Assembly: GCA_050012755.1 (NCBI GenBank)
Contig: JBEKGO010000033.1
Coordinates: forward strand, 1 to 27,878
Length of the DNA: 27,878 nucleotides
Reading direction: 5' to 3'
Origin: Candidatus Bathyarchaeia archaeon
Lineage (GTDB): Archaea > Thermoproteota > Bathyarchaeia > Bathyarchaeales > Bathycorpusculaceae
Part shown: positions 1 to 27,878 of the stretch, piece by piece
Numbering within the stretch: position 1 is the stretch's first letter
How the letters are laid out: each line of letters starts with the position of its first letter
The notes under the pieces: model-generated
The model's database searches: none
Told to the model about the DNA's origin: nothing
The model's input: only the letters and a program-made list of their open reading frames with translations
Made by a program: the position numbers and the translations under genes

Positions 1-117
1 AATCCCTCAGATAATTCCTACAATGTTAATCTCGGTGGCAATTATCATTTAGTAAATGGCACAGCAGTCTCGAGCATCAATCTGGGCGCGTGGAGCGGAG
101 TTGTTCTTTTACCCTAA
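1..117 (+). CDS. 3' end of a CDS entering the window (NPSDNSYNVNLGGNYHLVNGTAVSSINLGAWSGVVLLP*); resembles C-termini of putative glycoside-hydrolase-like proteins
   Basis: Frame 1 is open from base 1 to tandem TAA TAA at 115-120. The family resemblance is from memory only. Confidence 0.5.
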   Translation, partial: NPSDNSYNVNLGGNYHLVNGTAVSSINLGAWSGVVLLP

Positions 118-711
118 TAAATGGGCAAAAATACTCCGAAGAATAATCTAGTAGCAGGCATGCGAACCAGCAAGATTGACACGCTATACGACAGACCCCA
201 AAAATCAATTCATCGAAACGATTGATATATGAAAGTTTCTTGGTTTCCTTTGTAGCCTCGAGTATGGCAAGATACCACCCAAAAGTCATGGAATTCGATT
301 TTATTGGGCGAGAAAAAAGAAATGGCGGGCTTCGCCCTTGCCTCAAGCGCTCGCTAGAGCGACGTTGGCTGATTAGCGACTAAAGATTCTATTCTTGGCT
401 TCCAAGTAGGACTTTCATTTCTCAGGTACTTGGCAAGTAACATAGCCTCTTCTCAGGGGCAGGTTCACCGTAGTGACAGTGGTAAAAAAAAATTAAAATC
501 CAGTCTTTTTCTCTCTCTAGTGGTCGAAATCTCTTTAGAAAACAATTGCCAAATTTTGAACAAATACTTAAAGTCAAAAAATATACATATCATGATAGAT
601 TGATATTACTCCGGCTATGTTAGAGTCTTTGTTTGCTCTCTGGATGAAGGCACCGCTTGGAACCCCAGCTTTTAACCCTTTTTTTAGGGTCTTTTGATTA
701 ATTTTGGGATT

Positions 712-870
712 CCATCCAAAACGAAACCCGCATCCAAGAAACCAAAACCACACACATAGAATACCGAATAATCGAGTGGTAAACCATGCAGATCCCGCCT
801 TTAACCTTCTCAGACCTAAGCTTGCTGCTAGCCGTGAACGCCATTACTCTCCTTATAACTGCGGAACTCG
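712..870 (+). repeat. 159-bp direct repeat, copy 1 (copy 2 at 2571-2729)
   Basis: CCATCCAAAACGAAAC...GAACTCG aligns without gaps at offset 1859, with 3 mismatches by eye. Confidence 0.95.
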
Positions 871-960
871 CCCTGAGCTATCAATACCTAACATATCTCC
901 CATAAACAAGAAAGATCCCCAAAGCGTAGCTCTAATAATGCATACTGTTGCTAATAACAG
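786..960 (+). pseudogene. frameshifted paralog of the small membrane protein at 2645-2860
   Basis: MQIPPLTFSDLSLLLAVNAITLLITAEL is identical and is followed by a stop after 39 codons. Similarity continues in another frame (INKKDPQSVALI vs INKKKLRTAALI). Confidence 0.75.
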
Positions 961-1011
961 TATACCAGAATAATCAATATAATATTCCGCTAAAACGTAA
1001 AATACGGATGG

Positions 1012-1665
1012 TTGATCAAAGTGTCAAAAAACCTAAGCCAAGTCACAAAAGACCAAATCAAAGACCTCATCGTCAAAACAGTCAAACAAGAAAAGCCCGA
1101 AACAGCAAAACAACTGATCGCCTTAATGCAACAAAATCACGCCATAACACCCGAAGAAACAAGCAACCTGCTCATTGAACTGGAAAACGAAAATCGCCTA
1201 CGCTTTACAAGGCACGAACTGTCTAAACCCTCATCCGCAAGGGAATATATTTTCTCAAAACAAGCTACATGGTATTGGACAACTATATTGCTTGCCACAG
1301 TAATCACGATTGCAGTGTTCACCATTACGGGAGATAGCGTCCCACTCGTCTTTTTTCGGTATTCACTTGGCATCATTTTCGTTCTGTTTTTGCCAGGTTT
1401 CACACTCGTAAAGGTTCTCTTTCCGGCTAAAATTCCACTAAAAACTTCCTTAGAGAGCACGGATATGATAGAGCGCGTGGCGCTGAGTTTCGGAATGAGT
1501 CTGGCACTTGTGCCAATAGTTGGTTTGATATTGAACTTTACGCCTTGGGGGATAAAATTAACGACAATAATCTTGAGCCTGATAGCGTTAACAGTCGTTT
1601 TCGCCACAGCGTCAATCCTCCGAGAACACCATACAAAACTGGGTCCAGCCCAAACCAAACGATGA
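1012..1665 (+). CDS. DUF1616-type archaeal membrane protein
   Basis: Motifs FVLFLPGFTLVKVLFP and IERVALSFGMSLALVPIVGLILNFTPWGI; 4 hydrophobic segments. Confidence 0.85.
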   Translation: MIKVSKNLSQVTKDQIKDLIVKTVKQEKPETAKQLIALMQQNHAITPEETSNLLIELENENRLRFTRHELSKPSSAREYIFSKQATWYWTTILLATVITIAVFTITGDSVPLVFFRYSLGIIFVLFLPGFTLVKVLFPAKIPLKTSLESTDMIERVALSFGMSLALVPIVGLILNFTPWGIKLTTIILSLIALTVVFATASILREHHTKLGPAQTKR

Positions 1666-1695
1666 ATAACGAGTCAAACAAAAAAAATTCTTTGA

Positions 1696-1757
1696 CGCAA
1701 CCTGCTTTTTCCATACCAAAAATGTTGAATGGCAGCAAGAAAATGGAAAGAGCAAAA
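1696..1757 (+). repeat. degenerate copy of the 60-bp core element
   Basis: CGCAACCTGC at 1696 and GAAAGAGCAA at 1746 lie at exactly the consensus spacing. The middle is diverged and no 10-mer array is visible. Confidence 0.5.
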
Positions 1758-1852
1758 ACCAAACAACAGGATTTGGACGACGCTCGATTTTTGGATAAAT
1801 CTTAATATCTTAAGCAAGCAATAAAAGAACTCTAATCAAAAGTGAGCTGAGA

Positions 1853-2638
1853 ATGGCCCCACAAAAACGAACGATCTCTAGCCAGATAATCATTTTTGCT
1901 ATGCTATTGTTAGGCATCGGGTTAGTGGTAGTTTCAGCGTTTTATGCTTCATCGTTTTTAGCCCTACTTGGCGTGTCAATCATCTTCTGGGGAGCCATGC
2001 TCCTCTACGTTACGCCTTCCAAACACGTGCCTTTAACATTGCTAAACGCTTCCGCCGAAGCAGTTGTAGCAAACATCGAACAACTAATCTTAGAACTAAA
2101 CCTGACCGAAAAAGGAATCTACTTGCCTCCACAAAACCTTAGGAATGTTGATTCCAGCCTCATATTCATTCCTGGAACCCTCAAAACTCCGCTATCCACA
2201 CCTGAAGAATCAAACGGGAAAATACTCGTCCCAACTAGGTTTTTCCAACAACATCCCGGCGCCTTTTTTACACCGCCGGGATCGGCTCTTGCACGCATTT
2301 TTGAAGAGGAACTAGGCTTTTCATTTACAAAAACAGGCCTTAAACAAATTCAAAACAAACTTCCAAAATTACTCGTCGAAGATCTGGAACTCGCGGAAAA
2401 CGTCGAAATCCGAATCCAAAGCAACGCCGTCACCATGGAAATAACGGGCAGCATATTCAACGAAATTTGCATACACACCGATTCCCAGCCGAAAACTCAT
2501 AAGCAGGTCGGGTGTCTCCTGAGTAGTGCAATTGCATGTGCCTTAGCCAAAGCCACAGACAAACCCATAACCATCCAAAACGAAACTCGCATCCAAGAAA
2601 CCAAAACCACACACATAGAATACCGAATAATCGAGTGA
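1853..2638 (+). CDS. hypothetical membrane protein (2 N-terminal TM helices, C-terminal C..C region reminiscent of V4R-like domains)
   Basis: 261-aa ORF with a hydrophobic N-terminus and EIC...GCLLSSAIACALAK. Confidence 0.8.
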   Translation: MAPQKRTISSQIIIFAMLLLGIGLVVVSAFYASSFLALLGVSIIFWGAMLLYVTPSKHVPLTLLNASAEAVVANIEQLILELNLTEKGIYLPPQNLRNVDSSLIFIPGTLKTPLSTPEESNGKILVPTRFFQQHPGAFFTPPGSALARIFEEELGFSFTKTGLKQIQNKLPKLLVEDLELAENVEIRIQSNAVTMEITGSIFNEICIHTDSQPKTHKQVGCLLSSAIACALAKATDKPITIQNETRIQETKTTHIEYRIIE

Positions 2639-2729
2639 TAAACCATGCAGATCCCGCCTTTAACCTTCTCAGACCTAAGCTTGCTGCTAGCCGTGAACGC
2701 CATTACTCTCCTTATAACTGCAGAACTCG
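2571..2729 (+). repeat. 159-bp direct repeat, copy 2
   Basis: See 712-870. Confidence 0.95.
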
Positions 2730-2860
2730 AATCACCCTATTACGGCCTAACAAACCTTACCATAAACAAAAAAAAATTACGGACTGCTGCTTTAATCACT
2801 GGCATACTGTTTTTAATAACTTTCGTCATCAGATTAATTGAGCTAGTCGCTCAGTCCTAA
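2645..2860 (+). CDS. small two-TM membrane protein
   Basis: 71-aa ORF starting 6 bp after the upstream stop; two hydrophobic helices separated by NKKKLR. Confidence 0.8.
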   Translation: MQIPPLTFSDLSLLLAVNAITLLITAELESPYYGLTNLTINKKKLRTAALITGILFLITFVIRLIELVAQS

Positions 2861-3115
2861 CCAAAATGGCCATGAGGCACTCAAAATGATCAAGAAACGC
2901 TTCTAGAACACCTTGCAAAACTGGTTCTTATCAATTGCTAGATTGCGGTCAAATTTAGAATTTTGCTGAATCTACAAATTTTTCAAATTGCAACTGTAAA
3001 TTATTAGTTTTCATAAATAATGAGTATTTATCATAAATCCGCCTTTAGTCTTCAAAATTTAACCTCTAACTAGATTCTGTGCGCAAACAATATTAATTTT
3101 GGCCCCAAACGTTAA

Positions 3116-4111
3116 GTGAGTATTATGAACAAAACTTGTAGAAAGGTTCTTGTTACTGGCGGCGCGGGTTTTATTGGCAGCCACATAGTTGACAGACTGC
3201 TAAGAGAAGGTTTCGAAGTTACTGTTATTGACGATTTCTCAAAGGGACGTTTAGAGAACATTAATTCATATCTGGGAAGAAAAGACTTTCACTTAGTGAA
3301 AGGTGATATTCGAGATTTCAATCTTGTGAAAGACACGATGAAGGACGTCGATGCAGTTTTTCATGAAGCTGCGTTTGTGAGTATCGTACTCTCAATTGAG
3401 AATCCAGTTCTTGTAAACGATGTTAACGTAACATCCACCTTAAGCCTTTTGAAAGCCGCAGTAGATTCCAACGTGAAACGTTTTGTGTTCGCTTCCTCGG
3501 CCGCAGTCTACGGAGAAACAAAGTCACCCCTGATGGTAGAGGATATGGTTCCTGCCCCAACCTCACCATACGGTGTTTCTAAACTCGCTGCCGAGAGCTA
3601 TACACGAGCGTTCTATAAAACGTACGGTCTTGAAACTGTCGCCCTCCGCTACTTTAACGTCTATGGACCTAGACAGAGTTTTGACATTCAATCTAGTTAT
3701 GGAGGAGTAATTACTCTTTTCCTGAATAGGCTAATAAAAAACATGGACCTCGTAATCTACGGGGACGGAGAACAAACAAGGGATTTCGTTTACATTCAAG
3801 ATGTTGTCGAAGCAAACATGCTTGCGCTAAAAGGAAAGAGTGCTGCTGGAGAATTCTTCAACATAGGAAGCGGTTGCAGAACTACCGTAAATCAAGTTGC
3901 CCAGACAATCAAGACCTCATTAAACAAGAACGATATGAAAAACGTGTATGCTGTCCCTCGACCGGGCGAAGTTAAACATGGGTATGCGGATATAAATAAA
4001 GCTAGAAAGATGCTAAATTACACTCCCAGTTTTTCGTTCGAACAAGGCATCGCAGATCTTGTCGCATGGTACAAAACTCAGTTATCCCTTAACAGCGTAA
4101 AACACTCTTGA
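3116..4111 (+). CDS. NAD-dependent nucleotide-sugar epimerase/dehydratase (extended SDR, GalE/WbpP-like)
   Basis: VLVTGGAGFIGSH Rossmann motif, ASSAAVYG, YGVSK (YxxxK), LRYFNVYGPRQ, GDGEQTRDFVY. Confidence 0.97.
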   Translation: MSIMNKTCRKVLVTGGAGFIGSHIVDRLLREGFEVTVIDDFSKGRLENINSYLGRKDFHLVKGDIRDFNLVKDTMKDVDAVFHEAAFVSIVLSIENPVLVNDVNVTSTLSLLKAAVDSNVKRFVFASSAAVYGETKSPLMVEDMVPAPTSPYGVSKLAAESYTRAFYKTYGLETVALRYFNVYGPRQSFDIQSSYGGVITLFLNRLIKNMDLVIYGDGEQTRDFVYIQDVVEANMLALKGKSAAGEFFNIGSGCRTTVNQVAQTIKTSLNKNDMKNVYAVPRPGEVKHGYADINKARKMLNYTPSFSFEQGIADLVAWYKTQLSLNSVKHS

Positions 4112-4149
4112 AGATATCGTATACTCCTATAGCAAAATGCTTTAGTGTG

Positions 4150-4310
4150 CACTTGATTTCAATACAACTCGAGAAGGGCGATTTTCCCGTGGCTGAACGT
4201 ATAATGAGGCAAGTTTTGTGTTTACCCATTCATGCGGGCATAGTTGAAGAACAAATCAACTACATATCCCATACTTTAGAAAGGGTTATAGAAGAAATCG
4301 CCGTCCATGA
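4150..4310 (+). pseudogene. C-terminal remnant of a DegT/DnrJ/EryC1/StrS sugar aminotransferase
   Basis: GDFPVAERIMRQVLCLPIHAGIVEEQINYI matches the family C-terminal pattern. The PLP-binding core is absent. Confidence 0.75.
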
Positions 4311-4436
4311 GGAGAAAAAACCCAATAACAAGCAAGATCTCTCGCAACATAAGCGAGACCCTCTTTCTTAACACCATACTTTGCTTCAAAATTCTGAACA
4401 AATCAATTTCCCAATGCGTTGTTTTGGCGGTTAAGA

Positions 4437-5903
4437 TCACCTATTTAGGTGTTCGCGTCTATTTCTTTTCAAGATAAAAACCGAAAAAACTGTCACAGCG
4501 ACAAGGATCACCAGCATGTATGCTGGTAACAATTCTGGAATTATTGGAGAGGGCACCCCAGTTTGTGAAGATGAGGGCGAAATCGTTGGTGATGGCGACA
4601 TAAATGGGGAGCCACTTGGAATTACTGATCCGCTTGGAGAGGGGCCAGCAGAAGGCGACGGCGATGGAGAAGGACTCCCAGCAACGTGACCTACAGGTAC
4701 CACACAAAGCGTAATGATTGACGAAGCAAAGCCAAGCGCATTTCTCAATGTTTGTGCGCCGTTCCCATTCCAGGGTACTAAGCCATTGGTTACAGCATTT
4801 CCTGACAGGTTCACGACCGAAGACTCGAGCAGAATCTGCTGTACCACACATCCAGCGTCGACCTCAACCCACTCATGATCCAAAACGCCTCCGTCACCAG
4901 TGCTCCCACCATTGTAAGAAGAATCCACAGTCACCAGAAGAACCGAAGGAGCACTGGCAACCCAAGCCTGATTGTTACAGGCGCTGGCAATGGTGTTCCG
5001 CTGGTCGCCGGCTTGAACCAGCGAAAGCATATGGCTTTCGGATACGTACCTATAAGTTCCTGTCGAATTCGAAATGTAAACCACCAACGGATATATATCG
5101 TTCGCGCTTGGCGTGGTTCGGTGCCCCGTGGAAGAATAGCCGTAAGCTGCCCACAATAACTGAGAAAGCTCCTGCTGTGACAAACCTGCTCCAGTCCAAG
5201 ACTGAACAAAGCTCATGCCACTTAAAGCATCCACGAAAGATTCGGGGCTCGTCTGCACTTGCGGCAAATTCCCAGTCATGCGAACATAGTCAGGCGTGGC
5301 GCTTGGATAAGGAGAGATGGGAAAACCCATGGGCATAACCGCTATCGGAACCATAGAACTTTCCAATCCCAAATCACTCTGCAACCCACTCGAATCAATA
5401 CTCCCTACAAAAGTTGTACCCAACCCCTGACCAATCACCGCCAAATACACGTTTTGCGCCACACACCCCGCCTCCAATGAAGCCACGTAAGGACTACTGA
5501 CTTTTGTTTGATCCCAGACTAAGACCAAAACTACATTCGCGGTACTCGGCCAGCTCTGATCGAAATCAGGGCTAATCTTAGCAAGATTCGCCACGGCACT
5601 AAACATCGAAACCGAATTGGCTCCAGGATCATACCGATAACAGCCTGACGCATTCACGGCGAAGATGACCAAAGAATAATCGGACCCAACCTGAGGCACC
5701 ACCCTGCCAGAACCAAAACTCCCATATCCATCCTGCAAAACACTCAACAACTGCTGCCCAGAAACAGCATCAGAAGTGAAACTACGATCGGAGTACCTCT
5801 GACTCACAGTAACCTCAAAAGACGAAGCCCCGACAGTCCCAACGCCGATTAACAAACAAACCAAACAAAAAACAACCCAACCCAGAGCTCGCATGACTTC
5901 CAC
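4437..5903 (-). CDS. secreted, membrane-anchored tandem nitroreductase-fold (SagB/ThcOx-like) protein with a PEF-CTERM-like tail
   Basis: Signal peptide. Two homologous domains (RYSDRSF...EAGCVAQNVYL; LSQLLWAAYG..RTTPSA..YPL...DAGCVVQQILL). S/P-rich linker. IPEL + TM + basic C-terminus. Confidence 0.85.
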   Translation of the reverse strand: MEVMRALGWVVFCLVCLLIGVGTVGASSFEVTVSQRYSDRSFTSDAVSGQQLLSVLQDGYGSFGSGRVVPQVGSDYSLVIFAVNASGCYRYDPGANSVSMFSAVANLAKISPDFDQSWPSTANVVLVLVWDQTKVSSPYVASLEAGCVAQNVYLAVIGQGLGTTFVGSIDSSGLQSDLGLESSMVPIAVMPMGFPISPYPSATPDYVRMTGNLPQVQTSPESFVDALSGMSFVQSWTGAGLSQQELSQLLWAAYGYSSTGHRTTPSANDIYPLVVYISNSTGTYRYVSESHMLSLVQAGDQRNTIASACNNQAWVASAPSVLLVTVDSSYNGGSTGDGGVLDHEWVEVDAGCVVQQILLESSVVNLSGNAVTNGLVPWNGNGAQTLRNALGFASSIITLCVVPVGHVAGSPSPSPSPSAGPSPSGSVIPSGSPFMSPSPTISPSSSQTGVPSPIIPELLPAYMLVILVAVTVFSVFILKRNRREHLNR

Positions 5904-6324
5904 TTAAAGTACAATACTTCAAAACACTATAATAAATTAACCCCCAAAACAATCTTGCCCAAAATACCCTAACTCACACCAAACGCATTTTCTAAATGGA
6001 ACAAAAATTTCGCACAACATAAGTGAGAAACTTTTTTCCTATATCAAAGTGCCGCTACCTATTCTGCTTTTTAAAGACGCAGCAAACAGCGAGCACCTAA
6101 AATACACTCTACGACCGAAACGACTAGGCACGACGATCGATCGCTATCTACTCGAATTCGCCGCTCTTATTCCCCAAACTTACTCTATTTTGTAAGAGAG
6201 ATGAGTGCGGCTCGAGTGACTTACGCTATGCTCCGAAAAACGGATAAATGGTGACAACACACATCTTAAATTTATAGCTGCAGGCTAAACAAACAAACAT
6301 TAAAAAGTTTGAGAAAGAAGAAAG

Positions 6325-7908
6325 ATGAGCAAAGCTGCGGAAATGGCTAAGGTTTCAGCAAAAGGTAGTTTCCACCTTCTCTGGGGTCTAGTAGTCTCCA
6401 CAGTTATCTACTCAGTTGGCACAATTTTCGTCGCAAGGTTACTAGGGTCAGACCTATATGGCCTATATGGAATTGTTCTGACTGCACCAGCGCTCATAGG
6501 AATATTCCGAGACTGGGGCATTAACTCAGCAATGGTGCGTTACACCGCGCAATATCGATCAGAAGACAGAGAATCAGAAGTTAGGAGTATACTCACCTCA
6601 GGAATAGTCTTCGAAATAGCTTTTGGAATAGCGTTATCCGCGATATCTTTTGTCCTCTCAGGCTATCTCGCAACAAACATTTTCCACCGCCCCGAAATAA
6701 CCTCCTTAATGCAAATAGCCTCAATCTCAATCTTAGCCGGAGGACTCATCAATGCAGCCACAGCCGCATTTACAGGCATCGAAAAAATGGAACTCAACAG
6801 CATCATGCTCGTCTGCCAATCCATAATAAAAACCGCAATCATGATTACACTAGTCGTTTTAGGGTTAGGCACCTCTGGAGCAGTTTTAGGCTATACAATC
6901 GCCATGGTAATTGCCGGACTAATTGGTGTAGCACTTGTGTGGACTCAATATAAAGACCTGCCAAAACTAGGCAATGTTAAACTTGAAATAAAAGCGTACA
7001 CTAAATCGATGCTTTCATATGGTACGCCTCTCTCTCTTTCCGCGATTATTAGCGGCTTTCAGGGGCAATTTTACGCTTTTCTACTGCCAATTTTCTACGT
7101 CACCGACAATACCGTAATCGGCAACTACGGAATAGCCAATACTTTCGTCGTTTTAATAGCGTTCTTTGCGACGCCGATAACAACGATGCTGTTTCCGGCA
7201 TTCAGCAAGCTCAACCCAGAAAAAGACAAAACAACATTGTTAAACGTTTTCCAGTTCTCAGTCAAATACGCCTCACTCTTTGTAGTGCCGGTGGCGGCGC
7301 TAGTTATGTGTCTGTCTCAACCAGCAGTTTCTACTCTGTTTGGGGAAACATACTCGACGGCGCCTCTGTTTTTGGCGTTGCTAGCAATCAACTATCTTTT
7401 CACTGCGCTCGGAAGCTTAAGCGTGGGTAACTTTTTCAGCAGCCAAGGAAAAACCGCCTTCCTCCTCTATCTTACCCTAATCTCAGCAGCCATCGGTATC
7501 CCCATGGGGTACGTTCTAATTTTGCAGTTTGGGGTTTTGGGCTTGATTGTTACTTCCATAGTTTCTGGGGTTCCCTCCACCATCATATCGCTTTACTGGA
7601 TAAGAAAACAATACGAGCTAACTGTTGACTGGGTCTCGTCAACAAAAATTCTGCTATCATCCGCGCTAGCCGCTATCTTAACCTTCATCCTCATCTCAGA
7701 ACTGGGCTTCTCCAGCTGGATACGGCTAATCATCGGTATAATATTCTTCGCATTCATCTTCGTCACCGCCTCCCTTTTGACCAAAACAATAGACAAATCC
7801 GACATAGAAAACCTCCGCAGCATGGTAAGCGGCATAGGCATAATCGGCAAAATATCCACCCGCATCCTAGACATCATCGAAAAACTCATGAATACCCTGA
7901 AAACCTAA
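6325..7908 (+). CDS. MOP-superfamily oligosaccharide flippase (Wzx/RfbX-like)
   Basis: 527 aa with many TM segments; VARLLGSDLYGLY, DWGINSAMVRY, IGNYGIA, LFPAFSKL motifs. Confidence 0.93.
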   Translation: MSKAAEMAKVSAKGSFHLLWGLVVSTVIYSVGTIFVARLLGSDLYGLYGIVLTAPALIGIFRDWGINSAMVRYTAQYRSEDRESEVRSILTSGIVFEIAFGIALSAISFVLSGYLATNIFHRPEITSLMQIASISILAGGLINAATAAFTGIEKMELNSIMLVCQSIIKTAIMITLVVLGLGTSGAVLGYTIAMVIAGLIGVALVWTQYKDLPKLGNVKLEIKAYTKSMLSYGTPLSLSAIISGFQGQFYAFLLPIFYVTDNTVIGNYGIANTFVVLIAFFATPITTMLFPAFSKLNPEKDKTTLLNVFQFSVKYASLFVVPVAALVMCLSQPAVSTLFGETYSTAPLFLALLAINYLFTALGSLSVGNFFSSQGKTAFLLYLTLISAAIGIPMGYVLILQFGVLGLIVTSIVSGVPSTIISLYWIRKQYELTVDWVSSTKILLSSALAAILTFILISELGFSSWIRLIIGIIFFAFIFVTASLLTKTIDKSDIENLRSMVSGIGIIGKISTRILDIIEKLMNTLKT

Positions 7909-8059
7909 CTATAACTTAACGCAATTCTTTTAATATTCTGTTTTTTGAGACCTTTTCTGAACGGTCTAACCTCTTTTTCAAACTTTTTTCCGCAGTTTCT
8001 TTCTAGTCAGTCGTGACTATGTTACCAAGTTCACTTTTTGACTGAATTCAATTCGAACA

Positions 8060-8133
8060 CAATATTAATTTCTAAAACTCCAAACGTTAAATGAGTATTA
8101 TGAACAAAACTGATAAAAGGGTTCTTGTTACTG
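8060..8133 (+). pseudogene. upstream region plus first 14 codons of a second epimerase copy (MSIMNKTDKRVLVT)
   Basis: Aligns to 3088-3158 (CAATATTAATTT...CCAAACGTTAARTGAGTATTATGAACAAAAC...GTTCTTGTTACTG). Confidence 0.85.
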
Positions 8134-8247
8134 CAAAGCCGTTTCCAACAGCATTCTTTTTAGGATAGTGAAGCCGTGACTTACCTTCAGTTTTTTCTCG
8201 CCTAATCGTTCTCTGTAATTAATTGGTATTTCTCGGATCTTGAAACC
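8128..8247 (-). pseudogene. C-terminal remnant of a second GT2 copy (GFKIREIPINYRERLGEKKLKVSHGFTILKRMLLETALQ*)
   Basis: Aligns without gaps to 10648-10764, the 3' end of the intact GT2. Confidence 0.9.
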
Positions 8248-8375
8248 TAAAAGGTTGAACCATAAGACCGTCTGTAGTTATGAAATATTTGAGGAATGCT
8301 TGGTTGCTTTCATGAGCAGTGACAGACTGCATCTTAAGGTTTAAATAATAAGAAAATGAGCCAAAAATGGGCTTG

Positions 8376-9965
8376 CTAAATAGCCGTTTCAGGGTTCATT
8401 AATAGTTCGCCCGGTTTCCGTCTTTCACGTTTGTTGGTTACCGCAGTGAAGATTAAAATGGAGACTGTGGCGCCGACTATGAAGACAACAAGCACGAGAT
8501 ACAATGATGTTGGTGACGACGTCGGTGAGGTTTTCTCTGTCGAATTCATTGTTGGAGTTGGCGTTGCTGTGGGCGTTGGTGTTGGAGTAGGTGTTGGCAT
8601 AGGTGATGCAGTGGGAGCTAAGATGGGGGTTGAAGTAGGCGTTGTTGTTGGATTAAGTGCTGGTGTTGGAGCAGGTGTCGTAGTCGGTGTTGGAGTGGGT
8701 GTTGGAGTAGGCGTTGCTGTGGAAACTGGAGTGGGTGTTGGAGTTGGAACTTGAGTAGGAGTAGGAGTTGTAGTCGGTGTTGGAGTGGGTGTTGGAGTAG
8801 GCGTTGCTGTGGAAACTGGAGTGGGTGTTGGAGTTGGAACTTGAGTAGGAGTAGGAGTTGTAGTCGGTGTTGGAGTGGGCGCTGCTGTGGGAACTGGAGT
8901 AAGCGTTGGAGCAGCATTTACCGTAACCACCACAGGAGCAGATTGAGTCGAAGTCACGCCTAGATTGGTAGTAACCGTAGCAGTAACATAGTAATAACCA
9001 GAAGCAACAGGAGCAAAACTAAACGTTGAAGCAGTCTGGCCAAACTGAGGAACACCTCCAACGTACCACTGATAACTCGTGTAAATACCTGAATTGCCAC
9101 TAGCAATCGCTGAGAACATCAAAGACTGACCAACATTCATTGTCCAAGAAGAAGGCGACACAACAACAGCCAGAGCCGTAGTTGATGAAGGTTGGTTAAC
9201 CATCAAAGACGTATAAGGACTAGTGGAATCCAAATAGTTATTGTCGCAACTGTAATCTGCATAAAATCCGTAGGAGGCGCCAGTGGCTGACGAAGTCAAA
9301 GGAGTATAACTAATTGAAGTAGCAGTGCCTGCGTAATTCAAAGTTTCCGTATCAAACAAAGTCCATGTAGAACCACCGTTAGTTGAAACATAGAAGTACA
9401 CTGGTCCAGTAGGAACAATGCCTGAGAGTCCGCTAACAGTTGCTGTGTCCGTTACAGACCCGCCCAAAGTGACAGTGGTCGAAGAAAGCAAATTAGTCGT
9501 GGTTGATGAAACTCGGTTAACCGTCAAAGACGCATAAGTGCTATAAGAACCCAAATAGTTATTGTCTCCACCATAAACCGCATAGAACTCGTAAGAGATG
9601 CCAGTTTGGTAGTCGGCAGTAGCTGACGCAGCTGGCGGGGTATAACTGTTGGAAGTAGCAGTGTTCGCGCCATTCAAAGTTTCCGTATCAAACAAAGTCC
9701 ATGTAGAACCACCGTTAGTTGAAACATAGAAATACACCAATCCAGTAGGAACAATGCCTGAGACTCCGCTAACAGTTGCAGTGTCCGTTACAGACCCGCC
9801 CAAATCGATAGTGCTCGAAGAAAGCAAATTAGTCGTAATTGATGAATATTGATTAACTGTCAAAGGCTCATCAGTGCCAGCGCGCACGGTTTGATTTATC
9901 GAAGAAGCTATACTAAATGCTAGGATAACAAAAACGAAAACTGCTAACACATTAATTTTTTTCAT
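8376..9965 (-). CDS. cell-surface protein with two tandem Ig-like (Big_3-like) domains, a third beta-rich domain, a Pro/Thr stalk and a C-terminal TM anchor
   Basis: Likely start ATG 9965 ([21 protein letters not shown] upstream) rather than 10121. Repeated [19 protein letters not shown]...Y.FYA.Y..DNNYL.S. Confidence 0.88.
8680..8879. repeat. 90-bp perfect tandem repeat (about 2.2 copies) encoding the Pro/Thr stalk
   Basis: GTAGTCGGTGTTGGAGTGGG recurs at 8680, 8770 and 8860. Confidence 0.93.
9195..9855. repeat. intragenic domain duplication (about 9195-9515 vs 9516-9855)
   Basis: Long identical stretches such as TTCAAAGTTTCCGTATCAAACAAAGTCCATGTAGAACCACCGTTAGTTGAAACATAGAA; one 15-bp indel. 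Confidence 0.93.
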
Positions 9966-10242
9966 TGTTTTTTCTCCATCATTTCCTTTACTCTGGTGCT
10001 CAATCTCAATCTTCTTTCTGAGTGACTTAGGATAGTCGAGCATCATGATATAAGCGATATTTTCAGAACCGGAATATTTCAAAAACTGGAATATGTCAAC
10101 CGTTGCCGAAAAGCAAAGCATATTCGCTTGCTGCCCTCTGATTTTTCCTCATACACTAATTGAATTTCCGATGAATATGCTGTCCGTAGAGCATGAATCC
10201 AAGAATCACCAAAGATGCTAGACGATTATCAGGCGCGGCGCG

Positions 10243-10446
10243 CTAGGCTTCTCCAATTGGATACGCCTAACGTGGACCTAGTATTCTTCACATTCGTGTT
10301 CATCACCTCGACCTTGTTAACGCAAACAATGAACAAACATGACCTGGAAAACCTGCGAGGTATGGTTAGCGGACTGGGCATAATTGGCAGGATAGTAAAC
10401 CTCTTTCTAACATAATCGAAAAAATCGTGAAAATCTTAAACCATAA
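10243..10446 (+). pseudogene. frameshifted C-terminal remnant of a second flippase copy
   Basis: LGFSNWIRL/LVFFTFVFITSTLLTQTMNKHDLENLRGMVSGLGIIGRIV/IIEKI vs intact LGFSSWIRL..IFFAFIFVTASLLTKTIDKSDIENLRSMVSGIGIIGKI..IIEKL. Confidence 0.88.
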
Positions 10447-10641
10447 TTACCATTTGTCAATTTGCTGAACGCGTTCTTTCTTTGCAATATCAATGAACAT
10501 TTTTGGTTCAAGAGGTTCACAGTGGATTTTGTGAAAACAGTCTGTTAAGATTTCAAGATTCTGTATCTTTAGTTAGAACAACGGAAAAGTATTCTATTTT
10601 TTTTGATAATCATTGGTTTAAAGAACTATATTGGATTTGTC

Positions 10642-11352
10642 TTAATTCTGCAAAGCCGTTACCAAAAGTATTCTTTTGAGGATAGTGAAGCCGTGACTTA
10701 TCTTAAGTTTTTTCTCACCTAACCGTGCCCTGTAGTTTATTGGTATTTCTCGAATCTTGAATCCGCGTCGCTCTACCCGATGGTTCAGTTCGACTTCGAT
10801 GTCGAAGCCTTTGGATTGCAGGCGCAAACCTCGCAAGATTTCGGAGCGAATAACTCGCAGTCCAGTTAATGGGTCTTCTAATGGTACTCCATTAAGTATT
10901 TTATGTGCCAAAGCTAGCAACTTGTTTCCAATATGGAAAACGCTGTGCAAAGCGTCCTTGTCAACCTTTCCGTCGAGTCTGTTGCCGCAAACCATGCCTA
11001 CAAGTGGGTTTTCGTCGAGTATTTTTATCATAGCTGGAACGTATTGGGCTGGGTAGGTGTAGTCTGCGTCTGTTAGAATGATGTAGTTCGCGTTTGGGTC
11101 GGTGTGTTCTAGGGCTTTGGTTAGGGCGTCGCCTTTGCCCGTGCCATCTTGATAGAAAACTTTTGCGCCTAGGTTTTTAGCTATTTCGACTGTTCGGTCG
11201 TTGCTTTTGCCATCAACGACTAGGACTGGGATTTCGCCTAGGGTGTCTTTCATTTCGGCTATTGTGAGTCCGATTCCTGGTGCTTCGTTTAGTGCGGCAA
11301 TTATTAGCTGCGCTGAATAGCGGGGCTCTTCCTGCTGAACTAGAATTGTCAA
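10642..11352 (-). CDS. GT2 glycosyltransferase, dolichol-phosphate hexosyltransferase (DPM1-like)
   Basis: IIAALNE, VVDGKSNDRT, GKGDAL, DADYTY (DxD), VCGNR, DPLTGLR, FDIEVEL, EIPINYRARLGEKKL. Confidence 0.95.
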   Translation of the reverse strand: MTILVQQEEPRYSAQLIIAALNEAPGIGLTIAEMKDTLGEIPVLVVDGKSNDRTVEIAKNLGAKVFYQDGTGKGDALTKALEHTDPNANYIILTDADYTYPAQYVPAMIKILDENPLVGMVCGNRLDGKVDKDALHSVFHIGNKLLALAHKILNGVPLEDPLTGLRVIRSEILRGLRLQSKGFDIEVELNHRVERRGFKIREIPINYRARLGEKKLKISHGFTILKRILLVTALQN

Positions 11353-11660
11353 GTCCTTTCTTCTCCTTTCTTGCTGTTGGTTAATCGTAAGTGTCGCTAC
11401 ACACTATATAAGCCACATTTCCCAAGGAAAATATATCAAAAGTCGGAATATCGGCTTTCTGCAGGTTTGTCTTGATTGGTTCTGGCAGCCAAAAATCTTA
11501 ATTTTTCAGAGCCTCAGCCGTCGACATTTTTTCTAAACGTTTTTAGGCATTTCTTTCTCAGTCAGTCGTGACTATGTTCGGGGTGGCTCCTGTTAGAGCT
11601 CTGGGTTTATGTGATGGTTTCAGAATGGGTGCCTGCGCTTTTGGATTTCACTTTTCTTCT

Positions 11661-12135
11661 TTTTTTGGTACTTTTTTATACTTTTTCGTACGTTCCTAAC
11701 CTTTTTGGTACGTTTCAAACCTTTTCTAGCCTTTTCTAACCTTTTCTGTACGTGACCTGCAACTAATTCAAACCCTAAATCTAAAAAGCAACCCAAAACA
11801 CAAAGAAAAAAATTGCGCCACAAAAACCGTCAATAACTGGTTCGCGACGCGAAAAGCCAACCTGCCTCTTTCTTTTTTCTTCCGTTTTCTTACATTTTCT
11901 TGCAGATCCTTGCATTTTCTCACATTTAGAGAAGCAACATGCAAACAAACTAAGCTCTAATTCCAAAAAACAGTCTAAAACACAAAGAAAAAACCTATAC
12001 GAAAACCCATCAATGACGTTGCTTCGGTAGGGATTTTTTGGGATGTTTCTAGATGTTTTGGGATGTTTTAAGATTATGGTTGCAATAGATTTGAGCCCCA
12101 AAATTAGAAAAGCAACTTAAACCACAAAGAACAAA
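11661..12135 (+). repeat. cluster of 3 [10-mer array + 60-bp core] elements; cores at 11751, 11933 and ~12074
   Basis: Arrays of CTTTTCTAAC type (11661-11750), TACATTTTCT type (11871-11930) and GGATGTTTTG type (12031-12074), each followed by the core. Confidence 0.92.
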
Positions 12136-12247
12136 ATTTCATTAAGAATATTGTAGCCTTTTCTTGTCATATGTAGATTGTCTCTTTCAATATTCTGTCC
12201 TTTATCTGGACCTTCAGGGGCAGTCATAATATGTCGAAGATGCGAGT

Positions 12248-12643
12248 CTATTTAATGCTGTCTAATGTGGAACCGTTTGCCGCAGGTGTTATTTTTTTGA
12301 TTAGCCTCAAGTCTTCCGTTATTAGTTTTAGTTCTTTTGTCTTAGCAAAATAAACGTATGAAGCGTCGTAAAAAGTAATTTTTAGTTTTATTGCGGTGTC
12401 TAATATTTCTTCTTCACTGTCAGTTATCTCCATTACGTTCATTATGGTTAAGGTGTGCTTGATCGACTTTGCCAGCATTTTTGCTTCTTGCTCTGAAACC
12501 TTAGCGTGTAAGAGGCAGTCTTTCCAAATGATGTTTCCCAATTCATATCTTGCTAACTCTAAAGTGTAATTTCCAGCCAAAAACTCGATTTTGTTTTCTT
12601 TAATGGCTCTAAATATAGCTGAAGAATCAAAAAGACGCTTCAT
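12248..12643 (-). CDS. vapC: VapC PIN-domain toxin
   Basis: LFDSSAI, YELGNIIWK, ITFYDASY, LITED; ATGA overlap with the antitoxin. Confidence 0.93.
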   Translation of the reverse strand: MKRLFDSSAIFRAIKENKIEFLAGNYTLELARYELGNIIWKDCLLHAKVSEQEAKMLAKSIKHTLTIMNVMEITDSEEEILDTAIKLKITFYDASYVYFAKTKELKLITEDLRLIKKITPAANGSTLDSIK

Positions 12644-12873
12644 CGGCTATCCCTATCTTCTCTTATGCCCTTCACTATATCTTCTATGCTTACTTTTTCA
12701 AGTATCGGCTTCAACCTGTCTATCTCTTCTTTTAGCTCTTCCATCTCTCTTTTTTTCACTTCATCTTCAAGGGCTTTTCGCAAAATCTTAGACGGCTTGA
12801 TTTTGAACCTCTGAATTTTTTCTTTGAGTTGCTTGGGGATTTTTGTAGAAACTGTAACACATTGTTGCACCAA
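12640..12873 (-). CDS. vapB: cognate antitoxin (RHH/CcdA-like VapB)
   Basis: VTVSTKIPKQLKEK..IKPSKILRKALEDEV..IREDRD. Likely start TTG 12873 or GTG 12870, after GGTGA. Confidence 0.85.
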   Translation of the reverse strand: MVQQCVTVSTKIPKQLKEKIQRFKIKPSKILRKALEDEVKKREMEELKEEIDRLKPILEKVSIEDIVKGIREDRDSR

Positions 12874-13000
12874 ATTATTCTCACCGCATATTACTACTTT
12901 AAAGTAAGATAAAATAGTTTCCATAAGGTGCAAAGGAAATAAATAAGCAGTAACGTATGGAGCTGGGGATGGGAATTGGATCCATTTATGACAGCTTTTT

Positions 13001-13094
13001 TGGACTTATTTTGACGTTTTTGGACTTTTTCCGACTCAACCTGCCAAGAAATCAAACCCTAAACCAAAAAAGCAACTTGAAAAACAAAGAAAAA
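13001..13094 (+). repeat. single [10-mer array + core] element, GGAC/TGAC type; core at 13035
   Basis: TGGACTTATT TTGACGTTTT TGGACTTTTT CCGA|CTCAACCTGCCAAGAAATCAAACCCTAAACCAAAAAAGCAACTTGAAAAACAAAGAAAAA. Confidence 0.92.
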
Positions 13095-13274
13095 AATTCT
13101 GAAAAAAATAATTTGCGCTAAGAGAGCCTAACCAAGTAATAGGCATCTAATTTTCACAGAAGATCCTATACAAAGAAGAGAAGAGCTTTTCATGCGAATC
13201 AAATAGGAATATAGTTTCTCTCAGGCTTTTAGAACAACCTTATAAGTTAAAAAAACAAATAAGATTTGAGAAAA

Positions 13275-13469
13275 ATGACAATCGAAGTTGATCTAAAAGA
13301 AATAAAATCATTGCTGTCAGAGGTTAACCAGAAACTTGATTCGTTGCTTGAAGAAAAAGACACCCACGTAATTATGGCTCTTGAGGAGAAATCACTCAGG
13401 GATTTTCTAGAAAAAGAACCTGACCTTTATTCACTCAGAGACATCAAGGCAAAGGTTAAGTGTAATTGA
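13275..13469 (+). CDS. putative antitoxin of the MazF/PemK toxin
   Basis: Small acidic ORF (EEKSLRDFLEKEPDLYS) with TTGA overlap on the toxin. Start ATG 13275 or TTG 13266. Confidence 0.78.
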   Translation: MTIEVDLKEIKSLLSEVNQKLDSLLEEKDTHVIMALEEKSLRDFLEKEPDLYSLRDIKAKVKCN

Positions 13470-13792
13470 AAGGAAAAATAGTTCTGATCTCTTTTCCGTT
13501 TACTGACTTAACTTCGACAAAATTGAGGCCTGCGCTTGTTCTTTATGAAAGCGAAAAAGATGTCGTGGTAGCTTTTATTTCCTCAAGGATAGGAAAAGCA
13601 AGATCTGTTGACATTTTGATTAAGGAAAATCACTCAGAGTTCAAGAAGACTGGGCTTAAGGTTGCGTCGTCGGTAAGACTTGACAAATTGGCAACGTTAT
13701 CAAAAGAATTGATTCTTGGCGAAATAGGCGAAGTCGGTCCTAAACTTAAGATGGAAATAAACGAGAAAATATCTAAAACCCTCATTCTCTGA
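13466..13792 (+). CDS. mazF: PemK/MazF-family endoribonuclease toxin
   Basis: GKIVLISFPFTDLTSTKLRPALV, VVAFISS, TGLKVASSVRLDKLATL. Confidence 0.93.
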   Translation: MKGKIVLISFPFTDLTSTKLRPALVLYESEKDVVVAFISSRIGKARSVDILIKENHSEFKKTGLKVASSVRLDKLATLSKELILGEIGEVGPKLKMEINEKISKTLIL

Positions 13793-13870
13793 ACGGAAAA
13801 CATATCCAAGTTTGCGCATCTTTTCTTTGACTGTTAACCTTAGCTTTTTCACTTAGTTTCACTTTCTACT

Positions 13871-14281
13871 CTGAACATTTTTGGACTTTTTTGGACTTTA
13901 TTCGACTCAACCCGCAGCCCCTTCAAGCCCTAAATCAAGAAAGCAATCTAAAACACAAAGAAAAAAACCGCACAAAAACCTGTCAATAACTGATTCGGCA
14001 CGCAACAAACTAACCTGTCTTTTCCTTTTTCTTGTGTTTTTTTACAGATTCTTACATTTTTTTACATTTAGGGACGCAACCTGCAAACAAAACAAGCTTC
14101 AAAGCAAAAAAGCAGCTTGAACCACAAAGAACAAAAAATGGGAAGGGTTTGCTTAGGGTTGCTTAGGTTTGCGTGCTTTTGCTTCTGTTTACATGCTTGT
14201 GCTTAGGTTTACTTCTATTTACGCAGCCTGCAGACAAAACACAACCAAAAATAAAAAAGCAACCCAAAACACAAAGAACAA
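13871..14281 (+). repeat. cluster of 3 [10-mer array + core] elements; cores at 13906, 14075 and 14222
   Basis: Arrays of TTGGACTTTT type, TTTACATTTT type and GCTTAGGTTT type (14141-14220, 8 units). Confidence 0.92.
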
Positions 14282-14352
14282 AAAACAGACAAAACACGCC
14301 TACAAAACAGCACAAGCTCGGCGCTAAAACAAAAAAAGAAAATGGTGCGTTT

Positions 14353-14805
14353 TTAGTCTGTTCCTGATATGGTCATTGTGTCGCTGAAGCTTGAAATGCC
14401 AGTTATGCTTGGAGATACGGTTAACGTTATGGTTGCTGCTACTGCTTGCCCAGTTGATAGTTGTGCTCCTTGTTGGCTCCAGCTTATGGCTATGTAGGTG
14501 CTTGCTCCAGCGGGATTCCAATTGCTTGTTGTCAAGCTCAGTGTTATGGTGCCTGCGCCCGTGTTCTTTACGTAGACGGTTTGAGTGGCAACTCCTTCGG
14601 CTGAGATAGATCCCCAGTTCACTGAAGCCATTGTTGTGGTGCAGGCACTGTCAGAGTACACTCTGATGTTAGGCGAGGAGGTTGTGATTGACCCTGACGA
14701 ATTTATGTTTGCGCTCACGTTAATTTCACTGTAAGTGGTCATCGTTAAAGCGAACCCAGCCAAAACTAAACATATTATTGCAAAGATCATGATACTTTTT
14801 TGCAT
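14353..14805 (-). CDS. small secreted beta-rich protein, paralog 1 (candidate TasA/bundling-pilin-like subunit)
   Basis: Signal peptide, then SSGSI, VYSDSACT, VNWGSI, TVYVKNTG, WNP, FS..ITISG pattern shared with 16969-17475 and 18604-19053. Confidence 0.85.
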   Translation of the reverse strand: MQKSIMIFAIICLVLAGFALTMTTYSEINVSANINSSGSITTSSPNIRVYSDSACTTTMASVNWGSISAEGVATQTVYVKNTGAGTITLSLTTSNWNPAGASTYIAISWSQQGAQLSTGQAVAATITLTVSPSITGISSFSDTMTISGTD

Positions 14806-15123
14806 ATTTACCTCTCTCTAGGTAACGTTGTTTGAATTGCCAGCCTATGAATTTCGATGTAAACGAGAGTAACAAAAAAACACATGATACTTTTCTAGCT
14901 TCCACATTAGAAGCCACGGCTACAACAGCTGCCATAGCTGAAAACTTCCGTCACACAGCCTCCAAGGTTGATATTGGATTGAGAAATAAATGCAAATTGA
15001 TGTTGAACGGATGAATCTTTTTTAGTGAAGCCGACTTTGCAAACCCGTGAAGCCGTCTTTTCAAAAACCAATAAAAGTAATTACTTCCCAATAGGGGGCT
15101 TGAGGGTATTGAGAGGGGCAAAG

Positions 15124-15549
15124 ATGGTTAGACGATCGGTGTTTGAAAAAATATTTCGCGAGATGCAAAGCATCCATTTTCGACTAGATGACTTGGAAAA
15201 AAACATTTCAAGTTGGAGTCCACATCCGGTAGAACTACCTGAAGCAGACCTATTCTCGCTATCGGATCACCTCCGCAAGACATACATGACCGTTGCTTCC
15301 ACAGGTGAATGCGATGCCATCCAAGTTTCAACCAAAACAGGCAGATGCCGAGCACTAGAAAGCAACTACCTAAACCAACTCTGCCGAATGGGCTGGCTAA
15401 ACAAACGAAAAGTCTCCAAATCAACCCACTTCTACCTAGCCCAAGAAAAAACACCCAGAAAACAACCCTTAATCGTAGTAGATATCCCTCGAAAAATGCC
15501 CAAGCTCCAAATCGGAAAAGACTTCAGAAAATTCTTCGCTGAACCATAG
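15124..15549 (+). CDS. winged helix-turn-helix DNA-binding protein with an N-terminal coiled coil
   Basis: LSDHLRKTY..AIQVSTKTGRCRALESNYLNQLCRMGWLNKRK. Start ATG 15124 after GAGGGG. Confidence 0.8.
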   Translation: MVRRSVFEKIFREMQSIHFRLDDLEKNISSWSPHPVELPEADLFSLSDHLRKTYMTVASTGECDAIQVSTKTGRCRALESNYLNQLCRMGWLNKRKVSKSTHFYLAQEKTPRKQPLIVVDIPRKMPKLQIGKDFRKFFAEP

Positions 15550-15560
15550 GAATTAGAAAC

Positions 15561-15770
15561 ATGAAAAAACGAAACAGAACAATATCACTCTTGCTAATGC
15601 CCGCGATGGTTTTTGTCTGGGCACTCGGCTGGATCTTATACAACTTAGAATCAAAAAGCGAGCACAAAACCAGAAAAACAGTAACCCCCATAAAACTTAG
15701 ACAAACCTCAATAGGTTTTCCGCGAAGCTTCGCAGTTGAAAAACCCCCAAGAATCGATCCAACTCTTTAA
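15561..15770 (+). CDS. small single-TM protein
   Basis: Basic N-terminus then ISLLLMPAMVFVWALGWILY; starts 11 bp after the upstream stop. Confidence 0.65.
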   Translation: MKKRNRTISLLLMPAMVFVWALGWILYNLESKSEHKTRKTVTPIKLRQTSIGFPRSFAVEKPPRIDPTL

Positions 15771-15965
15771 CCCTAAACTTCAAAATCTGCTCTACCACCT
15801 TGCAAACGACACAATATTGGAAATCGGGTCTTCTAACCTGAAAAAAACACAATTTTGCCCTATTTAGGACTTAATTTATATCTACGTTTAACCTGTAGAT
15901 GCTCAAAAATCAAACGCAAGAGGACTGCGTTTCACCTACAATCAGCATCAAACAGGTTTCTAGAA

Positions 15966-16763
15966 ATGGCGGAAGATCAAGAAAACGTTTCAAAAGTACT
16001 CTCTACTCTCGCGCATCCAATAAGACGCAAAATACTCATGACTCTATGCGACAAAGGCGAAACCAGCTTCACCGACCTCATTAATGCACTAAATCTCGAT
16101 ACAGGCAGACTGAGCTTCCACATGAGAAGCCTCAAACCCTTCATAGAGCCGACAAAATCAGGAAAATACAAACTTAACCGAACAGGCGAAGACGCGATCA
16201 GAATCATTAGAGATGTAGCATCTTGGGCAGAACTTGCCGACCTAAAACGAAAAAGTGCCATGCTAACTCCGGCACCCATCAAAAACCGCATCTACGCATT
16301 TCTAATAGACTTCTACCTTATGTTCACCATTGCCGTGTTGCTTCTGCTTGAAACAGTAATTTCACAAGTTCAAGCCAACACAATAGGCGTTCTTTTAAAC
16401 CTGCTGTTTGTTTCATTAGGCATCCTCTGGATTTACTCCACTCTCTTTGAAGGCTTCAAAGGACAAACTCTGGGCAAACGCGCCTTAGGCTTGATAGTCA
16501 TAAGAACAGACGGCATGAAAGTAGACTACGAACACTCAGCAATAAGAAACTTTGGCAAGGTTATTCTACCCGTCGACCTAGTCTTAGGATACATGCTAAA
16601 GGACCCAAAATACATCCGCTACTTCGACAAATTCGCGGGAACCGCAGTCATCGAACTCCGCACCCGCCAAAACAAACTTCCCAAAAACACAAATCAGCAT
16701 GACCAAATGCAACCATTATTGCAACCTGAACTTCTTAATCAATCCAAACAAACCGTAAACTAA
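15966..16763 (+). CDS. ArsR-type wHTH fused to an RDD-family membrane domain
   Basis: LAHPIRRKIL..SFTDL..GRLSFHMRSL..Y.L followed by RIYAFLID, EGFKGQTLGKRALGL, IRN, DKFAGTAVI. Start ATG 15966. Confidence 0.9.
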   Translation: MAEDQENVSKVLSTLAHPIRRKILMTLCDKGETSFTDLINALNLDTGRLSFHMRSLKPFIEPTKSGKYKLNRTGEDAIRIIRDVASWAELADLKRKSAMLTPAPIKNRIYAFLIDFYLMFTIAVLLLLETVISQVQANTIGVLLNLLFVSLGILWIYSTLFEGFKGQTLGKRALGLIVIRTDGMKVDYEHSAIRNFGKVILPVDLVLGYMLKDPKYIRYFDKFAGTAVIELRTRQNKLPKNTNQHDQMQPLLQPELLNQSKQTVN

Positions 16764-16968
16764 ACCAAAAACGTCTGCAATTGGGTTCCGGTAACTTAGC
16801 GTGGGAAAATGCTTTCCATGTTAACGATCGTGAGATAACTCGTTTATTATGGTGATACAAACTTGCAAGTCATGCTGGGATGTCTCCAAAGGCTTTAACG
16901 AAAAAATGCTCTTCGAGAAAGATTTCTTAGGGAAAAAGGAAGGAGTGCAGGAAGGTTTTTGTGGTGAG

Positions 16969-17475
16969 TTATTGGGAGCCGGTTATGGTTATGCTGAAGT
17001 TGAACGAACCTGCTGTTGCGCTTGATGAAGCTGCCAATGTTAGGGTTGCGGAGGTTGATGCGCCTGCGGCTAGGGTTGTTACTGTGGGGACCCATGTGCA
17101 TGTGAGGTAGGTGTTTGCGTTTGATGGGGTATAATTGCTTGTGGTCATGCTGAGAGTCTCTGCGGTGTTGCCTGTGTTTTTGATGTAGATGGTTACGGTT
17201 GTTTGGCTGCCGGGGGTTATGGTTCCCCAGGTTACGGCTGACATGGCTGTTGTCAGGCCTGCGTCGCTGTAGATGGATACGCCAACTGTTTGGATTGGTG
17301 TTGGTGTGGGTGTTGATGGTGGAGGTGTTGGTGCGGGTGTTGATGTTGGTGTGATTGATCCGGTTGCGGCCAAGGTTTGATTTGCGCTTAACAAACCTGA
17401 AGTGGCTATGACAAGCATCATGCCAACTAAGCCTATTACGATTAGTACTCCTATGTTAGGTCTTTTCAACTTCAT
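16969..17475 (-). CDS. small secreted beta-rich protein, paralog 2 (with Pro/Thr insertion)
   Basis: MKLKRPNIGVLI signal peptide as in paralog 3; WGTITPGSQTTVTIYIKNTGN. Confidence 0.88.
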   Translation of the reverse strand: MKLKRPNIGVLIVIGLVGMMLVIATSGLLSANQTLAATGSITPTSTPAPTPPPSTPTPTPIQTVGVSIYSDAGLTTAMSAVTWGTITPGSQTTVTIYIKNTGNTAETLSMTTSNYTPSNANTYLTCTWVPTVTTLAAGASTSATLTLAASSSATAGSFNFSITITGSQ

Positions 17476-17590
17476 GTTCTTATTACCTTTTAGTATGGTC
17501 ACTTGAGTCGGAAGTATTAATAAATGTTACTTTGTGGAAATCTTAACTGTAAATATGCACAACAACGATACACAAACAAACCAAAGCAAA
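17476..17590 (-). promoter_or_regulatory. archaeal promoter (purine-rich BRE-like + TTTATTAATA at 17524-17515), duplicated upstream of paralog 3
   Basis: About 115 bp closely similar to 19054-19170. Confidence 0.7.
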
Positions 17591-17600
17591 CAAAGAATCG

Positions 17601-17882
17601 TTTTTGACGGGTAGTGACGTTCTGTGACGTTTTATGACGCGTAGTGACGCAGCCTGCAAAAGATTCAAACTTAGATTCGAAAATCAGTCTAAAACACAAA
17701 AACAAAAAATAGCACAAACACAAAAATGTGGGATCCCTAATAGCTTTCACTTATTTCACTTTTCTGCCCGAACTTTTTGGACCGTTTCAAACCTTTTCTA
17801 ACCTTTTCCAACCTTTTTAAACCGCAACCTGCAGATAAATCAAAGCCTAAACCAAGAAAGCAACTTGAAACAAACTGAACAA
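17601..17882 (+). repeat. cluster of 2 [10-mer array + core] elements; cores at 17648 and 17823
   Basis: GTAGTGACGT-type array (17601-17648) and ACCTTTTCTA-type array (17771-17822). Confidence 0.92.
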
Positions 17883-18138
17883 ATTTGAAACAAGAAAACA
17901 GGCTCACATAGACAGGCTTGGAACAACAAGAAGAATCGGCAGGACACATTCTGTCCAACACAAAAACAACCCACATTGACAAACAGATAGCAATTCTGAA
18001 AAAGTGTCTCATGAAATATTGCACTATTTTGATCAATTCTCTTGTTCACACGCATATCAGTTAGTACGAACCAACATTGAAAAATGCTATGAGCGTAGAG
18101 CAACACTACATATTCTAAATCAACTTGAAGTGAGCCGC

Positions 18139-18474
18139 ATGGTAAAACTACTATCGATAATTTGTTCTACACTATTTCTTTTAGGAGCAGCAGATTTGCT
18201 CACTACAGTGATTGGGGTCACAGGAAAAGGCGCAATCGAAGTTAACCCTCTTTTTGCAGCAATCATCCAGACAAACATCCTGGCTTTTGTTGGACTAAAA
18301 ATTGCCACTGTTCTTTTCACGGGCTTTATGTTTCTGGGCGCGGGAAGAATTTCTAAAGGGGCAGGCAGCAATATCTTAGGAAAATACTTTATGCTCTCCG
18401 CCTCATCTATCTCTTGTTTCATAATGACAGCAGTCGTAGCAAACAACCTCTTAGTCCTCCTACGAATTCCGTAA
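18139..18474 (+). CDS. DUF5658-like small membrane protein
   Basis: ADLLTTVIGV..GAIEVNPL..LKI..VVANNL with 3 TM segments. Start ATG 18139. Confidence 0.8.
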   Translation: MVKLLSIICSTLFLLGAADLLTTVIGVTGKGAIEVNPLFAAIIQTNILAFVGLKIATVLFTGFMFLGAGRISKGAGSNILGKYFMLSASSISCFIMTAVVANNLLVLLRIP

Positions 18475-18561
18475 CAAACTCAAAGCACTATTTTCCAAAA
18501 AGAAAGAACAAAGAAAACGCTGACAAGTTTTTGAAAATAGAATGCTCAAGAAAAAGGAGAG

Positions 18562-18593
18562 AAAGGGGATGAGAAGTTTTAGTTGTCCCCTTT
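18562..18593 (-). terminator. possible terminator downstream of paralog 3
   Basis: Inverted repeat AAAGGGGA..TCCCCTTT followed on the minus strand by a pyrimidine/T-rich tract. Confidence 0.4.
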
Positions 18594-18603
18594 TTACAGT
18601 TGT

Positions 18604-19053
18604 CTACTGAGTGCCGGTTAAAACAATGTTGCAGCTGAATGTTGTGAGTGCACTGGCGCCTGATAAAGCGGTCAGGGTCAGGGTGGCTAAGGTGGATTGT
18701 CCAGCGGTTAAAGTTGATAAGGTTGGCGACCAAGTTATTGTTAGGTATGTGCCTGCGTTTGATGGGGTCCAGGTATTTGTGGCCATGGTTAAGTTTTCTG
18801 CGATGTTTCCGGTGTTTTTAACGTAGATTGTTTGTGTTACTTGTGTTCCTGGCGATAGGGTTCCCCAAGATACTGTGGTTATTGGTACTGTGCATGCGGC
18901 GTCGCTGTAGACTCCAAGGTTTATTCCTGCTATTGTTCCGCTTGCGGATAGGGTTTGATTTGTGCTCAATAAACCTGCTGTGGCTATGATAAGCATCATG
19001 CCTACTATGCCTATTGCGATTAGTACTCCTATGTTAGGTCTTTTCAACTTCAT
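18604..19053 (-). CDS. small secreted beta-rich protein, paralog 3
   Basis: Signal peptide, LSASGTI, LGVYSDAACT, WGTLSPGTQVTQTIYVKNTGN. Confidence 0.9.
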   Translation of the reverse strand: MKLKRPNIGVLIAIGIVGMMLIIATAGLLSTNQTLSASGTIAGINLGVYSDAACTVPITTVSWGTLSPGTQVTQTIYVKNTGNIAENLTMATNTWTPSNAGTYLTITWSPTLSTLTAGQSTLATLTLTALSGASALTTFSCNIVLTGTQ

Positions 19054-19170
19054 GTTCTTATCCCCTTACTATATGGTCAAGTGAGTCTTAAGTATTAATA
19101 AACATTACTTTATGGAAATCTAAACTGAAAATATGCACAACAACAATACACAAACAACACAAAACAAACA
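19054..19170 (-). promoter_or_regulatory. archaeal promoter (TTTATTAATA at 19102-19093), duplicate of 17476-17590
   Basis: Direct alignment by eye. Confidence 0.7.
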
Positions 19171-19220
19171 AAACACCCACAAACACACCCACAAGCGCCG
19201 AAACAAACCAATTACACCCC

Positions 19221-19690
19221 TTTTCAACCTTTCAAACCGTTTTAAGCCACCTAAAGTCATTTCTAATCATTCCTAACCATCATTAACGGTTTCAAACCAC
19301 ACCGAAACTAATTCAAAACCCAAATCAAAAAAGAAGCTCAGAAGAACTTGAACGAAATTTGAAGTTGATTTTTTGGTTTTGTTGTTTGGTGACGTTTTGT
19401 GACGTTTTAAGACGCGTAGTGACTTTTAGTGACTTGTAGTGACTCAACCTGCAAACGGAGCAAACCCTAAACTAAAAACTCAACCCAAAACGACTAGAAC
19501 AAAATATAGCCTAAGAAACAATAATATGGAATCAGCTAACCTTCAATCTATTTCAATTCTCTGCCGTGAACATTTTTTGACATATTTTGACTTTTTTAGA
19601 CGAATTTTGACGTTTTTGGACTTTTTTTGACTCAACCTACAACCATTTTAAGCCCCAATTCAAAAAAGCAATCTAAAACACAAAGAACAA
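19221..19690 (+). repeat. cluster of 3 [10-mer array + core] elements; cores at ~19296 (diverged), 19443 and 19631
   Basis: AAAC/TAAC-type, GTGAC-type (19389-19443) and TTTTGAC-type (19571-19631) arrays. Confidence 0.92.
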
Positions 19691-19753
19691 AACCTGCACA
19701 AAAACCTGTCAATGACCGATTTCACACATTTCTAAAAGATGTTTCCAGGGGGT

Positions 19754-20479
19754 TTAGGGGTTGTGTTGTTTGTACCAGGTTTCCATGTATGTGTTGATTA
19801 TGTCTCCGTGGTAGCAGTTTCGGGTTGGGTTGTAGCTGAGGATTTCTCTGTTTTTTTCGTTTAGGTTGTAGTATGTGATTTCTGATATCATGGTTTCTTT
19901 GTCTGTGGATTCTTTGTTGCCGTAGCTTGCAAGTTTTGAGGCTTCTTCGATTACGTTGCCCATCCAAATTACTTCGCCTACGCCGCTGCCCCTGTAGCCA
20001 GTTTTCACCGCTAGGGCTTTTCCATATGACATTCCTACGCCAATGGCTATTTCTTTCAGGTTATTTTTCTTTAATTTATAATTCATTATGTCGATTAGGG
20101 ATGAAATTCTGGCTGCGGTTGAAAAAACTTCGTCGACGTCCTCTTGGAACGGAGTATCGAAAACCCCCCAAACAGAACCATCTGCGATGTTTATTTCCGC
20201 ACATTTTGGGTTGCCATTCATGACGGCGGTAACTTCAGAAATGAAGACTCTGTAAAGTTTGATGTCTGCTATGTTTGTATGAAAATTGGTCAGTTCAGGT
20301 GATTTGCGGATATCTACGCAGAGGGCTGAGCATTTGACGTAAAATCCGTTAATGTAGGTTAATTCGTTGCGGGCTGGGATGCGGTCTCGTTCCTCGTAGT
20401 TGCTGTCTTGGGCTGTTACTATTTGGTTGATTCGGTCAACGCTGTCTTTAACATTATACTCTGCATGGTCGGTTTTCAT
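19754..20479 (-). CDS. stand-alone class III nucleotide cyclase-fold protein with atypical catalytic motifs
   Basis: ALCVDIRKS, INIADGSVWGVF, IGVGMSYG, WMGNVIEEASKLAS, MISEITYYNL. Confidence 0.85.
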   Translation of the reverse strand: MKTDHAEYNVKDSVDRINQIVTAQDSNYEERDRIPARNELTYINGFYVKCSALCVDIRKSPELTNFHTNIADIKLYRVFISEVTAVMNGNPKCAEINIADGSVWGVFDTPFQEDVDEVFSTAARISSLIDIMNYKLKKNNLKEIAIGVGMSYGKALAVKTGYRGSGVGEVIWMGNVIEEASKLASYGNKESTDKETMISEITYYNLNEKNREILSYNPTRNCYHGDIINTYMETWYKQHNP

Positions 20480-20567
20480 TAATCTTCATCTATCCCCAGC
20501 CAATTATTAGGAATTTTGCCTTGCCTCCGCTGAGATTTTTCTGCTCAGTGCTATGCTTTCTGGCTGT

Positions 20568-21509
20568 TTAAACAATTGATGAAGTTCTCTGTACTTGGGC
20601 GTTTACAGCATCGGCTAACGCTTTACATGCTGCTTGCCTAGCCTCGGTCGATGTGTCGGTTTCCAGGTTCACTAGCTCTTCACGCAAACTCTCCATTCGA
20701 CCCATAATAGCCTGCTTTCGTTTCTCGTAATCTTCATCTAGTTTGCGCTGCTCATCGGCAAAATTCTGTTGCGCTACTTCGAGGTCATTCTTGGCAGACT
20801 TTAGATCTAGTTTCATTTGAGGAACTTTGTCGTCAGTTTTCTTTTTGAGGATTTTTCGTTTGCTATTCTCTTCTACTTGGCTTAGCACTTCACGTTCTAG
20901 TTCTCGCACGCGATTTGAAAGTCGTTGGAGTTCGGAGTCTTTTTTGGCGCTGAGTTCTTTGGCTTTTTCAGCATATTCTTTATCGGTTTCTACTAGAAGA
21001 TGATTGTGGTCAGTTAGGGCCTTCGCAACTGTGTCGATGTTTGCTTCTTCCATTTTTTTCTTCGAAAGTACATTTCCGACTTCAAGAAGAATCTGAGAGC
21101 GATCCTTGATAAACTGCTCATCCACTTTCACTGGGGAATCAGACTCAAAATCCGAGATGACCCGGCGCAGATTACTAAGCCAAGCATCATAATTTTCAGC
21201 AAAAGGAGAACCTGAAAAAGCCTGGGTTCCAAGCTGATTTGACTCGTTGAGCGTTTTCTCTGCAAGTTCTCTTAAATGTGCCAAATTTCTTTCTTCAACA
21301 GACTCATCGCTTACAGGTAATTGCGGTTTTTCAGCGCCCATCAGCGCTTTTAACGAATGGATTTCATCTTTCAAGGCGGCAATGTCATTTTCTAAAACAT
21401 TTGATTTAGCTTCAGCGATTCTTTTGAGTTCTTCAACTTCCGCTAAGAGGCTTTGTTTTTCAACTTCCAAATTTTTCAGTTTATCAACTGTACTCTTAAG
21501 ACTACTCAC
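20568..21509 (-). CDS. long coiled-coil hypothetical protein
   Basis: 313 aa, E/K/L-rich heptads, no TM; GTG start after GGGGGA. Confidence 0.85.
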   Translation of the reverse strand: MSSLKSTVDKLKNLEVEKQSLLAEVEELKRIAEAKSNVLENDIAALKDEIHSLKALMGAEKPQLPVSDESVEERNLAHLRELAEKTLNESNQLGTQAFSGSPFAENYDAWLSNLRRVISDFESDSPVKVDEQFIKDRSQILLEVGNVLSKKKMEEANIDTVAKALTDHNHLLVETDKEYAEKAKELSAKKDSELQRLSNRVRELEREVLSQVEENSKRKILKKKTDDKVPQMKLDLKSAKNDLEVAQQNFADEQRKLDEDYEKRKQAIMGRMESLREELVNLETDTSTEARQAACKALADAVNAQVQRTSSIV

Positions 21510-22136
21510 TCGAATAATCCCCCTTCATTCTTGGGACACAATATCTTTTTTTGCACTTAAAACTTTTGCATAAATGACCAGAAAAAAACGCCAAGTTGCC
21601 AAGAAAAGCAAGACCTAAGCACAATTAATACATACGCTAACTCGTAACAAAAAATTAAAGGCTGATGTAGCCTACATGAAAACAGCTTACTTAACGACTA
21701 ATAATTCGTTTCTTGGCAAAACCTCTATCTTAACAGCAACATCAACTGAATTAACAGAGTGTTTTTCATTCCTATTTACAATTTCTTTGTAGGAAATGAA
21801 ATAATTTAGCAATCTTGCTGCTTCTTCATATTGAATATTGCCTTCAATTCTTGCATTCTAATCGTTTCTCCTTTCTGGGAAACCGTATTATCTTAATTGA
21901 AGATCAAGCATTTCATAATAAGCACATACCGCTCACTCAGCTAACCGTCAATACGTGAAACTGCAACAGAAATCGCGAATAAATTTGCAAATATTGTATC
22001 TTAAAACTCAATATTGCAAGATTATAGACAAACACTGCATTTTTCCTCAATATTTCTTCTAATATTGATTCTGAATTCATAAGTGACTTATATATTCACA
22101 ATCATACTTGCCGCTAAGAATCAGGAAGGAAAAAAA

Positions 22137-22361
22137 ATGAAACAAATAACAAGCAAAAACAGGAAACAACTAAAAAACAAAATGTCAGAAGCCTTAAGCA
22201 GCAACATTAAAACGCTCTCAGCTGAAATGCAAGAAATACTAGTAGACGATCTTGTTACTGCATTCGAAAACAGATATGAAGTATTAAGCGATGCACAGTT
22301 AAACCTGCATTGCTTTGAAAACATTGGGGTGAAGGTTCCAAATGCGACGATCAAAGCTTGA
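22137..22361 (+). CDS. small hypothetical protein, coupled to the downstream wHTH
   Basis: LSAEMQEILVDDLVTAFENR; ATG 22137; 20-bp overlap with the next gene. Confidence 0.72.
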   Translation: MKQITSKNRKQLKNKMSEALSSNIKTLSAEMQEILVDDLVTAFENRYEVLSDAQLNLHCFENIGVKVPNATIKA

Positions 22362-22635
22362 AATGTATGTAGACATTCTCCAGGTATTAGCTTTCAAAGG
22401 ACCATTAAAACTAACACATATAATGTACAAATCAAACGTTAACTGCAAAGTTCTGAAATCTCAATTAGACTTCCTTATGAAAAACGGGTTAGTAGAAGAG
22501 AGAATTCTTCGAAGAGAAAAAGTAGTCTACGCTATTACACAAAAAGGCATCTCAACGCTGAAAGCATTTACTCAGATAAAACAAGTATTTCCAATTGAGG
22601 AAAAACAAGTCAGACAAGTGCCTCTTCTCTACTAA
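22342..22635 (+). CDS. archaeal winged-helix transcription regulator (HTH_45-like)
   Basis: MRRSKLEMYVDIL..THIMYKSNVN..LDFLMKNGLV..YAITQKG. Confidence 0.92.
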   Translation: MRRSKLEMYVDILQVLAFKGPLKLTHIMYKSNVNCKVLKSQLDFLMKNGLVEERILRREKVVYAITQKGISTLKAFTQIKQVFPIEEKQVRQVPLLY

Positions 22636-22804
22636 AAACTTTTTTTAACACTTTTAATGATGAGTCCAAAACCCCAAGTTACCTATTTCTTTCTTAATTT
22701 TTCTACTCACAGCTTTTGATCTGCGGCTTAAACTATTCATCACGCAATTTATTTTTGATTGAAATCAGTGTCGATCGAGCCAAGCTTGAACTCAACTTTT
22801 GATA

Positions 22805-23206
22805 TTAAACTGCATAATGCTCTCTATCTTTGGGAGAGCTACGCGCAATATTGAATTGCAAATTTTCATCACGTGATGGATTGTTCTCTGTTCCTATGAT
22901 TCTGCAAATTGTTTTTAGTGAACCAGTGGTGTATTCAAGCAAAGATTTTCCTTCACCTGTTAATGAATATACTTTTTTTGGTCGTTCCCCATTCATGTTC
23001 CATTGACATTTTATGAAGCTTTTCTTTTCCATAGTATTCAGTGTGGGGTATATTGTGCTTGCGCCAAAACTCACTCCATAGGATTTACGTATCGTCACTA
23101 TTAGCTCATATCCGTGCATTGGGTGGTTGTCGAGTAGTTGGAGGATGATTAGGTCTAATAGGCCTTTGGTGAGTTTCGTTTGGATGTTTTTGTGTACTAT
23201 GCTCAT
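22805..23206 (-). CDS. PadR-family transcription regulator
   Basis: GLLDLIILQLL..PMHGYEL..STIYPTL..ME..RPKKVYSLTGEG. Confidence 0.93.
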   Translation of the reverse strand: MSIVHKNIQTKLTKGLLDLIILQLLDNHPMHGYELIVTIRKSYGVSFGASTIYPTLNTMEKKSFIKCQWNMNGERPKKVYSLTGEGKSLLEYTTGSLKTICRIIGTENNPSRDENLQFNIARSSPKDREHYAV

Positions 23207-23481
23207 TTTTTTTCTTCCTGTATTTTTGTTGTGCAGGTGTACAATATGTCCGCTGTCAGACCTATTGCCACATGAATCTCAATATACAATAAAGTGCCAT
23301 ATAAAACCTGCGACATACCACAGGCATATCAAAACGCAACAAAAAAGCCCAAGCCAGACAAAAAACATTAAAAAACAAGGAAACAACCATTAGAAAACCA
23401 CTGAAAAGTGCCAACAAAACCGCAAAAAAGAACTGTACAACACAAATACATGAAAAAATAGAAGCAGAAGCATAAAATAAA

Positions 23482-23850
23482 CTAGAAGTTCTCAACATGC
23501 TGTTTTAATGAGTCAACGTAAAACTCAAAACTCAAATTTGATCCTTCCAGCAAATAATTAAATGAAGGATCCTTCTGCTTTAAAGCTTTCATTATAGCAA
23601 GTTCAAGGAGAAAGGCGGTCGGCCCAAAAACTTTTTCAAGTCCATCAACAAAATCCCCTATTCTGCCAGGTATGTCTTTCTTGCTTAGTTTGTATTTTTT
23701 GTCCAAAAAAGAAAAGAGCGCTTGCTTAGAATTCGTCCCGAGCAGAATTAAGAAAGATTGATCAATTGCTTCAAGAAGGAGGTCGTCAAACTTTGAATTT
23801 TGAAGATCTATCTGAATTTTGGGGAAGTTTTCAGTTTGTGTTTGATCCAT
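23482..23850 (-). CDS. conserved archaeal hypothetical protein (DUF3227/NitrOD5-like helical domain)
   Basis: LLEAIDQSF..LG..KQAL..L..KY.L...IP.RI..F..GLEKVFG..A.LLE..IMK.L. The family name is from memory. Confidence 0.75.
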   Translation of the reverse strand: MDQTQTENFPKIQIDLQNSKFDDLLLEAIDQSFLILLGTNSKQALFSFLDKKYKLSKKDIPGRIGDFVDGLEKVFGPTAFLLELAIMKALKQKDPSFNYLLEGSNLSFEFYVDSLKQHVENF

Positions 23851-24224
23851 TTTGGTGTCACTTCTTCCTTGCTGTTGTTTTGTCTTACTTGACTACAGTT
23901 TAAATGTAGTAAGTCTTAATATATCAATTACTTTGTTTTTTGACATATTACGAAAATCGATATATACAAAGAAGACATAAAACACATCAAAATTGAACTT
24001 GTCGGAAAGTTTATGACATATTGCATTAAACGAAATATCCCTTTTAAAGCTAAACCACCTCTAAATTTTTGAGGAGCAAAGGAGAAAGCTTCTTACGGGG
24101 AGAGGGAGAACCCTTATCCCTTCTCAGAAACTGAAAATGATTATCCCTCTAACCCGTATTTTTTTCAGATCAAGCGTAAATTTGCGAGTATGAAACAAGT
24201 TATTGACGGATTTTTGTGCGGTTT

Positions 24225-24470
24225 TTGTTGTTTGTGCTTTGGGTTGCTTTTTTGGTTTAGGCTTTGATTTGTCTGCAGGCTGCGTAAATAGAAGCAAACC
24301 TAAGCACAAGCATGTAAATAGAAGCAAAAGCAAGTAAACCTGCGCAAACCTAAGCAAACCCTGCCCCATTTTTGTTCTTTGTGGTTTAAGTTGCTTTTTT
24401 AATTTGGGGCTCAAATCTATTGCAACCATAATCTTAAAACATCCCAAAACATCTAGAAACATCCCAAAAA
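24225..24470 (-). repeat. cluster of 2 [10-mer array + core] elements on the minus strand; cores 24431-24372 and 24284-24225
   Basis: The GGAT-type unit is a near-identical inverted copy of 12036-12137. The GCTT-type unit is a close inverted copy of 14120-14281. Confidence 0.95.
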
Positions 24471-24529
24471 GTCAAGAAAAGTTGGAAGCGTGAGAAGAAA
24501 AGAAAATGGAATTAGCAGATTTCTTTAAC

Positions 24530-24742
24530 TTATGCAACTGTTACTTCTTTTTTTGCTAAACCTTCAACCATCAATGGAACTATTTTGCTGGCTCTAAGTA
24601 TTTCTAAGAAGAGAGGGTTGCCTCTGTCGTCAACGTGAAGTATCATGTCACCTACTTCTTGCGCCTGGGCAAGTTTACCTTTCTCTTTTACAAAAATCGT
24701 GAGCACATCTGCATCATCGTCATATTTGATTTTATAGGTCAT
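24530..24742 (-). CDS. DUF2283-family protein (putative antitoxin)
   Basis: IKYDDDADVLTI...ILHVDDRGNPLFLEILRAS. Confidence 0.88.
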   Translation of the reverse strand: MTYKIKYDDDADVLTIFVKEKGKLAQAQEVGDMILHVDDRGNPLFLEILRASKIVPLMVEGLAKKEVTVA

Positions 24743-24995
24743 ATCGATCTCTTCTTACAGGATAAAAGGTTATAATAACTAAAAAATCTTTTCTGCTCTC
24801 ATAAATGACTCTTAAGGCATGTTTACGGCTAATAACTTTGGAGGCAAGAAACTGACCGCCCCTTTCATCGAGCCGTTGAGGTTGAAGAACAACTTCCAAA
24901 ACCTTTTCTTTCCCAATTTCAAATCCGTATTGTTTCAGAACCTCGAATTTCTCAACAGCATGTTTTGTAAACCTGATTTTTGAAGCCCTATCCAA
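24732..24995 (-). CDS. DUF4258-like protein (putative RelE/BrnT-fold toxin)
   Basis: IRFTKHAVEK..V.EVV..P..LRVIYE..VIITFYP; overlaps the DUF2283 gene. Confidence 0.82.
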   Translation of the reverse strand: MDRASKIRFTKHAVEKFEVLKQYGFEIGKEKVLEVVLQPQRLDERGGQFLASKVISRKHALRVIYESRKDFLVIITFYPVRRDRYDL

Positions 24996-25092
24996 ACAAC
25001 TAATCCCTAAATCATGTAATAACGAAGTTTACAGATAAACTTTGCATATCACTATTTTGTCCAACTAGTTTACAATTCTGTTTCGGCAAATT

Positions 25093-25526
25093 TTGTTCTT
25101 TGTGTTTTGGGTTGCTTTTTTGGTTTAGGGTTTGCAATGTTTGCAGGCTGCGTGTTTATTTGTGTGAATTTGTGTTGAAATGTGTCTAATTGTGTTAAAA
25201 TGTGTTTATATGTGTAATTTTGTGTGGAAATGCGCGAAAACGGGGCGATTATTATAAGGTTTCTGCACAAGACTTTGTCCTCTGTACATTGGGTTGCTTT
25301 TTTAGTTTTAGGGTTTGATTTCTTGGCAGGTTGAGTCAAAAAAAGTCTAAATAAGTCCAGAAAAGTTCAGCAGGAAAAGTAAAGGGCAGTAGAGTATATT
25401 TTTTTGGGCAAAATTTTTTCTCTGTATTTTGGATTGTTTTTTGCTTTGGAGCTTGTGGCGTTTGCGGGTTGAGTCCCATAAATCATAGGAGTCCCCCAAG
25501 GTCCCAAAAAGCCAAAATGGTCAAAA
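25093..25526 (-). repeat. cluster of 3 [10-mer array + core] elements on the minus strand; cores 25473-25414, 25335-25275 and 25152-25093
   Basis: GGGAC-type (irregular), GGAC/TGAC-type and ACAC-type arrays (TGTGT every 10 bp on +, 25153-25230). Confidence 0.92.
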
Positions 25527-25564
25527 GAAAACCGTTTACTCAGATCTTTAATACAACTTCAGCC

Positions 25565-25966
25565 TTACTTCATTTCCTTTATTGGAATTGCGACCTTGCA
25601 TTTCTTTAGCAAGTCTGTGTCCGCAGTGACTAACCTCATTTCTTCTTTTTCAGCGATGTATGCATATGAAGCATCATAGAATGTAAGATGCCTATCTATT
25701 GCAACTGCCAAAACGTTGGCTAATGAGTCAATCTCCATCTTTCTTAGAGGTTGAATGAGTTCGAAAAAGATTGTTGCTACTCTTTTGGGGTCCTTGAGCT
25801 TTTTTTGCTGGTTTTCCCTCCAGAGCACGTTTCCAATCTCATATTCCGTTAGGGAACTCACTGCACATTCGTCTGCATTGAATGCAATACCCGAGAGAAG
25901 TATGGGATATAATGCAGAGGTGTCTATGAGATATTTACATCTCGTGCCTTGTCGCTTTGACATCAT
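25565..25966 (-). CDS. vapC: VapC PIN-domain toxin
   Basis: YLIDTSAL, YEIGNVLWR, LTFYDASY, LVTAD. Confidence 0.93.
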   Translation of the reverse strand: MMSKRQGTRCKYLIDTSALYPILLSGIAFNADECAVSSLTEYEIGNVLWRENQQKKLKDPKRVATIFFELIQPLRKMEIDSLANVLAVAIDRHLTFYDASYAYIAEKEEMRLVTADTDLLKKCKVAIPIKEMK

Positions 25967-26162
25967 TTACCCATTCCTCAGGTTTAACATCCATCAGACT
26001 GCTGAGTTCTTTAGCGATTTTCTGTGCTTTTGCTTTTTTTTCAGCCACTAATTCCTCAAGAAGTTGCTCCACAGCCACTTTTAAGTCAACTCCTAGCTTC
26101 TCAGCTTCATCTTTCAAGCCTTTCTTGACTCTTACAGATAAGACTTCAGTCATTGTATACAC
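25935..26162 (-). CDS. vapB: cognate antitoxin (RHH/CcdA-like VapB)
   Basis: VLSVRVKKGLKDEAEKLGVD..EEWVNDVKATR; overlaps vapC. Confidence 0.87.
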   Translation of the reverse strand: MYTMTEVLSVRVKKGLKDEAEKLGVDLKVAVEQLLEELVAEKKAKAQKIAKELSSLMDVKPEEWVNDVKATRHEM

Positions 26163-26205
26163 CTAAGATATAATGTATACGACTTTCATATAAGATTTTG
26201 TGACG

Positions 26206-26265
26206 CTTCATTTTGTTTGGTTAAACAATTCTTCGGTTTAGAGTTTGTGGGTTAGGCAGACTATA
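26206..26265 (-). repeat. degenerate core element between two vapBC pairs
   Basis: Minus strand TATAGTCTGC CTAACCCACA AACTCTAAAC CGAAGAA matches the first two thirds of the consensus in register. Confidence 0.45.
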
Positions 26266-26528
26266 AGCAAAAGGCCTTTGAAGAAAACAAGTGAAAGAAT
26301 CAGCAGTTAAGCGTTAATGAACAGGCTTTTATGGTTGTAAAACTGGAAAGTTGACATGGTATTCAGCGAAAGCTCAAAGACGCCCAAATAATTTTCTTGA
26401 CCATATATAGTAATGTCTTGATAACTTGGAAGCTTCCTTACATGAATCTTAGCTTTGGCACTGTCATATAATCAATAAATTGTTTGAGAATATTTTCTAT
26501 TATTTTTGCTTGAGCTTGAATAGCCATC

Positions 26529-26930
26529 CTATTTGAAAATAAGCTTCAAATAATCCAACTTGCCCAAGTGCTTTTGGTCGTTCGAATAAACCTCGTAGAT
26601 GCCTAACCTCATCATTAATGCTAGATTCACGCCATCGTTGAAATCTATATTTTCGGTAGCCATGTTACTTGCCCCAACAAGCAAATCATCCTGCGTACAA
26701 GCAACGACTTCAAGTGTTCGGTATGACATAATCTCCTCAAGTGTTGGCTTAATATCTCCCTGCCTGCCCATAGATTCTAGTACCCAAACTACCTCACACA
26801 GCACCAATGTAGAGGTTACAGCTCTCTCGCCTTTCTCAATGCGTTCAAGAATATCCTTGGAGATTTTGCCAAAACGTGGATGAGCTGTGAGGGTATAGAT
26901 GAAAATGTTGGTATCTAAAAAACGACTCAC
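26529..26930 (-). CDS. vapC: VapC PIN-domain toxin
   Basis: FLDTNIFIY, TSTLVLCEV, IDFNDG, VYSND; GTGA overlap. Confidence 0.93.
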   Translation of the reverse strand: MSRFLDTNIFIYTLTAHPRFGKISKDILERIEKGERAVTSTLVLCEVVWVLESMGRQGDIKPTLEEIMSYRTLEVVACTQDDLLVGASNMATENIDFNDGVNLALMMRLGIYEVYSNDQKHLGKLDYLKLIFK

Positions 26931-27196
26931 TCAAAATCCTCAACTAACTTTTTTCGAATATAGTCTCGCGCTAACTCCTTTGGCTCTTCAATGGGTCTCT
27001 CTATCTTTACGGAGCCGTACAGCGCCTCAGTCGGCTTATGATATGTCTTAACAGGTACTAGGCAAATACGACCCATGTAATCTGTAATGATAAGGCGAAT
27101 GCCCTCATCTATTCCATATTTTTTCCGAATTTTCTTAGGCAGTATCATACGTCCATATCTGCCAACTTCAACAGACATTTTTCCTATACCTGACAA
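26927..27196 (-). CDS. vapB: AbrB/MazE/SpoVT-type antitoxin
   Basis: VGRYGRMILPKKIRKKYGIDEG. Start may be ATG 27178. Confidence 0.9.
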   Translation of the reverse strand: MSGIGKMSVEVGRYGRMILPKKIRKKYGIDEGIRLIITDYMGRICLVPVKTYHKPTEALYGSVKIERPIEEPKELARDYIRKKLVEDFE

Positions 27197-27416
27197 ATAA
27201 TCAATTAAACGCCAAATATATGTTTTATTGCCAAAAAACAGTTTCGATTCTTAGAGAGTGTATCTTGTTAGCGCTGTTTCGATATTCAACTTAATCACTA
27301 TCTCTTGTGTTACTACTTTATTATTTTGACGAATTAACTAATTAGTATTTTGCTATTTTTTGAATTTAGTGAAGTAGCCTTATTTATCTTATGGACTACA
27401 ATGTTTTAATTAAACT

Positions 27417-27550
27417 TTGGTCTTTGTGCTTCAGTTTGATTCTTTTGTTCAGGATTTGCCACGTTTGAATGTTGCGACTAGATTTGACTGATTTAGGCTC
27501 TTTATGACTTGATTAGACTCTTATTGACTATTTTTGACTGATTCTGACTT
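27417..27550 (-). repeat. single [10-mer array + core] element, AGTC type; core 27476-27417
   Basis: GACT (one GGCT variant) recurs every 10 bp on + at 27476-27549 (8 units). Minus-strand core CGCAACATTC AAACGTGGCA AATCCTGAAC AAAAGAATCA AACTGAAGCA CAAAGACCAA. Confidence 0.88.
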
Positions 27551-27569
27551 ATTCTCTAAATGCTTTGGT

Positions 27570-27800
27570 CAGAGTTTTTGCTGTTTTGCTGAAATTTATG
27601 CTAAAACCCTTAAAATAAAGCGCCAAGAATTGGCTGAACATCAGAGAGCTTTCATTAAAGAGAAAAGCGCTTTAATGTCTCTAAATGAACCTATTGCTTT
27701 GGAATCTGCTAAGATACAGCTCAAAATGGAAAAGGACGTAGAAGGTTGGGAATGAGCTGATGAGCACTTCAAGAAATCAAGAAATGTTAATGGCTTAGCG
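27570..27800 (+). pseudogene. truncated, disrupted VapC/PIN remnant
   Basis: AEIYAK..AFIKEKSALMSLNEPIALESAKI..VEGW* then ADEHFKKSRNV in another frame. It lacks the N-terminal Asp motif and the LADS segment. Confidence 0.65.
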
Positions 27801-27878
27801 ATGCCCCAAACTCCAGAACCCCACTCTTCTCTTGGTTTGTTAGTATGATTGTAGTGTTGGTAATGTGTTTTCGTGTAC

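Follow-up and report, generated by a model that had tools for sequence, protein, structure and literature searches.

What is the short sequence, a core of about 60 bp abutted by an array of 10-bp repeats, that recurs between the genes of a Candidatus Bathyarchaeia archaeon? The question arises from a stretch of 27,878 nucleotides (contig JBEKGO010000033.1, here called the window), for which the sequence-only reading had suggested a protein-binding or recombination site, or a non-autonomous mobile unit. The answer favored here, with a probability of roughly 0.58, is that the element is the upstream promoter-operator region of a gene for a small, autoregulated DNA-binding protein, amplified in gene-less form.

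Direct inspection of the letters of the window confirmed the claimed 5' end of each of the 18 clear cores, and all 18 copies are solo, i.e., gene-less. Two degenerate copies that had also been proposed, at 1696 (+) and 26265 (-), were not recovered by nhmmer even at E<10 and are not counted; at 1696 the resemblance to the core is confined to about the first 10 bases. The 10-mer array ascribed to every clear copy is present, by a stepwise count of units, in 16 of the 18 (4-9 units), while those at 19296 and 25473 are weak or offset.

On the plus strand, where the array precedes the core, element 1 (11691..11812) has its array at 11691-11750 (6 units, with weaker units back to ~11661) and its core at 11751-11812; from -89 to +78 it is 98% identical to a copy on contig C11. 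Element 2 (11863..11994) joins 7 units of TTACA-type boxes (11863-11932) to a core at 11933-11994 that is followed by a CCGTCAATAAC-like tail. Element 3 (12024..12135; array 12024-12073, 5 units, GGGATG-type; core 12074-12135) has a core whose opening bases are unlike those of other copies, and shares 97% identity with element 14, an inverted copy at 24370-24481. Element 4 (12995..13096; array 12995-13034, 4 units, GGAC-type; core 13035-13096) is flanked by a PIN/antitoxin pair on one side and a MazF pair on the other. There follow element 5 (13866..13967; array 13866-13905, 4 units; core 13906-13967, then the tail motif), element 6 (14015..14136; array 14015-14074, 6 units, TTACA-type; core 14075-14136) and element 7 (14142..14283), in which 8 TTTGCTT-type units with a 20-bp super-period (14142-14221) adjoin a core at 14222-14283. 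Element 8 (17598..17709) combines 5 GTGACG-type units (17598-17647) with a core at 17648-17709, and element 9 (17773..17884) 5 AACC-type units (17773-17822) with a core at 17823-17884. The most degenerate clear copy is element 10 (19240..19357), with its weak, offset array at ~19240-19295 and a core of 28 bits at 19296-19357. The remaining plus-strand copies are element 11 (19383..19504; array 19383-19442, 6 units, GTGAC-type; core 19443-19504) and element 12 (19571..19692; array 19571-19630, 6 units, TTGAC-type; core 19631-19692, then the tail motif).

On the minus strand, element 13 (24223..24364; core 24223-24284) carries 8 TTTGCTT-type units at 24285-24364, and element 14 (24370..24481; core 24370-24431) 5 GGGATG-type units at 24432-24481. 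The core of element 15 (25091..25242; core 25091-25152; array 25153-25242, 9 units, CACA-type) has the highest score in the genome (53.8 bits). Element 16 (25274..25375) consists of a core at 25274-25335 and 4 GGAC-type units at 25336-25375, and element 17 (25412..25500) of a core at 25412-25473 with its weak array at ~25474-25500. Element 18 (27415..27556; core 27415-27476; array 27477-27556, 8 units, AGTC-type) turns its core side towards a MazE-type antitoxin/PIN pair at 26529-27196.

As the sequence-only reading had proposed, an nhmmer profile was built from the 18 cores and scanned against the whole 2.41-Mb genome, which revealed a family of 124 copies (E<1e-3); recovery of all 18 window cores, at 28-54 bits, is by construction, the profile having been made from those same 18. 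Equally good matches in shuffled A/C-rich intergenic DNA had been named as grounds for doubting the family. The two controls, this genome after shuffling by 100-bp blocks and 2.4 Mb of random sequence with the A/C-rich base composition of the core, each gave 0 matches. Autocorrelation of the 80-bp stretch upstream, over lags 4-15, was highest at lag 10 for 122 of 124 cores, and a lag-10 match of at least 0.6 was seen for 63/124 copies vs 0/1153 control intergenic windows. The repeating unit is C-N8-A in all multi-copy array types, with its C in phase with core position 1, so the first 10 core bases behave as the last box. The commonest types are GACT (33 copies), TTTGCTT (16), GTGACG (10) and GAGACG (9). 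The length of the core is conserved as had been noted: 121 of 124 are free of insertions in profile positions 1-60, and deletions number none in 81/124 and one in 21/124. Conservation is greatest at positions 31-62. Copies also accumulate at contig ends.

Could the core be a conserved transcript, as it would be if the copies were genes for small non-coding RNAs or short peptides? In some cores a terminal ATG leads into a conserved stretch of TGTTGTTGTTC type, the variants of which have a codon-like appearance (M-A-T-Q/P-L-L-L-F-Y, or else tiny frames of M-F-F-F-stop), and core composition is strongly strand-asymmetric (A 51%, C 25%). ATG with the TGTTGTTGTTC-type motif occurs in just 6/124 copies here, though, and the ORFs that start at this ATG are short with differing ends. 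Core conservation has no marked 3-base periodicity, and 1-bp indels are present. No consensus fold was predicted for the core on either strand (0 base pairs), and a scan of Rfam by E-value gave merely two sub-threshold chance matches; a transcript of either kind is very improbable. The absence of palindromy and of terminal inverted repeats described earlier also holds, apart from low-complexity T-rich/A-rich complementarity (72-92%) and one exact 10-nt T6/A6 pair.

The copies are intergenic, as first described: by a crude gene caller only 4 of 124 cores overlap an ORF, all low-scoring (6-8), and we take these ORFs to be spurious. Among the copies no rule of orientation or position relative to flanking genes was found. 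The array-side neighbor faces the element with its start in 36 cases and its end in 29, and the TATA-bearing copies (10 starts vs 8 ends) do not differ from the whole set; solo copies are not preferentially placed as promoters. Co-directional, operon-like gaps are avoided (27/65 clusters vs ~63% of all gaps), and convergent and divergent gaps are over-represented. Facing gene ends lie close, at a median of 48 bp for the 29 on the array side and 82 bp for the 30 on the core side.

The close gene ends and the excess in convergent and divergent gaps speak for a transcription terminator or insulator that works in both directions and is selected for oligo-T runs, with no dedicated binding protein needed. 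Archaeal RNA polymerase terminates at oligo-T, and T runs of at least 5 occur on the minus strand of 111/124 cores (at least 6 in 88/124) and on the plus strand of 76/124 arrays. T runs alone leave unexplained the strict 10-bp phasing and fixed core register, the G/A-rich or A/C-rich arrays that have no T runs (48/124), the conservation of core sequence and the linkage to a protein gene, and this explanation of the element is judged quite improbable. The cassette could also have termination at oligo-T as a secondary property, in which case this would be no rival to the promoter-operator interpretation.

The co-orientation of neighboring clusters is the sole basis for the recombination site suggested at first, and orientation bears on a fuller version of that alternative, in which the cores are direct-repeat crossover sites for homologous or site-specific recombination and the DNA between them, whether gene cassettes or empty units, is excised and reinserted in the manner of an integron. 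All 31 multi-element clusters are co-oriented, as are neighboring clusters in 19/21 cases when <5 kb apart vs 5/13 beyond 10 kb, and the order of array types within clusters differs from locus to locus. Clusters sit in gene-poor accessory DNA, in the window in toxin-antitoxin islands, where the DNA between cores holds small accessory genes (PIN/antitoxin pairs, MazF, DUF4258/DUF2283). Those genes have no fixed orientation, however, the cores are non-palindromic with no predicted fold and so unlike attC, and no recombinase gene is present in the window or recurs beside clusters. Local tandem duplication would equally yield co-orientation, the contig-level public data yielded no circular or deleted forms, and cassette shuffling is considered unlikely.

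The sequence-only reading had recommended a search for a co-distributed gene, and there is one: an unannotated gene for a 92-residue protein, predicted to have an AbrB fold and to bind DNA, abuts an array and core in a fixed divergent layout. By tblastn the protein family has 8 loci in this genome, two of them cut by contig ends; in the other six (6/6) gene and array plus core diverge, with the start codon 47-142 bp from the core 5' end. No other gene family, including transposase, integrase or Rep-like families, recurs beside the elements. Of the 30 top loci, taken from 30 species of the genus, 20 have an nhmmer match to the core on the opposite strand, 28-111 bp upstream, and 8 or 9 of the remaining 10 have, by eye, a short array and degenerate core; in genome G015 a core match adjoins about 10 of the 14 protein loci. 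Gene and core agree in presence or absence in 58 of the 61 genomes from the genus (both in 35, neither in 23, core only in 1, protein only in 2, both weak matches), an agreement that is partly circular because each gene carries its own core. The protein-binding site suggested at the outset is favored, though indirectly, by the divergent layout and the shared presence, the latter partly by construction. The gene is itself multi-copy, with broken copies in several genomes, and has neither a conserved downstream partner nor a dcw context.

Twenty more loci were compared, of which 19 belong to other genera of the class and 1 to this genus. In 10 of them a 50-bp window within the 230 bp upstream has a lag-10 match of at least 0.55, compared to 23/2208 control upstream regions. 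Many of these loci carry a TTTAAGC-type, TATA-like sequence beyond the boxes. On this comparison of sequences the box array is older than the amplification, and the layout, at low copy in other genera, predates any burst. Box type also splits by protein clade: N(T/K)VQ proteins have CG-type boxes (7/7) and NRxQ proteins GAC/TAC-type boxes. This is a single phylogenetic split, which co-inheritance of neighbors would give without binding. The commonest array types (GACT, TTTGCTT, GTGACG, GAGACG) have no gene-linked copy in the assembly, so that most solo arrays are without a demonstrated cognate paralogue.

An AlphaFold2 model of the protein (pLDDT 89.9) has as its top PDB fold match 2glw, PhS018 (E 6.7e-5, TM 0.70, 87/92 columns), followed by MraZ chains that include MraZ-promoter cryoEM complexes (E 0.03-0.1, prob 0.89-0.98). 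Its structural neighbors in the atlas fall in AbrB, MazE and MraZ clusters. A sequence profile matches 2glw weakly (E 0.061, residues 7-73), and a Pfam search with the protein matched no family, MraZ and SpoVT/AbrB included. The model predicts a single chain with two AbrB-like halves, in a fold like that of PhS018 and more distantly like that of MraZ.

The range of the element is narrow and patchy. It is present in 36 of 61 species of the genus, at 1 to over 100 copies each, and in 0 of the 16 other genera of the order searched. The site orthologous to C2:32242 is empty in five relatives (64-98 bp vs ~240-320 bp), and at the C11:33109 site G046 has a 27-bp gap. These observations support the earlier suggestion of a non-autonomous, dispersing unit, and raise the prospect of a purely selfish, MITE-like element, in which array and core are kept only for the needs of transposition or recombination machinery and the AbrB-like gene either travels along as a passenger or supplies the element with a DNA-binding accessory factor of its own. 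Its recent copies (98% identity over 168 bp at unrelated loci), the assembly breaks with copies gathered at contig ends, the avoidance of co-directional gaps and the multi-copy, sometimes broken protein gene are all in keeping with this. Transposition hallmarks were nevertheless looked for and none found: terminal inverted repeats are lacking, no target-site duplication is visible at the one well-bounded subfamily, and the genes next to copies include no recurrent transposase, integrase or Rep-like family. Most copies are old (median identity to the best partner 81%, with at least 95% in just 6/123), and the array-gene layout exists at low copy in other genera, and hence before any burst. A selfish element is given a minor but real chance; it is compatible with the promoter-operator interpretation on spread, and differs solely in denying a regulatory role.

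The 10-mer array and core are better read jointly as the operator and promoter region of the protein gene than as a free-standing element. On the gene's strand, the putative region would begin with T-rich conserved blocks (the distal core), then in a subset a TATA-like TTAAAT, a conserved CGCAACC-type first box (the core start), 3-9 further boxes spaced at exactly one helical turn (10 bp), a ribosome site and the gene. TTTATA, TTAAAT and CTTAAA are enriched upstream hexamers in this organism, peaking 40-50 bp before starts. A TATA-like word is present on the gene-ward strand of 31/124 cores and absent from 93/124; at the C2 locus the distance from this word to the start codon, which is preceded by GGAGG, is 67 bp. 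By analogy with MraZ on its 10-bp-spaced boxes, the protein would probably form an oligomer along one face of the DNA, with one protomer to each box, and occupancy of the boxes would govern transcription that passes through the array or runs beside it. In roughly 19 of the 61 species searched, all of this genus, the cassette would have been amplified to tens to over a hundred solo copies, in many box-sequence subfamilies and often in co-oriented tandem clusters. These may serve as extra docking arrays for regulator paralogues, as decoys, roadblocks/insulators or local operators. The promoter-operator interpretation does not explain the conserved core positions 31-62. If it is true, more than 100 gene-less copies would represent an unusual route for the spread of a regulator's docking sites.

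In known systems, the protein most similar in fold is PhS018 of Pyrococcus horikoshii (PDB 2glw, titled 'solution structure of PHS018' and '92aa long hypothetical protein'), which is of equal length, 92 aa, but shares just 17% identity. We take PhS018 to be a single-chain swapped-hairpin (AbrB-like) barrel, and know of no DNA target or function for it.

MraZ, the bacterial dcw cluster regulator, offers the closest likeness in operator layout. In the excerpted account of its operator, boxes of GTG(G/T) plus six spacer bases recur with a 10-bp period, three or four in number with one oligomer subunit per box, upstream of the mraZ gene, and transcription starts inside box 1 (PMC12957436). Direct repeats at 10-bp spacing immediately upstream of the regulator's own gene are thus common to both (PMC12957436, as excerpted), as is one chain with two AbrB-type halves; among the fold matches MraZ chains come next after PhS018. 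The claim of no described family is tempered by this close parallel. Differences are also evident: Pfam MraZ is not matched, the protein is 92 aa vs 131-141 residues for MraZ chains as listed, the boxes number 3-9 vs the 3-4 of the excerpted MraZ account, their sequences differ between paralogues, and the dcw context and conserved downstream partner are lacking. Foremost, gene-less copies of the operator here number in the tens or hundreds. To our knowledge, such amplification has not been described for MraZ.

Helitrons of C. elegans contain 10-bp periodic minisatellites, whose periodicity is reportedly the result of mutational remodeling (bioRxiv 10.64898/2026.08.08.743475). They are eukaryotic, are not known to be linked to a gene for a dedicated binding protein, and illustrate the insulator idea by analogy only.

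REP/BIME of enterobacteria, NIME/dRS3 of Neisseria and BOX of pneumococcus are short, non-coding, high-copy intergenic repeats of narrow taxa; they are modular, with conserved and variable pieces in changing order, some dock DNA-binding proteins, and all are built on palindromes or inverted repeats. We know of none with a 10-bp phased array, or derived from the operator of a linked regulator gene. By these descriptions, as we know them, the present element lacks their palindromes and inverted repeats, and is likewise short, high-copy, intergenic, modular and narrow in taxonomic range.

The dispersed element of the window is probably, at a probability that we put near 0.58, the promoter-operator cassette of a regulator resembling PhS018, MraZ-like in its layout and amplified as solo, gene-less copies. 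The unit described by the sequence-only reading is present on direct inspection of the window and comprises three pieces: a copy-specific run of 10-bp units, an abutting A/C-rich core of about 62 bp and, in some copies, a CCGTCAATAAC-like block. Period-10 or period-20 arrays adjoin most window cores (Tandem Repeats Finder). A profile built from the 18 window cores and applied to the full assembly (65 contigs, 2.41 Mb, the window being the entire contig C33) recognizes 124 core copies at E<1e-3, those 18 being regained by construction; the degenerate copies that had been proposed at 1696 and 26265 are both missed by it. Shuffled A/C-rich DNA had been named as the comparison on which the element might fail, and the profile found 0 matches in the genome shuffled in 100-bp blocks and 0 in 2.4 Mb of random sequence with the composition of the core.

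Core length is tightly conserved, as had been claimed, with 121 of 124 copies free of insertions; mean column identity among the 18 cores is 76%. Ten is the best lag in 122/124 stretches upstream of cores, and the lag-10 match is at least 0.6 in 63 of the 124, compared to 0/1153 control intergenic windows. Homology between copies spans about -100 to +95 relative to the core start. Twelve multi-copy array types and 16 singletons occur in the genome; every multi-copy type is composed of a C-N8-A unit in register with the core, and the unit's C shares the phase of core position 1, so that bases 1-10 of the core act as the array's final unit. Best-partner identity has a median of 81%, with a few pairs at unrelated loci reaching 97-98%; the copies are mostly old, and the family occupies about 0.9% of the genome.

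Two further motifs accompany subsets of copies. A second conserved block, GCACAAAAAACCGTCAATAAC-like, lies at +55 to +110 after 27 of the 124 cores (in the window after cores 11751, 13906, 19631 and 24284) and often runs directly into the next array. A conserved TGTTGTTGTTCTA(T/G)CAGACAA-like or TGTTCTTCTTC-like motif is found 70-95 bp past the core start, at C59:2814, C54:1514, C53:7098 and C16:51536 in this genome and in many gene-linked modules of other species (loci L040, L042, L050, L055, L070, L078-L082 and L089). It often begins at the ATG that ends the core, and reads as a tiny Leu/Phe-rich frame. A coding role for the core itself was rejected: its conservation lacks marked 3-base periodicity, and ATG-ending cores open no long ORFs.

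When predicted proteins within 1.5 kb of elements were clustered, one small family stood out, 4 of its 5 members adjoining elements, and no other recurrent gene family was found beside elements in this genome. The 92-residue protein is encoded at eight loci (tblastn), two of them cut in the 5' part of the gene by a contig end. At all six evaluable loci the gene is divergent from array and core and starts 47-142 bp from the 5' end of the core, so that the array lies between core and gene; the window's 18 copies are all gene-less. Among the best 30 loci from 30 species, 20 have an nhmmer core match on the opposite strand, at 28-111 bp upstream, and in all but one or two of the other ten a short array and a degenerate core are visible by eye. 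No conserved gene family follows the linked gene across these 30 loci, and its neighbours in the genome under study are unrelated. Another 20 loci, 1 from this genus and 19 from other genera of the class, were examined: in ten of them the 230 bp ahead of the gene contain a 50-bp window of strong 10-bp periodicity, against 23/2208 control upstream regions. The arrays in other genera argue that the box array is older and wider than the amplification.

A sequence-only covariance model from the 18 window cores finds the core in 14 of 24 other genomes of the genus and in 0/16 genomes searched from the order's other genera. In a 61-genome draw of the genus, 36 genomes have the core, at counts from 1 to over 100, about 19 of them with at least 10 matches; the 10-contig assembly of one relative, G015, has 94. 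The protein is detected in 37 of the 61. The sequence-only reading had suggested a search for a co-distributed gene, and this family is one: core and protein are both present in 35/61 genomes and both absent in 23/61, an agreement that is partly built in, every gene coming with a core of its own. One genome (G023) has the core only, and two (G003 and G072, both weak matches) have the protein only. The architecture of an in-register 10-bp array and a core is kept in relatives, with unit sequences partly different. In most other core-positive genomes of the genus the core count is about the gene count; species differ in how many gene-less copies they have.

The copy at C2:32242 sits between two conserved convergent genes, and the same site is free of the element, with only 64-98 bp, in five relatives (G015, G020, G004, G046 and G018) that all carry the family elsewhere; G046 likewise shows only a 27-bp gap at C11:33109. 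These empty orthologous sites indicate that the family spreads, the divergence of intergenic DNA leaving no exact junctions there. Two more sites told nothing about exact junctions: C35:9364, where synteny is broken, and C17:39637, where relatives have other insertions that include gene-linked modules. Downstream of one shared conserved gene, G015 (C5:316057-318186) and G046 (C14:41265-43067) have a gene-linked module of protein gene and arrays, and the genome under study (C17:38200-39701) has a solo element only, in the opposite orientation. Selfish spread alone, an unlikely account that partly overlaps the cassette reading, would draw on the empty sites and on the variable number of gene-less copies; against it are the array-gene layout that also occurs in other genera and the mostly old age of the copies.

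The 124 copies group into 77 clusters, of which 31 hold two to five units at a spacing of about 140-190 bp, with mixed orientation in none. Neighbouring clusters are co-oriented in 19/21 cases at <5 kb and in 5/13 at >10 kb. Where genes lie on both sides (65 clusters), the array side and the core side face, respectively, a gene start and a gene start in 22 clusters, an end and an end in 16, a start and an end in 14, and an end and a start in 13. Placement thus obeys no rule relative to flanking genes; copies avoid co-directional gene gaps. A replication-strand explanation was rejected for this genome, orientation being unlinked to local GC skew, AT skew or gene direction across 49 islands. By eye in the hit list for G015, cores are mostly plus on contig C6, mostly minus on C5 at 44-425 kb and mostly plus beyond 521 kb, a long-range bias that hints at a replichore effect and is absent in the fragmented genome under study.

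Contigs of four peat/wetland DNA runs, compared to window positions 8000-27878, break at cores, and in the same comparison word depth is many-fold higher in core-bearing bins. Recombination of cassettes from core to core, which overlaps the main reading in part, would be compatible with the uniform orientation within clusters and with the co-orientation of clusters less than 5 kb apart; no excision or insertion junctions were extractable from the contigs of the four runs, the joints being other genomic copies, and we regard this explanation as very unlikely.

The differences from MITEs, attC/REP sites and CRISPR arrays that the sequence-only reading had listed were borne out. Terminal inverted repeats of the MITE kind are lacking, the inverted-repeat scan giving low-complexity T/A-rich pairs only and the aligned ends of one subfamily having none; no target-site duplication was visible at the one bounded subfamily, and the intergenic DNA of relatives is too diverged for exact junctions to be placed. 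High copy number (124) and presence or absence at orthologous sites are nonetheless MITE-like. The folding expected of attC or REP sites is missing, with 0 predicted pairs on either strand, both for the 18 cores and for 16/18 full-length window elements, and no consensus fold of the core was found on either strand. Stretches between cores are repeated subfamilies with internal 10-bp periodicity, not the unique spacers of a CRISPR array, and the cores, at a mean column identity of only 76%, fall short of the near-identical repeats of such an array. Rfam 15 gave only two matches at E<1, both far under the gathering score (mir-19, at 27.6 against 50, and a vertebrate lncRNA). Pfam scans found no recombinase or transposase among 30 window ORFs, and the literature searched on Bathyarchaeota or Bathyarchaeia repeats had nothing relevant among the matches listed.

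Several other genes of the window were noted. Toxin-antitoxin-like pairs are dense at 12248-13792 and 24530-27196, all between element clusters, and include PIN (12248-12643, 25565-25966 and 26529-26930), MazF-like (13466-13792), MazE-type (26927-27196) and DUF4258/DUF2283 (24530-24995) genes. Three paralogous minus-strand genes (14353-14805, 16969-17502 and 18604-19053), each directly beside an element cluster, encode proteins of 149-177 aa with an N-terminal hydrophobic segment, one having weak Ig-like/CARDB-type matches; the regions upstream of the latter two (about 17503-17600 and 19054-19200) are alike and A/C-rich by eye. A 581-aa protein (8376-10121, minus strand) ends in a Thr/Pro-rich repeat encoded by a 90-bp tandem repeat (8668-8879, 2.4 copies, 97% matches). 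No Pfam family was found for a 241-aa protein (19754-20479, minus strand) or for a coiled-coil-looking 313-aa protein (20568-21509, minus strand), whose paralogue at C18:4215-5084 adjoins another element.

The linked protein matches no Pfam family, and PF02381 (MraZ) is unmatched at E up to 1, with three proteins and then with 26 members. A search of 5.8 billion proteins gave 25 relatives, one source-named a PrlF-type antitoxin/regulator, and the Atlas clusters closest to it carry the name "hypothetical protein" and, for the most part, the label Bathyarchaeota. An AlphaFold2 model (pLDDT 89.9, from a 26-row alignment) has two repeated strand-strand-helix-strand halves. Its sole Foldseek match below E 0.001 is PhS018 of Pyrococcus horikoshii (2glw; E 6.7e-5, TM 0.70, 87 columns of 92), which we take to be a single-chain swapped-hairpin barrel; MraZ chains follow, among them promoter-bound MraZ. 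The structural neighbours in the Atlas belong to AbrB, MazE and MraZ clusters, and a sequence profile run against PDB sequences also places 2glw first, though weakly (E 0.061, 16.7 bits). At the level of fold only, the model thus predicts two tandem SpoVT/AbrB-like domains in one chain.

Upstream regions in this genome are enriched in TTTATA, TTAAAT and CTTAAA, with a peak 40-50 bp before start codons, and many gene-linked cores, other genera included, carry GCTTAAAT-type words on the gene-ward strand. At the C2 locus such a word precedes the start codon by 67 bp, three or four boxes and a GGAGG separating the two, a spacing that predicts a transcription start at the first box. The arrangement differs in another clade of the protein, where a TATA-like word is placed between the array and the gene. 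A canonical promoter in every core is ruled out, as 93/124 cores are without a TATA-like word; the 31/124 that have one hold no more favourable position for driving neighbours. On the gene-ward strand the distal core is rich in T, with a T run of at least 5 in 111/124, and these runs could stop incoming transcription, possibly as a secondary property. Such runs are what a terminator or insulator function would build on; this further reading, again in partial overlap with the cassette reading, would leave the 10-bp phasing, the conservation of the core and the gene linkage unexplained, and its chance is slimmer still than that of core-to-core recombination.

Among the gene-linked modules, CG-type boxes accompany all seven proteins whose first loop reads N(T/K)VQ, and GAC/TAC-type boxes accompany NRxQ proteins. 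The pattern fits co-evolving protein-box pairs, but it reflects a single phylogenetic split for which linked inheritance suffices too. A real difficulty is that none of the most frequent solo array types has a gene-linked counterpart in the assembly.

A fuller interpretation, to which we give little credence, would make the cassette a self-propagating "mobile operator" with the AbrB-fold protein as its only gene, polymerising on the 10-bp box array. The nucleoprotein filament would promote copying or recombination of the unit into new sites without a conventional transposase, or would alternatively build dedicated chromatin roadblocks or insulators between genes, and diversifying protein-box specificities would keep the subfamilies apart. 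Were it correct, archaea would have a mobile or chromatin element of a new kind. On the cassette reading, the promoter-operator of one regulator would have become a dispersed repeat family, an unusual spread of regulatory DNA, and an uncharacterised archaeal protein family would gain a concrete proposed function, that of an MraZ-like regulator reading 10-bp-phased boxes. The solo arrays may serve as decoys, insulators or local operators, or may have no function. Natural protein-box pairs of differing specificity could be used to learn how single-chain AbrB barrels read DNA. The repeat family breaks assemblies and marks accessory, toxin-antitoxin-rich islands; the core profile offers a marker for masking and scaffolding genomes of this genus and for tracking the amplification burst among species.

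A report on MraZ (PMC12957436) describes an operator with three or four boxes, one oligomer subunit gripping each, located upstream of the mraZ gene, transcription starting within box 1. Unlike mraZ, the gene linked to the present element is not first in a dcw cluster, and its product lacks Pfam MraZ sequence membership. As with MraZ, direct-repeat boxes at a spacing of one helical turn stand immediately upstream of the linked gene, and by analogy the array-gene layout would follow the same operator logic, with an oligomer of the regulator presumably occupying the boxes.

Follow-up and report, generated by a model that had tools for sequence, protein, structure and literature searches.

A modular intergenic repeat of Bathyarchaeia that flanks toxin-antitoxin modules and may act as a recombination substrate

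Dispersed repeats can serve as portable homology, as in inversions mediated by IS elements or rRNA genes. Among small repeats, the BOX element has the layout boxA-boxB-boxC. BOX, RUP and SPRITE are small interspersed repeats of Streptococcus pneumoniae; according to PMC3049150, BOX is modular, its internal tandem sub-units varying in number, and has extensive secondary structure, and repeats of this type are judged to be parasitic, not host-specialised, and to have no transposase of their own. REP/BIME elements and the RAYT transposases are treated in PMC2817692, and the MITEs of bacteria and archaea are reviewed in PMC10969869. Integrons and CALINs are reported in Archaea (PMC9668308), where they are defined by the presence of IntI, of clustered attC sites folding in single-stranded form, or of both.

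The window, that is, the whole 27,878-nt stretch of DNA analysed, belongs to a Bathyarchaeia MAG. The host is an archaeon from peat. The window contained 17-18 copies of a repeat, on the + strand at 11.7-19.7 kb and on the - strand at 24.2-27.5 kb. An nhmmer profile iterated on the genome returned 17 copies (11 on +, 6 on -); an Infernal sequence model recovered these and added two marginal rows and a weak copy at 19271-19361. Arrays of period 10/20/30 were placed at every window copy by an independent method, Tandem Repeats Finder (TRF). The copies and their neighbours were as follows.

11662..12140, + strand: three-copy element cluster (11703-11821, 11885-11996, 12032-12140), each copy with its own 10-nt word; nhmmer, Infernal, TRF
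12248..12933, - strand: vapBC-like pair, weak PIN 12248-12643 and weak CcdA-like antitoxin 12640-12933; Pfam
12994..13105, + strand: single element copy; nhmmer, Infernal
13266..13792, + strand: small ORF 13266-13469 upstream of PemK/MazF toxin 13466-13792; Pfam
13863..14292, + strand: three-copy element cluster (13863-13973, 14028-14142, 14174-14292); nhmmer, Infernal, TRF
17602..17889, + strand: two-copy element cluster (17602-17717, 17775-17889); nhmmer, Infernal
18004-18474: DUF5658 block
19271..19703, + strand: weak partial copy 19271-19361, full copies 19395-19512 and 19585-19703; nhmmer, Infernal
19754..24150, no strand given: element-free block with two unknown genes, HTH_45, PadR and one more
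24213..24478, - strand: two-copy element cluster (24213-24332, 24363-24478); nhmmer, Infernal
24530..24995, - strand: DUF2283 24530-24742 and weak DUF4258 24732-24995; Pfam
25082..25523, - strand: three-copy element cluster (25082-25193, 25265-25369, 25402-25523); nhmmer, Infernal
25565..26162, - strand: vapBC pair, PIN 25565-25966 and antitoxin 25935-26162; Pfam
26190..26300, - strand: claimed degenerate core, undetectable (-0.5 bits, E 5.2)
26529..27196, - strand: vapBC pair, PIN 26529-26930 and MazE/AbrB-type antitoxin 26927-27196; Pfam
27411..27555, - strand: partial copy 27411-27493, period-10 array extending to ~27555; nhmmer, Infernal, TRF

The preliminary description had placed five toxin-antitoxin (TA) modules between directly oriented cores, and this arrangement was seen when the nhmmer copies were combined with the Pfam genes. 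The DUF5658 block and small Ig-like genes were likewise bounded by copies in direct orientation. The cargo showed the features of type II TA modules, namely adjacent small genes of which one has a PIN or PemK toxin fold. Two PIN genes and the PemK gene passed the Pfam cut-offs; the PIN gene at 12248-12643, under the curated cut-off (E 9e-4), and DUF4258 fell short. Bracketing of each module separately held for the first three modules. It did not hold for the last two vapBC pairs, since the degenerate core proposed between them (~26265) was undetectable even with filters off in a 381-nt target, and these pairs are therefore bracketed only jointly. The block at 19754..24150 was the sole part of 11-28 kb still syntenic in the closest species (G128), and the synteny ended 50-120 nt short of the flanking element clusters. 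The copy at 19585-19703 was retained in a paralogous block of G128, and 25091-25307 matched a pair of copies on contig C60 at 97% identity.

Each copy is ~120-135 nt long and comprises 5-7 phased tandem 10-nt units followed by a conserved core of 65 nt, A/C-rich on one strand. The unit has A-C at its end, preceded by mostly AT-rich bases, and this 'word' is the same throughout one copy and different from copy to copy. Three short conserved blocks are present in the core: CCTGCA, AAAAAGCAAC and CACAAAGAAC. The element is T-rich and periodic at the 5' end and A-rich at the 3' end. Good homology between copies is limited to ~65 nt at roughly 80-90% identity. In 40 of the 80 aligned copies, no hairpin or fold was found above shuffles (mean z 0.04 for the top and -0.12 for the bottom strand), nor were there inverted ends or terminal inverted repeats, with self-complementarity not above shuffles. 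It is very unlikely that the copies are small non-coding RNA genes or transcribed leader or trailer modules. The 65-nt core is conserved as such genes might be, and similar bacterial repeats (BOX) are transcribed according to PMC3049150; however, neither strand folds beyond shuffles, no Rfam family matches the repeat, no promoter is recognisable within the element, and its orientation is unlinked to genes.

Across the genome, nhmmer identified 134 copies at 77 intergenic loci, and for 132/134 any overlap with a called gene was 30 nt or less (2316 genes, called with a custom hexamer-score ORF caller). The 77 clusters hold 1-5 copies each, and none of the 37 multi-copy clusters was of mixed orientation. 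Their contexts were divergent (22), convergent (16), tandem (27) or at contig ends (12), and no bias towards the promoter or terminator side was seen among the 77 clusters of this genome. A copy was carried by 10/130 contig ends in this MAG. Adjacent clusters had the same orientation in 26/30 cases when up to 10 kb apart and in 21/23 when up to 5 kb apart, and were co-oriented in 10/11 cases in other species; such coherence is not expected from plain random insertion. Tandem arrays without cargo also occurred, which counts against an integron. The family was not assigned to REP/BIME. The likeness lies in high-copy extragenic repeats, composite clusters and a role as rearrangement substrates, but REPs are palindromic and alternate within BIMEs, whereas the present element has no palindrome and its clusters are never mixed.

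Cores are found next to housekeeping genes as often as next to any others, an outcome that the preliminary description had named as refuting its proposal. An element lay within 500 nt of 47/675, 39/777, 39/622 and 15/242 genes in the respective length classes, or 5-7% of every class. The 138 flanking genes matched 240 Pfam families and included RNA polymerase Rpb2, aconitase, carbamoyl-phosphate synthase, class I and II tRNA synthetases, IF-2B and Nop; one cluster was located between eIF-6 and rpL31e.

The preliminary description had suggested an integron-like cassette system. On such an account, the element would be the site of a putative site-specific recombinase and the unit would be cargo plus downstream element, with exchange at the element 3' end, arrays growing at any resident copy and TA cargo providing stability; as a whole, we consider this unlikely. 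A form without attC and unrelated to the integron integrase, in which the 10-bp phased array may assist by DNA bending and arrays seeded at many chromosomal sites gather TA and other small genes, appears quite improbable. The coherent orientation of adjacent clusters and the lack of any mixed cluster are in favour of a cassette system, as is the distribution of TA genes in this genome. Bracketed TA pairs occurred at 8 places in this genome, including contigs C13 (HEPN/MNT), C54 and C61. Of the PIN genes, 4/27 had an element on each side at a distance of up to 1500 nt, vs 30/2316 called genes (Fisher p = 3e-4), and 7/27 had an element within 500 nt, vs 140/2316 (p = 8e-4); with the window's contig excluded, the latter comparison was 4/24 vs 123/2285 (p = 0.04). 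The predicted genome-wide enrichment of TA genes beside cores was upheld in the genome itself but not in other species, where no PIN/MazE was among the 25 families listed for 78 flanking genes at 34 element loci. Homologues of the five modules in other species gave 28 module-locus matches at 25 loci, none bracketed and 5 holding one partial element copy; the five closest species added 8 further loci, of which just one was loosely bracketed. TA homologues elsewhere were thus unbracketed at 32/33 loci and tightly bracketed at 0/33, which speaks against the cassette account. The vapBC-like pair at 12248..12933 has 82-89% identical DNA homologues in other species without flanking elements.

Further support for cassettes came from the orthologous CRS1/dehydratase site, where three genomes have co-oriented elements but differ in cargo (a Zn-ribbon ORF, a TA pair or nothing), and from a block present only in G128 (two copies, a small ORF of 74 aa, one copy), which has no counterpart in the window. 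Against this, gene orientation within element-bounded units was mixed, and many copies stand singly between housekeeping genes. A linked tyrosine or serine recombinase, as looked for after the preliminary description, was not present: there was no PF00589 match on the window's contig, and the genome search returned no serine recombinase and no reverse transcriptase. The genome's 10 tyrosine-recombinase-like genes were all more than 7 kb from any copy, and the integron integrase model TIGR02249 reached at best 37.4 bits in the whole genome vs a cut-off of 265.

No mobilising enzyme for the element was found in the genome. The genome has a single Y1 transposase gene, a conventional IS200-like tnpA on contig C64 with its own hairpin ends, unrelated to those of the element; one weak TnpB-like match was noted. 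No autonomous IS sharing the element's ends was found in the 65-contig assembly, though one may lie in unassembled DNA. The element resembles MITEs in its small size, lack of coding capacity, position between genes and amplification inside a lineage. It was not classed with them, as it lacks terminal inverted repeats and no parent IS was found.

The repeat is restricted to a single genus of Bathyarchaeia. Matches, scored up to a cap near 36 per genome, were obtained in 74/100 other species of the genus and none in 26, whereas 0/12 genomes from other families of the order had a match in a less sensitive BLAST-type search. A pattern search of all species genomes gave 111 matches, of which 34 were true copies; at least 24 of these were in Bathyarchaeota/Bathyarchaeia MAGs. 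Elements are gained and lost on their own between conserved genes. Site C2:32177 is an element-free gap of 73-98 nt in G015, G042 and G018, and in G051 it holds a copy in reversed orientation; no element occupies site C2:37527 in G051 and G042 or site C1:117554 in G051, G015 and G018. Filled and empty sites were compared for target duplication, the intergenic DNA being too diverged for base-exact ends. The expectation that empty orthologous sites retain a single core failed, the examined sites holding zero copies, which also counts against cassettes. The proposal that presence/absence boundaries coincide with cores was partly borne out: some do, but gains and losses of the element alone also occur.

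The consensus fitted equally well in other species (best 93.5 bits) and in this genome (95.4 bits), although genes there are only 75-92% identical, which implies constraint by a trans-acting factor or host function. A host cis-element acting as DNA would accommodate this: its phased AT-tracts would bend or wrap DNA, it might position histones or nucleoid proteins, insulate, or terminate transcription in both directions at T-runs, and its words might be bound by paralogous factors. Strict 10-nt phasing, with C nearly invariant every 10 nt across 5-7 units, the strictly intergenic location and the T-runs that many copies present to incoming transcription from both sides are consistent with such a role. 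We nevertheless regard it as unlikely, given that gene starts or ends are not preferred, orthologous sites with or without a copy are otherwise unchanged, sister species range from none to >36 copies, the periodic part of some sub-families is free of T-runs, and a single local function would hardly account for arrays of as many as 5 copies.

The copies are mosaic. Distances in the periodic part and the 3' part were uncorrelated (Mantel r 0.05, p 0.16), and 347/516 similar copy pairs had <20 nt in common upstream of the core. Rearrangement junctions also fell at elements. Relative to G128, contig C1 carried a clean 5.6-kb inversion ending at element arrays of inverted orientation, and contig C17 a more complex rearrangement likewise ending at element clusters. 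The C17 junction copy of this genome (G000) resembled the A-side copy of G128 (53/71 and 62/71) before switching to the B-side flank (66/92); the element body remained with the gene upstream, the changeover being at the element 3' end. At C1, just the 3' tail and flank remained with the downstream gene. Both resolvable junctions were thus near the element 3' end and not spread over the homology (n = 2; the second gave no clean hybrid), as cassette exchange would have it. Linkage across junctions (3' half and next periodic part; r 0.14) was no stronger than within elements (r 0.25, 0.09), which argues against it.

On balance, we lean towards the cores being a new BOX/REP-like family of non-coding, modular interspersed repeats that acts as a recombination substrate. 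Points against this reading are the excess of TA genes at copies in this genome, the coherent orientation of adjacent clusters, the variable cargo at the CRS1/dehydratase site, the G128-only block, the 3' position of both junctions, the well-kept consensus and the failure to find a mobilising enzyme. Copies would multiply in intergenic DNA whatever the function of the neighbouring genes, possibly by selfish spread, and would stack head-to-tail in one orientation with fast turnover between species. Because they offer dispersed stretches of homology, copies may recombine with one another, probably through the general (homologous) machinery; such recombination would make the copies mosaic and bring them to the ends of inversions and rearrangements and to the borders of small variable segments. 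TA modules would lie between copies here because the window is a flexible island that accumulates both, and segments between direct repeats may persist better if addictive or essential. Homology of the IS/rRNA type is similar in that the inversion is bounded by inverted copies and the copies are mosaic, but differs in extent, the archaeal repeats offering only the short, imperfect homology described above.

The element works like a BOX-type modular repeat, yet is not a member of BOX. In common with BOX, as portrayed in PMC3049150, it has ~100 or more intergenic copies with variable internal tandem sub-units, occurs in one species group only at very uneven densities, and has no transposase of its own. 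BOX, however, is extensively structured by that account, whereas the archaeal family has no fold and no BOX/Rfam homology; its sub-unit is just 10 nt, phased and with a copy-specific word, and its arrays are strictly co-oriented. The likeness to integrons, as PMC9668308 presents them, consists of short directly oriented sites between small genes, many TA modules, sites more similar within than between genomes, and ORF-less units. At least two co-oriented sites <4 kb apart, as in an integron array, were also present; this is a resemblance only, because the element sites are not attC. An integron or CALIN was accordingly rejected: the element has neither IntI nor a single-strand attC fold, does not travel with TA modules, and occupies 77 loci, some beside housekeeping genes, instead of one platform.

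No prior description of the repeat was found in the open-access full-text literature. Bathyarchaeia are abundant and uncultured, and the forces shaping their genomes are almost wholly unexplored. The family is high-copy and genus-wide, and its build, with phased 10-nt words and an unstructured core but neither palindrome nor inverted ends, is unlike that of described prokaryotic repeats. The repeat breaks assemblies, can be mistaken for cassette sites, and marks inversion or rearrangement junctions and small variable segments among sister species. If a dedicated enzyme or binding protein exists, it would represent a new archaeal recombination or chromatin system; if not, the family would be a clear example of archaeal genome plasticity driven by short dispersed homology.

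The search for further copies of the element used a profile seeded with nine copies from repeat finding in the window and then iterated on the genome. It detected 134 copies in the source genome (2.41 Mb, 65 contigs, 41% G+C), 17 of them in the window, which is one entire contig (C33); these lie on the + strand at 11.7-19.7 kb and on the - strand at 24.2-27.5 kb. An independent Infernal sequence model found the same window copies and one weak copy at 19271-19361. The degenerate core noted at 26265 in the preliminary description was undetectable. The relatives of this genome are Candidatus Bathyarchaeota/Bathyarchaeia MAGs of peat and soil origin. The methanogen marker mcrA was absent from the genome on search, and the controls were silent in the search for the ammonia-oxidiser marker amoA.

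The alignment drew on 82 of the 134 copies (E <= 1e-12, near full length), reduced to 80 after the removal of two with long insertions; 114 copies could be anchored on the core, and 111 were used for the information profile. Both gave an element length of ~135 nt. The 5' part consists of 5-7 tandem units of exactly 10 nt, mostly T-rich except for the final two positions, A (67%) and C (88%); alignment columns 8, 18, 28, 38 and 48 carry C in at least 90% of copies. Tandem Repeats Finder reported a period of 10, 20 or 30 at all window copies. Units agreed with the consensus of their own copy at 78% (five units), compared with 47% between the unit consensuses of different copies. More than a dozen such unit sequences (words) exist, several of them shared by numerous loci. 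A conserved A/C-rich core with three short blocks, CCTGCA, AAAAAGCAAC and CACAAAGAAC, makes up the 3' part; in a sub-set of copies it is followed by an optional tail with CCGTCAATAAC. A tail motif beginning CCGTCAATA trails a sub-set of cores genome-wide.

Several functions for the element were considered and rejected. A structured RNA or attC-like hairpin was discarded for want of a fold signal and of an Rfam match: when every second one of the 80 aligned copies was folded, neither strand outperformed shuffles, and the three sub-threshold Rfam rows were at chance level. The core hexamers show no avoidance across the rest of the genome (ratios of 1.02-1.12), which dismissed a restriction-site decoy. 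Of the 134 copies, 39 begin past model position 10 and 126 extend to position 110; a retro-element was nevertheless rejected, as no reverse transcriptase was found in the source genome. Integration linked to tRNA genes was rejected, there being no tRNA gene within the window.

Nearly all copies (132/134) lie in intergenic DNA. The 134 copies fall into 77 clusters: 40 of one copy, 25 of two, 6 of three, 4 of four and 2 of five. Orientation is never mixed within a cluster, and clusters occur alike between divergent, convergent and tandem genes. Element orientation showed no bias to gene starts or ends, and a promoter or terminator role was rejected. A copy was present at 10 of 130 contig ends. 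A copy lay within 500 nt of 5-7% of genes, short or long. The 138 cluster-flanking genes match 240 Pfam families, including RNA polymerase Rpb2, aconitase, carbamoyl-phosphate synthase, tRNA synthetases, IF-2B and Nop, and one copy pair sits between eIF-6 and rpL31e. Where adjacent clusters were separated by no more than 10 kb, their orientation agreed in 26 of 30 cases (20/23 excluding the window contig); at greater distances it agreed in 5 of 13. In other species, neighbouring clusters agreed in 10 of 11 cases.

The five toxin-antitoxin (TA) modules of the window were confirmed by Pfam, two of them weakly, and are situated between copies as described: PIN pairs at 12248-12933, 25565-26162 and 26529-27196, PemK/MazF at 13266-13792 and DUF2283/DUF4258 at 24530-24995. 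The genome-wide check upheld the proximity of TA genes to cores, with a copy within 500 nt of 7/27 PIN genes versus 140/2316 of all genes; copies bracketed 4/27 PIN genes within 1500 nt, versus 30/2316 genes. Further bracketed TA pairs were found on C13 (HEPN/MNT), C54 and C61, and 19/27 PIN genes had no copy within 2 kb. The TA-element link is real in the source genome. Contig C41 carries another, different kind of TA-rich island, with five PIN-domain genes in 10 kb (4160-14322) and zero element copies.

The link does not travel to other species. DNA homologues of the five modules (70-89% identity) were found at 25 loci in 16 species, giving 28 distinct module-locus matches from 30 BLAST rows. 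The bracketing by cores broke down here, as none of the 25 loci was bracketed and one partial copy lay within 2.5 kb at five of them. The five closest species added eight loci, of which one was loosely bracketed and four others had a single copy 0.8-2.9 kb off. At 34 element-bearing loci in other species, 78 flanking genes matched 143 families, with ABC ATPases and SAM synthetase heading the list; neither PIN nor MazE was among the 25 families listed.

Other repeats, Ig-like genes and a probable surface-protein gene were observed in the window. A 581-aa protein with Big_3_5 and a BNR motif is encoded at 8376-10121 (- strand); its gene contains a long 12/18-nt periodic repeat at 8499-8923, probably the Pro/Thr-rich linker of a surface protein, and is flanked by a 125-nt direct repeat (86%; 8123-8247 and 10640-10764). 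A similar, shorter repeat (17285-17352) lies within the Ig-like gene at 16969-17502. The starts and upstream regions of this gene and its small Ig-like/CARDB-like paralogue at 18604-19053 share a 241-nt repeat (86%; 17354-17594 and 18932-19172), and 14353-14805 looks related; these are probably the genes first described as pilin-like. A 159-nt direct repeat (98%; 712-870 and 2571-2729) surrounds a DUF1616 gene and a 261-aa gene with no assigned function; it is unrelated to the element, and a marginal model match at 688-762 overlaps its first copy.

Comparison between species showed that the element by itself is present or missing between adjacent conserved housekeeping genes. At C2:32177, a 73-98-nt gap with no copy was present in three species of the genus (G015, G042 and G018); G051 has a copy there in the opposite orientation, and the closest species, G128, has one in the same orientation. 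Site C2:37527 had no copy in G051 and G042, and one each in G039 and G128; C1:117554 had none in G051, G015 and G018. Synteny of the window with G128 (92% in a marker gene) was restricted to 19754-24150, within which G128 carries an extra ~1.08 kb that holds three copies, with a 74-aa ORF between the second and the third; the source genome has 103 nt and no copy there. A solitary CCGTCAATA tail stands at 21944-21956, the site of the three G128 copies, and may be the relic of a lost copy. G128 also has a 4-kb insertion (G128:C11, L200 1883-5978) relative to 21589-21706, with a 246-aa Ig-like ORF, a 949-aa ORF with no Pfam match and ends free of element copies. Variable cargo was seen at the site between CRS1 and a dehydratase gene on C13, where all elements share one orientation and their words differ.

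Content of the CRS1/dehydratase site by genome and contig
Source genome: copy, MNT-HEPN, copy, copy
G076, C15: two copies, no cargo
G128: 182-aa Zn-ribbon ORF and one copy
G076, C16: 54-nt gap, empty

Among the REARRANGEMENTS and mosaics, a 5.6-kb segment of C1 was cleanly inverted relative to G128 with both outer genes conserved, and the element arrays at its end-points are in mutually inverted orientation. On C17, gene A is inverted and on the opposite side of a 9-kb block. The junction copy of the source genome matches the A-side copy of G128 at 53/71 positions of the periodic part and 62/71 of the core; at the 3' end of the element the match then passes to the B-side copy's flank in G128 (66/92). 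A simple inversion was rejected because gene D, which would be expected as the outer flank, does not adjoin the copy in G128, and the case is therefore termed a rearrangement. Within the window, element pairs on the two sides are each other's closest relatives in inverted orientation, namely 14095-14294 with 24212-24411 (87%, 200 nt) and 12032-12110 with 24395-24473 (95%, 79 nt); recombination could invert the 10-kb segment that they enclose.

The copies themselves are mosaic. Distances in the periodic and 3' parts were uncorrelated (r 0.05, p 0.16), 347 of 516 similar copy pairs had under 20 nt in common on the upstream side of the core, and near-identical whole elements (up to 98% identity) occur at distant loci. 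Homology of at least 120 nt extended on the 5' side in 28 copy pairs versus 14 on the 3' side, an asymmetry that is suggestive only. A unit running from core to core was rejected, as cross-junction linkage (r 0.14) did not exceed that within elements (r 0.25 and 0.09). The end-point histogram of short HSPs was uninformative because the core is common to all copies. In four peat/wetland read runs the organism was present at low depth and in short contigs; read joints between copies had sides of 26-55 letters within repeats, often with foreign letters between them, and may stem from other copies or organisms.

The cores had also been read as capture and excision sites of an integron-like system lacking attC, an analogy that failed on every defining feature tested. 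The 10 tyrosine-recombinase-like genes of the source genome all lie off the window contig and more than 7 kb from any copy. None of them is IntI-like, and no serine recombinase is present. A single IS200-like tnpA has hairpin ends unrelated to the element, and there is one weak TnpB-like match. For the rolling-circle IS91 type there was no Y2_Tnp match, the control genomes being silent likewise. The tnpA gene is on C64, adjoining two GC-rich hairpins; C64 joins C18, its final 122 nt being identical to the C18 start. A genuine enzyme-driven cassette mechanism, to which the orientation coherence, the variable cargo and the TA excess of the source genome could point, is considered unlikely.

Element matches were present in 74 of 100 other species of the genus and lacking in 26, with at most ~36 copies scored per genome in this survey. 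Best scores in other species equal those in the source genome, and the species most distant in a conserved 3.3-kb gene are mostly without the element. One species, G003, has a single copy, and its sister species are rich in the element. It was found in 0/12 genomes from other families of the order by a less sensitive BLAST-type search. When one genome of every prokaryote species was scanned for the pattern, 34 of 111 matches were true copies, and the 24 of these that were checked for taxon were all Bathyarchaeia. No related locus was found in metagenome contigs with the RDD/HTH protein as query.

Plain selfish spread does not account for three things: that nearby clusters agree in orientation, that cargo varies at some element-bounded sites, and that TA genes are in excess in the source genome. 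These could arise through insertions into pre-existing arrays of the same orientation, through segment exchange between arrays via shared cores, or because addictive or essential segments survive better when they lie between direct repeats. The data agree with a new family of small modular interspersed repeats, spreading through intergenic DNA and recombining with one another, which work like pneumococcal BOX/RUP or enterobacterial REP/BIME but belong to neither.

Follow-up and report, generated by a model that had tools for sequence, protein, structure and literature searches.

A mobile, non-coding repeat family of peat Bathyarchaeia joins a 10-base periodic variable array to a common core

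What are the many short arrays that, in a 27,878-nt stretch of a Bathyarchaeia genome (the window, the whole stretch of DNA that was analysed), repeat every 10 nt, differ in sequence from place to place and each lead into a similar block? We have found that these arrays form the variable 5' arm of a single small, non-coding, interspersed repeat family. This family of peat Bathyarchaeia is mobile and previously undescribed, and its strictly 10-base periodic, variable array, joined in fixed register to a common core, makes it a new type of repeat in archaea. A core profile search located the 62-nt, A+C-rich core in 129 copies in the 2.4-Mb genome, 17 of them within the window. An element consists of a short leader, the array (mostly 3-10 units) and the core, with or without a tail, and measures 150-190 bp as array plus core, sometimes with tail. 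The 25-nt tail, which ends in CCGTCAATAAC, is present in about a quarter of copies; of 125 copies, 27 have its motif at +75 to +79 and 28 have it anywhere downstream, with 0.012 expected per search window. As a correction to the core definition, the initial two bases assigned to the core belong to the array, being the beginning of one final partial unit.

In terms of RNA structure and coding, fold z-scores against shuffles averaged -0.16 (forward) and +0.25 (reverse) for 113 elements, and this fold analysis gave no self-complementarity. Stop codons occurred in every frame in at least 26 of 93 copies, and 3-nt periodicity was absent. Accordingly, with fold z-scores near zero and stops in all frames, we consider the elements to be unstructured and non-coding. 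The Rfam search of the window returned two sub-threshold chance matches only, at E up to 1. The elements may have a role at the transcript level.

All arrays named by the initial annotation were present in the window. Tandem Repeats Finder returned period-10 rows at 11662-11747, 11875-11927, 12030-12069, 12997-13030, 13878-13907, 14037-14069, 14144-14212, 17614-17639, 17781-17823, 19384-19444, 19573-19632, 24332-24360, 24436-24469, 25158-25226, 25334-25366 and 27484-27555. The elements, and the genes with Pfam matches that lie between them, are as follows.

11651..11812, forward strand: element 1, 10-unit AACC/GTAC-type array (11651-11750) and core (11751-11812); score 43.9; period-10 and period-20 rows.
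11873..11994, forward strand: element 2, 6-unit TTACA/TTGCA-type array and core (11933-11994), preceded by the element 1 tail CCGTCAATAAC.
12034..12135, forward strand: element 3, 4-unit GGAT/AGAT-type array and variant core beginning TTATGGTTGCAAT (12074-12135).
12248-12933, reverse strand: PIN-domain gene with CcdA-like partner.
12995..13096, forward strand: element 4, 4-unit TTGAC/GGAC-type array and core (13035-13096).
13266-13792, forward strand: MazF/PemK-like gene with small upstream ORF.
13866..13967, forward strand: element 5, 4-unit GGAC-type array and core (13906-13967).
14015..14136, forward strand: element 6, 6-unit TTACA-type array and core (14075-14136).
14152..14283, forward strand: element 7, 7-unit TTTGC-type array beginning directly past the element 6 core, and core (14222-14283).
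17608..17709, forward strand: element 8, 4-unit GTGAC-type array and core (17648-17709).
17773..17884, forward strand: element 9, 5-unit AACC/GACC-type array and core (17823-17884).
19221..19360, forward strand: degenerate element, AACC-like array and decayed core, below the profile threshold; aligns with the cores (row p19285).
19383..19504, forward strand: element 10, 6-unit GTGAC-type array and core (19443-19504).
19571..19692, forward strand: element 11, 6-unit TTGAC-type array and core (19631-19692), followed by the tail variant CCTGTCAATGAC.
24223..24354, reverse strand: element 12, 7-unit TTTGC-type array (24285-24354) and core (24223-24284).
24370..24471, reverse strand: element 13, 4-unit GGAT-type array and variant core (24370-24431).
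24530-24995, reverse strand: DUF4258/DUF2283 pair, between reverse-strand elements.
25091..25232, reverse strand: element 14, 8-unit ACAC-type array and core (25091-25152), with the top core score of the genome, 48.9.
25274..25365, reverse strand: element 15, 3-unit GAC-type array and core with the 3' variant AATGTACAGAGGACAAAGTC.
25412..25473, reverse strand: core copy without clear array (zero units, score 26.2, lag-10 identity 0.30).
25565-26162, reverse strand: PIN gene and small ORF, between reverse-strand elements.
26529-27196, reverse strand: PIN gene and MazE-type antitoxin, between reverse-strand elements.
27415..27546, reverse strand: element 17, 7-unit AGTC-type array and core (27415-27476).

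Element 3 and the copy at 24395-24473 are 95% complementary, and element 7 lies within a 200-nt inverted match to 24212-24411. The core 3' variant AATGTACAGAGGACAAAGTC is found ahead of ACAC-type elements. We take the toxin-antitoxin pairs between elements as context only.

The constant period and fixed phase that had been proposed for the arrays of the window extend to the whole genome and to other species. Among the 125 cores with enough upstream sequence for lag analysis, the best of the lags tested (5 to 16) in the 80 nt upstream of the core was 10 in 122, and period 10 was likewise found upstream of the core in 87 of 94 copies from other Bathyarchaeia MAGs. Mean upstream identity at lags 10, 20 and 30 was 0.58, 0.56 and 0.53, respectively, compared with 0.26 for random genomic 80-mers and 0.31 (maximum 0.53) for shuffles of the upstream sequences. 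A lag-10 identity of at least 0.55 was shown by 85/125 upstream sequences, 10/124 downstream sequences and 2/2000 random stretches. In terms of phase, the base that lines up with core base 1 is C in 96% of units. This C stands in at least four of the five proximal units in 105 of 118 arrays, while any other unit position reaches four of five in at most 9 arrays; in the other MAGs, C dominates the register position in 52 of 63 arrays. Conservation at unit positions 9, 10 and 1 was 0.92, 0.86 and 0.97 within arrays and 0.90, 0.83 and 0.91 between copies, above the linker positions, which score 0.64-0.76. Since the motif positions are the best conserved, the pattern fits a constrained, putatively face-specific binding array.

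The family moves or recombines, and it is restricted to one genus of peat Bathyarchaeia. Within the genus, 24 of the 40 other genomes had matches (counts 0 to 97), so that copy number per genome spans 0 to 128 (about 130), and none was found in 16 genomes that belong to the order's other families. Elements inserted independently at orthologous sites: one and the same intergenic site can be empty in one species and occupied in another, and the occupying elements vary in array type or orientation. At one such site (C1:117.6k), 8 of 13 species have an empty spacer of 44-84 nt, the genome of the window (G000) has a GGAT-type element and G022 has an oppositely oriented GAC-type element. In this one clean filled/empty comparison, neither terminal inverted repeats nor a clear target-site duplication was seen. 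At a second site (C8), elements share one 3' junction in G000 and 3 of 11 other species, with three array types among them, and the array type differs between species while the neighbouring genes are unchanged. At a third (C17), the core is oriented opposite to that of G000 in 6 of 11 species. At two conserved sites, the core 3' end keeps its place beside a conserved gene while the array side varies. Of 75 clusters, 42 are single elements between ordinary genes. Stacks reach five modules, and all 33 multi-copy clusters are co-oriented, head to tail, with most element spacings at 132-259 nt and no gene between.

A linked enzyme was sought in several ways. A search for serine recombinases (PF00239) found 0 matches in the 100% complete G000, while the control search matched 12 of 14 reference genomes. 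Tyrosine recombinases (PF00589) gave 10 matches in G000, 0/10 of them within 7 kb of an element; in G015, 2 of 16 integrase matches lay within 3 kb of an element, about chance by our own estimate. IS110-type transposase was not found. The Y1_Tnp family is represented by a single gene, on contig C64, and Y1 transposases do not track the elements, being missed in 5 of the 14 genomes that have at least 20 elements and present in 6 of the 24 that have under 5. Among 334 proteins, no family was enriched within 2.5 kb of elements (best p 0.0025, for three-member families). We rejected a REP/RAYT system, as there is no palindrome and the presence of Y1 transposase does not follow the repeat, and likewise an iteron origin or partition centromere, as neither a Rep nor a Par family is enriched beside the arrays.

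Several known systems resemble these elements in part. Pneumococcal BOX elements, enterobacterial BIMEs and MITEs are short, non-coding, multi-copy, modular intergenic repeats with variable internal subunit number. Palindromes or terminal inverted repeats form their basis, and RNA folding is common among them. The elements here are MITE-like in being short, non-coding, multi-copy and polymorphic for presence and absence, but they do not fold, and their variable module is a strict 10-nt array in fixed core register. Plasmid iterons, the parC site of ParR and the heptads of the omega repressor are tandem direct repeats with one motif per helical turn, bound cooperatively; such iteron and centromere arrays, one or a few per replicon, lie next to the gene that encodes their binding protein, unlike the about 130 copies per genome here, beside which no gene is enriched. 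In lambda-type att sites, which serve heterobivalent tyrosine integrases, tandem arm sites about 10-11 bp apart flank a core crossover site, and integration into a resident core would yield head-to-tail stacks. The stacks here fit such integration, but inverted core-type sites around an overlap were not identified, no integrase is linked, and the arrays are one-sided only. Integron attC sites and Vibrio VCRs are many co-oriented sites of about 60-130 bp interleaved with small cassettes, often toxin-antitoxin, and attC sites work in folded form, as imperfect palindromes, beside the IntI integrase. The window may resemble attC arrays, CALINs and VCRs in its co-oriented elements interleaved with small toxin-antitoxin pairs, but the elements are unfolded, no integrase is nearby, and most copies are single or 'empty'. 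The ends of IS607-family elements (IS1535, IS607, ISC1926) have short direct repeats in helical phase beside the site of DNA chemistry, and the protein nucleates on these phased repeats and spreads along DNA; terminal inverted repeats are absent (PMC6188088). The arrays share the helically phased direct repeats. However, IS607 ends carry about four 9-bp motifs of a single type and the element encodes its own serine transposase, whereas here there are 3-10 units of many types, a 62-nt common core, no gene inside and no serine recombinase in the genome.

The reading that we prefer, held tentatively and at somewhat less than even confidence, is that the repeat is mobilised in trans, that its array offers one common putative protein a landing pad in helical phase, and that its types are drifted lineages. 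The array would be a row of putative sites bound by the same trans-acting protein in every copy, either a DNA-binding or a recombination protein, which would read the common (G)AC step once per turn, assemble on one face of the DNA and act at the adjoining core. Two known systems behave in this manner: the transposase of IS607, which nucleates on subterminal motifs in helical phase, and bivalent integrases with their arm sites.

The fixed period might just as well serve DNA shape as base recognition; a 10-bp repeat adds local DNA bends in phase. In its full form, in which arrays are anisotropically bendable or curved DNA wrapping an architectural protein or histone, base sequence is free, and steps with G/C, spaced every 10 bp between T/A-rich linkers, set chromatin beside the core, we consider this reading unlikely. 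It agrees with a constant period and phase under variable sequence, with a period of exactly 10 held over at least 30 nt, and with the pooled unit composition (C at position 1, G and A at 9-10, T at 41-66% at 3-8). However, it has no need of the almost invariant C (96%) and A (67%), and A/T tracts are absent from the GAGAC and TTTGC types.

A slightly lower probability falls to the model of the initial annotation, in which a common factor binds the core and about eight or more type-specific proteins polymerise on their own arrays, the arrays being interchangeable barcodes. Many sequence variants do exist genome-wide, and each type retains its motif across copies; core bases 1-7 and 13-30 co-vary with array type (z up to 13.8), and the 10 tyrosine-recombinase-like genes are of the same order as the number of types. 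However, neither the count of eight nor discreteness held: the genome has at least 14 named types, sister species have many additional ones, and clustering gave 23 groups at a similarity cut of 0.65 that collapse into 3 at 0.55, so the types intergrade. Nearly all types have the (G)A|C skeleton at the unit boundary in identical register, which speaks for a single reader over several. The proposal of a protein for each barcode is not supported, given the intergrading types, the common skeleton and the lack of a paralogous family enriched beside elements, and different types occupy one site across species with neighbouring genes unchanged. We infer that the types are lineages of one family, with flanking bases drifted and homogenised within the array, and not separate barcodes.

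It is improbable that the elements are portable regulatory modules, that is, promoters, terminators or insulators, in which the weak TATA-like stretch CCTAAATCAAAAAA of the core would act and the T-rich arrays with the T-rich reverse core would stop transcription from both sides. Elements do lie between called genes (ORFs overlapping elements were removed beforehand), the start of a co-oriented downstream gene is mostly 44-170 nt past the core end (a few up to about 380), TATA-like words, CTTAAAT and TTTAAAT among them, are 4.5-7 times enriched upstream of host genes, and the reverse core directly follows a gene stop codon at two conserved sites. However, the orientation to flanking genes is unbiased (22 divergent, 16 convergent, 13 and 13 tandem; n=64), the TATA-like stretch is the most variable part of the core, AAGCAAC is unenriched upstream of genes (0.88 times), and tandem stacks of up to five are hard to account for.

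We give the same low credence to a functionless by-product, in which 10-nt units were duplicated again and again beside a selfish core, by slippage or by stacked target duplications, and the arrays persist by neutral drift. Superperiods of 20 and 30 nt in the window (Tandem Repeats Finder) indicate block duplications, copies of a single type differ in unit number (3 to 10), and units match the array consensus slightly less well distally (about 0.70) than proximally (0.83). However, unit-to-unit identity is nearly flat with distance (0.67 at lag 1, 0.64 at lag 7), motif positions are kept between copies well above linkers, and the period of 10 is maintained here and in other species. Furthermore, same-type copies at separate loci align unit by unit, indicating that arrays are old, stable and inherited, rather than grown per site. 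These results lend little support to the polar addition of 10-nt units at the core edge that had been suggested for the window.

Least probable of all is an integron-like platform with the core as recombination site, the array plus half a core on each side as cassette, and toxin-antitoxin or other small genes captured: co-orientation of every cluster, alternation with toxin-antitoxin pairs, the fixed core 3' end with its variable array side, and a type-core link that fades past about core position 31 while the link to the next array starts at position 47 all agree with it, but the sites lack a hairpin and an adjacent integrase, lone elements make up most clusters, the MazEF cassette occurs at 9 other loci without a strong flanking core (only 3 weak partial matches), and flank homology between loci consists of other elements, not genes.

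Further evidence of mobility comes from peat metagenome contigs: depth was 5-40 times higher over elements and contigs broke at elements; in the bin around element 14 (25075-25637), contig depth was 74 to 438 across four runs.

We found 17 copies of a core of about 62 nt, with the consensus CGCAACCTGCAAACAATTCAAGCCCTAAATCAAAAAAGCAACCTAAAACACAAAGAACAAAA, by profile search across 11.6-27.6 kb of the window. On the core strand, a tandem array of 3-10 exact 10-nt units lies 5' of 16 of these cores, the exception being core 25412-25473. All the arrays listed in the initial annotation were present, and Tandem Repeats Finder independently recovered the same arrays as rows of period 10, 20 and 30. Small genes occupy the space between the elements, including three PIN-domain toxin genes with partners, a MazF-like pair, a DUF4258/DUF2283 pair, several winged-helix regulators and three paralogous small secreted Ig-like proteins. 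The features are as follows.

Core copies, selected genes and other features of the window
8376-10121, minus strand: 581-aa protein with Big_3_5 and BNR matches
11751 to 19692, plus strand: 11 core copies, from the profile
13975-14030: TTACA-type leader with the inverted repeat GGACA...TGTCC
14353-14805, minus strand: small-protein paralogue with N-terminal hydrophobic segment
16969-17502, minus strand: small-protein paralogue with N-terminal hydrophobic segment
18604-19053, minus strand: small-protein paralogue with N-terminal hydrophobic segment
~19221-19360: decayed element below profile detection, seen by reading and by alignment with the cores
19754-21509, minus strand: two adjacent genes (241 aa and 313 aa) without a convincing Pfam family
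24223 to 27476, minus strand: 6 core copies, from the profile

The initial annotation had proposed that the arrays keep a period of about 10 nt in a fixed phase to the core, and this was borne out across the genome (G000; 2.41 Mb in 65 contigs, 41.6% G+C, with the window as contig C33). A core profile was made from the window copies and, after one round of iteration, gave 129 cores on 34 contigs. When the upstream 80 nt were autocorrelated at lags 5-16 for cores with enough upstream sequence, lag 10 was the best in 122 of 125. Mean identity upstream of the cores was 0.58, 0.56 and 0.53 at lags 10, 20 and 30, compared with lag-10 values of 0.26 for random genomic 80-mers and 0.31 (maximum 0.53) for shuffles of the upstream stretches. 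A lag-10 identity of at least 0.55 was reached by 85 of 125 upstream stretches, versus 10 of 124 downstream and 2 of 2000 random ones. In terms of phase, we numbered the units so that position 1 is in register with core base 1. Among 93 arrays with at least five units, position 1 was C in 96% of units, position 10 was A in 67% and position 9 was G in 46%. In 105 of 118 arrays, at least four of the five proximal units had C at position 1; each of the other positions reached this level in nine arrays at most.

On the other hand, the proposed number of about eight interchangeable types was too low, and the types do not form discrete classes. By our own simple motif rules we distinguished at least 14 motif types, with the following counts in G000: TTGAC 26, GTGAC 12, TTACA 12, GAGAC 11, TTTGC 10, ACAC 7, AACC 7, GACC 7, GGAT 6, TGTAC 6, GGGACG 4, ATGTC 4, AACG 4, AGTC 3 and unassigned 6. 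When the arrays were clustered by profile, the number of groups fell from 23 at a similarity cut of 0.65 to 9 at 0.60 and 3 at 0.55, and this collapse indicates that the types chain into one another. Nearly all types have in common a (G/T/C)A|C step at the unit boundary, and the first two bases of the core continue the last unit, being CT after GACT-type and CG after GACG-type units. Core positions 1-7 and 13-30 co-varied strongly with array type (z reaching 13.8), while the 3' half of the core showed no association with its own array type and, from position 47, a weak one with the next array. This mosaic association fits exchange inside the core, and strong conservation of a central block would look identical.

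Same-type arrays at different loci matched as homologues at the level of single units, and even the differences from one unit to the next were shared, most clearly in the GTGAC and ACAC arrays. Judging from these alignments, the array-core copies are one family whose arrays are inherited and not regrown at each locus. Between copies, mean pairwise identity peaked at unit positions 9, 10 and 1 (0.90, 0.83 and 0.91) and was lowest in the linker (0.64-0.76), and the same positions were best kept within arrays (0.92, 0.86 and 0.97). The comparison showed that selection preserves three things, namely the period of 10 nt, the register with the core and the (G)AC step, leaving the remainder of the unit free. 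The alternative that arrays grow by polar addition of 10-nt units at the core edge found little support, because the polarity expected from recent addition was absent: unit-to-unit identity was nearly flat (0.67 for units at lag 1, 0.64 for those at lag 7), and identity to the array consensus went from 0.83 beside the core to about 0.70 at units 8-9, a distal drop partly due to the rule used for calling array ends. We infer that the types would be lineages produced by drift together with homogenisation within arrays.

At the 5' border, homology among copies begins at the array or a few tens of bases before it, and a leader common to several types resembles CACTTTTCTGCCNTGAAC. The TTACA-type leader contains GGACA...TGTCC, a conserved short inverted repeat with T runs after it; this repeat also occurs at C40:13.8k and C34:26.1k of the genome and could be an operator or a terminator-like hairpin. 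At the other end, a tail motif GTCAA[TC]A follows 28 of 125 copies, 27 of them at +75 to +79 (chance 0.012 per window), and is embedded in the consensus ...TGCACAAAAAACCGTCAATAAC, with the copies diverging beyond it. The tail 11-mer CCGTCAATAAC was considered as a terminal inverted repeat. However, its 64 core-free matches were mostly one-mismatch hits in unrelated sequence, with a few exceptions beside degenerate cores, and thus this 11-mer does not represent an inverted repeat bounding a larger transposon. At the single clean filled/empty site used for this comparison, neither terminal inverted repeats nor clear target-site duplications were seen. A truncated core at C2:149.43k, just upstream of the element at C2:149532, has its first ~14 bases fused to the A-rich 3' end (CGCAGCCTACAAAC-AAAAAAATT) and looks like an internal deletion or a recombinant.

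A coding reading of the core was rejected, as stop codons interrupted each frame in 26 or more of the 93 indel-free cores and the conservation pattern lacked a 3-nt periodicity. A hairpin or structured-RNA reading was likewise rejected, since the folding energies of 113 elements equalled those of shuffles (mean z of -0.16 and +0.25 for the two strands); in Rfam, nothing reached any family's gathering score. Our results show a short, non-coding, unstructured and directional repeat family that inserts or recombines within one archaeal genus and stacks head to tail.

Three syntenic sites were compared among species. At C1:117.6k, where the flanking genes are syntenic, 8 of 13 other species have a spacer of 44-84 nt. 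The site is filled by 326 nt with a GGAT-type array in G000 and, in the opposite orientation, by 411 nt with a GAC-type array in G022, another Bathyarchaeia genome; two species have unrelated insertions, and the right flank is missing at two loci. The empty sites at three loci of sister species (L157, L158 and L160) have a 54-nt spacer containing AAATTTTAAAAAAGCAACC, which has 12 bases in common with the core centre, and AAAAAAGCAACC is common to the core centre and the native promoter region at the empty site. The likeness of AAATTTTAAAAAAGCAACC could be a chance promoter resemblance, a relic or a preferred target; AAGCAAC was not enriched upstream of genes. At C8:33.9k, the core 3' end meets the same conserved gene at the same junction in G000 and 3 of 11 other species, with arrays of three types (AACC/GTTC, ATGTC twice, and CACA), and the other eight species are without the element. 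At C17:39.6k, the same conserved gene precedes a core in 6 of 11 species, but this core is oriented opposite to that in G000, and three species keep an apparently ancestral syntenic junction. Accordingly, the gain, loss or replacement of elements keeps a pace similar to that of speciation within the genus.

Element positions tend to coincide with junctions between conserved and variable regions. The 125 elements fell into 75 clusters, of which 42 hold one element, 21 two, 9 three, 1 four and 2 five. Co-orientation was seen in 33 of 33 multi-copy clusters, and the core-to-core spacing within stacks was 132-259 nt. The order of arrays in stacks is combinatorial, and the commonest pair was GAGAC then TTTGC (five times). 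Based on crude ORF calls, orientation relative to the flanking genes was unbiased in 64 clusters (22 divergent, 16 convergent, 13 + 13 tandem). A replichore bias was rejected (element orientation against flank GC skew, p = 0.94), and a weak link to AT skew (p = 0.02) may stem from undetected copies. In another Bathyarchaeia genome, G015, 16 of 20 elements on contig C6 are on the plus strand and those on C5 are mostly on the minus strand between 44 kb and 425 kb, which hints that orientation is biased by region. Of the 40 other genomes of the genus, 12 have the MazEF cassette seen in the window. At nine MazEF loci examined, a strong flanking core was absent, with weak partial matches at three, so that these genes are not visibly travelling with the elements.

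In the search for a mobilising enzyme, G000 had no serine recombinase (PF00239) or IS110-type transposase (PF01548), one weak TnpB-like match (PF07282) and one DDE transposase fragment, on C57 (PF01609). Ten tyrosine recombinase matches were all more than 7 kb from any element, and of the 16 integrase matches in G015, a genome with 105 elements, 2 were within 3 kb of an element, about the chance rate by our estimate. A single IS200-type Y1 transposase gene (PF01797) at C64:2780-3172 on the minus strand is followed immediately by its own terminal hairpin, which is G+C-rich, and carries a short internal duplication close to the 3' end; sister genomes have up to 10 copies. Within the genus, searches recovered this transposase from 9 of 14 genomes that have 20 or more elements and from 6 of 24 that have fewer than five, and three nearly complete element-rich genomes gave no match. 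Considering that the presence of this transposase does not track element counts, it is no convincing mobiliser. The searches with PF00239, PF01548, PF07282, PF01609 and PF01797 linked no enzyme to the elements, and no protein family was enriched within 2.5 kb of them.

The reading we consider most likely, with slightly less than even confidence, is that the array would be a row of binding sites on one face of the helix for a single trans-acting protein. Such a protein would assemble along the array and act at the core. The arm sites of bivalent integrases are an analogue of a phased array beside a core. Competing with this common-protein model are a pure DNA-shape code, the type-specific proteins suggested by the initial annotation, an integron-like platform, a portable regulatory module and a neutral by-product. 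A more far-reaching reading, which we regard as unlikely, is a new archaeal DNA-rearrangement system. Here the 62-nt core would be the crossover or insertion site, and the exchangeable phased decamer arrays would be arms loading a putative trans-acting recombinase. Minimal circles of array and core would integrate into resident cores, giving head-to-tail stacks and the borders of variable islands with toxin-antitoxin and defence genes. If a recombinase is found, the system could explain island building in these archaea and could be a new site-specific tool.

Bathyarchaeia are abundant and uncultured, and to our knowledge their mobile DNA is almost undescribed. The titles returned by a literature search on Bathyarchaeia repeats and integrons included no description of such repeats, and the abstracts from one on archaeal integrons represented general integron literature only. 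In this family, arrays with a strict period of 10 nt exist as dozens of sequence variants, all held in fixed register to one common core. These variants form a natural experiment on what a phased array must keep, namely period, phase and the AC step, and on what may change.

In a pattern scan of species-representative genomes, core matches came almost exclusively from metagenome-assembled genomes whose titles name Candidatus Bathyarchaeota or Bathyarchaeia and which derive from surveys of bog, peat and soil; the remaining matches, in unrelated taxa (mostly bacteria), were attributed to chance. The profile confirmed a core in 82 of 107 of these loci, lag 10 was best in 87 of 94 with enough upstream sequence, and C was dominant at unit position 1 in 52 of 63 arrays. 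Extra array types were GAGAT, TAGC, GGACGGTAAA, CGACA, AGATTAAACT and GAGTC. With a core model derived from G000, which will miss diverged cores of distant species, matches were found in 24 of 40 other genomes of the genus (counts 0 to 97, a zero being a 97%-complete single-contig genome) and in none of 16 genomes of the order's other families. By our estimate, the ~129 copies, each 150-190 bp long, amount to ~1% of G000. The elements break assemblies and occupy the borders of conserved and variable regions. In four peat metagenomes, contig depth over elements was 5-40 times that of the flanks, and contigs ended inside cores. Metagenome contig joints were rejected as evidence of excision, as they reflected cross-mapping of other repeat copies.

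Several other features of the window were observed. One of the Ig-like paralogues has weak Pfam matches (CARDB, NPCBM_assoc) and another a TP-rich linker, and all three genome members of this family lie within 2.5 kb of elements. The pair of 241-aa and 313-aa genes sits between the plus-strand and minus-strand element blocks, and the 313-aa gene has only a weak HALZ leucine-zipper match (E 0.0018, under the curated cut-off). The gene of the 581-aa protein contains a 90-nt tandem repeat (2.4 copies, 97% matches) built from 12-nt subunits. The glycan-biosynthesis part of the window has near-identical direct repeats at 712-870 and 2571-2729 (98%) and a second pair at 3105-3158 and 8080-8133 (91%), which bear no relation to the array-core family.
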